Of a DNA stretch of 64,000 bases, positions 1-64,000 are shown piece after piece (within the stretch, counting starts at the first letter, position 1; every line of letters begins with the position of its first letter). The position numbers and the translations under genes are program-made. Source of the stretch: Podarcis cretensis (lineage: Eukaryota); contig OX638154.1 in assembly GCA_951804945.1 (NCBI GenBank), positions 45,818,001-45,882,000 of the forward strand. Reading direction: 5' to 3'. The notes under the pieces were generated by a model. It was not told the origin of the DNA. It ran no database searches and saw nothing but the letters and a program-made list of their open reading frames with translations.

Positions 1-1384
1 TTTATATTATTAAAAACACCTGGAGGTTGAACTTCTAGCAAAAATATACATTTCAGTTTCAGGATTGCTACAACATCCCAGAAAAAAAAGAAAGAAAGGA
101 GAGTGTGCAGTCCTCAAGTGCTGGAAATACATGCCCAGCAAGTCCTGAGGGATAGCAAGATAGCAGGTGAAGAGGCTTTCAAGGGTGGTGGGTAAAGATG
201 AAGGTTTAGGGCAGGTGAAATTAAAAATCACAAACTATTCTTGTCAGTGAACTCTGGTTCCTGCTACATGAAGGCTCCAAATTGCTTTACTAAGACACAT
301 TCCACCAGCCTCACAGCATTCCTGTGAGGTAGAGATGAAACACACCAGTTATTTCAATCTGGAAATAAAGAGGCACAGCAAAATCAAGTACCAGCCAGTC
401 CATCAGTGCAACCCTGGAAGAAGATTGCAAGGATTAAGCAACTTACTTCCCTACACTCGTAAGGAAAATAACAAGATTCAAACCAATTCTGTGTATTAGC
501 CATCATGTCTAGGTAGTGAACAATCCTAAGGTTGAAAACCACAAAGGATCCCATTACTATTATGGAATTTGTGGGTGGTGGAAGCAGTTATGTAATGGGA
601 TTTGTTGCTAAAGCAAAATATATTGGAAGTGGCAGGGGGGGAAACAGTTCTTGTTTCCAGACAACTATGATCCCAGGAACCACACAGAGACTGCCAAAAA
701 GAAAGGGTTTCAAAGCACAGTAAGTGTTTGCTTTGTATCTGAGACAGAAAGGATCTGAAATGGCTCAGATGAGTGCTTGCAGGATCTTACGTGTCTGAGA
801 ATTTTCCGCACTAATCAGCCTAAGGGAAGATGAGTCAGACATTGTAACATTGTAGGGCAGTGGTTTTCAACAGGTAAAAGAGATGGGTTGTGGCAATGCT
901 ACCACTGCCATTTTGCTTTGTGGCAAAGATGGATGACCTTTCCTGTTTGCACAGGGTCTTGGAAGTAGGTCCCGTTTTCCATGTTGATGTTCTAGGTGCT
1001 ACTTAAATAGGTCTTGCCTTTGCTATCATGTGACCAACATCACCAAAAGGTAATTTTGTATTCAAAGGATGAAGTGCAGAATCCAAAGCTGTAGCTCCAC
1101 CAGTGTAACTGAACTTCTGCACCCTAAAGCCCCTGCCTCCACCCTCCTCTGGAGGGTTAGGAGACCCCCTAGAGCTGATTTGGGGGACACGCAGGGAGAG
1201 AAAAAGAAACTCAAGCGCCGTTGTCCGAGTGGAACTCTGCTCGTACATTGCTACATACAACCCTTAATGTTGTCTGGCAGATGTAAAAGAGGAGCTTGGA
1301 GACAACACATGAGCACTTGGACTACAATTCTATACTCATCTGAACTTACCACTTAAGAAACTGAACTTATTTTCTAGCTTTCTA

Positions 1385-1626
1385 CAGTGGAACCTCGGGT
1401 TGCATACTGTCCTCCTTACGAACACTTCGGGTAACGAGCTCTGCTAACCTGAAAGTAGATGCTCCTGGTAGCGAACTTTGCCCTGGGATGCGAGCGGAAG
1501 TCACGCACCAGTGGCGTGGCAGCAGCAGGAGGCCCCATTAGTGAAAGCGCACCTCAGGTTAAGAACAGTTTTGGGTTAAGAACGGACCTCCGGAACAAAT
1601 TAAGTTCGTAACCAGAGGTACCACTG
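1385..1626. mobile_element. Tc1/mariner-type MITE, family A
   Basis: TA|CAGTGGAACCTC...GAGGTACCACTG|TA terminal inverted repeats with a TA target duplication; related to the copies at 37502 and 55313. Confidence 0.85.
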
Positions 1627-3477
1627 TATATGGATTGCATTCCAAGGGCAAAAAGGGCCTAGACTCTGGTACTGTCTGAAAAAGAGTTGGTGGCAAATTA
1701 GCTAGGTTATAATCAAACTCTAGGCAAACGAGTGGCCAAGTAAAATGTCCATGATGTTGATTTTACATTTTTGCTTACTTAATAAGGAATGCACATAGGT
1801 TAAAGGCATCTTTCCAGTAAGGGGTGCAAAATGATACATCATGGGTTAAAGGCATCTACTCTCTGAAGGGTGCAAAAATCATGAGTTATTGCAATAAAAG
1901 ATTTCTACTAGTAGTTCAGAACAGCTGAGCTTTGTGGCTTTAAAACAGAAACACAGGAAACTGTCTTATACCTTGTTAGAGCCATCTTGTTCAGTCTTTC
2001 CTACATTGCCTGACAGCTGTGGATTGAACCAAGAGCCTTTTGTAGGTAAAGTATTTGCCCTTCCCGAGCTACAGTGCCTCCCCAAAAGTCACAGCTGGGA
2101 CAAAATTAAGTTCTCAAAGTTCTGTCCCAGCCCAAAGACATGTATTTCAGCATTGCTGAAAGCAAGCACACATAAAAACAGAGTAATCTCAGCATGAAGC
2201 AATGGAGTTGGTAATTCACACAGATTAGGCTCTCTGGTTCAGCAAATCCACTCCATAATTCCCAATGGAAGAGGTTCTCTTCTCTTCTCATTTACCGTGG
2301 CTGGAGTGGAGAAAAATCTCAGAGGTATGTGGCTTACTCTTTCAGGTTACATAGGCACTAAAAACTGCACATCATCAAGTTCCCGAAGATGGAGTGTTGC
2401 AGGACAGGAACTCGTCAGGAACTACAGCATCCGAGAGAAGAACTATTGTAACTATTATTTCCTTTCTCCATAGACTCTCAAGGGAAATCCAAATTAAAAA
2501 TATATCACACACACAAAGCACGGAAAGATCAACCCATCTGCTCATCATGCCCAACATAGTCTGCTCTGATTTGCAGCAGCTCTCCAGGGTATCGGGCAGA
2601 GGCGATTCCCATCACCTACCTCCTCACCTTTTAACTGGAGATGCCTGGGATTGAATCTGGGACCTTCTGCCTTCAAATCATGTGTTCTGCTGAGCTACGC
2701 TCCTTCCACAGATATATTAGGTAAAATTTATAGCAGCAGGCTTTTAAAATATCCCTATCTTCTAGTGAATGGTCTTTAGAGTTCTCTGCACCTAAATCTA
2801 GAAAATGAAGACAAGCTGCTAAAATTTCTGTTTGGAGGGAAAGAAAGAAGGAAATTGCCTGATTTGAGCTGAAATGGTTGGACAACTAGCAGTTTCAAAC
2901 AAACTTTTGTGCCACCTACACATCCATCACCATAAAGTTGTAAATTATTACATTCTGTTTGTTATGTCAAGATTGTTTGGACAGAAAGTTCTCTTTTTTT
3001 TATGAAAGCATACTGTCTATTTGAAATGTGCAGAAATAAGCAAACTTGCCTAAGGCCACATAGCAACAACGCAGTACCTCAGTGCCAAGGCTAGCAGGCC
3101 ATACCCAAACATCATGCTAATCTGGGAACAGTATACTGGAAGTCACAGCTGGAAGAAACTTGACAACTCACACAATGCATCAACCATGTCTAGGCAGAAT
3201 GGTCTCACACTGTTCACACAGACATGTGACAATGACTTCCCTGCTGCCACTTTGCTGCAACTGACCAGCAAAGAAGACCTGTGTTCAAAGCGAGCTGACA
3301 ACTGCAAAAGGTGTCTGGTGAGATCCTTAAGGGCTAAAGCAGAAACAACTCAAGGAAATCAAAAGGAGCCAAAATCTGATATAAGGCCTTTAAAAATACA
3401 GTAAAAATTGGTAATCTGATGAGGAAATGTTGAGGGGGTGACGTTGAAATGCTGTGGTTTTTGCTATCTATCACTTT

Positions 3478-3483
3478 TTTATT
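3478..3483 (-). terminator. Candidate PPARD polyadenylation signal AATAAA
   Basis: AATAAA on the minus strand about 1.47 kb downstream of the PPARD stop; usage is not demonstrable from sequence. Confidence 0.4.
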
Positions 3484-4946
3484 ACGAAGGTGTAAAAAAC
3501 AATGGGCAGAACCAGCACAGAATGCCGTATGTGCCTCTGGCACTGCAATTCACATATAAAGTGTCTTCCTCAGATATTTTGGGCAGCACAGGCACCAGAT
3601 TCTGCCGTAACTTATTTGTGGAGGGGCAACACGTGTGAAACATCACGTGTGATGGGAGGAAGCCGCAGGTAGGGCCAGCGGGGCCCTTTGTAGCCCCGTG
3701 AAGGCCCTATGAGGCCTGTCGCAGCAGCAGGAAGGCCTGACAGGGTCTCCAGCAGGCCACAGAATATTGAGGGGGCCTGGCCCCTCCTTGGAAATTGGGG
3801 GGCACTCGGTACCCCCAGATGGTGCCCCTCTTGGGCAGTCTGGAAAATACCAGGATGCAGGAGGTGGGGAAGTGCAGCAAAACAAAAGCAATCATCACTG
3901 TCTTCACTAACATCCTTGTATTGTCGTGACCTCACAGTGGTCCATGGGCTGCCCTTTGAAAAGCAAAATCCACATTATATCTAGCCCAGATAAGGAGACA
4001 CCCAAGTGCTTATTCAAGTGCAGGATCTACCTTGGAAGGAAGCAAATAGACTTTTGGCAGGTACTATCCGAGAGCAAAACTTCCATGACATCAGGCTCAA
4101 CTTCATTTGGCAAGCACTGAAGCACAGGGCAAGGGACAGAAAAAGAAGCCCATCTCTCTGCTGTAAGCTTGCAAGTGCCACACATGCCCATAAAGGGCTT
4201 CAACAAGCTACACTATAAAACAACCCAAAGAAGAGAGAGAGAGAGAGGACAGGAGGTATGGCCTTTCACGGAGAAGGCATTTCTGTTTTTGTGCACCAAG
4301 GAGATAAGCAAAGGCCTTCCCCCCCTCAAAGTATCTCCACAAGGAGTGTCCGTACCCTTCATCAAACACTTGGAGGTTTCTTTGGGAAATGTATACACAG
4401 ACACACACACACACATGAACACACACACACGCCCTTTCCTTGTAACACCCTAGAATTTACGGCTGAGGGCCAAGCTAGAATTCAGAGTGCAATATAAAAA
4501 TAATATACAACGGATATATGTTGCAAGTGCTGTTCCTGTACCTGCCAGCCAAGCTACTGCTTGCTTTAACTGGATGGACAAAACCCGCGTTGTCCAACCG
4601 CAGAATCCAACCCACAGTTCAAACATGTTTGCGAGGTTGTGTGTAAACACATCAGCTGCTCTAGAACAGTGTAACAGCTGAACTGTAGCAACAGATATTT
4701 AGCTTATGATGTGCCTTTAAGTTTCACTTAGTGTATGTTAACGGAAGCCCTGATCTACCACCATGTGGTAGATGCCAAGTCTTTTGCTGTACAACACCCC
4801 CTCCCCTCTATGTACAGAATGCAGCAATCATATAGAAAAAAGCAATTACAGTAGAAGGAATGGAAGACACAGGGGATTTCTTTGCTAATGTACAAAGCAT
4901 TTTGCTGGATTCCATGGCTTTAACCTATCTCTTAAATATAGGCTCC

Positions 4947-5194
4947 TCAGTACATGTCCTTGTAGATTTCCTGCAAGAGTGGGTGCAGAGAAGTCTCTGT
5001 CTCTGTCTTTTTGATCTTCTGCACCAGCTGCGCATGCTCAGTCACCAACTGTCGCAAGTCAGCCATTTTCTGCAGCAGCTTAGGGAAGAGGTATTGAGTG
5101 TCTGGGTGGTTGGCCTGCAAGTGGAACTCGAGGGCCTGGAGGATATTGTCTTGAATCTCTTCTACCTGTTTAACGTTCATCAGGCCAGGACGGT
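4947..5194 (-). CDS. PPARD: PPAR-delta last coding exon (LBD C-terminus, AF-2 helix)
   Basis: Translates [82 protein letters not shown]. Polypyrimidine-AG acceptor at 5196-5195; 248 nt. Confidence 0.97.
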
Positions 5195-6505
5195 CTACAA
5201 AAGGGAGAAAAAGAGAGAGAGAGAGCAACATTATTTTCCAATCCTTTACCTGTCTGAACACCAAGAGAAGCTCAGACTAGCCTGCTCCTCAGTGTGGCAT
5301 TCTGACACCTGTAGGGAGTTTTCCTCATGAAGGAGCATTCAAACATGTAGCACCCTCTCTCCTGAACAAATGCAAACATGTCTGCTGCCTGAAGTGATCT
5401 TAACCACTTGATGCTGTGTATTATATAAGTTGGGGAAACAAGGATGAATTCAGATGAGACGTTTTGAGCGAAAGGTGGGTGTTTTGATGTCAGTTCTCCA
5501 AGTACAAGCTATGTTTTTTTCTGCCTTCCTGCAGGCTCCAATCATGTAACTTCTGCAGATTTCTGGCACACTTCGTCTGAATGGGAAATACCCAACTCTC
5601 CTCTCAAAAAGGTTATGAGAACAGTTGTGTGTAAGGCTATGTGTGACTAGTGCTGCATGACATCACTGAGGATGGTAACACATTCTATTCCACCCTCCCC
5701 ACAATCTCTGGAGTAGTTTTCCAACTGTTCTAAAAAAGATTTCATACACACACAGAAATGCACAGAATGAGCACATACATGCAAATATGCTTCTATAAAC
5801 AAGAAGACAAACAGAGTAGTGCCAAGGCTGCCCTGACCTGACTCACTATTTAAAGATTTGTTTATTTTAAACCACACTTTACTGAGCAATGCTGCACTAC
5901 AGCAAACATTTGTCATTATTTTTACTTTAAGGAATGAACAGGATTTCTCCACGGCAAGGTTCATTTTCTTCTTCACTACAACTGTCTGTTAAATCAGTTA
6001 TAGAAGCTGAACTGGGGTGTGTGAGATGTGGTACCAAAGACAAGATCAAAATGGCCAAAGATCTCAACAGAGTTAAGAGAGATACTGAGGACGAAACAGT
6101 CATGGGAGGTAAAAGAGGAGAGAAAGAGTCAGCAAAGAAATAACAACAATAAGGATTTTTAAAGATTAAAAATGAAGAAGTGGGTGGTATCCTGAATGAG
6201 AAGAAAGTAACAAGGATGTTGTGGTAAGTGGTAAATTGGATGTGGATGCAATCCTATCCATATTCACTTAGAAGTTAGTCCAACTGTGTTCAGTAGGGGT
6301 TACTCTCAGGTAAGCTTGCACAGGACTGTGGAGAAGATGATTTAATCCTTTCTAGCTTTTTCATCCTGTCTGAATTGCCAGCATCACAATCACACCTTAA
6401 AACTAATATTAATTGCCCTTAACTTAGCAGGATAATGGCCCGGTCTTCATCAGCAAGCTTTTAGAAAGCATATACCATTGTTAGCAAAGAACTCCCCCTT
6501 CTCAC

Positions 6506-6956
6506 CTCCACACAGGATGATGGCAGCTACAAACAGAGACAGGTCACTGTCATCCAGCTCCAGGGCATTGAACTTCACAGCAAACTCAAATTTGGGCTCC
6601 ATGATGTCACTGAAGGGCTTGCGCAAGCTGCGCAGGAACTCGCGTGTCACAAAGCCATTCCCATTGGCCACCAGGAGTCCATCCTTGTTCATAATGGAGG
6701 CCAGCATTGCAAAGATAGCCTCGTGCACTCCGTATTTCAGCAGAGTCACTTGGTCATTAAGGTACAAGCTAATGAAGCTAGGGATGCTCTTAGCAAATTC
6801 TGTGAGCTCCCGCACAGTTTCCACGGATGTGCACTGGCAGCGGTAAAAAACATGGACGCCAATCTCCTTGGATGGTGGTATCCCATTCACTAGCTGTTTC
6901 CACACGAGACCCTTTTCCGCTTGCCACAGGGTATCCATGTCATGAATCACAAAAGG
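6506..6956 (-). CDS. PPARD: PPAR-delta coding exon 5 (ligand-binding domain)
   Basis: [56 protein letters not shown]...AAIILCG. AG at 6958-6957, GT at 6505-6504; 451 nt. Confidence 0.97.
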
Positions 6957-7281
6957 CTACAAAGAACAAACACATAAGAGTCAGGATTCTGCAGTGAGGA
7001 ATCAAGCCACAGGCTGAAGTGCAGTGGTGGAGAAGCCCAGGCCTGAGGGTGACATGTGGCCCTCCAGATCTCTCCATCTGGACCTCAGAGCTCTGCCAGC
7101 TACCCACTCACTGGCCCTGCTCCCCCCCCCTCCACCAAGTGTTACTGCTTGACTGGAATGTGTTCTTCAACTCTGATAATGCCTCTAGCGTCCTACGATG
7201 GCAGACAGAATATCTGAGTCTGTGTAGAAAACAGCCTCCTCTACAAAGGTCCCTAGCAAACAACACTGTGCTGAATTCATA

Positions 7282-7337
7282 GAAGGAAGAGAGGAAGAAG
7301 AAGGAAGGAGGAAGGAGGAGGAGGAGGAGGAGGAGAA
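7282..7337. repeat. Purine-rich (GGA/GAA)n tract
   Basis: Read directly from the sequence. Confidence 0.8.
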
Positions 7338-7999
7338 TGGCAAACAACTTCTTTAAAATAAAATTATTGCTGATACAGAAGAAAGATTGCACTGAGGACT
7401 TGTTTATAATCAGGATGGTGAGGCACTATACAAAACTTCAATTTACTGAATTCAGTGAAGTTTGAAGTGAAATACAGAATAAGCACTTCTGGATATTTCA
7501 GACACCGGTTCCAATTTAGAGTAAAAAAACTTGGGTTCTGCTATTATTTTCAAGGATAATTACCTCCTAGGATGCAGCAGGATATAAAATGAAAGCTCAT
7601 CTTACCTATCTATAGTTATTAAGACACCTGTGTACAATGATAAAGAAGCATTTTTCAATAGTACAAATAAATATGTATTACCACTATTTAATAATGCTAT
7701 AGGGATGCCTACTTTTTCAACTTTTCACCCTAAAAATTTCTCCCACCTTTTCCTGCATGGTAATGCTGATGTCTATATAGCTCGATTTTATAGTCCCCAG
7801 TGAGCTATACGTATAAATAAACTTCTATATTTCTTTTGGGAAGCCACATGGGATAGAGCCTTAAAAAGGAAGGGGAACGTGTTTTCATGGGAAACATTCC
7901 CTCAGTGGAATCAATGGATTATAATTTTTTCTTTTATTTTCTTTTGTGCATTTAGGATTGAACTCAGTCACTACCGTTTGCACTATCTAAAACTCTGTA

Positions 8000-8134
8000 C
8001 AGGTAGGTAGCCGTGTTGGTCTGCCGTAGTCAAAACAAAACAAAAAAATTAAAAAAATCCTTCCAGTAGCACCTTAGAGACCAACTAAGTTAGTTATTGG
8101 TATGAGCTTTCGTGTGCATGCACACTTCTTCAGA
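8000..8134 (-). mobile_element. Penelope-like element terminal fragment with a hammerhead ribozyme core
   Basis: 12-bp flanking duplication taaaactctgta (7988-7999, 8135-8146); minus strand reads CTGAAGA-agtgtgcatgcacac-GAAA-gctc. Confidence 0.75.
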
Positions 8135-8394
8135 TAAAACTCTGTAGAATAATTTGAGTACAGAAAACTTCTGGTTATCCTGGTGATGTAACTCAGGTCA
8201 CACTGATCACACCAGCAGCCTCAATATGAACAAAACACCAAGCTTCTCTTTAGTTGATTAAATAGTTGATTAAAGTTCTTTGATGTCAGAGTGTCTGCTT
8301 TGGGCACAGCATTGAATCTCTTGGACTGCAGATGCCAAGAGCTTGCCTGGCAAGTTCTGCTCCACTTTCATCCCTCTGGGACTGAGGTACTCAC

Positions 8395-8597
8395 TGGAGT
8401 GCTGCTGGCTTTCCCAGTCAGGATGCCTCGTGCCTTCTTTTTGGTCATGTTGAAATTTTTCAGGTAGGCGTTGTAGATGTGCTTGGAAAATACTTTCAGG
8501 TCAGCTACCTGCTGGTTCTGACAGGTGATCTCACTTGCTGTCAGTCCTGCCACTAACTTCCTTTTTTCAGCTTCAGGCATGCGGCCGAAACGAATGG
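8395..8597 (-). CDS. PPARD: PPAR-delta coding exon 4 (hinge)
   Basis: [23 protein letters not shown]...[33 protein letters not shown] boundaries; 203 nt. Confidence 0.96.
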
Positions 8598-9297
8598 CTG
8601 AAGAAACGTAACAAAGAAGATACTGTTAGGAGTCTTGGGCCGAAATAGCATCCCCATGTCTTTCCAACTTTTTATTTATTGAAGACATTTCATATTACAC
8701 AATTATAGGTGGACGGGGAGGGAAACAAAAAATAAAGAGTGTTAATTATTACATTTATATCCCTCTTTTTCCATCAGGAAGCTCAAGGTGGTGTTTTGGG
8801 GCACTGTGCTCTTGCACAGGTCACGTGACTAATGCAAGAGCGCATCCCAGAAGATGTGCATCCCAGTTTTCTGCTGGGACATGTTGGAGGGCATGGTGGC
8901 ACCATTCACATAACAAAAACTACCACAGAGATATCAGTGTTTTCAAAAGTAGGGGGTCTATGGCTTGGCTTTTAAAAAACAGGGGGTCCGCAGTACTTAG
9001 CTAATTGGGAACCACTGTTCTAAAGACAAAACAAGGAAAAATAGACTGGAAGCAATAGACATTGATATGCCTTTCTTAGGCTGTGTCCATAACAATCATT
9101 TCCAGAAGGAAAGATATGCAGGCTGTGCAATGATTCCAACCCACTATCTGGCTAATGAGGATGACTGCCAGAGCAGCATAGTTAGACACTCCACCACAAG
9201 CACCCCCACCCACAATACTAAACACGTTGCCTACAGAAAATACAAATTTCCATATCTAGCAATGTTTTTCTTCCTAAGGGGAGGAGAGGAGTCTCAC

Positions 9298-9436
9298 CGT
9301 TGTGCGACATGCCCAGGGAGAGGCATTTCTGAAAGCGGCAGTACTGGCACTTGTTTCGGTTCTTCTTCTGAATTTTACAGCTCCGCTCACACCTCTCATA
9401 CTCCAGTTTCATACGGATTGTTCGACGAAAGAAGCC
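9298..9436 (-). CDS. PPARD: PPAR-delta coding exon 3 (second zinc finger)
   Basis: [50 protein letters not shown] boundaries; 139 nt. Confidence 0.97.
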
Positions 9437-9739
9437 CTGTTGGAGAGCAGACAGAGGGAGAAAAGAAACAGGGAGACGGGTCATTGTGATAACACAGCAG
9501 CTCCTTATAAAATGTCCCAGGATTGCTGTCATCTTGAGTCTCAGGACAGAATATCGTTTTCAGCAACAAGCAAAGAGACTTCAGAACAATGGACCATACT
9601 ATATGTTAACATACACATGGAGAAGGACTGAAGGTAGGACAACACTCCCAGCTTATGAACCGATTGCTTACAGACGTAGGCTTTGTACGGACAAGCATAA
9701 CAATATTTGGAACTTGTTTATTAAATGGTAGGTTATAAA

Positions 9740-10100
9740 GGTAAAGGTACCCCTGCCCGTACGGGCCAGTCGTGTCCGACTCTAGGGTTGTGCGCCCATC
9801 TCACTTAAGAGGCCGGGGGCCAGCGCTGTCCGGAGACACTTCCGGGTCACGTGGCCAGTGTGACGAAGCTGCTCTGGCGAGCCAGCACCAGTGCAGCACA
9901 CGGAAACGCCGTTTACCTTCCCGCTATAAAGCGGTACCTATTTATCTACTTGCACTTAGGGGTGCTTTCAAACTGCTAGGTGGGCAGGAGCTGGGACTGA
10001 AAGACAGGAGCTCACCCCGCCGTGGGGATTCGAACCGCCGACCATACGATCAGCAAGTCCTAGGCACTGAGGTTTTACCCACAGTGCCACCCGCATCCCA
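9740..10100 (-). mobile_element. Full-length Sauria SINE
   Basis: (ACCTTT)n tail on the minus strand, a B-box-like ggttcgaatccc, and a 15-bp TSD atg(g/a)taggttataaa at 9725-9739 and 10102-10116. Confidence 0.88.
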
Positions 10101-10920
10101 TATGATAGGTTATAAATAACCATAAATCTATCTGTATAATAATAACATTCATATACCTACATACTAGACTTGTATATATGGAATTGTAGTTGTCTGCATA
10201 TATACCTTTTATTTTATTTCTTTATTCACTTTTAATTTTTACTTTATTTTGTTCAATTGAAATATTCCCCCCCCCCCCATTTTTTTTTAACATACACATG
10301 GAGAAAAGAATGGTACAAGCAGGAAGAAAACCTAAACATAATAGTCCCGTGTAAAAAACAGCAAAAAACAGACTTGTAGTATCAGAAAGATCCAGCAGGG
10401 GGATATGAATAAACAAATCCAGCTTTTCAACATCCTTGCCTCTCTCCCTTCAGTTTCCCCGCCCCCTTTGAATAATTTTGGCATCACTTAGACATTGAAT
10501 AACTCATCTCCTTTGGCATTCTGCGATTCCAACAGCCAGCCAAATGATCAGGAGCAGAATACGTTCACAGGTGTCCCATGGAGTATGTCAGCCAAAGATT
10601 ATGTCTAAAAGTAATGTCTATGTTCTCAGGGAGGCCAGAGTTGATGGAGAATAGTTACAGGTAAGAAGGGCAGAGAAGACGTAAAGCAGGAAAATGTCCC
10701 AGGCAAAACTCCTGTGCATATTAGGGACAAATTCCAGAAGGGTGTCCACGTTAGTCTGTAGAGCTTAGGAATATTACTACCAGTCCATTTCAAGGGATAT
10801 TGTTACTTCAGGTCCACAGAATGCAGCACCTTGTTAATGTTTGCAGAATAGTGCTTTTGTTCTGCACTATCAGAATAAAGGTTAGTCTTATACCTTTGTT
10901 CCAGTTGTGGGTTAGAGATA

Positions 10921-11629
10921 CAGTGGTGCCCCGCAAGACGAACGCCTCGCAAGACGGAAAACCCGCTAGACGAAAGGGTTTTCCGTTTTGGAGGCGCTTC
11001 GCAAAACGAATTTCCCTATGGGCTTCCTTCGCAAGACGAAAGCCCATAGGGAAATCTCCGGGACAGCGGGGAAGCACAGCGCGTCTTCCCCACTGTAATC
11101 GGACCTCCTCCGAAGGCTGGCGGTGGGGCGGAGAGACCTCCCGCCGCCAGCCTTCAGAAGGCTGCTCCGGAGGCTGGCGGCGGGAGGAGGTCTCTCCGCC
11201 CCACCGCCAGCCTTCGGAAGGCTGCTCCGAAGGCTGGCGGTGGGGCGGAGAGACCTGCTCCTCGCGCCAGCCTTCGGATGGCTGTCCTGAAGACTTGCGG
11301 TGGGAGGAGGGTTTTCCTTCCTACCGCCAACTTTCAGAATGCTGTTCTGAATGTTGGCGTGGGGAGGAAAAACCCTCCTCCCACCGCAAGCCCCGGGAAC
11401 AGAGGAGAAGCACTGCGCGCCTTCCCCTCTGTTCCCGTACCTGTCCTGAAGGCTTGTGGTGGGGAGAAAAGCCCTTCTCCGCACCGCCAGCCTGGCAAGC
11501 GGTCTCCATAGGAACGCATTAATTGATTTTCAATGCATTCCTATGGGAAACCGTGCTTCGCAAGAAGAAAAACTCGCAAGAAGAAAAAACTTGTGGAACG
11601 AATTAATTTCGTCTTGCGAGGCACCACTG
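10921..11629. mobile_element. Tc1/mariner-type MITE, family B, with an internal GC-rich palindromic minisatellite
   Basis: TA|CAGTGGTGCCCCGCAAGACGAA...TTCGTCTTGCGAGGCACCACTG|TA. Confidence 0.87.
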
Positions 11630-12473
11630 TACTTGGATCTTTAACCTCTGAAGAAAAGATTCTGTTTTCTTCCATAATTTACTCACTGAAGCCTCCTATA
11701 ACCTTGTGAATAACAGGAGTAGCTAAAATGTGGCCCTTGTAGATCTACTATAACATGTGTATAAGTCACACAATATATGGCTAATAAATCATGCTTTGAG
11801 GAATAAAGGGGCTAAAATAAATGCATAGTTAAACGCAGTTAGAACTCAAAAAGACAAGCAGAAGTGAAATTTGGCACGTAATTAGAACTGAATACACTTG
11901 GGTCACACCAAAAGATGATGAACACAGACTTTTCTAATCAATGTGCTTAGGTCAGGGGTTTTCAGCAGCACAGACCAACACATTTCTAGGTTAAAGAAAG
12001 AAAAAGGAACTGGTTTGATGTCCTGTCTTGGGAAATGAGGCAATCTATTCTTGTTAGAAAAGGAGCATGAAACAGGGCAAAAGTTTACCAACAGGGGAAG
12101 AGAACATTAAATATAAGAACTGGTATCTTTGTATTTGTTGCTTATTCTTTTGTGCATTGTAGTGGTAGTTTATTAAAACTTTATAGTCATTTGAATTTTC
12201 CTGATCAGTCACTGCCTGGTTCGGTTGGTGAAGAGACTCCTAAGGACTCTATAAATGTATGACTTCAAACACGGTGGTAAGAGTCTTGAAGGAGGGTGGC
12301 TAAAGCCACAAAATCTAATACCTTCCAGGTATTGTTAGACAACAACTCCCAGGAGCCCTGGTCATCATGGCCAATGACCTGGGATGAAGGGAGTTGTAGT
12401 TCAGTAACATCTAGATGGTCACAAGTTAGCCACCCCTTCTGCATAGAGTTTGTACATTGCATATTGTCCATAC

Positions 12474-12625
12474 CTTGCAACCCTCACATGCATGCACTCC
12501 ATAGTGGAACCCCGATGCCTTATCACCACAGACCCTGCACTCTACATTCAGACTTCCTGAGGTTGCCTCATCACAGCCCATTTGGAGTTGGTCTGACAGA
12601 GAAGGTGAAGAATTCTGGGAAAGAT
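12474..12625 (-). CDS. PPARD: PPAR-delta coding exon 2 (first zinc finger, P-box)
   Basis: Hand translation [51 protein letters not shown]; not in the ORF track. AG at 12627-12626, GT at 12473-12472; 152 nt, phases match the neighbouring exons. Confidence 0.96.
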
Positions 12626-15235
12626 CTAACAGGGAAACAAAAACAAAAAGTCATTGCACTGCCGTTCTGCACCAGACACATAGCATCTCTACAGCACAAC
12701 TTCCTTACCCATATTTTGCATTTTCCCCAGATACAACCAACCAGTTTGCATTTGTAAAGCACTGGGTTTCAGAGAAAGTCCAGCTTCAGCCTGTATTTGA
12801 TGCAAACTTACCACTGTGCATAACATGCTTGTCATTTTCTTCACTGGTTATTTCATCCTTCCAGTTCACAAAATCTAGCAATGCATTAGAATCCAGCAGT
12901 GCTATGGCATCAGAACCCACCCAAGCACATAAGGTTTAAGTGTTTGAAACCAATAGTCTTCACATGAGACCACAGAACTGCTGTTCAGAATGGAATTTAT
13001 TGCCACTGCAAGCAAGAGGGTCTCTCTTCTCAGTTTGGGCATGTTCTGGGTGCCTTCATATTTCCTTTTCATACCCCGGTCAGGCGAAATCATTTGTTAT
13101 TCAGTAGAATCACTGAGTCTTTGACAGCTTTGTTTTTCAATGAATTAGTTCAAAGGATCAAAAGAAGGCAACTCAGGTATCTCTACAGGTCACTGGCAAA
13201 AGCTATGGCGTAACACCTGAAAGTGACCAACATACAATATTCAGAGGAAAACTTTCCCACCATTCAAGTCCACAAAACTGAGGGTGGATTTACCCAAAGT
13301 TTGTGGCAGAAATACACTTGAAACCTTAGCCCAACAAGTTAACTTGCCTTCCTTCACACTCATTATTACTTCAACATTCTTTTCCGCATCTGTTAAAAGG
13401 TTAATTCAAATAACTTCTCTTATTCTGGATATGTTCACACATGCCTCTTTATGTGAGACCAGCAAGTATTAATATAGCACCATACTAACTTCAGCACTGT
13501 TTCTCTTAAGATCATGTCCAAACATAAGTTAAGGAGAGTAATTACAGTGGATTTCCCCCATAGGATGAGCCCAGCTGCCTTTCCCCTTTAAATCATAAAT
13601 GACAGATGCACACATTGGTAATCTGAATCCTGATTTAGTTAACAGATTTACCCCTCCCCAATATTTCAGATCATCTTTTAAAATGTATTCTTTTGAAAGC
13701 AACACATGTCCATTTAGTAATTTAAAATGTTCATTCATCGTCTATTTTTTGTTAGAGGCAATCAGTTTAAGAGCTGAGAAAGTAAACCAGGGATGGGAGG
13801 TAGGTGGGTTTGTGATGTAACAGGCACCAGCCAACTAGTGCTGTATGCAGGTAGCTGAGCCAGTATTCTCTGAACTCCCCCTTGAACAGAAAATTATTTG
13901 TTTGCACTCACCATATTCTACAGTTTTCACAAAATTTATTAATCCTGTTTTCCTGTTTTGCTCACTTGCAGTGAACATTGTAAAGTTCTGCTATGCAAAC
14001 TCCCTTGCTCAACAGCAACAGAGAGGAGAGACAACAGAACATACAGTAATGAATTCCTGTCCAGGCTGATTAAAGCATCTGTGTCCTGCTGCATGACAAC
14101 TTGCACGGTTCCCTGTGCTAGGGGAGTTCAGAGCAACTGGTGCTGTCTTTGATAGACAGGATGTGGGTGGCATCAGTTATTTCATGCCTGAGGAGTAACA
14201 TGAAGGTGAGGCTTGGATTAGGTGCAAAGGAAGTGTAGCTTACAGAGGAGCTTCAGCAGAGAGGGAGCAATAAGCAGAAGAGAGTAAGATGAAAGAGGGT
14301 CACAGTCAAAAACATTAACCTGAAATGTGAGAATTCCTTGCATGAGGAGTGATAGGAAAGCAGTGTCAGGGCATTAAGATGAGAGGAGACATAATCATAG
14401 CAAGAGAGGCAAAAATATTATCTTAGTGGGGGTGCTCCCAATTGTCTTGCATATGAGAAAGCAAAGGGAAGCCGACAAGCAGAAGTCCAAACCAGAAATG
14501 ACCAGCTGGTGACCTGTGGGCCAAATCCAAGTCCTATCTATGCCTGATAGATATCTGTCAAAGCAGTGGATAGTTTTTACATCAGCCAATAAGAGGAAGC
14601 ATCAGCAGAATGACCATAGCCTGGCTATAAGAAGAGCATTAGAAGGAGCTGAATATCACCCCATGGATGTAGTGTGTGAGCGTGTGACAGTGAAAGGGAG
14701 TGTGGGAAGAATGAGAAGCTGAATGGAAACATTAGAAATCCCATTTTCACCATGGCCAGTCAGAGACATCAGCAGATGCACAGAAGGAAATGTCAGTGAG
14801 ATGTTCAAACAAGGGACTTGACAGAAAGTGAAAAGAGGCATGGAAAGAATAAATACAGGAGTCACATAAAGGTGGCAGTTCAAACTGAAAGTACAAGCAC
14901 GAACACACAGGGAGAGTATTGCAAGAGAGAAGAGGCTCAGAACTGAGCCTGCAGGACATCTGCAGGGAGGAGTGATCAAGAAGGGGTGAACGTCTAAACA
15001 GAGGGAGAAAAGAAGAACAAAAACAAAAAAACCATAATCAGAGACAAGAGATAAAGAGTGTTGTGGAAAGGAAAAGAGATACCAAGACAACTAGCTTGGG
15101 GTGGGGAATCAGCATAAGGGAATGAATTTGTCATATTGTGACAAATTTGCCTACTAAGGGGAAAGCTCACTGTAAAAGCCACCTATTGCTGCTTTAAAAA
15201 TGTGTTGGATGCATTAGCCTGCTTCTCCAACCTAC

Positions 15236-15371
15236 CTGTGTAGCTGATAGAAGGTGCTGAATTATCTGGTCCTTCATTTGGGTCTGAGGTTCCACCTACT
15301 GCCGTCAGTGCCTCTTCCTCTTCCTCCTCCTCTTCCCTGACCTCAGGTACTTCCTCCTTTGGCTGTTGCAT
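15236..15371 (-). CDS. PPARD: PPAR-delta first coding exon (acidic A/B domain); the exon extends 5' to about 15475 as UTR
   Basis: MQQPKEEVPEVREEEEEEEEALTAVGG...SYT, donor GT at 15235-15234, acceptor ttccttgaag at 15477-15476. The six coding exons sum to 1329 nt = 442 aa + stop. Confidence 0.93.
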
Positions 15372-16855
15372 AACTGATCACCACCCTTCAGTGCCCAGAC
15401 TGCAGTCCCTGTCATAGCTCTGGCATCATCCACGTCTGTCTGGAAAAGGGCCCCTATCAGGCTGTTCCTGCTAGCCTTCAAGGAAGAGAAGGAAAATGTT
15501 AAAGAGCATTTGACAGGGACACATTGTGCTATGGAGTCTTAGAAGGCCAATGGACCACTGTGTATATAGGGATTGGTAATCTGTGCTAGGACCACAAGCT
15601 CTGCACTTAATGCAAACTCAATGCAAATGTATTCCAATGGCAATGTGCCGATTTTCACAGGCTTGGGATGTGATGGCAAGGACAGCTGTCCTCAAACTCA
15701 AGGACAAAGGAGCATGGGCCACTCAAGGTTGTATAAGGAAAGGAATAGGAAGCTACGAAAAATACAAGTGCCTTCCCATCGGTCATGGGACAATCACTTT
15801 AACCTGTGAACTGTCAACAAGCACAGAACTCTGCAAAAAAAAATTCCCCTCCACATAAATACAAGGTGCTCACAATCTCCAGAGTGTGTTGAGCATTTTA
15901 CAGAATGTTTCCATATCCTGGTCACCTTCCCTCTTAAGACCAATTTACATTCTGCTGTGTACATATTCCATTTCCTGACCTTCCTTAGGAATGGATCGCA
16001 CGGACAAACAAGATACAATACAGGAAAGAACAACTATGGCCAGCAACTTTTCCCATAATCACAGTGGCACTATTTTCAGTCACTACAATCATGGGAACTG
16101 CTGACAATCACATCCTTGAGTATCCACCTCATACATTATGTTTGTCCATGTGAGGGTTTGCTCAGGAATAGACTACTTGTATGTACATAAACCACACTGC
16201 ATAATCTGCCCCTCAAAGAGATGTTACTATTTCTCTATATGCTGAGGGATTTGCTATTCAATGCAGTTGCTGAGGCTGCAATTTGAAGCACAATACCAGC
16301 GGGGGGCGGGGGGCCTTAACCCTTTCCTCTTAGTCTATTTTTCTGCCGAACGTCCTCCCCCTGAAGTTCTCCCCTCCCCAAGAGTCATCTTCAGATTGCT
16401 GCCCCAGCAAGCTGCATTATATGACAAACAATAAAAGAATATCAGAACTGCTCATAACACATAGTAACATCCTACATATTTATGTCTAATTCACTCAGAC
16501 GTCTCTTCATTTTTGTATTTGAGCAATATCTTCGATAGAATTTCTTTGGGTTTTAGCCTTAAAAACACACAGCCTTTCAATATGCTACAATGATGTAGCC
16601 ATCATCATCCTCTGCCCTTCACTAGCAGGTCCCAGGACAGGTTACAACAATTTAGATTTTTAAATTAAAACAGAGCACAATCACAGGAACAGAGTGGGCC
16701 CTGAAAACACCTATCTCAGGTGTTACAGGCTAGGGTAAAGAGGTACGTGTTCAGCATTTGCTGAAAGCTGTCAAGCCAGACGCACCTCTGTGGGGAGGAA
16801 ATTCCACAACTTAGGGAATGCTGCAGATAATCCATTGAAATTCATTCTATGCACA

Positions 16856-16940
16856 AAGAGTCTTGCAGCACCTTAAATACCAATTTTTTTATTGTGGCAT
16901 AAGCTTTCATGGACTAGAGCCAACTTCATCGGATGCATAC
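16856..16940 (-). mobile_element. Older Penelope-like terminal fragment
   Basis: gcagcaccttaaatacc...gcataagctttcatggactagagccaacttcatcggatgc carries a degenerate hammerhead layout; a similar decayed copy lies at about 54440-54520. Confidence 0.55.
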
Positions 16941-19504
16941 ACAATGTGGTGTGAAAGAAATTAAATGTAAGGCTGAACAGTAAAGAAATGCAAAAATTCA
17001 GTACAAGACCTTAAAATGTATGCAAACTGACCCTTCACAGCATCAGTAATTGGTGATAACACAATAATATTAGCACCTGTAATCAATACCTGTAGTGTGA
17101 AAGGCAATAATTGTTCTCCAAATGAATGGAGAAGTTGCAATTCAGCAGTTACCTGAGGATTGTGTACATGACAACTGTTTACTCAAAGCTGCCTTTAGGA
17201 CCCCATCTGCAGTATCATATCACTTTAAAACACAGATTTAAACCTCACAGATTTATTTCTGCTGTGTAAGGGATTTTAGAACAGCCCCACCTGCCACACA
17301 TGCATACTTGTCTTTGGCAAAATACTCATGTCGATATGGATCCAGTACCAGAATGGAACAGCTAACTTTGCTGGGAAGTTTTGCTGAGAGTTTTACCATG
17401 GACACACAGCTCTACTTCTGTTACCTGTTTTTAATATGTATTTGTTTCTTTATTTAATTTTTAACAAGTCATGTTTCAGGGCACAAGCACCCTCCTGGCT
17501 TGAAATAAAAATGATTTAAGCTCTCTCCTAAAAGTTAATAGAAACTGGGACAAACATATTCCATGGAGAAGTGACTTCCAAAGGTATAGGGCTACAGCTG
17601 AGAAGGACCCATCAACCTAATATCTGTCCTGGATGGGCAACAGAGATGGGCCTCTATAGCTGAATGCCTGAGCATGCTCATATAAGTGCAAATAATCCTT
17701 CAAATATTCAGTCCTTCAGCTCTGAAGAATAGAGTGCAAAGGTAGGAAACTATTGCAGGGGGTAGGATAAGGCTTCTGGTTTTAATCATATTTTGGTTGT
17801 TAAAATGCTATATGAGCACTCTTTTACTAAAGTAATGGGGAGCACTCAAACTCTTAAAAAGCACGCTTAACACAACAACAGATAAAACTTCTAAAGAGAT
17901 CATAGAACAACATAGTCATCGCAGGTCGGGACTGACAGAGCACTGTAACATGCAGGACTAACAGTCATGATAGACGGGCTGCAGTCATTTGCTCAAAAAG
18001 TAGAACATCCCTGCCAAAGAAGCACCTGAGGAAAGGCACATGGATCGCAAGAAGCAAATGAGCAAAAACTTGTTTGTCTGACACAAAAATGATAATTTGG
18101 AAAGGGGGCTTTAATATTCAAACAACTGAATATTTACTTTAATTTATCTAGGTTAAGAGCACTATCCCTGCCAGTTAGGCTATGGATGTATGCACTTAAG
18201 AGTGGAATCTTCACTTGCATTTATAAGACAGGAGGCTATATGAGTTGAGGGAAGCAGATACTGGTATGCATAGACGCAGTTTCACTTTGCTTCTGAAGCA
18301 GTTTGAAATCAAGGTGTTTGCAATACACTTAAATTGAACACCTATATATTTGTACAGACGAAGTAGGTCAAAAAAAGAAATCCATGGAAGGACAAGCATC
18401 AAAAGGTCTCTAGAACTGACACTGTTTACTGGGTCCCCAACACACTGCATTTATTTACAGGTGTTAATAAATCCAGCACAAAATTGCAGCTAGACACTTC
18501 ATGACTAAAACACAGACAGTATCAGACAAAAGACACAGGTTAGCTATCAAATTTCAATCATATACTGAGCTGTCAAAAAGTAGCTAGCATGACTGATTAC
18601 CTGCTGGAGTCACCACCTCTCCAGCTTAGCTGGGATCACACCACTTTCGATGATGTTTTGAGACACCCATGTGCTGAAACACCCAGCTTAGGTTTATTTT
18701 TATTCAACATGTTGTAACCAATCCTCCTTTTTGCTGCCAAAATCACTTGAGTGCTTTCTTACTGTAAGCAGATGTTGAGCCTGATCCAGGCACAAGGAGC
18801 AATAACAAGAAGATCTGCTGTGCATTCCTGTCTTGCGACAGAACGACAATCAAGCCGCACCCTCACCCTACCTAATTGAGCAAATGGGAGTCAATTGTAA
18901 TTAAATAATAATAATAATAATCAACATATACACCATGAAATAAAACTGAAGGATAAACAAAGCAAAGCAAAGTAAAACAAAACTGAAGGACAGCATACAA
19001 ATAACATGCAGAAGACTTCACTGCTATTTATAAGCCCACCTGCCTTATACTGTAATCTCAGTGCAAGATTCCAATATATTGATCAGACTTAGTGGCACAG
19101 GTGTAAGGTATTTCATGGCCAGGTATGCACCTTTTAAATTCAAAACATTGATATATAACTGTTGTGCACTGTGGCAGAAATTGCTATCAGATACAACAGA
19201 ATGGTACCAAGCTTACAAAATATGCTATAATGCTGGGGAAAATATTCAGCCATTAAGCAATCAGTCCCTTGTATCTGGGCAGTAGTGCACTGATGAGAAC
19301 AAAATCTAAATTCCCTATTATAGAAATGTGCCTTCTTTCTAGCCTGACCTTCCTAGGGTTGGATCTAGATACATCAATGAAGAGTTTCAGGGAAACGTGT
19401 TGTAAATTTTGTATGAGAAATCGTGTTGGCAAAAACGGGACTCCACAGCGCCATCTGGTGTCACAGTGTTATAATGCATATAATGCATATACAACACATA
19501 TAAA

Positions 19505-19696
19505 ACAAAAACGTTGTCCAGTAGCACCTTAGAGACCAACTAAGTATGTTCTGGGTATAAGCTTTCATGTGCATGCACACTTCTTCAGATACATGCACAC
19601 GAAAGCTTATACCCAGAACATAGTTGGTCTCTCAGGTGCTACTGGGCATTTTTTTTTTTTCGACTGCGTCAGAGCAACACGGCTACCTGCCTGAAC
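19505..19696. mobile_element. Penelope-like terminal fragments arranged as an inverted pair
   Basis: Same family as the 8000 and 23451 copies; arms at about 19518-19580 and 19593-19645 are reverse complements. Confidence 0.75.
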
Positions 19697-22600
19697 ATAT
19701 GTTTTTTCTTTACCAATCTAGCTGAGACCTAAGTTTTAGCAGCCAGCCAACTGATCATATTATCCTTCTGTCTGCTATGTTAAATGATTTCTCTCTAAGA
19801 ACATTCACACCAGTGTTCTGCCTTCTAAAGAGGTGAAAAAGAAACACCTACTGGCTGGTTGCTGATGCAAAATGATTTCGTGGCACTGAGCCCAGACCTT
19901 AGCAGAAAGGTTGTATCACTAAATAACACCTCGTCTAGTAGATATTATCTGATTTTCTTCCTAGAGATCTATCAGCTGAAAAACTAAGGCTAAAGTAAGA
20001 TATTGAAATTGAATTTCTCAGGGTGGACAACTGAAACATGCCATTTTATCAAGAGAAGGAAAACATATTTACATATACTTAATGCTCTCTACAGAATCCT
20101 AGCTCATTACCAACTAGCAAGCTATCCATTTCATAAGTAAAATAACATTTCATACCCAGGTCAATGCATCCAAACTATCATTGCAAAGTTTCCAGACAGA
20201 ACTGTAAGATGGGCTAGTTTCCCATCTCTTCCTGTTTCTATGATTAACCATACCCAGAATGTCTAACCCAGGAAGCAAAGGGGGAGGGGGTAAAAACACA
20301 GGGAGTTGAATCTCTAAGGCCCTGCCCAAGGACACCAAACATACTGACCCTTTTAGCAATCTTAACATAACCCTGAAGAGGAGTCTCGCCATGAGACATC
20401 ACTCTCATTCTTTTGTCTCTCTTTTTTTTTACAAATGCATCACCATCATGATGAAAAATAGCTGTAAGAATGGCTTTCCACTGAATTCATCCTGAGTCAA
20501 GAAGTGTGCTAACTCACGCAAATAATCGGCAGCTCCGTTCGTTGTGAGCATTGCATCAATTCTGATGCCTGGCCAAGCAGGGATACTTAATATCCAAGTC
20601 CCTTTCTTTCTTAGAGCAATTAAGTTAAAAGTGGGGTGTGTGTGTAATTAGGAAAACATCTTTTTATAGTTAAAGAAATAAGGGGTTTTTAGTTTTAAAG
20701 TTAAAGAAATAAGGAGATTGTGCAGCATAACATTGATTTCTATGAGTAAAGTTTTCTACTTATCCACTCCCCCTTCCCCTATGCTCCAGAACTGCGGGCA
20801 GATGTTTGTGTGAATCTAAAGCAGAGGTTTGCTGTATGAGGATTCAGAGTGCAAGAGAGAAACAAAAATGAAGTATGCAATAGATGGAGAGGCAGCCTTT
20901 TGGATGCTAATCCTTTTGCCTGCCTTAGGGATGCTGTTTCCATGCAGCCATTTCCGTGTTTCCTGGAGATACGCATCTGAGCCAAAGAGAGGTTTTGAAA
21001 GCTGTGTTCAAGGCTAATAATGCTACTTCTAACAATAAATGTACAGAACACTCTCGTTTCGTTCACACAGACTCCTTAAAATAGCTGGAGAAAACTGAAC
21101 ATCTCTTTGGTGGAGGAGAGTTCAGTTATATAAGCTGGGTTGCATCCTGCTACTTTTATACATTAAGAACTCACAGCGCTAAGTAGCACACAGTTAATGG
21201 AAAAGTTCTACATTAAAATATGAGAGATCAAGGAAGTTGTAGGAAAGCAATCATATGGCTATATAAAAAGCTACAGATGTAAGTGCTGAAAAATAAAACT
21301 GACACCCAAATCCTCCAACTCTATATCTAAAAGTGACTGTGTGAGACACAGTGGACAATCTTAAAAGCATTTCAGATCCTTGAGGAAAAGTGTGGGTGCA
21401 TTTGTATGTGTCATACAGGCACAAACACTTGCTTCTGCCTGTATTTACAAAAATAAATGCAGGATCACTTCTTTTCTTGCTCAGAGCTTTAGTTCTATGC
21501 ATTTATCTATGTTAGGGATCAAAGAAGGTGCCCCCCCCCCAGGTTCTGCTCAAACAACATTTGTTTTCATTTACAGTGAAATCATGTGAAAGAAGTGAGA
21601 AAAATAATACAGCATGCTTTTAAACAAGTGAAGAGAGCTCCCCTTTAGTGCCTTATAAAAGGAAACTGAGACCCCATTCACATGCAGTGTTATCCTTGGC
21701 CCTCTTCCCCACACTTGCACTGTAGGAAATGGCACACACAGAGGAAAAACTATTCACTGTAGTTTGAAAGTAATGAAGTGAATCCGGTTTTTAATACCTG
21801 CATAAAAAATGAATGCAAGACGTTCAGGAAAAGCATCTGGTGCAGGGTTGAGATTAATCTAGGCATGGAAAGGCATATACTAAAGCACATACAGTCACTC
21901 AATTTCCAATTAGACTTCTCTCATCTTTAAACTCCATCAGAGCAATGGGGCTTGGGTATTTTATGTTAGAAGGATTATGCCCCTGTTCACTTTCTTTTCA
22001 ATATACCGGGACTCGAATATAATGTGCTGTCTCTGCTGCATACAAATCTATTCCTTTCAGTAAGCCCAAAACAACCTTAAAGCTTGCTGACTGCTAGCTA
22101 TTTAAGTAGAACAAATATTGTCCACCCACTTTGAGACATTAATTTTCCCTATGAAAAAACAGTGCATGTCAAACCTCCAGCATTTGGTGCAACTTTAAGG
22201 CTCATGATCATGGCTACCTTCAGGATCCTGGTTCCAGATATCTCTGAAGATCAGTTGCTGGGAATCACAAGCAGGAGAGTGCTAATTCACTCATCTCATG
22301 CTTGTCAGCTTCTAGGTTAGAGGTATTATGGTTTCAATCTGGAATCCTTTTCTGAAAATAAAATTTTCAGAATTTTGGGGACTGTTATCTTACCTGCACT
22401 GCAGACAAAATCTACAACACTGCTCAAGTCTCTGGTAAAAGTTCACACTTTGTCCTAAGCTGGCATCAGTTATAAAGTACACAATCCTAACACTTAACAA
22501 TATTTCTCATTGAAATCAATGAAAGTTACCTTTAAACAAGATGCTTCAAATCAGGCTGCAAGTGTTCCACATGGTTACTGCGCCTATAACGCTTTATCCA

Positions 22601-23165
22601 GATCTCTGAAAATCCCATATTCATACAACTGTGTTTTTGTTGCAACACCCTGCATTCCGAAGATGGCAGAGGGATTTGTTTCCTGTGGAATTAGCACTCG
22701 CTTAAAAGCCTCACCCATTTCAGCAGATGAAAGCAAGACCAGCCTCATCCTAAGTAAAGCTAACACAGCAACTCGGAAAGCAGCTGTTAGCAGTAGTAAG
22801 TAATCAAAACAGAGTGAAGGAAGCAGAGAGCAGCACAAACACAAAGGAACATTGTGCCCATAAGGCGATTCAGGGGTTGGCTCCAAGGACACAAGATGAA
22901 AGGGTGTGTTTTTTTAATTGACTATATAAAATGAGTGGGGAAGGGAAGCTTTCTGCTACTGTCAGCTAGCAGCATTAGGATAACAATTGTGAAAATGCTC
23001 CAGGGAGGCTCACTCAAGTTCCCAACAGACTGAGCCCACATCACCAACATTGTGACCAGGACAAGATCTCATTTAAGAGCATTAGCGTTGAGAACATTCT
23101 CCTCCTTCATTCTGTCTGAGATTTTTTTTCCCCTTTCTGTCTGAGATTTTATCTGCTCTCTCGGG

Positions 23166-23222
<57 letters not shown>
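23166..23222. repeat. (TC)n(CA)n compound microsatellite
   Basis: Read directly from the sequence. Confidence 0.9.
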
Positions 23223-23450
23223 CCATGTCTTTGGCAGATAGGAAACTGAAGCCACAATCAGCATTTCTACTGTCAAAAGAAAGGTGGTGGGAGTAATCTG
23301 CTCATGCCACTAGTAAAAACAAAATAAAGCGCAGGTGCACAAATTCATGCTAAATAACTGTGTGGTCTCTCTTCAATAACTTTAGCAGCCTAGCTAAGCA
23401 ACTTTTGCATACGTTCAATTGCTGGATTTTGACTCACTACCTCCTTGAAG

Positions 23451-23594
23451 AAGTGTGCATGCACACGAAAGCTCATACCAAGAACTAACTCAGTTGGTCT
23501 TTAAGGTGCTACTGGAAGGAATTTTTTTATTTTGTTTTGACTATGTTTTTGTTTTGTTTTGACTATGGCAGACCAACACGGCTACCTATCTGTA
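23451..23594 (+). mobile_element. Penelope-like terminal fragment
   Basis: Reverse complement of the 8000 copy; 15-bp duplication actacctccttgaag at 23436-23450 and 23595-23609. Confidence 0.78.
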
Positions 23595-26500
23595 ACTACC
23601 TCCTTGAAGTTCTACACAAAAAGAGAATATGTGTATTTGTGGCTCTTACTGTCTCTTCCCAGTTTTCTCCTCCTAGTTACTGAAGAGGATATGCTATGCA
23701 TATTCCATATGTCAGCTGAATATTTGATTTATTGTATTTCCATGCTGCTTTTCATTCAAATGAATCTTAAAGCGGCTTACAAACAATAAATAACAATGAC
23801 ATAATAAAAACCACAACTGCAGCATAAATGATATAAAATAATTAACAAATCATCTCTAAAACAATTACATACTATAATTACAACACTATTAACAGAGCAG
23901 CAACTATAAAATTAAGCTAACATCACAATGACAGCAAAAGGCATATTATATGATTAACAATCAATACAGCATTTATAATCTATAAAACAATATTAACAAC
24001 ATTAATAAAAAAGCAACTTAAAAAACAAGCTAAGCAATGCTAGGTTCAAGAAGACACTCTGCATGCCTCTATGATTCATGATCTTTCATTTTATTTAGTT
24101 CATTAAAATACACATAAAATACCCATAATGCCCACTGTTAAGCTGGCTCAGCCAGATGCTGTGCTGGCTGGGGTCCTCAGGTTGTGGACCATGATGGAGA
24201 TGGTGGGACTCTTGGGCCTACTGCCAGTGGAAAGGTGGATATTGACTCTGGGTAGCCTGCCCACATCAGTAATCAGGGGGTTCACTCCTACTTGAGGAAG
24301 CCTGAGACAAGCCTGTCCCTTGGGGTAGCAAATCACAACTGCATTCAGTGCAGAGACCAACAAGGAGGTCCAGCACTGTCTCCATGCTCAGGATGCTCAT
24401 GCTGCAGCCCATCCACCAGCAGCTGCTCCAGCTTCTTCAGCCGCAATTTGGCCAACAAATGCTAAACTTGGTTCATGTACGCAACCAGCCCTGGGTGTTG
24501 GCAGCCGCCTTTCTTGCCATTGCATTTAATCTTTGGTCTGAAGGTTCAGCTATTTTTTTTAAAAAAAACAACTTCATTATGTAGAGCCTTCCCACTGCTC
24601 TTTGGCTATTGCTAATCTTGGACAGTACTTCCAAGTACTTCCTAGTAATCAGTTTGGCTGATTGCAACAGGTTACAGTGCTTCTGTCTCGTCGTCTTCTT
24701 CTCTGCTTCCTTGGGCTATGCTAGCTACTGCTCAGGTCTCTATTCTCATTTCCTCCAGCTCCTGTTCCACTTCCTTGTAAACTGTAAGTTGGACTGAACA
24801 GCCAGCATTTGGCTCACCTTGAATTTCATGCCTAGATTACCTTTCATTGGAAAAGTCACTTGCCTTGTTGCTGTGATCTTGTTTTCATTAACCATATTTC
24901 TAAAACTAAGAGGTAGTACAGAAATGTTTATATAAATAATGTGCACAATCCCTAGTCTGGAACACAATGAGACGTTCCCTTGAGAGAAACCCTGATTCCA
25001 ATTCCTTCCATATTGACACCAGGCTGGCTTTGCTAAATACTGAAAGCTGAATTTTGAGGAGTGCGGCCACCTTATTTTTTATTTTTTATTATTGTATACC
25101 CAGAAGTCTTACTCCTATGACTTTAGCAGCAACACACAAACATATTTAAAGAGCTGATTAAGTTCATGCCAGGAAAAGTTACACCTGCTTAACTGTTCAC
25201 ATCCAACTGTTTCTAAAAGCACTGGAGCAAGGCCAGTAAAAAGGTTACTGGGTCTCTCCTGCTTATCCTTCTGCGGTCAGCCATCTCCTTCTTCCTCTGA
25301 GTGGAACTTTCCTCCAAGTTGAAAAAAATAAGTGTAGACTTGGCTTCAGCAAGGCAGTGTTTGAGTATGGCCTGCCTATGGTGGTGCCATTTTGCATACT
25401 TCACAGTATTACACAGCTCAAGTTATTGTGACACATGTACATTTTCTGTCTCTGAGTATAAACCTCATGAGAAGAAAATTTAGCACAGGGGGGCGGCGGT
25501 GAGAGGACAATAATCTCTACAATGTTTACAAGTGCAGTAGGTGATAAGAGACTGGTGACCCTCTGAGGCTGATCATGTTTTCAAACCAAATCCCCACAAC
25601 TGATTTTCTGGTCAGCAATCTAATCACTCCCTCCACTAGCAAACTCAGATTCTGAGTTTTTGTGCAAAGTCACATGCTTTATTCACTACATCTATGCGTG
25701 CCCAGGCAAGATGTATCTTATGGGAAATAACACAGAAGTTAGATAGCTAAAATGTAGCATGGAATGTTTCTTCTAGTGTGCCGCTTTTAATCACCATTTG
25801 CACAGGAGTATTTTAGAATCTGCCCAGTTTACAGTTTCAGGATTTGCTGGCCACCTCTGCAGAAATTCATTTCTCACATGAAATGCTTAACATGCTTTTC
25901 GTGATCCTTCTGCTTCACACAGGAGCCTTTTAGCACTGTCTCCTACTGCTCTTTACCAAGGCAGTCCCTATATTCTGGTACCTTACCTGCCCCATTTTTG
26001 CTTTCGGATAAGATGATGGAAAAAGAGCTGTGGCTCAGTGGTACGGATCTACTTTGCATGCAGAAGATCCCAGACCCAGATTGGCTTCAGTAATGTTGCC
26101 CCATCATTGCCCCACTGAAGTGAATAGAACCCAGTGGTAAGCACCAATCAGTCTAGGGGACAGTGACATGTTTCAGGTTGCTACAACAGTAGTCTAAAAT
26201 ACATGTAATCCCCCTGTAGGCTTAAATGCCAAAAGTTCTGAACTGAACTTGCTTTTTTAAAAATATACTTTTTAAAGTGCTTATGATCTGTTTTCGGATT
26301 TCCTGGTGGACTAGCAGCTGTTAACAATGCCCTCTACTCAAGTGGCACAGTGTTTTGTGAAATAACTTACTATTAAATTATTCAGCTCTTCAAACATCTG
26401 GCATGACAGTATGCCTGCATTTTTCTCACCCTATAAAATTAGCACACACTGCTAATTTTAAGTATGGATTGAGTTCATTTAAATCTTTAAATTTGTGGTT

Positions 26501-29271
26501 ACAATATCTGGCATCAGTACACATTTTATTTTTATAAGGTAGTTTGCCAATTGAATGTTTCTGTCCAGGGATCTGCACTAATCCAGCTGGATCCAATTTC
26601 CTCCTTTCCCCCCAATAAATTGCATATTTTTGTTACAACACTTGATCCAACCAACAGAACACCCTTTTCACATTATACGTTGCATTTATATAGCACGTAT
26701 CAAGCATTCAAAGCCTTTCATGTGCATCAGCTCAGGAGTCCTTAAAACTTCCCAGTATAGTAGGCTAGCACTATTCTCTCTTTATTGCAGAAGGAGAGAC
26801 AAAGAGAAAACAGAGGGTTCCCCTATTGCTCAGGTGAGAATTCAAACTGGAGACTTACTGCATTAGAATAGCCTTCTTAAGACATTCTACTTGTGTGCAG
26901 ATAACAACATGCAAGTGGGGATGAGAATGCTAAGTTTTGATTGCCCTGTCCATATTTCCCTCTACAAGGGTAATATTCTTAAAAAGCTGTGGGGTGGGGT
27001 TTTTTTTAATGCTGAAAAAATTGGAGTGCTAAATCATGTAGGAAGCTTCCATGAGTACAGGAGGCTTTCTGCTTCAGGTAGCAGCTCATGGAGGCAAGAA
27101 GGATGGCAATGGCAGGAGCTTAACACATTTGTCACTCCCTTGTTGCTTTTACAGCAAGAGTAGAACACCTGGAGGGGGATAGTAGCATGAGGCATTACTC
27201 CTCAAACTAAATGGAGTACTACTTCCACTATGTCATTCTTACAACAACGCCTTACATCTCTTTGTCTCACTTATGCATTTTACACGATTTCCCTTTTAAC
27301 CTATAAAGGGAATGTCTTTAAAAGCATCCCTTCATAAGGTATTTCTTATGACCAGCACCCACGGCAGATTGCGAGGTTAACAGTGGAGTCCTTGGAAACT
27401 CAGAAGAAGCAGCCCAAAGAGGAAGCCATAAAGGAAGGTGAATTAATGGAGAAGAGACACAATACAGTTAGGAAGGCCTGGTGAGCAGAACCTCGGTGCC
27501 CCAAAAGTTTGGGAATCGAATTTAGATTTTCAAAGACTACAGAGGAGCAAGCACCATTCTAGCAGGACATCATCTATTTCAGTTTGTACTCACTGCCATT
27601 AAAGTAAGGCCACATGTTAACAGTCCACTACCTGCTTTGTGTACACAAACATATGAGGCAGCAGCCAATTCCCAGAACTGAATTTACGAGGAAGGGTCAA
27701 CAGCTAATGAGTTTATACATTGGTTTATGCCTAGGATTTATTTTTATTTTTTTCGGAAAAATAGTAATTCCCATTTTTGTTTTTCCAAGTATATTATTTT
27801 CAGGTTTGTGTATGAGAGCAGCTGCCACTGTGCTCTTTTGGTACTGTCCCAGACCTTCTCAGGTGGCAAAGCATATCTCTTTGGCAGACAACCAATCATA
27901 CTGGCTGTAAAACAGGAGGCGCTGCTAAGTGCATGCTACTGCTAGAGATAGCCAGATTGTCTGGAACGTTTCCCAAGGACATTAGACCATGGAACAACAT
28001 CCCAAGGAATAGGCAAGTTATGGACAGGAGAAATAAATGAAGCCTACAGTGCTTGTATTATGGAATCTCATCTTAAGCTCCATGAATAAAGCTTCTCTGT
28101 ACTGTACTGTACTGCAACTGGTAGAAGAAAAAATTAATAAAGCTCTATGCTCATTTCATTTCAGAGTACAAAGCCCCTAGAGAAATAAAAACAAATGATC
28201 CTGGTTATTTCCCAGGTAAAGTACTACTGCTGGGTGTGTGGGATTGTGTGCACACGCAAGATAAATAGATTGCAATCGGATGCAGAGGATTTTATTTATT
28301 TAAAAATATTTCTAGACTACTTTCTATTTAAAAATACTGAAGTGGTTTACAATATTAAAACATTAAAAAAAAAAACATTTTTATATGCACACATATTAAA
28401 AATTCCAGGCTGTATGATCCAGTGTTAATGATCAGGAAATGCAGAACCAATAGGTGTGTTTTCAATAAATGCCAGCAGCATGGATGGCTCCCATTCAACA
28501 GTCTGAATCCAAGGATTCTGTAGTGCAGGGTGGTTAGGGTTAGGCTCTGCCCTTTTCCCCAGCTCTGTGCTTGTGTTATTCATGTATAGGTCATAGCTGT
28601 GTAGAGCAAGTGCCCCGATAAAGCATAGCCAGTGTTCGAAACTTCCATTGTTCTAGGCGCCTTTTGCAACAGGGAATTTCTTTAGCTCGAGCAGCTTCTG
28701 AGCTCTGGGTACAGTACTGAGCCTAAGATTTCAGATTAAAACTGCAGGAGGACCTTTTTCTGCCTCCCCACTTCCAGCTACTGTCTGAAGACTAGAGAAG
28801 AGACCCTCTTAAGGATATTAGGTGGGTGGGCAGGGGAAGGACTAGACTACATGAAAAATGAACATACAATTTTAGCTGCAGTTCATTCATTTTCAGCTTT
28901 GTATTCTTCTTATAAAAAAGCAGGCCTAGACATTCTGTTGTTGCGCCCATAACCTAGGATTAAGGTGCCATTTAGCTCATAGCTTTCATATCTCAGTTTC
29001 TAAAACTGAGCATAGCCCTTTCATTTATACAGGATCTCATGCACTGGGCTTTCCTTACTGACAACCACACACAACATACAGATGTGTTCCTGTCTTTTCA
29101 CAGCCATTCAACAGAATGTGACCGTTCTGGAGGTCAAGCATCCTGTCCTTAGCTGCTAGTCCATGTCAGCTTAGCAACTATAAACAGACAAGATGGAAGC
29201 TTAAAATCACAATTGTAGTATCTGGCAACGTCCTTCCATTAAAGGAGTGTTTGCTCTGGCAAGTATTCCCA

Positions 29272-31632
29272 TCACAACCTTCCTCTGGCAGCTTGTATCT
29301 GGTTCTCTAAATCATAAAGTCTTTGTGTTTGCCGCCTCATCCAGCCGACCAGCAGCAACAAACTGATCACTAGCGCCACTTGAAATAATAAAATCACCAC
29401 AATAGGGTGGAGAGCAATATTTAGTACTCCATTTGAACTTGGAGACCATCCAAGAAGCACCTCCCACCAAGCGTGGTCTCCAGCAGATTTAACTGTGGCT
29501 ACAATCTGGGCAATCTCCCTATTGCTATGCAGAATCTCAAGTGCAGCATTTTCACCCATGTCTTTGATTTTCAACAATTCCTGCTTCAGGGAGGGGTGAG
29601 AAAGCAGGTTTTTCAGAGTAGAAAGGCCAAGGCCTAGAGAAATAGGTGAGATTTCTCGATACAAAGAGGGGTAAGCCTTCATGTGCTGCACAGTCCAAAC
29701 AGGTACCCGAAATTGGAAATCACAGCCTACAAGCACACTAATATTGCAAAAACAACGGTTAATATAAGGCAGCATAGGCTGGATAACCAGACCATTAATG
29801 ATTACAAACTCACATGGCGTTCTTACACAAATACAGCCCTTCCCAGTATACACAACAGTAGAACTTTCTTCTTGGATTACATCAAAAGAGCAGCGGGAAC
29901 TATTTACAAGCTGAGGAGAGAAGCATTCGTGGTGTTCTTCTAAACTGCTGTCATCACATACAAAGCCCAAGTTTTCCTTTTTCGCACAACCTTGCACATT
30001 AACTGTTTGCCAGTCACCATTCCTCATCCGTGCCCACCTATTGGAGTCCCTGGAATACATGACCAAATCCTTGTCAATCTGGAATCCCAAGGGGACCACT
30101 GGATAGATTGGGATGATCTGGGTGGCTTCTACGGTTATTAAAAATAACCGCAGCATATTCTGGGCAGAATCATAAGATGCATTTAGCAACCTCCACCAAG
30201 CCTCCAAGGCTATTTCTCCTGAAGTGAGCTCTGGCCGAATTAAATTGCTCACCTCCATGGGAATGTTTCCCGCCTTGGCCTCTCGAATCATTCCCATGAC
30301 TACATTCTGTGTGATTGCTTGTGCCTGTTCACATGCTAAAGCCAATGAAACATTGCTTTGGAGGGACTGGATTCCAGACACAATCAACAGGCTGTCCTCT
30401 TCTAATATTGCTTCCCAGACTGGAAGCACTTTACTGATAGCTTGTGGTTGTTCTGTGAGCTGCAAGAGAGATTTGGTTAATGGGGCAGTCAGTTTCCCTA
30501 TTTGTTTTGTGGAATATGAAAGTTTATTAGCCAAGACTTCTATGTTGGCTGCATCTATGAAAGAAAGACCTGCTCCTAGGGGCCCAAGCCAATCCATCAG
30601 TTCTCTTTTAACCCTTTCCCCATGATGTACTCCATCCCACATTTTAACCCACTCCATCCAACCTCTGTGGCTGACTCCGAGAAAGGGAGCACATTGAGGT
30701 GCTCTCTGTGACACATTCAAACCCTCAAAATGAATCTGCACCTCCTTTAGTGAGGTCTGGGGGTGCATGACAATTTGTTCAGGCTGATCTAATTTCAACA
30801 CATGAGACCCAATGATGGGGTTGGTCAAATGGCGAAGTGGGAGGATGTCTGTGATCAGGGGATTAAATGTAAAAATTGTTTTGTTTTGAGAGCCAAATTC
30901 TACCCGGTATGAACCTTGCTCACTTATTTCCTCTGTGATGGCAACAAAACCATAGACTTTAAACCTAATAGAGGACATTTGTTGGTCACAGTGTGTCCCC
31001 CTGATCGGCACCACCCAGTCTGGTGGCCCCTGTTTAATTAAGTCCATTCCATTTAATTCCCACTCCTGAGATTCCCAATTAACGATCAGGCGGGTGATGT
31101 TCTTTCCGGAGGGCGAAATCAAGGACAGTTGGAACTGATCTCCAGGAAACCTAGTGTTCTGGGTTCCAACAACAGTTCGCAGATGCAGCGGTGCACCAGG
31201 TTTCCATAAAGCAGCAGAAACGAGGGCAACATCACATGAACCATCCTGGATGCTGCTGCTTCCAGCTGAACGAGAATCCAGGTGTGTAGGCAAAGGTCGG
31301 CAAGAAACAGGAATGCGAACACTTGAACTGGCCGTCTGCATGCTGTAACAAAAATGTCCAACTTCTCCACTGGTCTTGAGGGTGCAATTGGCTATGTCTC
31401 TCCAGTGGCAGCTGACTGAGTCTGAGACGGCATGGAACATGTAGAAGCTCTGGAACACTCCAGGGTTGGATCCATTGGCGTACAATCCATGCATGCGACA
31501 AAGCAACCTTGCTTCAGCTACTCCTCCTTTTGGCAGACAGGCCCACAACTTCACAGGGATGGCAGACACATTCGGGCTGGCAGAAACAACCATCCATCCG
31601 TTCCCCAGGAACAGCAGTAAAGGCAACAACAT
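29272..31632 (-). CDS. Intact endogenous retroviral envelope-like glycoprotein, 786 aa, candidate domesticated env
   Basis: Stop-free ORF (track shows 821 aa; probable start is M36, aggATG, just after a splice acceptor). Signal peptide MLLPLLLFLGNGWMVVSA; 10 N-X-S/T sequons; furin site RVKR (30615-30604, aa 340-343); fusion-peptide-like ELMDWLGPLGAGLSFIDAA; heptad-like helix; 11 Cys in the TM ectodomain; membrane-proximal WWEVLLGWSP; anchor HPIVVILLFQVALVISLLLLVGW; short tail. Confidence 0.9.
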   Translation of the reverse strand: MLLPLLLFLGNGWMVVSASPNVSAIPVKLWACLPKGGVAEARLLCRMHGLYANGSNPGVFQSFYMFHAVSDSVSCHWRDIANCTLKTSGEVGHFCYSMQTASSSVRIPVSCRPLPTHLDSRSAGSSSIQDGSCDVALVSAALWKPGAPLHLRTVVGTQNTRFPGDQFQLSLISPSGKNITRLIVNWESQEWELNGMDLIKQGPPDWVVPIRGTHCDQQMSSIRFKVYGFVAITEEISEQGSYRVEFGSQNKTIFTFNPLITDILPLRHLTNPIIGSHVLKLDQPEQIVMHPQTSLKEVQIHFEGLNVSQRAPQCAPFLGVSHRGWMEWVKMWDGVHHGERVKRELMDWLGPLGAGLSFIDAANIEVLANKLSYSTKQIGKLTAPLTKSLLQLTEQPQAISKVLPVWEAILEEDSLLIVSGIQSLQSNVSLALACEQAQAITQNVVMGMIREAKAGNIPMEVSNLIRPELTSGEIALEAWWRLLNASYDSAQNMLRLFLITVEATQIIPIYPVVPLGFQIDKDLVMYSRDSNRWARMRNGDWQTVNVQGCAKKENLGFVCDDSSLEEHHECFSPQLVNSSRCSFDVIQEESSTVVYTGKGCICVRTPCEFVIINGLVIQPMLPYINRCFCNISVLVGCDFQFRVPVWTVQHMKAYPSLYREISPISLGLGLSTLKNLLSHPSLKQELLKIKDMGENAALEILHSNREIAQIVATVKSAGDHAWWEVLLGWSPSSNGVLNIALHPIVVILLFQVALVISLLLLVGWMRRQTQRLYDLENQIQAARGRL

Positions 31633-31644
31633 CCTGGAAAACAC

Positions 31645-31670
31645 CTGAGAGAAAGAGAACAGAAAAAGGA
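31645..31670 (-). promoter_or_regulatory. Strong 3' splice acceptor feeding the env ORF
   Basis: Minus strand reads tcctttttctgttctctttctctcAG|gtgttttccaggATG, with the ATG 12 nt into the exon. Confidence 0.75.
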
Positions 31671-32324
31671 TCTCCGAAACCCCAGTTGCCTGGGTATGCA
31701 TCACTACTGCAACTCCAGTTCTTTGATGAGGCATCACTGACAGGTGCAGTATCCATGAGAAAGAAAGGACTGCTGGTCCAAGTTAGCAATCAGAATGGCT
31801 ACTAAGTGATGGACTGGATTCAGATTGAGACCAAGAATCCTGGGGGTATATATTTCTGCTCAGAAAACAGGTTATAACAAGGGACTAGTGGCCCACCTGG
31901 AATACATGCCAGTGGCACAAGCCAGCTAGCATATTTTACTTATTTTACTAGCTTTCTTCCAGAATAATCTTTTCCAGATTTAGTATCCAGAAATCAGGGG
32001 ATTTCTAGTGACCCAAGATTAAGAGATGCTTGGCATCCCTGAAAAGAGAAGAGAAAGAAACCTTTTTATTTAGTTGTCTACACACTTGGCATTCAACATG
32101 GAAATTTTTGGCCGTAATGCTCAACAGACAGTCAAAGAATAGCAAATCAATTTCTACTTTAATTATGAAATTTAAAAACTTTCCACTTCTCCCAGCACTG
32201 GAAACTTCCACTCTGCATATTCTAGGGCAGTTCAACAATTATCAGTGTTTAAATGCTTGTTTTTCTTTTCTTTTTTACTGAGATGGCAGGACAATCCAGA
32301 AGGTATTCTGGGCATGGGGATAGA

Positions 32325-35060
32325 GATTTATTCTATTTATTTAACAAAATTTAAATACTGCTTGCCTGTAAGAAAACCTCTAAGTGGTTTAAAGGGATCC
32401 CTGACCGTTAGGTCCAGTCATGGACGACTCTGGGGTTGCGGCGCTCATCTCGCTTTACTGGCCTCTAAGTGGTTAACGTAAGTATAAAATAAAGCATTAA
32501 ACCTCAGTATAAGAACAGTTAAAATGGGTATTTAAAAACATGTAGAAGACTATCATAATCAACACTAGTAAAAAAGAGAGAAGTGCTTATGTAGCTTCTA
32601 CATGTCTGAATAGGACTGCCAAAACAAAAATGTTTTAAGCAGATGGTGAAAATTACAGCGAAGGTACCTGCCTGATGTCAAGCAGGCAGGGAGTTTCAAA
32701 GTATAGGTGCTGCTACACAGGAAGAACAATTTCTTCTAAGTATTGAACAAGTATTATGTGGCACCAGTAACGCTGCCAGTTCTGCAGATCAAAGCAGTTG
32801 AGGGAGCATATATGGAGTAAAGTGATCTTGCAAGTAAAATGGCCCCAAGCTGTTAAGGGCTTTATATCCTAATAGTACGTAATTCCTCGAACTTGGCCTG
32901 GTAGCAAATGGGCAACTGGTGCAGAACTCAGAGCAAGGGTGTTATATGCAGACAGGGTTTCATTCCTGTCAGTAACTGTGCAGTACAGTAACTAATTGCA
33001 GCTTCTGGTTCAAGTGCATGGGAAGCCCCACAAAGACTGCATTGCAGTAATCCCATCTTGAAGTCACCAATGCTTGAACTACTGTGGCCAAGCTATCCTG
33101 GTTCAGGATTGGCTGTTGGTGTCACCCTAGTTGCAAAGTAAAGGGCACTTCTAGCAAATGAGGCTACCTGGACCTCCACTGGCAGAACAGGTTCCAGAAG
33201 CACCCCCAAACTGTGTACCTGCTCCTTCAGAGAGAGCGCATCCAGGGAAAGCAGTTGACAAATTTCTTGGACGAAAGAATCGCTCACCCACAGTATTTCT
33301 GTCATGCCAGGATTCAAGCTTAACATATTTTCCTTCACCCATCCTACCACTGGATCCAGGCACCAGTCCATGGCCCACACCACCTGCCCTGATGCAGGTG
33401 TGATGGAGAAATAGAGTGAAGTGTCATTAGGATCCTGATAACTCATTGCCCACAAACTCCTAATGATCGCTTCAAGCAGGTTCATGTAAATATTAAATAT
33501 CACTGAGGAAAGAATAGTGTCATCCTGCTTCATGTAAGTGCAAAGGGCCACAAAGCACTCTCCCAAAAAGCATTGTCCTGTAAGTAGGACACAAACCATT
33601 GGAATACAGTGCCCTCCAATTAACATTTGACAGTCTTAGTCCAGTAGGATACCATTGTCCATGATACTGAAAGTCGCAAACAGAGCGAAAAGTGAAAGCC
33701 AAGTTGCACTCCCCTTGTCCCGCTCTTCGTAAAGGTTATCCATCAGGGCAACCAAGAGAGACTCAATCCCATGACCAGGCCTGAACCCAGATTGAAACAG
33801 ACCTAAATAATCCATGACATCCAATAATGCTTGCAGCTGCCCTACCAGAATTCTCTTCACTACCTTCCCCAATAAAGGTAGTTGCAACTGGTTGGTATTC
33901 TAGTCCAAGGGGTTCAGGCCTGGCTTCCTCAGGAGAGGTTGCACCACAGCCTCTTTCAAGGGAGTAGACGCCATCCCCTTACGGACTTCAGTGCCAACCA
34001 CACTGGCCCCAAACAGTCAAACCCCCCCTGCTAGCTTTAATAAGCCAGGAGGGACAGGGATCAAGAGGATACATGGTCAGGCATATAGCCAGCACCTTGA
34101 CTACATCAGCAGACTGCATCAGCTGAAACTGATCTCACAACACATCACTGACTATGGCACTGGGTATTTCATCTAGAACTGCAATAACCGCAGAATTAAG
34201 GTCACTCTGAAGTCAAGTGACTTTATCCTCAAAATATATAGCCAGTTGGTCACAGTAGGTCCTCTAATGCTCCAGAGGTCCTTCCCCCTCTGTGGAAGTC
34301 AGTAACCTCCAGAATGTTTGAAATAATTCCACTGGCCAGTGACTAGAGAATGCAATGCAAGCTGTGAATGCGCCTTCTTTGCAACTTGCATGCGCTGCCA
34401 CACGGTTGGCACAGTTACTGCACTAACCAGCGTTCAGTCAGCTTCAGAGTGAGACTTGTGTCACTTGCACTCTAGTCTTCATTCTGCTTGCTTCATAGCC
34501 CGAAGCTCTCTAGAATACCAAGGAGCTGCCCTGGCTCCATAACGCCATAGAGGATGCTCAGGAGCGATCATGTCAACCACTCATTTCATCTTGCTACTCC
34601 ATAGTGAAACCAGGGCATCAACAGGATTGTCCAGACTGTTTAGGAATTCCTCAAGAATTCAGGAACTCCTTAAGTTCCATTAGTCTCTGAGAGTGGGCCA
34701 TCCAAACAGGCCTACTTTACTACTAATTACTACTAATGTTCCAACCATGACAAGGGACTGAATTGCATCCCCCCCCCCCCAAAAAAAAGTTTGACCTCTC
34801 CCTCATATCACTTGGGCTAAAGACAACATCAAAAGTGTGCCCTGCCTGATGTGTTGGACCAACGACCATTTAAAAAAGTCCCAGGGCAGTTGATGGACCA
34901 CCTACCGTACATTCCCAGTTAGCCACTCAACTCCAGCTATACTTTCCCCCACCCATCAACACTGAAACTGGGGGAACATATTCACAACTCCTTCCTACCT
35001 GCCCATCCAGACACATCCTGGCACCATCATCCAATGTCACACTATACAGCTGGGCAATTA
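32325..35060 (-). mobile_element. Decayed L2-clade LINE (APE endonuclease and RT remnants); ends approximate
   Basis: RT fragments LPLLGKVVKR...FQSGFRPGHGIESLLV...IMDNGILLD and SLNPGMTEILWV...VHSLGVLL, endonuclease motif GPTHQAGHTFD near 34860-34830, many stops and frameshifts, A-rich tail near 32325. Confidence 0.85.
32390..32461 (-). mobile_element. 5'-truncated Sauria SINE nested in the L2 3' end
   Basis: Matches the 3' end of the 9740 SINE; perfect 13-bp TSD cctctaagtggtt at 32377-32389 and 32462-32474. Confidence 0.8.
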
Positions 35061-35067
35061 GGGCCAC

Positions 35068-35151
35068 AGATAATAAACAAAGGTGGGCACATCCCACACT
35101 TTCAGATGGAGATAATAAACAAAAGTGGGCACATCCCACACTTTCAGATGG
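35068..35151. repeat. 42-bp tandem duplication
   Basis: agataataaacaaa(g/a)gtgggcacatcccacactttcagatgg x2 with one mismatch. Confidence 0.9.
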
Positions 35152-35276
35152 AAGGTAGTAACTTCATAACAACTCTCCTTATGCTGTCTCTCACTCAGAG
35201 GGAACCCACAAAACCAAGTTTCTCCTCTTCCTGGCTTTCACAGGCCTGCTTTCCACATTCTCATTTTCAGTGTCCT

Positions 35277-35645
35277 AGAATCATAGAATTGTAGAGTTCG
35301 AAGGAACCCTTAGTGTCATCTAGTCCAACCCCTTGCAATGCAGGAATCATAGCTGAGAAACCCTTAACATATCCTTGACAATCCAACCTCTGAGGTAGTC
35401 AATTCCGCTATCGAATAGCTCTTACCACCAGAAAGTTCTTTCTCATGTTTAGACAGAATCTCCCTTCCTGTAATTTGAATCCACTGCTTTGGGTCCTACC
35501 CCCTGAAGCAGCAGAAAACAAGTTTGTTCCATCTTCCATACAACAGCCCTTCAGATATTTGAAGATGGCTATCGTATCACCTCTCAATCTTCACTTTTCC
35601 AGGCTAAACATACCCAACTCCCTCAACCATTCCTCACAAGGCTTT
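35277..35645 (-). mobile_element. CR1 LINE 3' fragment
   Basis: agaatcatagaattgtagagtt...ctagtccaaccc CR1 tail in reverse, followed by RT C-terminal remnant. Shorter tails lie near 48975 and 61455. Confidence 0.75.
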
Positions 35646-37501
35646 GGGGGTACCCTGCCACAGTTGATCCTACTGCACACATCAGATTCTGCACCTACAC
35701 TACAGCTATATCCACTCAACAAGCAGTAAAGCAGAACCACTAACTGCAATCAGCACAAACACTTTCTAACCTGAAGGCAGAGATCTAACAGCACAAAAAC
35801 TGTGTAGACATCCTGTAGATACGATATTATTATGGTATCAACATGATTGTTCCACACTCCTGTCAAAATCTCTTGTGGGGTTTCCAAGCACTTGCTGCTG
35901 CTGAAGGAAGCCACAGAGAAGCCTGCATTTTAAAATGCAGCCAGTGGTCCAGGGCTGCTGCAGCCTGTTCCAACTGTCTCTCTGCAGCTCACTTCCCTTC
36001 ATCATACTATAATTCACAGTGCCACCTATCTATGCCCAATCAAACTTCAGGGTGATGGCATTCTTGCATATTTATGATATGTAAGCTATATTAAATTGTA
36101 TTTATTATTTTCTCAATAAAACTGTTTTTTGAATAAAAACCTGTAAATGGCCCTATAGACAGCAGGAAATTCTGATTTATTTCTGCCTTAAATGCTTGTT
36201 TCCTTACCTTCTTAGTTGCCCTTCTCCAATCTGTTATCCTCCAAAAGCTTCAGACTATAACTTCTTTCATTCTTGACTGTTGGTCATGCTGACGGGGGCT
36301 GATGGGAGTGAATTCAAAACACTGGAGGGCACACCAGGCTGAGGAAAGCTGTTCAATGCCATTAAACCCAGACTTACAGCAGAAATCTAACCATGTCTAC
36401 TCAGAAATAAGTCCAATTGACTTCAATGAAGCTTACACTCAGGTAATTTGGGTTAAGACTGTAGCCTTACTTTCTTTCGCAAGTGGCCAATGCTTTGGAT
36501 TCTGAACAAAAGCCTATGCTGAACTTTCATATAAGTTAATTTTATTTTTCAAGAACTTCCAGCCAGAAGCTAGTGGGTTCCTCTCCCTCTCTGTTTTCCT
36601 AGGCACAGAGAGAAACTGCCACTCACACCAACAATTCAGCTTTGTACTGGTAGCATTGCAGTCTAGGCTGCACTCATCCAAGACAGCTGGAAAAGTGTTT
36701 AGCAACCCTTCTGCCCCCTCTACAGATGCCTCGAGATTGCTGACTGAACAGTGAGAAATCTGGAACTATTAACTTTACAGAGTTGCATTTTCTCACCTCA
36801 TTTGCCAGTCACATCAACACTTTCCTGTCTGGCACCCAAATACATTTTCAGTGTGCAAAACTAAAACACCTGCGGGTGAACAGATGGCCCTGCAACACTA
36901 AGACTATCAGACACTATGCCCATGAGGGAGTAAGAGTCATATCATTGTACACCAACAAACGATGGCACCAAGGCCAACAAGGCAGTGCTAAGTCATAACA
37001 AAATCTACCACACCATCCATTCTGCCAAGGACAAAGTCTCCTGAAGAGATCAGAATCAGAGGCTTCAGAGCAAATTCCAAGGGCATCATGGCAGGTTCCC
37101 TCATCCCTGGAAAAGGTTCCAGTTTAACAACAACATGGGTAAAAAAATAAGATGAAAACACTTATTAAAATTCCTGCCTCTTAAAATCTTAAATCTAACC
37201 ACTGGAAGTCAACCCCCAAAAGGGTGATTTCCCAATGCTTCTCAAAAGTGCTGAAGCTTGATCAATCTCAAAATAACAGAATTTCCAAATTAATGTTGCA
37301 GCCACCAAGCACACCTTGCTTCCAAACAATCAAGAGGGCCTCCTTGGCTGATCTAAGATGTATCTTTATATTTTAAGATTACAGAAAATGTGAGGAGTCG
37401 TATATGTCTACTTATTTCAGAGTGAAGAAAGGAGAGAATCTCAAAAAGGTTAACTTCAGGCAGAGGTGCCTCCAACAATAATTTGTCAGACTTTAAGAAT
37501 A

Positions 37502-37727
37502 CAGTGGTACCTCAGGTTAAGAACTTAATTTGTTCTGGAGGTCTGTTCTTAACCTGAAACTGTTCTTAACCTGAAGCACCACTTTAGCTAATGGGGCCTC
37601 CTACTGCCACTGTGCCGCCAGAGCACGATTTCTGTTCTCATCCTGAAGCAAAGTTCTTAACCCAAGGTACTATTTCTGGGTTAGCGGAGTCTGCAACCTG
37701 AAGCTTATGTAACCTGAGGTATCACTG
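37502..37727. mobile_element. Tc1/mariner-type MITE, family A (reverse orientation to the 55313 copy)
   Basis: TA|CAGTGGTACCTCAGGTTA...TAACCTGAGGTATCACTG|TA. Confidence 0.85.
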
Positions 37728-40700
37728 TAGTGGCCATTTTTTCACAAGCATGAATTTAGAACTAATCCAGAATAACAAAACAAGTGAGGATTAGAATCTG
37801 GACCACACTTTACAGAGCAGTTGCTAGAAACCCCATCAGTAAAGAGGAAAAACAAGACAATGTCATAGGAACGTATTTTTTTTCACAAGGAAGTTCAAAG
37901 CTCTGTGTAGAAACTTCTCTATGAGTCATTCATGAAGAAGGAACAAAGGCTTTCTATAGAAATCTAGAGATTTTTCCTGTGGAAATTTTAGCATGCTTAC
38001 ATCTAAGTGAAATTTTTGAGGGTGAATACTTTAAATATATCTATATATATATAAAATAAAGAAATGCATATTCAAGCCAACAATTCAAAAATTGCTCTTC
38101 TGGTAATAAGGGGCTTGGGGAGTTCCTTTTCCTTCATGAAACAAAGTGGGTTTGATGAAAAAACCCCTCAAGTCTGGAGCATTGAATTGCAGTATTACAA
38201 AAGACAGGTCCAAACCTTCTCCAATCAGAGCGGACTATAAATCTTGTCTCTTCAGAAGTAAGATTACTTTAGATAACACTGTGAGGATTAAAAACTGAGC
38301 AAACAACAGGAGACAATTCTGTTAATGATTTTCACAGGGATTAGTAAGGCATAATAGCTCTCCCACATTTCTCAGGGCAGCGTATTTTTTCTCCCCTCCA
38401 CCTCCCAAAAAAGGACATCAATCACTGTTACTGGTTTTTGAGTCCAAAACAAGAAAAATGTTGGAATTGATGGATTGTCAAAAGGTATTAAGAAAGAGTT
38501 GCCAAGAAAAGCGACTTCACCTGTCATAAAAGTGAGCACAGAACGAAGTGGCAGCAAAAATGGCAGGATCTCACTAGCCTGTACTTGTCTTCAGAAATCT
38601 CAGATTTTTCAACTATATATATATATGGGTAACACATTTACACATCAAATAAAAAATGATGTAATACTATGCTGGGAGGATGGGGCAGTAGAGAAGACAA
38701 CAAAAGGCTTTGCTCCTACTAATGTTCAACATCAGTTTTAGTATGACATTTATCACCACTTGGGACTCTCATTTGCTCACCAACCCTGCCAAACCCCACA
38801 CTGTCTTGACAACTCCCATCACCCCAACACCCTTACAGCTCCTTCACCCCAACACCCCCACATACCCATCACAACCCACCCGGTTTCCAATCTCTATCTC
38901 ACAGTTTGTCCAAAACTCGTGCCTCCTCCAACATTTCACCCTAGTCTCAAGATCCGCTGTCACCGTCAATCACAGAGAAGAGGGGCATGAAGAGAAGAGA
39001 GCTTTCCCCTCTTTCAGCACGCACCACTTTCACTGGCAGAAGAAAGCGTGCATTTATAAATGGACACTTCTTTCTGGTGGCAGTGAACTAAGGAGAGAAT
39101 GTTTTCAACCTGTAGCAGCAGTGGCGACAATGACGGGGAGCACCCCTTCAGCTTGTCTCCCCTCATTGTCCACGCATGAAACCAAGCTAGGAGGCAGCGG
39201 GTGGCTGCAACAACAACAGGAGGGACATGGGAATGCCCACCTGGGCCACCCACCTACCCACTTGCTTGTTCTGCTGGCCTGTTTACTCATGCTACTGACC
39301 TGCCTGCTTTGGTCACTCACTCTGCCCGCTGTTGTTGTGTTGCAATTTATGTGGTTGCCAACTGGCAGTCACACAAATTGCAGTGTGAAAAACTTTCTCA
39401 TATATAGGAAGATATAAAATGCCCCTACTCGGAAGCATCTGTTAAAAATAGGTTTGGTTACTCCTGAAAGCTAGTATCTTATTTCCTATTTTAAAACAAC
39501 GCAAAAGGCCCGTGAGAAAGTTTTCCTGCCAGGGTGTAACCCTATCTGTACATCTGAAGAGCAGCATCTCTTCCCAGTCAGCTCTCTTGCCAGCATCAAG
39601 GCCACATATGGAAAACAGACTGAAGCTTTTTTGTCAATAAATACAAATAAGACCATGGTCATAAACTCAACTCAGAAATGTAATGAATGTGGGAACAGAC
39701 TGCGATATAGTTATACTAAGAGTGAAGACAGCAAGAAGACCCGTGGGGTTCCTTTCAACTCTATAAGTCTAAGATTAATTGGTTGTGGTTTATATCCTTC
39801 TATTTCCCCAAGAAATGCAGATCAGAATACCAGATGTTTTGGTGGTGGTGTTTTAAGTAAGAAATTATTTATAAGGGCCTTGAGAAGTCATTTCAAGAGC
39901 AGCAAAGGCTTTTCCAGAGAGGGCAGTTCTGAACTTTGACAAATGGATGCTTTTCTCTTTGGTAGACTTTTAGCATGCCTCAGTTATATGGTCTTTGCCC
40001 AGCCAAATTCACCACAGATGCTGACCATTTGATTGGGCAGCTGTTCCTGCACTCTGCATGCTTCTTGAAGACTGTACACCACCAGGGCAGTGTTTCTGAA
40101 ATGAAAATGTTGATCCTCTCAGAGGATGGGAAAGGACTGCGAAACTCCAAAGAAAAGGGCTTTATCTTGCAGATTGTTTTGTTTCAGATACAAACAAAAT
40201 TCCAGCTGTGAAAAGAAAGGATAGGACTTTCTCTAGTATGTGGCAACTAAAGAGGAACTGAATGGGTGAGTCTTACTCCAATGCCTTAATAGAGTTGATG
40301 GGTGGGTACTAAAAATTTTAGTCAACAGAAGGGATGAACATGTCACAGTCGTCTTTGAAAGATGGACCATGTACATGCACAGATTATATATGGGTTGGCA
40401 CAGAGAGACACTTAAAAGAATAGCAGCTGCAAGTAACTGCATCACTATTGTAAATTTATATCCCATGTCCTTCTCCAAGGAATGGTGGCTTAAAAATAAA
40501 TAAATAGTGAAATCAGAGTAGATCTATTAAATTAATGGACCCAATTCAGTCATGTTTCAGTGGATCTACTCTGAGGAAAACTCAGTTGAATAACACCCAT
40601 TGCTTAAAAAAATAAAATGTAGTGTAAACCTCCAAAGCCTCAAAGATAATCAGTTTTCAATTGTGCCCAGCATCTGTATACTACTGAATATTTTGAGGAC

Positions 40701-42357
40701 TTTGCTGTATGCACTATACAGCAGTTTTCACAACAATGGCAATATCTCTAAGTATCATAATTGATGTTTCATCAGCATTTGCACCTTAATAGCTCTACTT
40801 GACTTGTGAAATGGCTCTGTGGGAACAAAAAATTTCCTGCTGAGTCTGTTTGGAATGTTACGCTGCTTTTCAATTTTAGATTTTAATGCTCAGTCTCTAA
40901 AAGAAGAAAGACAGTACATTGCCAACACCTAAAATCCTACAACATCTTCCACATTAAAATGACCATATTATGAGTCACTGCTGGCAGAGTTCAGCTATTT
41001 AGAAAGAGAAATGCCAGTGCTTTACTTTAATAGCATATTATTACCAGGTGCTCAAATATAATCTGCTTCAGGAAGAAACTGTTATACTAATGTTGCATGC
41101 TCACCAAAAAGTTCAGAAAATCACACTGCAGGCTTTCATTTCATTCGGGCGAGATGGAACACAGCTGATCTGTGTCTCTGGACAAAGGCAGAGCCTATTG
41201 AAAGCAGACTCAGCAGAAACCCGATGCTGATATACTGAGCTTAATTAACACAGTTGCTGTGAAAGATTCAGGGCAGTGGCATGTTGAACTACCTTCCATG
41301 CGAATTTTCATAACAAAACTCTCACCACTTATTCATGATCCTGCAGCTCAAACAAACAGAACTGAGAATAGATCAGAGGCCACTCACACGTCTCCAGCCT
41401 AGATCTCTGTAAGCCCTAACACAGCGTCTCCTTTTCCAAATGCTAAGAAAACATAAATTAAGGTCTTACTGACTCCAAGCAATACATTGTCCCTACATTA
41501 CAGAACCCTAAACATCCTCTTGCCTGCACACTGGCCGCAGTATATTAAAACCATGAAAAACAGCAACTCACCCACCAGGAGAATTCAGCCGAATGCCTGC
41601 AGCATCTGAAATGAGCATGTGACTTTTGTGTACTTCTCTATCGCTCCGCCTCTGCCACCTGCTCAGAGTGTTTATGGAATTGCTGGCCAAGAAAATAGCA
41701 CAGCTACTGCTTCATGACTGCACTCAAATTCCTTGCCCTTTCTCAGTACAGTTTTAGAAGAGGGTTGTACATGAAGCACTTGCTTAAGCCAGGGGAAGCA
41801 GGGAGTCCCCAGAAAATTCACTGGTGGTGTTACAAGCCAGTAATTCAGACCCATGTCATGATCAGGGTGCAGGAGGCTTCTTTTGAATTGAGGCAGTGGT
41901 CACCCACAATGACCCAGAGCATATAAGCCAGTTTTGCTCCCCACCCCCACCCCAACATACACACTTTTTCATTCATGTTTACAAAGTTCCTGAAAAGAGC
42001 TTTTGAAATAAAAATCAGAAAAGTAAAACAGGCAGAAGCTGTTCTTTTGCCATGGAAATGACACAGTCACTACACCACTCCCTGCTATTATGCCAAATGT
42101 AGGTAATACAGAGAAGATAAGCAGGCAGGTTTCAGAGTGAGCTCTCCCTCTTTGAACAGGGGGTTAGAACTCCATGACTACCAACTAGAAATGAGAAGGG
42201 AATGTAGTTTTCTGAACCAGACCAATGACCACAAACACAAGCCAGAATTACCATCCATCCCATACCTACTCTTCACTGAAAAGCCTCCTGATGTTTATTG
42301 TCAAAGATACCTTAATTACCGTACAAGGCTATGAGTATCTAATGCTTTCAAGATCTT

Positions 42358-42422
<65 letters not shown>
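42358..42422. repeat. (CA)n(GA)n compound microsatellite
   Basis: Read directly from the sequence. Confidence 0.92.
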
Positions 42423-42426
<4 letters not shown>

Positions 42427-43174
42427 TTAATGTCACCTCATTAGAGAATCAAAAATCTTTAACCAATTGACTAATCTAGGGCAGAGGTAGTCAAAGTGTA
42501 GGACTCCAAATGCTCGGACTACAACTTGTATCAGCCCCAAGCATTGGACATACTGGCTGAATCTGATGGGAACTGTAGTGCAAAACATCTGTAAGGCCAC
42601 TGGTTAGCCACCCTAATCAAGATGGGGTTTTTTATTTTTAAAAAAGACAACAGGGCAAATTACCACTAAAATCTCTCTAATTTCACAATATCATTAAATA
42701 ATCTTGTATCAAACATACTGCCAGCAAGTCATTTTAACCACTCTCTCTAAGTCTCTCTTTCCATGCCAAAAAAATAATAATTCTACCCTCAGCAGGAATG
42801 AGAAGAGCTATACCATTGTAACTCATGATATATCTAGAACACATACACTACTGTAACTCATATTTTACACATACACACATACACACACATTTCCCAATCT
42901 TGCCTTTTCTCATGGAGATGGATAAAGCAGGTGTTAACCTGCATGCCATTCCTAAAGTTCTTCAAAATCACCTTGACTCATCAGACTGAGGCAGACAAAG
43001 GATTCAAGACATAGCTGAACTGGCACACACTGACTACCCTGCACCCAGCTTTTGCAGAAGCTAGTGGATCCAAATGTGCTGTTCTAGCCAACTCCTTTTT
43101 CCTGGCCAAACCTGGTAAGTCTGCCCAGCAATAATTATATGGATCTTCCTAACCATATTCCTTCACCTACAATG

Positions 43175-43410
43175 GTTTATTTTATTGACTGACTGCTTTT
43201 ATATCCCACCTTTGTCTCCAAGGAGTTCAAGGCGGCATACATGGCTCCCCCAACCACCCTCGTCATTTTATCCTCACAACAAGCTTGGGAAGTAGGTTAG
43301 GCTAAGATACAGTGAGTGGCCCATGATCACACACTGAGCTTCATGACTGAGTGGGGATTTGAACCCTGGTCTCCTAGGTCCTAGTCCAACACTCTAAGTA
43401 CCACCACACC
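43175..43410 (-). mobile_element. Old tRNA-derived (MIR/Squam-like) SINE
   Basis: ttatcctcacaac...gtaggttaggct...ggggatttgaaccctggtctcc. Other tRNA-headed SINE fragments lie near 2560-2700, 26025-26075, 46980-47170 and 51390-51440. Confidence 0.6.
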
Positions 43411-46143
43411 CCATACACAATTTAAACATGAACACACAGAGCATCTGCCAGGTTGCAGGGTTAGTTTCTGGGTGTGAAGGGTGCAGATGGCTTCCCATTT
43501 GCTGCTCCATGGAAGCACATGATGTGTAGAAGAAATGCTGTCACACACAGGGAAGCCGTCCTCTCGCAGGGAGCACTTGCATTTGGCCTTGGGCTCTAAG
43601 TGCACTGAGTGGTCTCTACATCTTGCCACCTGCATGCACAAACAATAGGCAACACAGTGCCCTCTGTCGTCTAAATTGTGTCTACTCTTGTTACTGAGTG
43701 AACTATACTACACGTGCATTTTTAAAAGAAACCTGCATTACAAGAGCCATTCACAATTAATCCTGTCTATTTGTCGCAACACAAGTATATTTTCAAAACT
43801 GGTAATTCGCCTTAAAAGTAAAAGAGTTCAATTTCTATTAAAGCATTTTGTTACTCTCCCAAACACAAAGCAATCAGAGCACACTAAATATCACTGCTTA
43901 TCAACCAGTTAAGAAATTCATTCTTCTCCCCTCCTGTTGCCCACTGGTCAGGTAAATAGGAATATTTGGATTTTACTCTTCATCCCCAGCAAAAAGGCAA
44001 CAGCAGGGTCACTGTTCCTACTCTGGAAGTGCTTGCAGTGGTATGGCAGGGATTTTGTATCCCCATTTCAGGCTTTTGTTTTTACAGAGGGTGTGAACCA
44101 TGCACAAAACTTGTTCTATCATGAGGATCACTTCTTGAAGGACTCTGCCTTGTGATTACAGTGTAACAAAGGGCACTCTAAAAGTTTGGCATTTTCTTTA
44201 CAAAAGCAATAACATAAACAATCGTTTCACAATCAGTATCAAGCTACATATTCATATTTAAAAGGAAGGCGTCTGTTTATTTATTTGCTACCTGCCCTTT
44301 ACTATAAAGTCCCTGGGTAGGTTACAACCATAAAAATATACAATTATAAAACAAGTAAAACAGTTATAAACATAAAGCAAGATAAGTAAAAACACTTCCA
44401 TTTAGAAAAAGTTAAAAACAATTCCACAAATTAAAAACAGTTTCAATATAATTCAAATACAGATGCATTCATTTTATAGCAACTATAGAAGTGAAATCTA
44501 TTGTACCCTGCCCCTAGAATGTTAGGATGAAAGGCAGGTTGAATACCCTTAATAAATAATAATTCTTCCTTCTTCTAAGAAAATATGACAAGTCCAATGA
44601 AGATGCAATGGTGATATGATTAAGACAATATTAAATTATAGAAATAAATCTTCTGCAATAAACAGTTTTGTTACCATCAGAAAGTTAAAGATTAAAGTAA
44701 ATGTAAGAGTGAGTTCAAGATTCCATTTTGGATATACATTATATTATTTTTGCTGTTATCTGGATTATGTTCTTGTATTTTATTGTTGGACCTTATTATG
44801 AATTATCAATGGACTAATTTTAATGCATATTTGCTAACATGATTTTTTTCATTAGCCTATTGTTTATATGACTATTTAAATTTTGGTATGTATTGTAATT
44901 GTTAGTGAATTATCTTACATAAACTTTTTGATGTGAGCCATTTTGAGGATGGTTCAGCATGGAAAAGTGGCATACAAATAAATAATGGTGCCGATAATAA
45001 ACAGAAAGCTACTTGGGATTTCTTTTAGGTTTCAGATGCTCCACTTCATTCCAGCTAATCTCCATATACCACAAAACAATGACAATGGTCCATGCTAGTT
45101 CTTTCAGCACACCACTGGGTCAGCATAGGCGAGAAAAGATCACATTGCACAAAATTCCAGGAAACATAGTAGCTCCTCCATTTACTCAAACATTAATTTA
45201 CAACCTTTAGCTTTACTGAACTGGCAGTGTGGGAATGCCTTAAAAATGAACAGATGAGTTTGCAGAAGAGCACAAACAAAACCACTATAATTTTCTGTCC
45301 TCATTTCTGAAAGGCTACACAGAGGGTGGAGTTGTGCACTATATCAAACCTGGTAAAGCCAGGGAAATACATGCCGTAACTTACACCTGGTACTAAGAAA
45401 CAACAGCCTTGTCTTAACCAAGGTAACTAGGCTTGTGAATCAGTCAGCTAAGCCTTGCAAAGATAGGCAGTGACAGTACTTACAAACTATATGTGAATCC
45501 TTTTCATGTAGCAGAAATGCACAGAAAGGTATTCAACTAGGTTTCAATGAAAGTAGACCCATTAAAATTAGCTGACTTTATACAGTCATGTTCATTAATT
45601 TCAATGGGTCTACTCTGAGTGAAACTTAGTTAATTACCACCCATATCATTTAATGAACAGGATTTGGAACAATTTCAGGGACTAACAGTATTTTACAAAA
45701 ACACAGGAAAGCATCAGTATCTAACATGCACTCATTTAAACACTAATAATTCTTCTTTTTCACAGAGGGAGTGCTGTAAGACACAGAGAATAAACTACCA
45801 AACATGAGTGGTGAGAATTTAGCAGCATGCTACCCACAACTCCAACTCACACTCTAACTCCATAATACTGTAAAGCACAGATTAAAACAGAAGGTTTTAA
45901 AACAGAAGGTTTTACATTCTCTCGTTTATTACTGTATTTCACAGATAACACTGAGACATAGCGTGTTCATTTATATTTGTCAGCTGTTCAAACAATAAGA
46001 AGTACTATTATCACATGCAGAATATGAAACCAACAAAATCTGAAAACAACCCCCACATCCACTGCTGGGACTTTCCAGAGTATAATCCAATATATAATCA
46101 AATATACCTAGAACCCCAAACTGAGATTTTAAGAGCAGGTTAC

Positions 46144-46234
46144 CTCTTTTGACCAAATTTCTCCGTTCACCTGTTGGTGAAAGCCAACCTGTCGTTACCA
46201 TGTCAGCATGAAGGAAGTCCCAAGTGGAAAGAAA
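46144..46234 (-). other. PPARD: PPARD non-coding exon 2 (5' UTR)
   Basis: Acceptor gttttgctctcttgcag and donor AG|gtaacc flank 91 nt containing ggctttcaccaacaggtgaa, which resembles the mammalian PPARD 5' UTR exon 2 as I recall it. Confidence 0.7.
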
Positions 46235-48083
46235 CTGCAAGAGAGCAAAACACGTTTCAGCTCCATGCATAAACGGCACCAAAAAAAGGTTGCAATTTGA
46301 AGCATGTGTGAAGAAAAATGTACTGAACTGGGCTTCATTCCAAACCAGTAAACAGAGTTTTAGGATTTGCTTTAGATAAACAGAGAGAGATACACACAGA
46401 GAGGGATAAGGAACCTATGGCCCTCCAGATACTCTTGGATTACATTTTGCATCATCAACAACCACACTGGTTGTGGCTGATGGTAGATGGAGTCCAACAA
46501 CATCTGGAGGCCCACAAACTCCCCCATCCTAAGCTCAGAAAGTCATATTCTGGCTACATAGCTATGTTTTTCTTGTGCACTTAGATGGATACTTATTAAG
46601 GATCTAGTTGTAGTGCTGAAGAGCTCTTAAGGCAGTGGTTTTCAACCAGTGTGCCATGCACCCTGGGGTGCCCTGAATGATGGTCGGGGTGCCACGGGCA
46701 ACACTGTCCCTCTTTCCTTTATTCCCTCTTACATCTATGCCACCCAAAGGCATGTGTGGCTGTTTGTTGCAGCAGCCCTGGCTACAAGCTCCCGAGGTGA
46801 ATGGTGCCTCTGGGGCTGGCCAGGGGGTGCTTCCCAGGCCCCTGTGGGGCAGTGTGAAGAGGCACCTCTCTTTGGGGCAGGGGAGCACCTCAGAGACCAG
46901 GGGCAGCAGCTGTGGAAGCCCAGAGGACTTCCAAGGAGAGGGGCGAGGAGAGGAGGCTGAGGGAACATTTCAAGTGTGGTGAAGCAGGTAATAGTCGGGT
47001 GTCAGAATAAGACCTAGGAAATGTGGCCTCAATTCCCTGTTCATCAATGAAGCTCACTTGTTAGCTCTGAACTCTACTCACACAACTCTCTAAGTTTCAG
47101 CTGTCTCACAGGATTGTTATTAGGATAGAACAGGAGAGGAGAGAAGTATGTTCTCAGCTCCTTAGAGAGACAGAAGAAATATAAAAATACCTAGAAGTAA
47201 ACATAAAGTATGGGTCCCCTCTTATCACGAGAGAAAACAAGGACCCTTGCCCTACACCTCCCAAATTGTGAACAAAACCAAAGTTTATATGCGTTTTCTA
47301 TCCCTCAGTGCTCAATTTTGTTTTCCATTGTCTTAGCTCATGGACAGAATGAGCTAAGGTGCATATTAAGGAGAGGTTTTGAGCATTCACTGTTGATGCT
47401 GGGGAGAAAGAAGTTAAAGAACCCTTTGACCTTGTCCACTGACTCACTCCCTTGTGATAAGTTTCAGACAATGACGCTGGCCCTTCATTGCTCAATTCAA
47501 AATATGGTTCCTGTTAGTGGTATTTTCTGTCATGCAAAGCTTGAGAATGACCTTCTTACTAGGCCAGGAGTGGGAAACTTGTTAGTCTACCAAACACTGT
47601 TGGACTATAACTCCCACTATCTTTGATCACTGACCATGCTGGATGGGGTTGATTTGGAAGGCCCACAGATCCTCCCGTCCAGCTCTTGTGTAGCTAAATA
47701 ACTTTTAAGGGATTTGCTCAATTTCCTTTGATGGCTGGTGGCTACCACAAAGCCACTAGAATGTTTGAATCACATCCCATGTTCCCGTGTGGGAACCGAA
47801 AAGTTAGGTATATAGTTGTGGACACAATCCGTTCCAGGGTGTTGTTCACACCCCAAAAAGTCTGCAACTAGAGCAGCATTTCTGTGCAAGCGCGGAGCGC
47901 AATAGAGCACTTCTGCATGTGCATGTGTGGCAAAACTCGGAAGTATACACTTCCAGGTTTGCCGCATTCGCAAGCCAAAAAGACACAACATGAAGCTAAC
48001 ACAACACAAGGTATGACTGTAGTAGTTTAAATATATCCAGGAAAAGAGGAAGTTGAGTCCTTGCAGCTGCCTGGTAAGAAATA

Positions 48084-48411
48084 CAGTGGTGTCTCGCAAG
48101 ACGAAAAGAATCCGTTCCGCGAGTCTCTTCATCTAGCGGCTTTTTCGTCTTGCGAAGCAAGCCCATTGACGGCTTGGCGGATTAGCGCTATTAGCGGCTT
48201 TTAGCGGCTCATCGGTTTAGCGGATAAGCAGATAAGCGGCTTAGAAAAAGGGGGGGGGAGGAAAAAGAACCCGCAGGAACTCACAAGACATTTTCGTCTT
48301 GCGAAGCAAGCCCATAGGAAATTCGTTATGCGAAGCACTTCCAAAACGGAAAACTCTTTCGTCTAGCGAGTTTTCCGTCTTGCGAGGCATTCGTCTTGCG
48401 GGGCACCACTG
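48084..48411. mobile_element. Tc1/mariner-type MITE, family B (opposite orientation to the 10921 copy)
   Basis: TA|CAGTGGTGTCTCGCAAGACGAA...TTCGTCTTGCGGGGCACCACTG|TA. Confidence 0.87.
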
Positions 48412-50599
48412 TAGTATCAGAAGTCTGCTGTTCCTTTGGGGGACTGACTGATGCTGTGTTAAGGCTAGCATTATCACATTGCTGTCCAGTCTGACTTATA
48501 GCTTCCTCCCCATGCTAATTTTGCATGCATGTAACAGATAAGTATCATGGACACATTGTAAATCTGAACAAACACCTCCAAGCATCATGTGAATCTGTCT
48601 CAACTTTAATAAAGGCTTTGGGCAAGGGTGGGGAACCTTTTTCGCCAACCTGCAGGCCAACTTTGACAGATTTAACAGGACCAGCCCAACACCTAATGTC
48701 ACATATAGGCCAGGTGTGGGTGGTTTGAAACTGTCCTCAAGGACCAAACTGGGTCTGGGACTCTGTGCTGGGCCCAGTTTGGCCCACAGATGGGAGCTTC
48801 ACCATTTTTGGTTTAGGGATTTTTCACAAGATAAGCACCAAAACCAGAAGCAAACCAGAGCATTTTGAAAGACTCTACACCATGACAAATATGAACCTTT
48901 TACTTTAATAAATTTCAGAAAGCAGCAACTATCAAAGACGACAGCATTTTCTTCAAAACCTTTTTAACATCCTAGAATTGCAGAGTTGGAAGGTACCACA
49001 AGGGTCATCTGGTCCAACCCCCTGCACTGCAGGAATCTTTCACCCAACATGGGGCTCAAACCCACAACACTGAGATTAAGAGTCTCATGATCTACCGGCA
49101 GAGCCATCCCTGAAGAACTTGAGCAAGTATAATTTTATCACTATTCCAACTGTCAAATAATAAAGGGCAATAACTAATGTTCTTTTAAAACATCTCTTTC
49201 CATAAAAAAGTTATTTAGAATCAAATATCATAATCAGGAATGTATTTTATTTAGTCCACTCAGTACTCTAAATTTATCTTGAATATCAGGCTAAGATAAA
49301 ACGATATCAGGATAAGAACAGAGTGAAGCACAAATCTACCATTCTGTCTCTTTCTATCACTTTTGTTGACAGCTGTTCTTTGGAGTTTTTCTCCTCTGTG
49401 GCTTAATAGTATGTCTGTTTGCCAGCACATGCTTCCACTTTCCTTCATCCTTCTCAAGACCCCATCAAAGCAATGCAGCCCACTACACTACTAAAAAGAG
49501 GATAACCAGCTGGGCAGAGGTAGCAGATCATGGTTGCTCTCTCTGGGCAGCATGCTATGAAGGACTGGTCTTCATGGTGCCACGGGGGGGGATAAGCTGC
49601 CCCCCTCAGCTTGTTTGATCTTTTCTCATTGTCCCTCTTGTCACCACAATAGGGAAAATAAGGATTGGAGTCCCTGGCTCCAATTCCCATTGACGTGCCA
49701 CCCAGAGAGAGAGGATAAGGCAACAATTCCATGCAGGGCCAGCTGACTTTAATCATTCTGGGTTCCCAAGTAGTGAGGACTGGGTAAAACCTACAGTACT
49801 GCACCCCCTAGAGAGGGCAAGAGGGTTGAGGTGACAGCTCAGAAAGTGTTGCAGAGCCTCCTCCTCCCCAAGACAGTAGGCAAGCAACTCCTGCCAGGAT
49901 AGCCACTTTTTTCTCTGGGCATCTCGGCTGGCTCAACTTCTCTCTGCAGTGCCATCTACAGAGGAGAGTGGGCAAAGGCAACAGCAGCTACCTTCACTCT
50001 TTGACTGGGTGGTGTGCCCAGCCCTTTATCATTGCACCTCCCTACAGGCAGCGTCAGCCGGTCCCCGCCACTGCCACTCACTTCCCTACTTTGCTGGGAA
50101 AGGTAGTAGCATCAGCTGCCCTTTTGCCATCTGCCTCTGAATGGGAAGGGGAAAGGGTGAGGAGGGGATACTGCTGCCACTCCCTTGGGGGACACACTAG
50201 GCAAAGGGGACTGGGCCCAGCAAGTCCAATCCTCACCCTCTCTACTTCCAATGTAGAGGGAAGGGGGCAAGCAAGCAAGGAGAGGAAGCAGCGGATCATG
50301 CAACGCCGCGGGGCCCGATCCTCCACAGCATGCTACAAGCAGGCCCGATCCGCCACTCGCTTTGGTGGGTGGGGTGTGGATTTTGGAGAATGGGGGTTTG
50401 TTGTTGGGGGCGAGTTGCCCAGGAAGCAGCATAACCTAGGACTGGGCTGGAGGGAAGGAAAAGCTAAGACGCAGGTTTTCCTTTTATGTTTTCTTCCCCC
50501 CTCCTTCCAAGGGGGTGGGGGACGGGAGGAAGGGGCAAGGGAGCACCAGCTGTCCTGTGCCGTGTGCCTCCATCCTTCCCCAAAGCCTGAGAGGCGGAA

Positions 50600-51310
50600 G
50601 GGGGGGGGGTGCTGGTGTCACCGGGCAAGGCACGCAGCCAGGCAACGGGGCCAAGCTCAGCTGCAGCCGACCTGGAGCAGCCGCCACTGGGCACCCCGGA
50701 GGCGGACAGGCCTCGGCAGATGCCCCAGGGCACCAACAACCCCCCCCCCCCCCCGCCAAGCCCCCGTCTCGCGAGGCGCCACACAGAACTACCCCCGTCC
50801 CAGAAACGCCGCCCGCTTCCCCCGCCACCTCACCTGCCGGCCACGAAGGGCGCGCGCTCCCCGGCCGCCCTCGGCGCAGAACTTTTGTCATGAGAAACCC
50901 CAACCCGGCCCGACAACCACAGCAATCTCTCTCGTCTTTTTTTTTGTCCCCGCCCACCCTCTCGCTCGCGTCACTCGCGCTGGGCCTGGCGTCACCGCGC
51001 ATCGCCACCCCCGTTGGCCAGTCAGAGGCGCGAGGGAGGTATTAGCATATCGCCACGACGACGGACCAAGCCCGTTCCCGCCCCCCTGAGGAGAGAAGGT
51101 TCTCTCTCGTCAGCAAAGGAGGCCGACCCTGTGGTTGCTACCTCCTGCCCCGGTGGTCGTCGAGTGGTAGCGGGTTCTTCCGTGGAAGCGGCCGTCCCAG
51201 GGCGGAAAGTCCCTCCAGCGGGAGCGAGAAATGGACGCCCGTCTCCGACATCGGACAGACGGATGCAAACAGGGCCAGGGACTTTCTGCATCTGGTCGCG
51301 GTGCAGAAGG
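50600..51310. promoter_or_regulatory. CpG island / PPARD promoter
   Basis: Only long non-repeat GC- and CpG-dense stretch in the window; GC-box-like (ccgcc) and CRE-like (TGACG) motifs; lies between the DEF6 3' end and the PPARD exons. Confidence 0.85.
50834..51000 (-). other. PPARD: PPARD non-coding exon 1 (start approximate)
   Basis: Lies in the CpG island; strong donor CAG|gtgagg at 50833-50832; two TGACG half-sites near 50969-50995. Confidence 0.65.
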
Positions 51311-51811
51311 CACCACTGAGGCTATTGCAATCCATTGAAGGTGCTCTTACTCCGTGGAATAAGCCCCACGGAACTCAAGGGGGTATATGAGCATCTGCTT
51401 TGCATGCAGCAGGTGCCAGGGTCAATCCCCAGCATCCCCAGTCCTGGGCATAACCTGGATTTATTTTTTTTTTTGGGGGGGGGGGTAGAACCGAGCTTTT
51501 ATTAAAATTTATTTACTTGATTTAGGGGGGCAGCTGCCCTAGCTATGCCCATGTCCCCAGTTAAGGATAAAGAAGGCTGCTGCTGCTGCCTTAAACCCTG
51601 GTGAGCAGCTGCTGACAATGTTGACAGTACTGACCTGGATGGACCAGTGGTCTAAGTTAATGTAAAGCAACTTTATACGTCCATGTGTTCTATAACATTA
51701 AATAATTTCAGACGAAAAAGAAACCTCGTTAGGATGATGTACTGGTATGTTAGGAAAGTGGTGGCGTTAGATCTTCATATTCATTAACATTACTGTGCCG
51801 TGTGCATTTTA

Positions 51812-52021
51812 GAGAAGAGAAGACTCCCTGGAGAAGACCCTGATGTTGGGAAAGATGGAGGGCACAAGGAGAAGGGGGCGACAGAGGACGAGATGGTTGG
51901 ATAGTGTTTTCGAGGTTACCAGCATGAGTCTGACCAAGCTGCGGGGGGCAGTGGAGGACAGGAGTGCCTGGCGTTCTCTGGTCCATGGGGTCACAAAGAG
52001 TCGGACACGACTAAACAACAA
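51812..52021 (+). mobile_element. RTE/BovB-type LINE 3' end
   Basis: SLEKTLMLGKMEGTRRRGRQRTRWLD...WRSLVHGVTKSRTRLN followed by a CAA-type tail. Confidence 0.85.
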
Positions 52022-53149
52022 GACCACTGGCTAATTTCTATATATATAAAAGAGAGGGGGCTGGATTTAGGCCTGCCTGGAAAGCCGCATGCTTCCCCTC
52101 CTAGGGATCAGGGAGAAATCAGAATCAGTTCAGATTTAAAAGCACGTATCAAATCCACACTTCCTGAAATTAACACTACACGAATTGAAACACAGGAACT
52201 GAAACACAGACAAAATTGCTGCAGAAATGTGGAAAACTGAATTTAAGAAAAGAAAAATGAGAAACCGAGAGAACTAAAATTGACAAATACTTCCCAACTC
52301 TTCTCCTCACCCTGTTAAAAGCACAGGCAACAGGACACAGAAGTAGCTGACAAATACACAGCGGCAATTTACTGCTACTTAATACAGTACTGTGAACGCT
52401 CACTCCACTTCTGTAAATGGCAAGAAATTTCTAGGCCATGGTGCTTACCCAAGTCTGATTCCCTGTGGAAAGATGTCACTGGAGGCTTATTAGTGTTTTG
52501 TAATCTTTGCATTTATTTACATACATATACAGCACTCTAACGAAGTCACAGTCCGCTGCTCCCACAGCAGATCTTCTGGGAGACACCTAGCACCCCAAGA
52601 CACTTACAGAGACTAAACTCAGCTTCCCATCTCTCTTCCTCTGTCAGTTCCTCTGCACACACAGACACCTCCATTACATTATCCTTAACTGGGAAAGGAG
52701 AGAGTTCTACATTTTGCCACCTTTCAGGGTATCCCCAACCAAGCTATTCGGGATAAGGGAAACATATTTGAAGAACTACCTACACGATGTGGCTGCATTA
52801 GTGACTCCCTGCAAATCAAAATGTCAATTAGAAAAGAAATATTGGGCTTTTACCTCTGATCTTTCTAAAAGCAGTTTCTGAGAACGAAAACGACATAGTA
52901 TGAGCAAACCATCGTATCTAGAATTCTAGATTTCATGGAGTTAATGGCAATAGGACAAGACTAGGAAAATAGCAGAGGCATCAAAGCATAGAAATAAAGG
53001 AGCACCTTTGATTTGAAATATAATAATTTAATAATTAATAATAATTTATTATTTATACCCCGCCCATCTTTAAAGGGTGCATGTATGAGTGGGTCCAAGT
53101 GGTGTGGTTTTTCTTTTGGCCCTGCTAGGAAAAACCACTGTTTACCTCT

Positions 53150-53260
53150 GAAATGGAACAAATGTCAATTGGGTTTTCCGTGGATTGACATTTGTTCCGA
53201 TTCAGTGATAAACAACGGGTTTTTCCGGGGAAAGCGGCATGAAAAACAACCTGTGCCTGC
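53150..53260. repeat. Dispersed palindromic repeat; a second, inverted copy lies at about 58150-58300
   Basis: caaatgtcaa...ttgacatttg hairpin; gtggattgacatttgttccgattcag is the near reverse complement of ctgaatcagagcaaatgtcaatccac near 58211. Confidence 0.6.
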
Positions 53261-54599
53261 AAATTGTGGCACGAATGAAAGTCTGGATTTTCATCTGAGG
53301 CAATTGATAGTGGCCTGTTTGGGAAGGAAATCTCGTTAATCCAAGTGACATGCTCATAAAAGATTTAAATATGTATGTCACCTTAGAAACTGTTTCATTA
53401 GACTTAGGAGGTGTAATGAGAAATAGGATTTATTGTGAATGTGCCTAATACTATGGTGTTGCCTAAAATATCATTTGATGTAGGAGCAAAGACTTCATAG
53501 AAGGTCTGAATAGTTCCTTAACCACCTCAGAATTTGAAATTGGGGGAGGGGACATGAAGCAGTTTGCAGACTTGGGAGGTAGAGATGGAAGTTTTCATAG
53601 CTGGAGTTGGCTATATCCTTGGGGTGCAGTTGCTCTTTAAAAATCTGGAACAGGATTAGCAGTTGTGGTTCTGCTTTTTAGAAGCCCAGTTACAATAGGT
53701 TCTGCTTTTATAATTTTAAATACAAATATTACAAAGGCACTTTTAAGTCTCTGGTGTACCCTCTCATTCAAAGGAAGTTATGTACAACTGCCCCTGCCCT
53801 GGACTTATTTCAATGTTGGAAAGTGGGGAGCAGCATATATAAGCAAATTAACATTTTACTATTGGCCTCCACAGGTAAAGTCACTCTGGTACAGTATCCT
53901 TCACCACATGCCCTGCCCTATGAATTTAGGTGAGCTGTGAGTAGTGAGCATGCCTTCTCAGCCATGGTACCCCTCTTCTATGGGTTGCTCTGCCCCAGGA
54001 GACTCACTCATCTCTTCCTAGGCCCTACACCTCAATGCTCTACTTCTGCACTATCAAGTGTGGTGCTGAGGTATACTTGACTACTCCTTAGCCCTTTATT
54101 GTCTCCAGACTTTGAGGTGGTAGCCAAGTGTAAGTTAACTGTTACCCCGGTAGTATTGCTCTCCTGTCTGCCTCTCTTCTTTGACTTTGCTGCTATTCTT
54201 TACCATTCTGAATACTACTGGGAAGCTAAGCAAGCTTGTCAAGGATCAGAACCATTGTAGATGGTGGAAAGGCAGAGAACGGGGCATGGAAGGAAGAAAA
54301 ATATTTCTTCCACTTTCTCTCACACACTGATTTCTGGCTACCTTTTCTGCAGGGCAGAAAGCCAGAAAGGAACAGTTTGATCATCAGCCACACCTTGAAT
54401 TGTTCCAGAGGATAAGGCAGGCTACAGCAAACACACAAAAGAGTTTTATGGCACACTAAAGACTGACAGATTTACTGTGGCTTAGCCTTTATGCACAAGA
54501 GACCACTTCTTCAGATACATAAAAGAGTTGTCCTCAGTGTGCAGGTATGGAACTGAGTATGTTTAGAGAAAATTGGAGAAAATTGGAGAAAATTAAGCA

Positions 54600-54990
54600 G
54601 AGACATGAGAGTTGATTTCAAATATCCAAAAGGCTGTCACACAATAGAAAGAGCAAACCTGTTCTCTGTTGTTCCAGAGGATAGGGTAGAACTAATGCAC
54701 CGAAATTGCAAAGAGGCAGCTTTCGGCAAATCATTAGGAGAAATGTCTTAACAGTAGGAGCTGTCTGACAGTGAAACAGATGGGCTTGGTAGACTCACCT
54801 TTATTAGATGAACTTAAGTAAAGACTGCATGATCATTTATCAGGGCTCCTGTTGTTGCATGGATAGAGCAAGGTGCTGATAATGTCAAAGTCACAGTTTT
54901 GATCCACTTCCGTTACAGTTGCATATACCTGCATTGCAGGTTGTTGGACTAGATGATCCTCAGGGTCCCTTCCAACTCTTAAGATTATTT
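54600..54990 (+). mobile_element. CR1 LINE 3' fragment
   Basis: ttcaaatatccaaaaggctgtcac...ttggactagatgatcctcagggtcccttccaactct. Confidence 0.7.
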
Positions 54991-55312
54991 CCCTGGCCTT
55001 TGACAACTGAGGCATCCAGCACTGAGCAGGGCGCTGGACTAGAACACCTCCAAAGTACTTTCTAAGTTTCTCTACTTTTATCACACACACAAAGGAAGGA
55101 AGGAAAATCCAGCTAAGGAACACTGCTCCCCTCACCCAAATCAGTGGTGTTTTGAAATCAGTGGTTAAAATCACTGACAGTGCAATTTCAAAATGTTCAG
55201 TCCATCATAACAGCATCTAACTGTATCCAAACATGGACAAAAACCTGCTCCTTGATCTCAGGAACCATGCAAAATTTGGTTATGATATCTTAACAACTTT
55301 CCAAAATATGTA

Positions 55313-55554
55313 CAGTGGTACCTCGGGTTACATACGCTTCAGGTTACATACGCTTCAGGTTACAGACTCCGCTAACCCAGAAATAATACCTCGGGTTAAG
55401 AACTTTGCTTCAGGATGAGAACAGAAATCGTGCTCCAGCGTCGCGGCAGCAGCAGGAGGCCCCATTAGCTAAAGTGGTGCTTCAGGTTAAGAGCAGTTTC
55501 AGGTTAAGAACGGACCTCCGGAACAAATTAAGTACTTAACCCGAGGTATCTCTG
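55313..55554. mobile_element. Tc1/mariner-type MITE, family A
   Basis: TA|CAGTGGTACCTCGGGTTA...TAACCCGAGGTATCTCTG|TA. Confidence 0.85.
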
Positions 55555-58500
55555 TAATAGAATATATAATTGATTGTGGGGATCTAGGCAGCAGCCTGCT
55601 GTAAGATGAAAGTGGCTCTGGCCTTGAAAATCTGTTACAGAAGGTACCAGATATCTCCTTTCAAGTTAGGAATTCAGCTGCCCAGCCTCAGAAAGTGGTA
55701 GTTTGCATGCCTGTACCATTTGGCGACCTGTTACCAACTTTCCCTCAGTATTGTTTCATTCTGCAAACATTTCACATTTAACAATATATATGTGCATTTA
55801 AGTTTTCCAACCTGTGTGGTCTCTGTTATGCAAAAGTATACAACTACCAGGATAGCTTAAAAAATAAAAACCCAAGAAAGGGAGCAAGCAACAGTGTGGC
55901 TATTCCCTGCACCCACCACCATCTACCATATGTGAACTAGGGATCATGCTTTAGTGTTCTCTCCTTGAAGTATGCTTTTACTGATCATCTAGATAAGCAG
56001 TAACAGAAGAAGCAGGTGTGTGGTGTTTCGGCAGAGGAAGCACTCAGGAAAAAAGCTGATGCAAGGAATTTCTTTTCTGATGTCAGCATAGCAGGACCAG
56101 AAATGAAGAGACCAGAAACAGCTTTGCTCAGTGTTGTTTTAGCTGAAAATAAGAAATGTGGTTTTATAAGGCCAATTGTAGCTCCCACCTGTAATGAGGT
56201 AGAAAGCAAGTTCAGCTTCATTTCTTGAGAAGAGATAAAGTAAGTCCAAACAAAATACATCTATAGTGGCTGTTTCCTACATGAATCATGGAAACTGTAG
56301 TTCAACTCCTCCCCAGCTGCAACGCCCTTAAACTACAATTTGTAGGATCACAGAATTATTTTGAGTAAGTCGCATACTTTAAATGTATGGTGTATACACA
56401 TGTCCAGGGGCAACAGAAGGATGTGGAGGCAACGGCAAATGTGGCAGCTGAACTTGCTTAGGCTACTTTGAGGGACAAAGAGGGCCCCATCTCCATTTTC
56501 AAAGAGGTCCCTCCCGGAAATCTCATTGCTGAACTATTAAGGCATGAGAATGTTTAATTGCCCAAAAGCAAGGAAATGCAAAACAGCAATTTCTGCCCTC
56601 ATTGGCTAATGTGGTAGTCTCTATCTCTGTGATGAGAGAGAAAAAATGTTATTATGAAGTGCTTAAGGTGCCTGATTCAAGCCCTGGCAACTCTTGTAAA
56701 CATAGAAAAGAAAAAAGGACCAAGTAGTAGGAGGTGATGGGAAAGGTTTGGGACTCTGGAGAGATGCTACCAGTCAGAGCAGACAATCCTGCTCTATATG
56801 GACATAGCTAAATCCCATGAACTAGCTGTCAGTTTGCAGTTTTATCACCTGCTATGAAGAAAAAATGACTGATTGTAGCCCCCCCCCCCCGCTGTCTCTC
56901 TTATACACACACACCACTTTGTAAGTTCTGCCAAAGATAAGGGTGACAGTCAAAGAAATTCTTGCACCAGTTGAAGGGAAAGTGCCAGCACAGTGATATT
57001 TTCCCCATCCTCTCCTTGAGCCATCTTCAAATATGTTCTGGAGGGTTGGAGGAACTGCTGGGGGTGCACAAAGGAAAGAAACGGGAGAACACTTCACTGT
57101 GTAGGAAGAAATCATTGTGGTGACAGTACGTTCACCTAGGATAAATGCAGCTCTAACTGCTATCGCCTTCTGAGTAAATTCACATCCTCATGAATTCATA
57201 CTACAGCAGTAGGAGAGATTTGAGAAACTGTGTATCAAGGGCAGTGAGTGGTACTTAACAAAGTTTTAACCAGAGGAGACAACTGAAATTAATGAATCTA
57301 ACTTAGTCATTGATTTCAGGAAGGATTATTTGTTTCATCATTAATTAATCACACATTTACTTACACTTTGGCTCTGGTCTGGGATTGCCGATGTTTTGTT
57401 TTTAAGCAATAAAATTTCATGATATTAATAAATTTCATTAATTTCAATGGTTCTATGCTGAGTAAAACTCAGCCGAATACCTCCCAGTATGTGCATTTTG
57501 CTTGTTCATGCCTTATTAACATGTATGTATGAGCTAGTTTACACAATCAGTAGACATAAAAAAACAAACACCTGCCCATTCCCACTACAGTTGGGAAATG
57601 GCATGAATCAATGCTGCTGGGGTTGTGGTGGGGGGCAATCTATGCACACCTAAAACTAGCTTATCAGGGAGAAGAAGGCTAGGCTAGAATTCCTCTCCCC
57701 AATATTGATTTGTCTACTGGTAGAAAAGATTATAGATTGTTTTTATTGAGACCAGACCCTGGCAGCCGTTTCCCAAAGGGTTGAAGGAGATATGTCAGAA
57801 CCATCACTGCTCATGTTGTAGGCATGCTACCATCTGTGGCCAAACAGGTTTTACTAACTTTTCATAGCGCTTCAAAACCCTGCAAAACTTGTTTGTCATG
57901 GATGATAAATGGGACAAAAGAATTGAGGGGGCATACCGCAGGCTACAGTGGCTCTCTTTTACCATTTGAAACTGAGAAACTATTGTTAACTTTCAGACTC
58001 CTAGACTGCCAGCCTAAGCGCACTTAGTGCAGAGTCTCACTGCATCCAGTGGGACTTGTTTCTATGGTTAGGTTAACACTTCCACTTCTCCCACATCTAG
58101 AAAAACAGGAATCTGAGCAGTTTCCCACTTGCCACTTGCTTTCTGAGCATGGGGCAGAGCGGTTTTCTGTTTGCGCCGCTGCTTTCCCCAGGGAAACCCA
58201 CTCGTTAGCGCTGAATCAGAGCAAATGTCAATCCACAGAAAACTTGATTGGCATTTCCTCTGATTCAGCAGTAAAGTTCGGGTTCTCCCAGGGGAAAGTG
58301 GCACCACAAGCGGAAGACCTGATGAGCCTTATGTCATGTTATGGAGAAAACTCAGTCCCCCACTTTGATCACTTTTGAAAATACTACTGTTTTTCAGTTA
58401 GAATTATTTTTTGCTGCCCTGGAGCACAGTATCATTCTCCTTCACTCTCCCTCTGCGTCTTCTACAAGCCCTTCTCTCCCCCTCTCCATTTCCTTCCCGC

Positions 58501-59432
58501 AGCTGTGCACCAGGATATTCTATTTACAGTTGCTTTTATAAGAGACTCTCCTTAGGACACCAGCCGTATTCCTGTAACATAATCAGAATGACACAACGCA
58601 CAGCACCCCCCCCCCCGAAAGAACTGTGCTAGTTCCTCCAGTGCCCTTCCCCCTCTATATATCTTTCACAATGCTTGCTTGATAACAAAAAACAAAGAAA
58701 TTTCATTTAAAACTCATACTCTACATTGCACAGCGATTCAGGGAAACTGAGCATCATCTTGTTTGTTCTCAACAACTCTTTGACAAGGCTTGCACATTGG
58801 TTTCAAAAGTTAGAAACATAACATTTTCAGAATTCATTATATAAACTTGGGCCATATCTGTATCTTCAGCTGCCAAATAATAATAATAATAATAATTAAT
58901 TAAAGACATGGAAAATTAACCAATATTGTCCCAAAGAAGCAGGACCCAGACTGTTTATAACAACATATTGCAAACCACAATGGAGCACAATATATATTTT
59001 ACCATTTAAAAAAATGTTTTTAAAAGAATGAGACATCTTGGCACATTACAGCAGTTATCAGCAACAACAGCAGTTTGAAATTCCTCATGCCAGTGTGAGA
59101 GTGTGATGAGGATCTTTCATCTTCTGCAGAGGCCAAATAAATTGTACCTTCGAGGGAACTGTAATCCCAAAGAACCATACTCCTGCATTTTGGATAAGGA
59201 AACTTCTGGTTTGTCCATTTTATATACATCAGGTGCTGCTTTTGCATATTAAGCAAGTTGCCAGCATAGCCCATGGCTTAACAAAGTAGAATTCTTATCA
59301 TACTTCCCTATACAATCTTTACATCTGTCCAGTGCTCATATGTATATACTATAGTTACTGTTAAACTGCCATGATGTTTACGTCCCGGCCCCAAAATTTC
59401 AACAAGTGGGCTGGCCTGGCTTCTGCAGCTAC

Positions 59433-59638
59433 TCAGAGGGTTTCTGAGCTAGGATTATCTTTATCAGGTGCCTGCAGCTGCTTCTCCATCTCCCCATTTA
59501 AGTTTTCCTTGCTTCCATTCTTCATAGCATCAGATTTCTTCTTTTCCAGATTCTGCTTTAGTTTGAGGGAGGAATCTCTCCTGGACAGGAGTGTGGGATT
59601 GAAACCAGGGAACCCTCCACTCACCACTGTACGTTTCT
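59433..59638 (-). CDS. DEF6: DEF6 last coding exon
   Basis: (E)KRTVVSGGFPGFNPTLLSRRDSSLKL...SETL*; matches the recalled DEF6 C-terminal RDSSLK motif. AG at 59640-59639; DEF6-PPARD synteny is known. Confidence 0.88.
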
Positions 59639-59818
59639 CTAGAAAGAGATGAACAAAAGCACTTAGAAGCAACAATAGAGTATTGCCATGCATAAGCTCA
59701 TCACTATCGTTGCAACAAAGCACCTTCAAGAATTCGCATGCAAGAATGTGTGTGTTCAAATTAAATCTGCTAGTCTCCAGAGGAACCTAGCAGTCACAGT
59801 AAATAACAGAACAGGATA

Positions 59819-60040
59819 CAGTGGCAGCTCGGAACTCGATGGCTCCGTTCTCGAACGTTTCGGCTCAGAAGTAAGTGCTCCGGTTTTCGAACGTTCCTAG
59901 AAAAACAAATGTCTGATGCGGCTTCTGCTGTGAAAAAACCTAGCTGTCAGCCAATCAGAAGCCACACCTTGGAACTTGAACTTTTTGGAACATGAACGTT
60001 TTTCCGGAATGGATTACGTTTGAGTTCCGAGGTACCACTG
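59819..60040. mobile_element. Older Tc1/mariner-type MITE in the last DEF6 intron
   Basis: TA|CAGTGGCAGCTCGGAACTC...GAGTTCCGAGGTACCACTG; degenerate TIRs. Confidence 0.7.
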
Positions 60041-60341
60041 AACAAACAAACAAGGCAGAATGTTCCAAACAAGGACGCTTTTATTTGTATAAGAGCACAA
60101 AGGATCTTTAGAACAACAACATGGCTCATAAACCCTGGAGGGATCTGACCTCTGCACAGTTAGGAGGAAGATCAAAAAGAATCGCCGATATTACTTTCTG
60201 CAATGCAAGATTATTCCCTGGTAAGCAAACAACTACCAGATACAGCTGTGTGCAAGTTTGAAGCAGTGGGTCAATTGGCTGCAGTTATCAGATTTAGCTG
60301 TGTATTTGCTCCAAATGCAAATACTTTATGCGGTCACTTAC

Positions 60342-60432
60342 CTCCTGGTGCAATGGGGTGCATCAGTCGATTCATCTGAACATTCCAATGCTTTACATTG
60401 GTGCTGGCCTGTTGAAGCTTCCGCTGGGCCAA
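60342..60432 (-). CDS. DEF6: DEF6 penultimate coding exon
   Basis: Hand translation [30 protein letters not shown], a highly conserved DEF6 motif. ttgcag acceptor, gtaagt donor; 91 nt; not in the ORF track. Confidence 0.93.
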
Positions 60433-60769
60433 CTGCAATGAAACAGGAAAAAAGCACTAATCAATCAGGCAACATCACAAATTAACAATAATGTATATAC
60501 TTATCTTCATATACAACCCATCCAACCAAGTTCTCAGGGCAGTCTAAAGAAGCGATAAAATATAAAGTACAAATTACAATAAAAACTCTGGCTGGTATTC
60601 AACTACTGCATCCTGTCAGTGCAAGGAATTCAACTTGTGCAACAGGACTTTCCCACTGTCCTCTCCCCATGTGCACCCCACACCCTCCCAAATCTGCCCC
60701 AGAGAGTTGGGGAAACCCCTAGAACAGATTTATCATTCTGCCTGGACACTGAGGTCCAGCGCCAAAGGC

Positions 60770-61047
60770 CTTCTGGCGGTTCCCTCACTGCAAGAAGTGA
60801 GGTTACAGGGAACCAGGCAGAGGGCCTTCTTGGTAGTGGTGCCCGCCCTGTGGAACGTCCTCCCATCAGATGTCAAGGAAATAAAAAACTATCTGATTTT
60901 CAGAAGACATCTGAAGGCAGCCCTGTTTTAATGTTTGATGTTTTTATCACATTTTTAATATTCTGTTGGAAGCCGCCCAGAGTGCCTGGGGAGGCCCAGC
61001 CAGATGGGTGGGGTATAAGTAATAAATAAATAAATTATTATTATTAT
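60770..61047 (+). mobile_element. L2-clade LINE 3' end
   Basis: RQRAFLVVVPALWNVLP...FRRHLKAALF followed by an aataaa/att-rich tail. Confidence 0.75.
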
Positions 61048-62022
61048 TGTGGTGGTGGTGGTGGTTACATTGCACTGTGTCCTTTGCACTAATGGGACAC
61101 AGTGCAGTTCCCATGTTCTTCATTGCTAGCCCAAACATTCTAACATAATTAGCAAAGCATACAGTAAAGACAGCATAAAACCAGGAGCAGTGGGCCCTTC
61201 TAGGGGGACTGTTCATACAAAATGTGGTTACTATCCTGTACTTTAAGTGCAATTATCCCAACATTATGCCAAGTGCACTTAGGAATAATCTTTCATTCCA
61301 AAATCTCTCTCAAAAGGCAACAGGTGGGAAATTGATGATAAATCACAGTAAGTTGCTTTGGGGTTGTTGTTTTTTAAGTTGCTATATGACTGCAGATTTG
61401 GTCACCTAATATTTTCAGAGAAGTGCTGATAACTATAAAAAATGCTAGCTTCATAGAAACAGAATTGAAGAATTGGAAGGGATTCTGAGGGTAATCACAA
61501 CTAAAACATCCATGACAACCAAACTCTGCTTAAAAACCTCTAATGAAGTAGAGTCCACCAACTTGGTCCAAGGGAGTACAAGTACAGTGTCTCCTTTTTA
61601 AGGCACCACAGGTACTGGGATGCATTTCACAGGGTGTACATCATCTGGAACTAAATCTCTAGAGCTCTCTCTCACAGGTGTACCATACCTGTTTTCTGCT
61701 AGTGATTTACTTTGGCCCAGATTTGATAGTTTGATCTAACAGTAAATAAGTGTGTCTGTGTGTGGAAGAAGCAGGGAAGAGATTGTCTTGCTTTGGGAAG
61801 GAGACTACATGAAGAGGCAACTTGAGCCCTTTTTGAATTGCACAATCCAGTTTTGCACCATGCAAATGCTATAATCAGTTACTGTTTTAAGCATGTAGTT
61901 TGTACCTTGCCATCTTGAGCTATTTATGGGGAGGTGGGATAGACAGTGGCTAAGTAAGATGTTTCTGTGGCAGTAACACTCTCCTAGAGAGAATGGGAAG
62001 CAGAGACAGCTCCATCACTCAC

Positions 62023-62221
62023 CATGACATCCTGGTCCACCCTTTCTCTATTGACTCTCACTTCTTCCAGCTGCTGTTGGGCCTCTTCCAGAAACTTGCT
62101 CTTGTTTTCCATCTCTTGCTTGAGGATCAGCTTTTCATGCTGGGTTCTGATGATGTACTCCTCCTGCTCCTCCTTCAGCTTCATCAGCTGCTTCAATTTC
62201 TCCTCCTCTTCATTCAGCAAC
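62023..62221 (-). CDS. DEF6: DEF6 coiled-coil coding exon
   Basis: [30 protein letters not shown]...RVDQDVM. GT-AG boundaries; 199 nt; phase compatible with the next exon. Confidence 0.9.
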
Positions 62222-63770
62222 CTAACAAAATTGCAAAAGATGTCAGTTACATTTCACTCTATGAGCAATGCTGGTGCCAGGCAATTTTGTTGCCCTGTAG
62301 GCCAGGCTAACTACTTCCACTCCCCAGCAAAAATAAAAAAACTTCAATTTTCAAAAACAGACATCTTGTAGAAAAAAAATGAAAAGCACAAGGCTTGAAA
62401 CTGCTAAATTTACTTTGAATTGCTAGAATAAGTAATACAACAGTTTTAGAATTTCCTTCTCAAATAAACAAGGAAATGGTTTAGCACACAAATCATTTTG
62501 AATAATATTGTCATCTGCGATGTTAAAATTTAAGTCTCTTAAAAGTTTTGGTTTCAGGCACATCAAAATCTCACTTTGCACGCCTTTTCCTTTGCAAGTG
62601 CTGTCACCAATTACTTCAGGTCAAGTGCTGATACTTGGGCATGTTCAATGGATATAGTTGCCAAGCCGTATGTCTCTTTTGCAACACTGCTGAGCGTATG
62701 TAAGTTCTTGTAAGTTTGACTTGTGAAAAACTGTTTTCAAAATCTAAAAGTCATATATTATCAGAAAGGTATAGGTTAGAATAAAAACTAATCTGTGCCC
62801 CTCAAAGGTCAGTACGGTGCATTTCTGAGGTTAGTGCCCTAGGCAGCTGCCTAGTTGGCCTAATTATAGCACTAACCCTGCCTATGAGCAGTTTTCTTGT
62901 TTAAGACTCTGGTCAGTTCCAGTACACACAGGGAGACTCCATGTAACTGTGAAGGAAAACAGTATGTGTGTGTGCAATTGCCTCCATTCTGGGAATCCTT
63001 GCTTAGGACAGGGTGAAGATATTGGGGAAAGAGTTTTCTGGGAAATGTTTTGTCCCATCTCAAATCTCTGCAATGCCTGGGGCTTTACCCATGTCTCTCC
63101 TTTTTCTTTTGATCCCAAGATTCAGTCCACCACCAACTACTGTAACTTCCTCTCTACGCCCTTAGCAAATGCCCTGGTGCAATCCTCTCATGTGTAGTTT
63201 TCCACTGTCTCACCTTGACCTCTATTCAGAACTGTGTCATCAAACTCATTCACTTCTGTTGCCACTCTGACAATGCAACACCCCCCCTTTAAATCCCTAT
63301 GCTGCTTTCTGTCTGTTCCCAGATCCAGCACAAATCCCCTGCCCTTTCTTTTAGAGTCCTCCAAGGCCCAATCTCCATTTTATCTCTCTGCTCTTATTTT
63401 GATGTGTCCCTGTCTATGACCTTTGCATCTCCACCCTGTTGTCTGACAGTTTCCTGCTCCCTCAAAATACTCCACTGTTTCTCTTAATCTTCTTTTTTGC
63501 TTTCAGCTAACTGCCTCCTAGAAGACTTCAGAGATGCCATGTCACCCCTCTTCCTTCAAACCCCTCCTCAAAACTCTCTTTTCTATTAATACTTTTCCTT
63601 CATCTATACCCCACTGCAATTCAGCCAAAGTACATGCAGCTGAAATAGATGAATATCCTCTCTGTTTACCCCTGCCTTCATTTCCTTCCTCGTCCTCTGT
63701 TGTAGGCTCCTTGGTGCAGGAACCATTGTCTTATACTTTGTAAAGTATACATACATTGATGGCATGGAAA

Positions 63771-63843
63771 ATAATATAATATAATATAATATAATATAAT
63801 ATAATATAATATAATATAATATAATATAATATAATATAATATA
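63771..63843. repeat. (ATAAT)n pentanucleotide microsatellite, about 14 units
   Basis: Read directly from the sequence. Confidence 0.95.
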
Positions 63844-64000
63844 GCAAATGGTGCAGTAGAGGACATTTGTGTTGATACTAGCACAGATCAGCTGTACCAA
63901 TTCCAGATTTCCCCCAGTAAGAGGTGTATAAAGTGCAATGAAAACACCTGAAGGGGCTTCAGTTTTTCTCGGAAAAATTACACTCATAAATAGTAGTGTC

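Follow-up and report, generated by a model that had tools for sequence, protein, structure and literature searches.

We found that a long minus-strand open reading frame in the window (the whole 64,000-nucleotide stretch of Podarcis cretensis contig OX638154.1 that was analysed) is a captured retroviral envelope gene inside PPARD. Judged at the protein level from aligned sequences, as distinct from a codon dN/dS, this env is almost certainly a domesticated single-copy host gene kept by purifying selection, and we give a probability of about 0.5 to its action as a putative host fusogen. The first-pass annotation had described it as an old, selected and solitary captured env in a lizard, which is borne out by orthologues across Episquamata, one intact genomic copy and one spliced contig.

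Open reading frame and protein features

The minus-strand ORF (Table 1) is translated into 786 aa plus stop from one coding exon, and about 3e-15 stretches of this length would be expected to be open by chance at the window's own stop frequency; the stop-free 2361-nt frame noticed at first is real and far past chance. An alternative in-frame ATG at 31734 would lengthen the protein to 820 aa (34 additional residues). This start was dropped: the extension runs across a strong splice acceptor and the Zootoca protein reads it in another frame, and therefore 31632 is the likely start.

The protein has 10 sequons, an RVKR motif, 20 cysteines and a strong C-terminal hydrophobic anchor. Of the envelope hallmarks listed in the first-pass annotation, the sequons, RVKR and the anchor stood, the signal peptide was recognised by eye only, and the putative fusion peptide was Gly-rich as stated but not strongly hydrophobic, since it has moderate hydrophobicity and 4 charged residues and is weaker than typical.

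Table 1. Positions in the window of the env gene, its protein features and the surrounding PPARD elements.
Feature	Position	Strand	Basis
PPARD exon 1 and CpG-island promoter	50834..51250 (upper bound approximate)	-	reads, sequence
PPARD non-coding exon 2	46144..46234	-	acceptor 46234 by reads; low end guessed from GT motif
Upstream non-coding exon joined to env exon	36208..36348	-	GT-AG intron 36207-31645; one contig, one run
Polypyrimidine tract and AG acceptor	31644..31670	-	sequence; used in contig of run X1
env ORF	29272..31632	-	translation; orthologues
Probable signal peptide, residues 1-18	31579..31632	-	hydrophobic N-terminus, judged by eye
Ig/filamin-like beta-sandwich, residues 130-261, candidate receptor-binding module	30850..31245	-	VIA-align; function inferred
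F-protein-like core (predicted), residues 273-716	29485..30816	-	Foldseek, VIA, Ovex1 ORF3 identity
Furin-type cleavage site RVKR, residues 340-343	30604..30615	-	R-X-K-R in 25/25 squamate rows
Putative fusion peptide, residues 344-365, Gly-rich	30538..30603	-	position after cleavage site
Candidate splice donor within the ORF, codon 532 (AG|GT)	30036..30038	-	coincides with break point of Elgaria 555-aa model
Transmembrane anchor, about residues 744-765, then 21-aa tail	29338..29403	-	hydropathy
Candidate poly(A) signal, first AATAAA past stop	28295..28300	-	sequence motif
PPARD first coding exon, ATG at 15371	15236..15475	-	host gene

Envelope class

Neither CXXC nor CX6CC was present and no two of the 20 cysteines were adjacent; Pfam gave no match to the env protein, including none to a fusion-protein family, and single and profile sequence searches of the PDB returned nothing meaningful. 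The closest described relative was a chicken protein of 873 aa, 35% identical to env across 511 aa (E 4e-105), the length of which fits Ovex1 ORF3, although the database does not carry that name, and a pigeon model joins the env family to an integrase-containing ORF.

The AlphaFold model was middling (pLDDT 60.7, pTM 0.37, residues 1-130 and 335-399 under 50), and a single-sequence fold of residues 271-716 was discarded (pLDDT 36). Foldseek against the PDB gave paramyxovirus and pneumovirus F in 39 of the 39 rows listed, the best being henipavirus F (E 1.5e-9, with a low TMq of about 0.2). The top VIA-align match was NDV F, with Z 7.4 (under 8, weak alone) and rmsd 13.1 over 363 aligned residues within 273-716, and residues 130-261 aligned with many unrelated Ig-like domains (Z 6-7, rmsd 2-3.5 over 80-90 residues). 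Among viral fold models the walleye epsilonretrovirus Env ranked second and third, after an entry without a name, while the best ESM Atlas scores of 0.85-0.88, which under 0.9 are leads only, pointed in the direction of F-type families. The core is modelled with an F2-like part, heptad helices and Cys-rich beta domains, and the protein keeps the order of cleavage site, fusion peptide, two heptad regions and anchor. By its predicted fold, env is an F-type (class Ib, paramyxovirus-like) envelope related to Ovex1 ORF3, and the Ovex1 ORF3 match, the integrase-joined pigeon model and the epsilonretrovirus fold matches establish that it derives from a retroviral envelope gene. The kinship with syncytin-type (gamma) Env suggested at first was given up, as the gamma motifs are lacking and the similarity is to Ovex1 ORF3 and an F-like predicted fold instead.

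Orthologues in squamates

The homologue search returned 8 clusters, 5 of which name 26 squamate species: lacertids, the amphisbaenian Rhineura, Elgaria, Varanus, agamids, Sceloporus, Anolis and 13 snakes (15 of the 21 members of the snake cluster were among the matches listed). Twenty-four named species of lacertids, amphisbaenians, anguimorphs, iguanians and snakes had full-length orthologues, with 79-99% identity to the window protein, and in the 25 aligned rows (the window and the 24 full-length sequences) all 20 cysteines, R-X-K-R and the anchor were kept throughout. Two Crotalus rows among the matches listed were shorter (551 and 518 aa), and shorter isoform models without the anchor are in the database for Elgaria, Crotalus and Vipera.

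Twenty of the 26 species carry the label "PPARD isoform" (PPAR delta isoform), and the other six are models without a name; the proteins so labelled align end to end with the env ORF and have no nuclear-receptor part. Moreover, one Elgaria and one Varanus model end in LEGTA, with env spliced into the PPARD first coding exon, and in Podarcis the 5' end of that exon reads LAGTA-stop in one frame. Therefore, the env of Elgaria and Varanus is at the same locus, while the assignment to one locus across species was taken from annotation names, not genome synteny. The survey of relatives proposed in the first-pass annotation thus gave, by annotation, intact env across lacertids, other lizards and snakes, 20 of 26 under the PPARD name.

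Provirus remains and copy number

No direct repeat pair (LTRs) was found around the env ORF, tblastn with an Ovex1-type RNaseH/integrase model for pol produced no match with E below 0.1 except within the ORF, and purine runs of 10 or more numbered one within 1.5 kb downstream of env. Pfam matched no family in any of the 18 flank frames that were translated (plus-strand 36.1-45.1 kb left out), an insensitive scan, which also missed a LINE-like remnant at 33-34 kb; very decayed proviral DNA may remain around env. The genome search with env gave 8 matches, of which 1, the ORF itself, was intact, and the other 7 were partial with 25-41% identity, most with stops. The claim of a solitary env without a provirus therefore holds, with no LTR pair and no gag or pol match in the searched flanks, and the count of genomic copies yielded one intact copy and no near-identical sister copies.

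Tree, selection and age

The quick tree (full length, 45 rows, SH-aLRT support only) grouped the 22 squamate rows at 99 and recovered Rhineura with lacertids, iguanians, anguimorphs and snakes; the host groups recovered in the env tree were lacertids, acrodonts, pleurodonts, anguimorphs and snakes. In the bootstrap tree (residues 273-760, 30 rows, 15 of the 45 left out) the squamate clade had 99.9/94 and most subgroups were supported, while Rhineura with lacertids was poorly supported (37.5/66). The squamate tree length was 1.09 amino acid changes per site over 22 rows. By the ORF's own nonsense/missense ratio, an unselected gene should have gathered about 53 nonsense changes along this tree, and 0 were seen (P about 1e-23), an estimate that is overstated because the rows are annotated, intact models only, with a bias too small to matter. 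In addition, 4 of 4 read differences inside the ORF, among the differences listed, were synonymous.

That env is a young or neutral proviral relic, open by chance, is extremely improbable: it would suit the low depth of reads over env in both raw-read runs, but not the lizard and snake orthologues at 79-99%, the about 53 expected against 0 observed nonsense changes, or the lack of LTRs and sister copies. None of the contrary outcomes that had been named beforehand (a missing or disrupted gene in close relatives, many near-identical proviral copies elsewhere, no transcription) was found, codon dN/dS being outside the evaluation.

Molecular dates for the divergence of snakes, anguimorphs and iguanians are near 170-180 My. 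The available part of a fossil analysis places these groups in the Jurassic (PMC9064307), and therefore the env capture is older than about 145 My. The intact env appears to have been inside squamate PPARD since about the Jurassic or earlier. The age of percomORF, a solitary env of spiny-rayed fishes, is a little over 100 My, and the squamate env is probably older.

Relatives beyond Episquamata

With the protein P0007 and a turtle/alligator alignment as queries in addition to the window protein, the homologue searches, in which limited candidates were scored, brought up no orthologue from a gecko, a skink, the tuatara or another turtle. The proteins P0007 and P0042 are full-length, have 60% identity to env and keep 20 of 20 cysteines. 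The Pelodiscus model has 658 aa, without signal peptide and anchor, and the Alligator model 409 aa; they share 81% identity with each other and 56-60% with the env protein. Squamates, the P0007/P0042 pair and turtle plus alligator formed one clade (97.3/88), within which the branching order was poorly supported (6.4/38), and related envs are also in birds and frogs. The Pelodiscus, Alligator and P0007/P0042 proteins may be orthologues of env that go back to a far older insertion, or a kindred virus may have inserted separately. The split between lepidosaurs and turtles/archosaurs lies at about 280 My, and we consider it doubtful that the insertion preceded this split and that the squamate gene is, in addition, an active F-type host fusogen; if the saurian age were true, this would be the oldest intact captured retroviral env within the literature surveyed.

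PPARD locus and transcripts

PPARD lies on the same strand as env; its coding exons lie between 15475 and about 4950, and a CpG island is present at its 5' end, at around 50.5-51.5 kb. Reads from 4 of 24 runs were aligned on 31101-51100; none of the runs with the ORF has an RNA label on record. The reads placed non-coding exons upstream of env at positions of at least 50834, at most 46234 and at 36208-36348. The canonical joint 46234-50834, which defines two PPARD 5' exons, was present in 4 of 4 runs, and a 731-nt contig of run X1 (1 of 4 runs, presumed to be RNA) joined the env exon, which begins at 31644, 12 nt ahead of the ATG, to the 36.2-kb exon over a GT-AG intron. A 3,235-nt contig of run X5 passed through the env acceptor unspliced, no joint between the 36.2-kb and the 46.2-kb exons was among the joints listed, and the raw-read depth over the env bin was <0.4 in both raw-read runs; env transcription is also what the RefSeq XP models of many species suggest. 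The CpG-island promoter is the probable promoter of the env transcript, which would share it with PPARD. The location "PPARD intron 2" given in the first-pass annotation needs a correction in its number: env sits in the final intron ahead of the coding exons, which is intron 3 with the 36.2-kb exon included and intron 2 without it.

The probable sharing of the PPARD promoter would suit a placental syncytin tied to viviparity and co-expressed with PPARD in extra-embryonic tissue, as would the fact that several env-carrying species are live-bearing. Nevertheless, Podarcis, Anolis, Pogona, Varanus and Python are egg-laying, and the env capture is older than the origins of viviparity in squamates, which are recent. 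Since egg-laying genera keep env equally intact, we regard the placental explanation as very unlikely, and the link to viviparity and trophoblast raised at the outset is not supported. A role in the extra-embryonic membranes of eggs, which is distinct from the placental one, may be compatible with a host fusogen.

Proposed origin and function

We propose that an Ovex1-related retrovirus with an F-type envelope inserted into PPARD, in one of its 5' introns, in an ancestor of squamates that lived no later than the divergence of lacertoids from iguanians, anguimorphs and snakes. The remainder of the provirus decayed, and the env exon, with an acceptor near its ATG, would have come to serve as an alternative last exon to which non-coding exons further upstream in the PPARD locus are spliced. 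The product would most likely be a furin-cleaved type I membrane glycoprotein: its N-terminal part with the Ig-like module would engage a partner, the freed fusion peptide and the heptad helices would refold in an F-like manner, merging membranes. In the host it would fuse cells, or act in some related membrane event, in egg-laying and live-bearing squamates alike.

Among the aligned columns, 63-70% were invariant in residues 366-752 (heptad, core and membrane-proximal parts) versus 42-44% in residues 21-261 and 50% in the putative fusion peptide. Therefore, the fusion apparatus is the most constrained part, and this conservation pattern leans to fusion over a restriction factor. An antiviral factor, which would block related viruses by occupying the receptor or poisoning the envelope trimer, would fit N-terminal domains more variable than the core and the persistence of related envs in birds, turtles and frogs, which indicates that kin viruses were long in circulation. 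We hold it to be unlikely all the same: the genome has decayed relatives only, with 25-41% identity, the 25 rows show no sign of loss or rapid change, and receptor blockers can usually do without an intact anchor or fusion machinery and are as a rule limited to certain lineages.

As counterpoints to fusion, a non-fusogenic trimer would also need a conserved core for folding, and the putative fusion peptide is moderately hydrophobic and half invariant. It is a tentative alternative that env was domesticated as a non-fusogenic surface or shed glycoprotein serving as receptor, ligand or adhesion molecule, with the F scaffold as a stable fold. Such a role would agree with the charged, weakly hydrophobic fusion peptide, the shorter models without the anchor in Elgaria, Crotalus and Vipera and the reported failure of the conserved bat CHIRalphaEnv in fusion tests (PMC13568524). 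It would leave the furin site kept in 25 of 25 rows to be accounted for, and a charged peptide start is also present in outgroup relatives, e.g. the turtle copy, and is therefore not decay.

Significance of the PPARD env

Our literature search gave no description of an env in squamate PPARD, with the Wang and Han 2020 catalogue outside its scope; this catalogue has 177 vertebrate co-option events, as cited in the part of PMC8922424 at hand. There is a substantial, though less than even, chance that the gene is already listed there or in another paper beyond that scope. The known reptile captures (syncytin-Mab1, env-Mab3/4 and the gecko foamy env) are different genes according to the available parts of PMC12129022, PMC8922424, PMC6669660, PMC12813294 and bioRxiv 2024.03.17.585361.

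Captured envs are already known, and the well-studied ones are mostly gamma-type and younger, whereas the PPARD env is apparently Jurassic or earlier, F-type by prediction, and shared by lacertids, amphisbaenians, iguanians, anguimorphs and snakes. Through it, a little-known lineage of retroviral envelopes has been preserved in a host genome, and it is a candidate fusogen of animals mostly without a placenta, so that env roles before or without placentation can be tested in Anolis and Podarcis. Further, it suggests a route to domestication by an alternative last exon that uses the 5' exons of the host gene. PPARD isoform X1 in many squamate annotations is in fact env, a mislabel, and therefore pipelines that take the longest isoform mistake env for PPARD.

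Comparison with known systems

The papers cited below were available in part, and the statements on them hold for those parts. Ovex1 ORF3 resembles the squamate env as a conserved single-locus ERV env, with a spliced exon beginning 11 nt before the ATG (12 in the squamate env), and likewise has no gamma-type motifs (CWLC, ISD, CX6CC). However, Ovex1 is avian and has retained gag and pol, of which none were found at the squamate env locus, and according to its authors, who doubted ORF3 as an envelope, ORF3 has no signal peptide (PMC2717909). Its N-terminal half gave no significant alignment to the squamate env, and Ovex1 stands in a separate clade with long branches, and therefore represents a separate capture. 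Crocodilian ERVs cluster with Ovex1 (PMC4299795).

The percomORF is likewise a very old, solitary, single-copy env under purifying selection, located in a DNAJC6 intron and reported as fusogenic and brain-expressed (PMC12813294); it differs in host group and locus and was set apart from the squamate env by its description. The gecko ERV-Spuma-Ppi/Gja env is also a solitary co-opted env of egg-laying squamates, over 96 My old, but it is a foamy-virus env near UBR4/EMC1 and reported from geckos only (PMC6669660), a group absent from the species named among the PPARD env matches. Syncytin-Mab1, env-Mab3/4 and the mammalian syncytins share with the squamate env the nature of a captured env with cleavage site, fusion peptide and anchor, whereas syncytin-Mab1 is gamma-type and Mab3/4 alpha-like (PMC6669660, PMC13568524, bioRxiv 2024.03.17.585361), and the squamate env has neither CXXC nor CX6CC.

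Among retroviruses, foamy viruses and lokiretroviruses have envelopes of the F-like kind (PMC11468914, PMC7947760, PMC13524379). Lokiretroviruses are assigned by reverse transcriptase phylogeny, and the env locus gave no pol match. With the F-type fusogens, i.e. paramyxovirus and pneumovirus F and foamy and lokiretrovirus Env, the squamate env shares the predicted core fold and the same order of elements (PMC11468914, PMC7947760), while it differs from them by about 270 extra N-terminal residues with the Ig-like module, by an identity of 8-14%, and by being a fixed host gene.

Annotation and alternative models of the env gene

In many squamate annotations, the homologues of the env protein are named PPARD isoform X1 or X2, and under this label pipelines that keep the longest isoform will take the envelope protein for the nuclear receptor. 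The database models of Elgaria, Crotalus, Vipera and Varanus (P0020, P0030, P0038, P0050) lack the C-terminal transmembrane anchor because they splice out of the env exon at about residue 532-540; the Elgaria model continues from there into the first coding exon of PPARD. Such anchor-less splicing could yield a secreted env form, or an upstream ORF regulating PPARD. The candidate donor and the exon edge are listed in the table, together with two repeats elsewhere in the window.

Features of the window bearing on env splicing, and two repeat elements
Feature	Position	Strand	Remarks
AG/GT matching the exit point of the anchor-less models	30036-30038	minus	candidate splice donor, sequence match
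PPARD first coding exon edge	15475	minus	exon entered by the Elgaria model
Repeat array, unit length about 60 nt, the units containing inverted repeats	11105-11493		PPARD intron
LINE-like reverse-transcriptase remnant, decayed	33093-34100	minus	identified by eye; no Pfam match

The array sits inside an element, probably a transposon, with a related copy at 48.1-48.4 kb.

Relatives of the env protein

Among viral models, the top-ranked match to the env protein was A0A384ZVF2 (928 aa, E 5e-18), and the alignment spans most of the protein. Besides the intact gene, the P. cretensis genome has seven partial matches with 25-41% identity and stops in most (L002-L008, on C3, C6, C10 and C12 of G000; L005 and L006 are a single place), which are decayed remains of related envelopes. 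Rhineura has a second, diverged relative (P0045, 308 aa, 49% identity) on a contig other than that of its PPARD-locus copy. The truncated relatives of Pelodiscus (P0008) and Alligator (P0043), 81% identical to each other, were placed near the squamate env gene in the tree. Full-length relatives include the pair P0007 and P0042, with 60% identity, 20/20 cysteines kept and R-X-T-R at the cleavage position (R-X-K-R in the aligned squamate rows), and P0009 (806 aa, about 40% identity), which is encoded on an 8,143-nt contig. Two frogs, one crane and one owl carry relatives in multiple copies (P0102, P0133; P0046, P0048), suggesting that the envelope family remained active in other tetrapods.

Follow-up and report, generated by a model that had tools for sequence, protein, structure and literature searches.

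An intact env gene in PPARD intron 2

Which promoter feeds an intact retroviral envelope gene that lies in an intron of a nuclear receptor gene, and how far has that gene been drawn into the splicing of its host? In the window analysed here (64,000 nucleotides of Podarcis cretensis), all coding exons of PPARD are on the minus strand, the first at 15236..15475 (ATG at 15371) and the others, with bounds from tblastn, at 12638-12474, 9439-9296, 8601-8395, 6956-6495 and 5195-4950. Two non-coding exons precede them on the same strand. Exon 1 (50834..51000, the upper bound being approximate) lies in a CpG island (CpG o/e 0.77, GC 0.68 over 50500-51300) and has the donor CAG/gtgagg at 50834/50833; exon 2 (46144..46234) has the donor GAG/gtaacc at 46144/46143 and bears an upstream ORF (uORF) whose ATG, at 46201, is in a strong context. 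Intron 2 houses an intact env ORF (31632..29272, minus strand) that encodes 786 aa with no internal stop. An earlier note on this DNA had placed env between the non-coding exons and the first coding exon, in the orientation of PPARD, and the coordinates (31632-29272; 46144; 15475) confirm that arrangement.

The note had also pointed to a near-ideal splice acceptor 12 nt ahead of the env ATG, and this description holds. The acceptor (31644..31670, minus strand) consists of a polypyrimidine tract and CAG/G, reads ...cctttttctgttctctttctctcag/GTG at 31645/31644 with an AG-free zone of 25 nt, and ranks second of the 2,220 AG sites in the intron (46143-15476) by a crude pyrimidine/CAG/G score. The best of these sites is an unannotated candidate acceptor ~400 nt upstream (32038..32060, minus strand), and the gene models of Zootoca and P. 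lilfordi read across this zone. A further in-frame ATG upstream of the env ATG, at 31734, falls within the intron. In chicken Ovex1, whose ORF3 lies downstream of gag-pol, 11 bp separate the splice site of this ORF from its start (PMC2717909), compared with 12 nt in the lizard gene; the short gap between acceptor and ATG is therefore native viral anatomy and no sign of rewiring by the host, and the env acceptor is probably the proviral one, kept.

Little else of a provirus can be recognised. The note had seen no LTR promoter, and comparison of the upstream with the downstream intron by blastn yielded no LTR pair, only one 40-bp match at 80%. A Pfam scan of the minus frames of the intron found neither gag nor pol, a weak negative because the same scan overlooked the remnant of a LINE RT that can be seen at ~33.1-33.9 kb. 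The first AATAAA past the env stop, a candidate poly(A) signal at 28295..28300 (minus strand), follows at 972 nt.

Predicted Env protein

The predicted protein opens on a hydrophobic 19-mer (mean KD 1.64) that is signal-peptide-like, in agreement with the signal peptide claimed earlier. From this leader towards the C terminus follow SU, a furin-type site (RVKR, residues 340-343), a fusion-peptide-like segment, a cysteine-rich ectodomain, a membrane anchor at ~735-765 and a short tail. The RxKR site is kept in all 13 named squamates compared, and in the squamate Env comparison identity is 86-98% in the TM ectodomain versus 73-96% in SU. The gamma-type motifs CXXC and CX6CC are typical of syncytins; the former is absent from SU and the latter from TM, and on these motifs Env appears to fall outside the gamma-type Envs and syncytins.

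Searches of Pfam and PDB with the Env sequence gave no significant match. A fold model of low confidence (pLDDT 46.6) matched class I fusion proteins, an epsilonretrovirus Env among them, also at low confidence, and the matches in the ESM Atlas, all <0.9 (Baculo_F, Fusion_gly), serve as leads only. In all likelihood the gene makes a glycoprotein of the class I fusion type that is cleaved by furin and anchored in the membrane. Most likely, too, it would have been retained for its fusion machinery, in cell fusion or adhesion, rather than for receptor blocking alone.

Conservation and age of env

This env is the sole intact copy found in the genome; the seven further matches are short fragments, 25-41% identical, and four of them contain stops. 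Among lizards and snakes, 26 species have counterparts at 79-98% identity (24 of them listed with a full-length protein), and the protein is kin to chicken Ovex1 ORF3/Env (NP_001159385.1; 35% over 511 aa, E 4e-103). As the sole intact copy found, a member of the Ovex1 family and a gene with counterparts in 26 species, it is thus a domesticated retroviral env gene. The Env tree recovers host families and places an Episquamata clade at support 1.0. By annotation records and the tree, the locus is orthologous across lacertids, anguimorphs, iguanians and snakes. We take the major squamate lineages to have split at least ~170 My ago, which is then the minimum time for which env has been kept intact. 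A recent or neutral proviral remnant, with use of the acceptor as splicing noise, would accord with the low RNA depth described below and with the missing Pfam family match, but an intact single-copy ORF at this level of identity across lizards and snakes, a tree that matches host families, and a conserved furin site and ectodomain make that reading very improbable, and we regard it as largely refuted.

Relatives in turtle and alligator, which share 81% identity and match the Podarcis cretensis Env at 56-59%, form the sister branch of the squamate proteins. Judged from these sequences, capture of env may go back to ~280 Mya, the date used for the lizard-turtle-crocodile split in PMC12129022. 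An alligator PPARD record was found neither among the matches listed (120 of 358) nor among the listed members of six PPARD clusters.

Env in RNA

Env is transcribed, at low depth. Among the runs listed as containing this sequence none is recorded as RNA, which has no bearing on expression. The joint between exons 1 and 2 (50834>46234) was present in four of four runs (X7, X13 and X14 being classed as RNA by the tool's guess), and in run X14 record 9 carries the junction 36208>31644, by which the env acceptor is in use. Bases 1-157 of this record map to 36208..36362 with six differences and bases 158-670 to 31642-31130. In X7, depth over env was 12, close to the intronic depth of 3-9, and the env contig breaks at 31646, as is compatible with a donor exon ending in AG, whether exon 2 (GAG) or the intronic exon (AAG). 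Run X22 has a few stranded env reads, its depth of 0.37 in the env bin amounting to about two reads' worth, too small for a ratio.

The exon joined to env in X14 (36208..36362, minus strand; donor AAG/GTAAGG) is repeat-derived: it overlaps old repeat fragments, and the interval 36200-36470 has 39 other scored matches at 76-86% identity. The leader of Elgaria isoform X1 resembles this exon by eye but was rejected as a counterpart, since 126 of 500 shuffles scored equally high; it therefore lends no support to conservation of the exon beyond lacertids. The leaders of Pantherophis and of model P0042 matched none of the candidate exons. A second intronic segment, a LINE remnant at 35426..35641 (minus strand) that we take to be CR1-like, is an upstream exon in an env model of Podarcis raffonei. 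It was found by tblastn with residues 9-81 of P0014 (E 3e-25), and its donor, GTG/gtaaga, is in phase 0 with the acceptor at 31644.

Annotation models that join env to PPARD

In 20 of the 26 squamate species Env is named a 'PPARD isoform', often under several accessions per protein. The NCBI pipeline groups gene models by common splice sites or CDS. In Phrynocephalus and Crotalus adamanteus the locus tags or accessions of Env and PPARD are neighbours, and in Varanus the two lie on one contig. Env is filed separately, as an uncharacterised protein, in the more recent P. muralis record and in the RefSeq records of Varanus and Pituophis.

At the 5' side, a gene model of the Komodo dragon (Varanus; KAF7254126.1) couples PPARD exon 2 to env sequence. 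It is made up of exon 2 (E 4e-10), a piece of env and an exon 3 tail, and the peptide of the exon 2 uORF is conserved in it. This chimera may have been stitched together by the gene predictor, and it enters env at an internal acceptor, not at 31644. Such an acceptor (cag/AA at 30452..30475, minus strand), deduced from the Varanus model P0054, would be in frame with the exon 2 uORF; like the AATAAA at 28300, it lies outside the stretch covered by reads.

At the 3' side, two annotation models splice onward from env to exon 3 of PPARD. In Elgaria isoform X3 the tail matches exon 3 at 15475 with a score of 5 of 6, the sole best of 2,083 AG sites (runner-up, 3). Snake and Varanus models exit env at 30018, and with the internal donors 30038 and 30018 (30018..30038, minus strand) annotation models yield truncated Env isoforms that lack the anchor; the tails of the truncated snake isoforms had no match within the window (best 4 of 10). 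Splices from env to exon 3 could by themselves have given rise to the naming as a PPARD isoform. On this second-hand evidence, env mRNAs appear to have splice sites in common with PPARD. The acceptor on which the proposal of an alternative terminal exon of PPARD rests is used in RNA, but since two models carry env onward to exon 3, env is more than a terminal exon.

Origin of env transcripts

The earlier note had envisaged a single CpG-island promoter yielding two exclusive mRNAs, PPARD or Env, through a direct splice 46144>31644 or 50834>31644, with one product traded against the other. A strong acceptor that is used in RNA, the naming in 20 of 26 species and the X7 contig break are all in keeping with such splices, the last equally so with the intronic exon. 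Neither junction is among the joints listed (15 of 144), however, and 36208>31644 is the only listed one that leads into 31644. An mRNA spliced directly from exon 1 or exon 2 to env would also bear an out-of-frame uORF of 62 codons with its end 119 nt beyond the env ATG, the exon 2 one in strong context, whereas with each of seven candidate cassette acceptors tested the uORF has no overlap with the env ATG. Two mutually exclusive mRNAs are moreover too simple a picture given the models that run from env into exon 3, and the analysis, with so little env depth in X22, lends no support to a trade-off. We regard this version, direct splices together with a two-way switch between PPARD and Env, as unlikely.

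Env could instead be a nested gene with a repeat-derived intronic promoter of its own near 36.4 kb (or at 35.6 or 32 kb), tied to PPARD solely by occasional read-through splices to exon 3 that led annotators to merge the two; it would then be comparable to percomORF within DNAJC6 and to Lyosin within MYL4. The sole listed junction into env begins in the intronic exon, and record 9 of X14 starts at 36362 with nothing upstream and no PPARD exon. Contigs cannot reveal transcript starts, though, and none were listed; a contig that begins at a repeat boundary does not necessarily begin at a 5' end. Depth was zero in bin 36466-37132 in four of four runs, which a spliced cassette would also explain. 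No strong acceptor is present within 36470-36362 (5-12 pyrimidines per 20), there is a single TTATAT at 36534, an mRNA beginning at the 36208..36362 exon would have no uORF overlapping the env ATG, and three RefSeq records keep env separate. On the other side, no CpG island surrounds the intronic exon (o/e 0.09-0.13 over 36.2-37 kb), and the Varanus model includes exon 2. None of the reads or contigs examined connects either non-coding exon of PPARD with the intronic exon or with env. A nested gene is possible, and we rate it below an origin at the PPARD promoter.

Our preferred explanation, which we hold with slightly better than even confidence, is that the PPARD unit, fed by the PPARD promoter, yields an ancient Ovex1-related env as a minor product of alternative splicing. 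An Ovex1-related retrovirus would have entered PPARD intron 2 in sense orientation ahead of the split between lacertids, anguimorphs, iguanians and snakes; its gag, pol and LTRs would have decayed beyond recognition, while env and probably its own viral acceptor would have been retained by purifying selection. Env would now be a minor output of PPARD transcription, by a route from the PPARD promoter through exon 1, exon 2 and one or more repeat-derived intronic exons to the env acceptor and an intronic poly(A) site. Inclusion of an intronic exon would close the exon 2 uORF ahead of the env ATG, which a direct splice from exon 2 would bury under that uORF, and some transcripts would leave env through its internal donors and continue to PPARD exon 3. 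In human PPARD, five of the 5' exons are cassettes and exon 1 is kept in most 5' variants, which favours this route; the four alternative 5' ends at intronic exons reported in the same paper count against it (PMC2045109). It is likely that env and PPARD form one transcription unit, and we consider it plausible, somewhat more probable than not, that env captured the PPARD promoter. The earlier reading as a whole is partly supported. A bolder version, with capture before the lizard-turtle-crocodile split (~280 Mya), feeding by the PPARD promoter and a conserved exon 2 uORF gate that requires an intronic cassette exon, strikes us as doubtful.

Relation to known captured genes

The lizard and chicken proteins belong to the same Env family, and neither has CWLC/CXXC or CX6CC. 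Ovex1 retains gag-pol and its own TATA box and has been described without a signal peptide, whereas in the lizard env stands alone, encodes a hydrophobic leader, lies in PPARD intron 2 and falls in a separate clade at 35% identity; it is a relative of Ovex1, not its orthologue. BLASTP homologues of Ovex1 in Anolis, Python, Thamnophis and Pelodiscus, reported in the accessible part of PMC5006616, are probably members of the same squamate and turtle Env set.

As far as the accessible text of PMC12813294 describes it, percomORF of spiny-rayed fishes is likewise an old, single-copy, intact env in a host intron (DNAJC6), without a provirus and driven by host regulatory sequence; it differs in host group and in having an upstream regulatory region that overlaps a host exon, as opposed to being joined to host 5' exons by splicing. 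The L1 ORF1 exons, Lyosin among them, are, similarly, retroelement coding exons in sauropsid host genes, host-named and alternatively spliced (PMC12129022), but Lyosin, derived from a LINE, serves as an alternative first exon and gives a fusion protein, and env encodes a stand-alone protein in a terminal or cassette exon. PPARD is absent from the main text and 10 supplements of that paper. Gecko ERV-Spuma-Ppi/Gja is also an env-only orthologous squamate gene with an intact frame, for which purifying selection has been reported; by its description in the accessible part of PMC6669660 it is set apart as a foamy-virus Env of >96 My with no PPARD link. Like syncytins, including the Mabuya lizard syncytin, the PPARD-intron gene is a captured env that has kept cleavage site and anchor; unlike them, it has no gamma-type motifs and is present in egg-laying and live-bearing species. 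Our literature search found no paper that links PPARD with env or a retrovirus or describes this gene, which may be included in the 2020 survey of vertebrate retroviral co-option, the Mabuya syncytin paper or the supplement of PMC5006616.

An env gene kept intact since the major squamate lineages split thus sits in databases under the name of PPARD, so that expression counts at gene level lump a viral glycoprotein together with a nuclear receptor. The protein belongs to a non-gamma Env family of no known function, and tissue of anoles or wall lizards would allow a direct test of both its wiring and its function. If the capture does date to ~280 Mya, this would be the oldest intact retroviral env gene known. 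If the PPARD promoter drives env, the locus would be a clear case of a sense-oriented viral gene, normally harmful, that has survived by joining the splicing programme of its host.

A conserved env gene in PPARD intron 2

As the earlier note accurately described, an env sharing the orientation of PPARD (minus strand of the window) lies in a PPARD intron, with a strong acceptor 12 nt before its ATG. No LTR pair was found around it in the window. The ORF (31632-29272, minus) runs uninterrupted for 786 codons, and its polypyrimidine-CAG|G acceptor (31644) ranks second by a crude score among the 2,220 AG dinucleotides of the intron. An unannotated acceptor at 32038 (minus) outscores it, and the Zootoca and P. 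lilfordi models begin between 32038 and env. No gag or pol was found near env by a weak scan, which likewise missed a visible remnant at ~33093-33900 (minus), 1.5 kb upstream; this decayed element, unscored by Pfam, looks LINE reverse-transcriptase-like by its motifs. The genome holds one intact copy of this env, its seven other matches being short pieces of 25-41% identity. Degraded relatives lie at G000:C6:37186093-37186622 (L005, L006) and at C12, C3 and C10.

Env, an Ovex1-family protein, matched nothing in Pfam or PDB sequence searches, and Pfam gave no family for it. Its nearest named relatives in the protein search are Podarcis wall lizard proteins (98-99%), and chicken Ovex1 ORF3 (NP_001159385.1) is fourth among the best 150 profile matches listed, with 35% pairwise identity over 511 aa (E 4e-103). 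In the env protein we find a hydrophobic leader, an RVKR site at 340-343, a segment resembling a fusion peptide, a C-terminal anchor and 20 cysteines; the motifs CXXC and CX6CC are absent. Its AlphaFold model has low confidence (pLDDT 46.6). In the PDB this model is closest to paramyxovirus F proteins, and among viral library matches an unnamed protein ranks just ahead of an epsilonretrovirus Env; these matches fit a class I fusion protein as a lead only. Env ORFs of the Ovex1 family, many of them and without annotation, are also present in the genomes of crane, owl, turtle and frog (P0047, P0049, P0050, P0052, P0053, P0098).

Counterparts come from 26 species among the 37 members listed, out of 43, of five squamate clusters; as listed, these span lacertids, an amphisbaenian, anguimorphs, iguanians, python, boas, colubrids, elapids and vipers; 24 of the 26 have full-length entries among those members. 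All 13 named squamates compared retain RxKR, and their identity to env is higher in the TM ectodomain (86-98%) than in SU (73-96%). In Naja and Notechis (P0028, P0041) the protein is 25 aa longer, and by eye the extra tail resembles another frame of the sequence beyond the stop here (29280-29200, minus), suggesting a late frameshift in elapids.

A tree of 30 proteins recovered lacertids plus Rhineura, anguimorphs, acrodonts, pleurodonts and snakes (support 0.998-1.0), united at 1.0, with their branching order unresolved. Turtle and alligator relatives, both partial models, share 81% identity with each other and 56-59% with env, and branch next to the squamate set. Two unnamed relatives at 60% identity, together with a Rhineura paralogue, branch between them and the squamate set, so that outside Episquamata these are candidate orthologues. 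A second, diverged relative in Rhineura, P0046 (LOC133379298; 49% identity), is on another contig. A gecko env has been dated to more than 96 My (PMC6669660), and Ovex1-like ERVs have been placed in crocodilians and tuatara (PMC4299795). We conclude that env is a domesticated gene.

Splicing between env and PPARD

PPARD non-coding exon 1 (50834 upward, minus) lies in a CpG island (o/e 0.77), where long GC-rich ORFs (50298-51089, plus; 50484-51002, minus) are probably a by-product of composition. Non-coding exon 2 (46234-46144, minus) is separated by the 30.7-kb, env-containing intron 2 from the coding exons, which begin at 15475 (minus). Exon 2 is strongly conserved, and the 16 residues obtained by translating around its uORF start recur unchanged in a Varanus gene model, suggesting a conserved regulatory uORF. 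Its uATG is in strong context, and in a splice to exon 3 the reading frame closes 99 nt ahead of the PPARD ATG.

Despite having no coding sequence in common with PPARD, the env protein is named a PPARD isoform in 20 of the 26 species. The NCBI pipeline groups models with a common splice site. Six species do not name it so, and a newer P. muralis record separates env. Where named otherwise, env is beside PPARD by adjacent locus tags or accessions (Phrynocephalus, Crotalus adamanteus) or a shared contig (Varanus).

Actual junctions were seen in three annotation models. In P. raffonei X1, a LINE remnant (35641-35426, minus) is spliced in phase to 31644. Elgaria X3 leaves env at the equivalent of donor 30038, and its tail agrees with PPARD exon 3 at 5 out of 6 positions, with no other of 2,083 downstream AG sites exceeding 3. 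Komodo dragon KAF7254126.1, which may have been stitched by a gene predictor, joins exon 2, both boundaries in register, to an internal env acceptor (30452), exits at 30018 and finishes with the same exon-3 tail as Elgaria X3. Thus, in these models env and PPARD certainly share splice sites on the 3' side, and probably also on the 5' side. Elgaria, Crotalus tigris and Vipera models (P0020, P0030, P0038) use internal donors to give anchor-less, possibly secreted isoforms of 551-590 aa.

RNA evidence came from four low-depth runs of close relatives mapped on 31130-51129, three of them RNA only by guess. The exon 1-exon 2 intron is present in all four. An X14 contig (941 nt, depth 5.5) places its first 157 nt at 36362-36206 and the next 513 nt at 31642-31130, which shows the env acceptor joined to the donor AAG|GTAAGG at 36208. 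The X7 env contig (2,701 nt) breaks at 31646, as expected of a second path entering from an AG-ended exon; such an ending is found in exon 2 as well as in the 36208 exon. An X13 contig (1,653 nt) carries exon 2 at bases 57-148, its remainder unplaced by the pieces listed. The direct junctions proposed earlier, 46144>31644 and 50834>31644, are not among the 15 of 144 joints listed, which are mostly repeat artefacts.

Possible routes to env mRNA

Direct junctions would make poor Env messengers because an out-of-frame uORF overlaps the env ATG: spliced to env, the exon-2 uORF, then 62 codons long, extends 119 nt beyond that ATG, and a weak exon-1 uATG gives the same overlap in an exon 1-env splice. 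The simple either-or choice between PPARD and Env mRNAs put forward in the earlier note is unlikely. With the 36208 exon (36208-36362, minus) between, the exon-2 uORF ends 54-237 nt ahead of the env ATG with each of the seven candidate acceptors tested. A transcript running from exon 2 through this cassette to the env acceptor would thus end the uORF in time, and we lean slightly towards this as the main route.

The 36208 exon consists of old repeats and lacks a CpG island; with its contig starting at the edge of a repeat, it may be a cassette or a first exon. In human PPARD there are five extra untranslated exons, exon 1 being kept in most 5' variants, and four alternative 5' ends (PMC2045109), so both the PPARD-promoter and intronic-start routes have precedent. 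Promoter capture is plausible, and some env mRNAs probably use the PPARD promoter; a purely nested gene, starting within the intron, seems rather unlikely, and a regulated two-way trade-off of PPARD against Env improbable. Promoter sharing, cassette, nested gene and trade-off overlap as readings.

The env acceptor is probably the virus's own, by analogy with Ovex1 ORF3, which starts 11 bp after its own splice site (PMC2717909). Aligned with the window env, most of the other squamate proteins compared have their first Met 3 or 4 residues earlier, at or near the acceptor.

As a rule, selection acts against intronic proviruses in the sense orientation. No paper was found that combines PPARD with env terms; a 2020 retroviral co-option survey and a Mabuya paper may list this env. 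Ovex1 homologues are reported in Anolis, Python, Thamnophis and Pelodiscus in a paper whose main text makes no mention of PPAR (PMC5006616), and the Lyosin report offers an analogous exon but, in the text and 10 supplements searched, no description of this env (PMC12129022), which apparently has none. The more strongly conserved cleavage site and TM ectodomain would favour retention for fusion or adhesion over receptor blocking alone, and env is a real, old, domesticated gene entangled with PPARD splicing.
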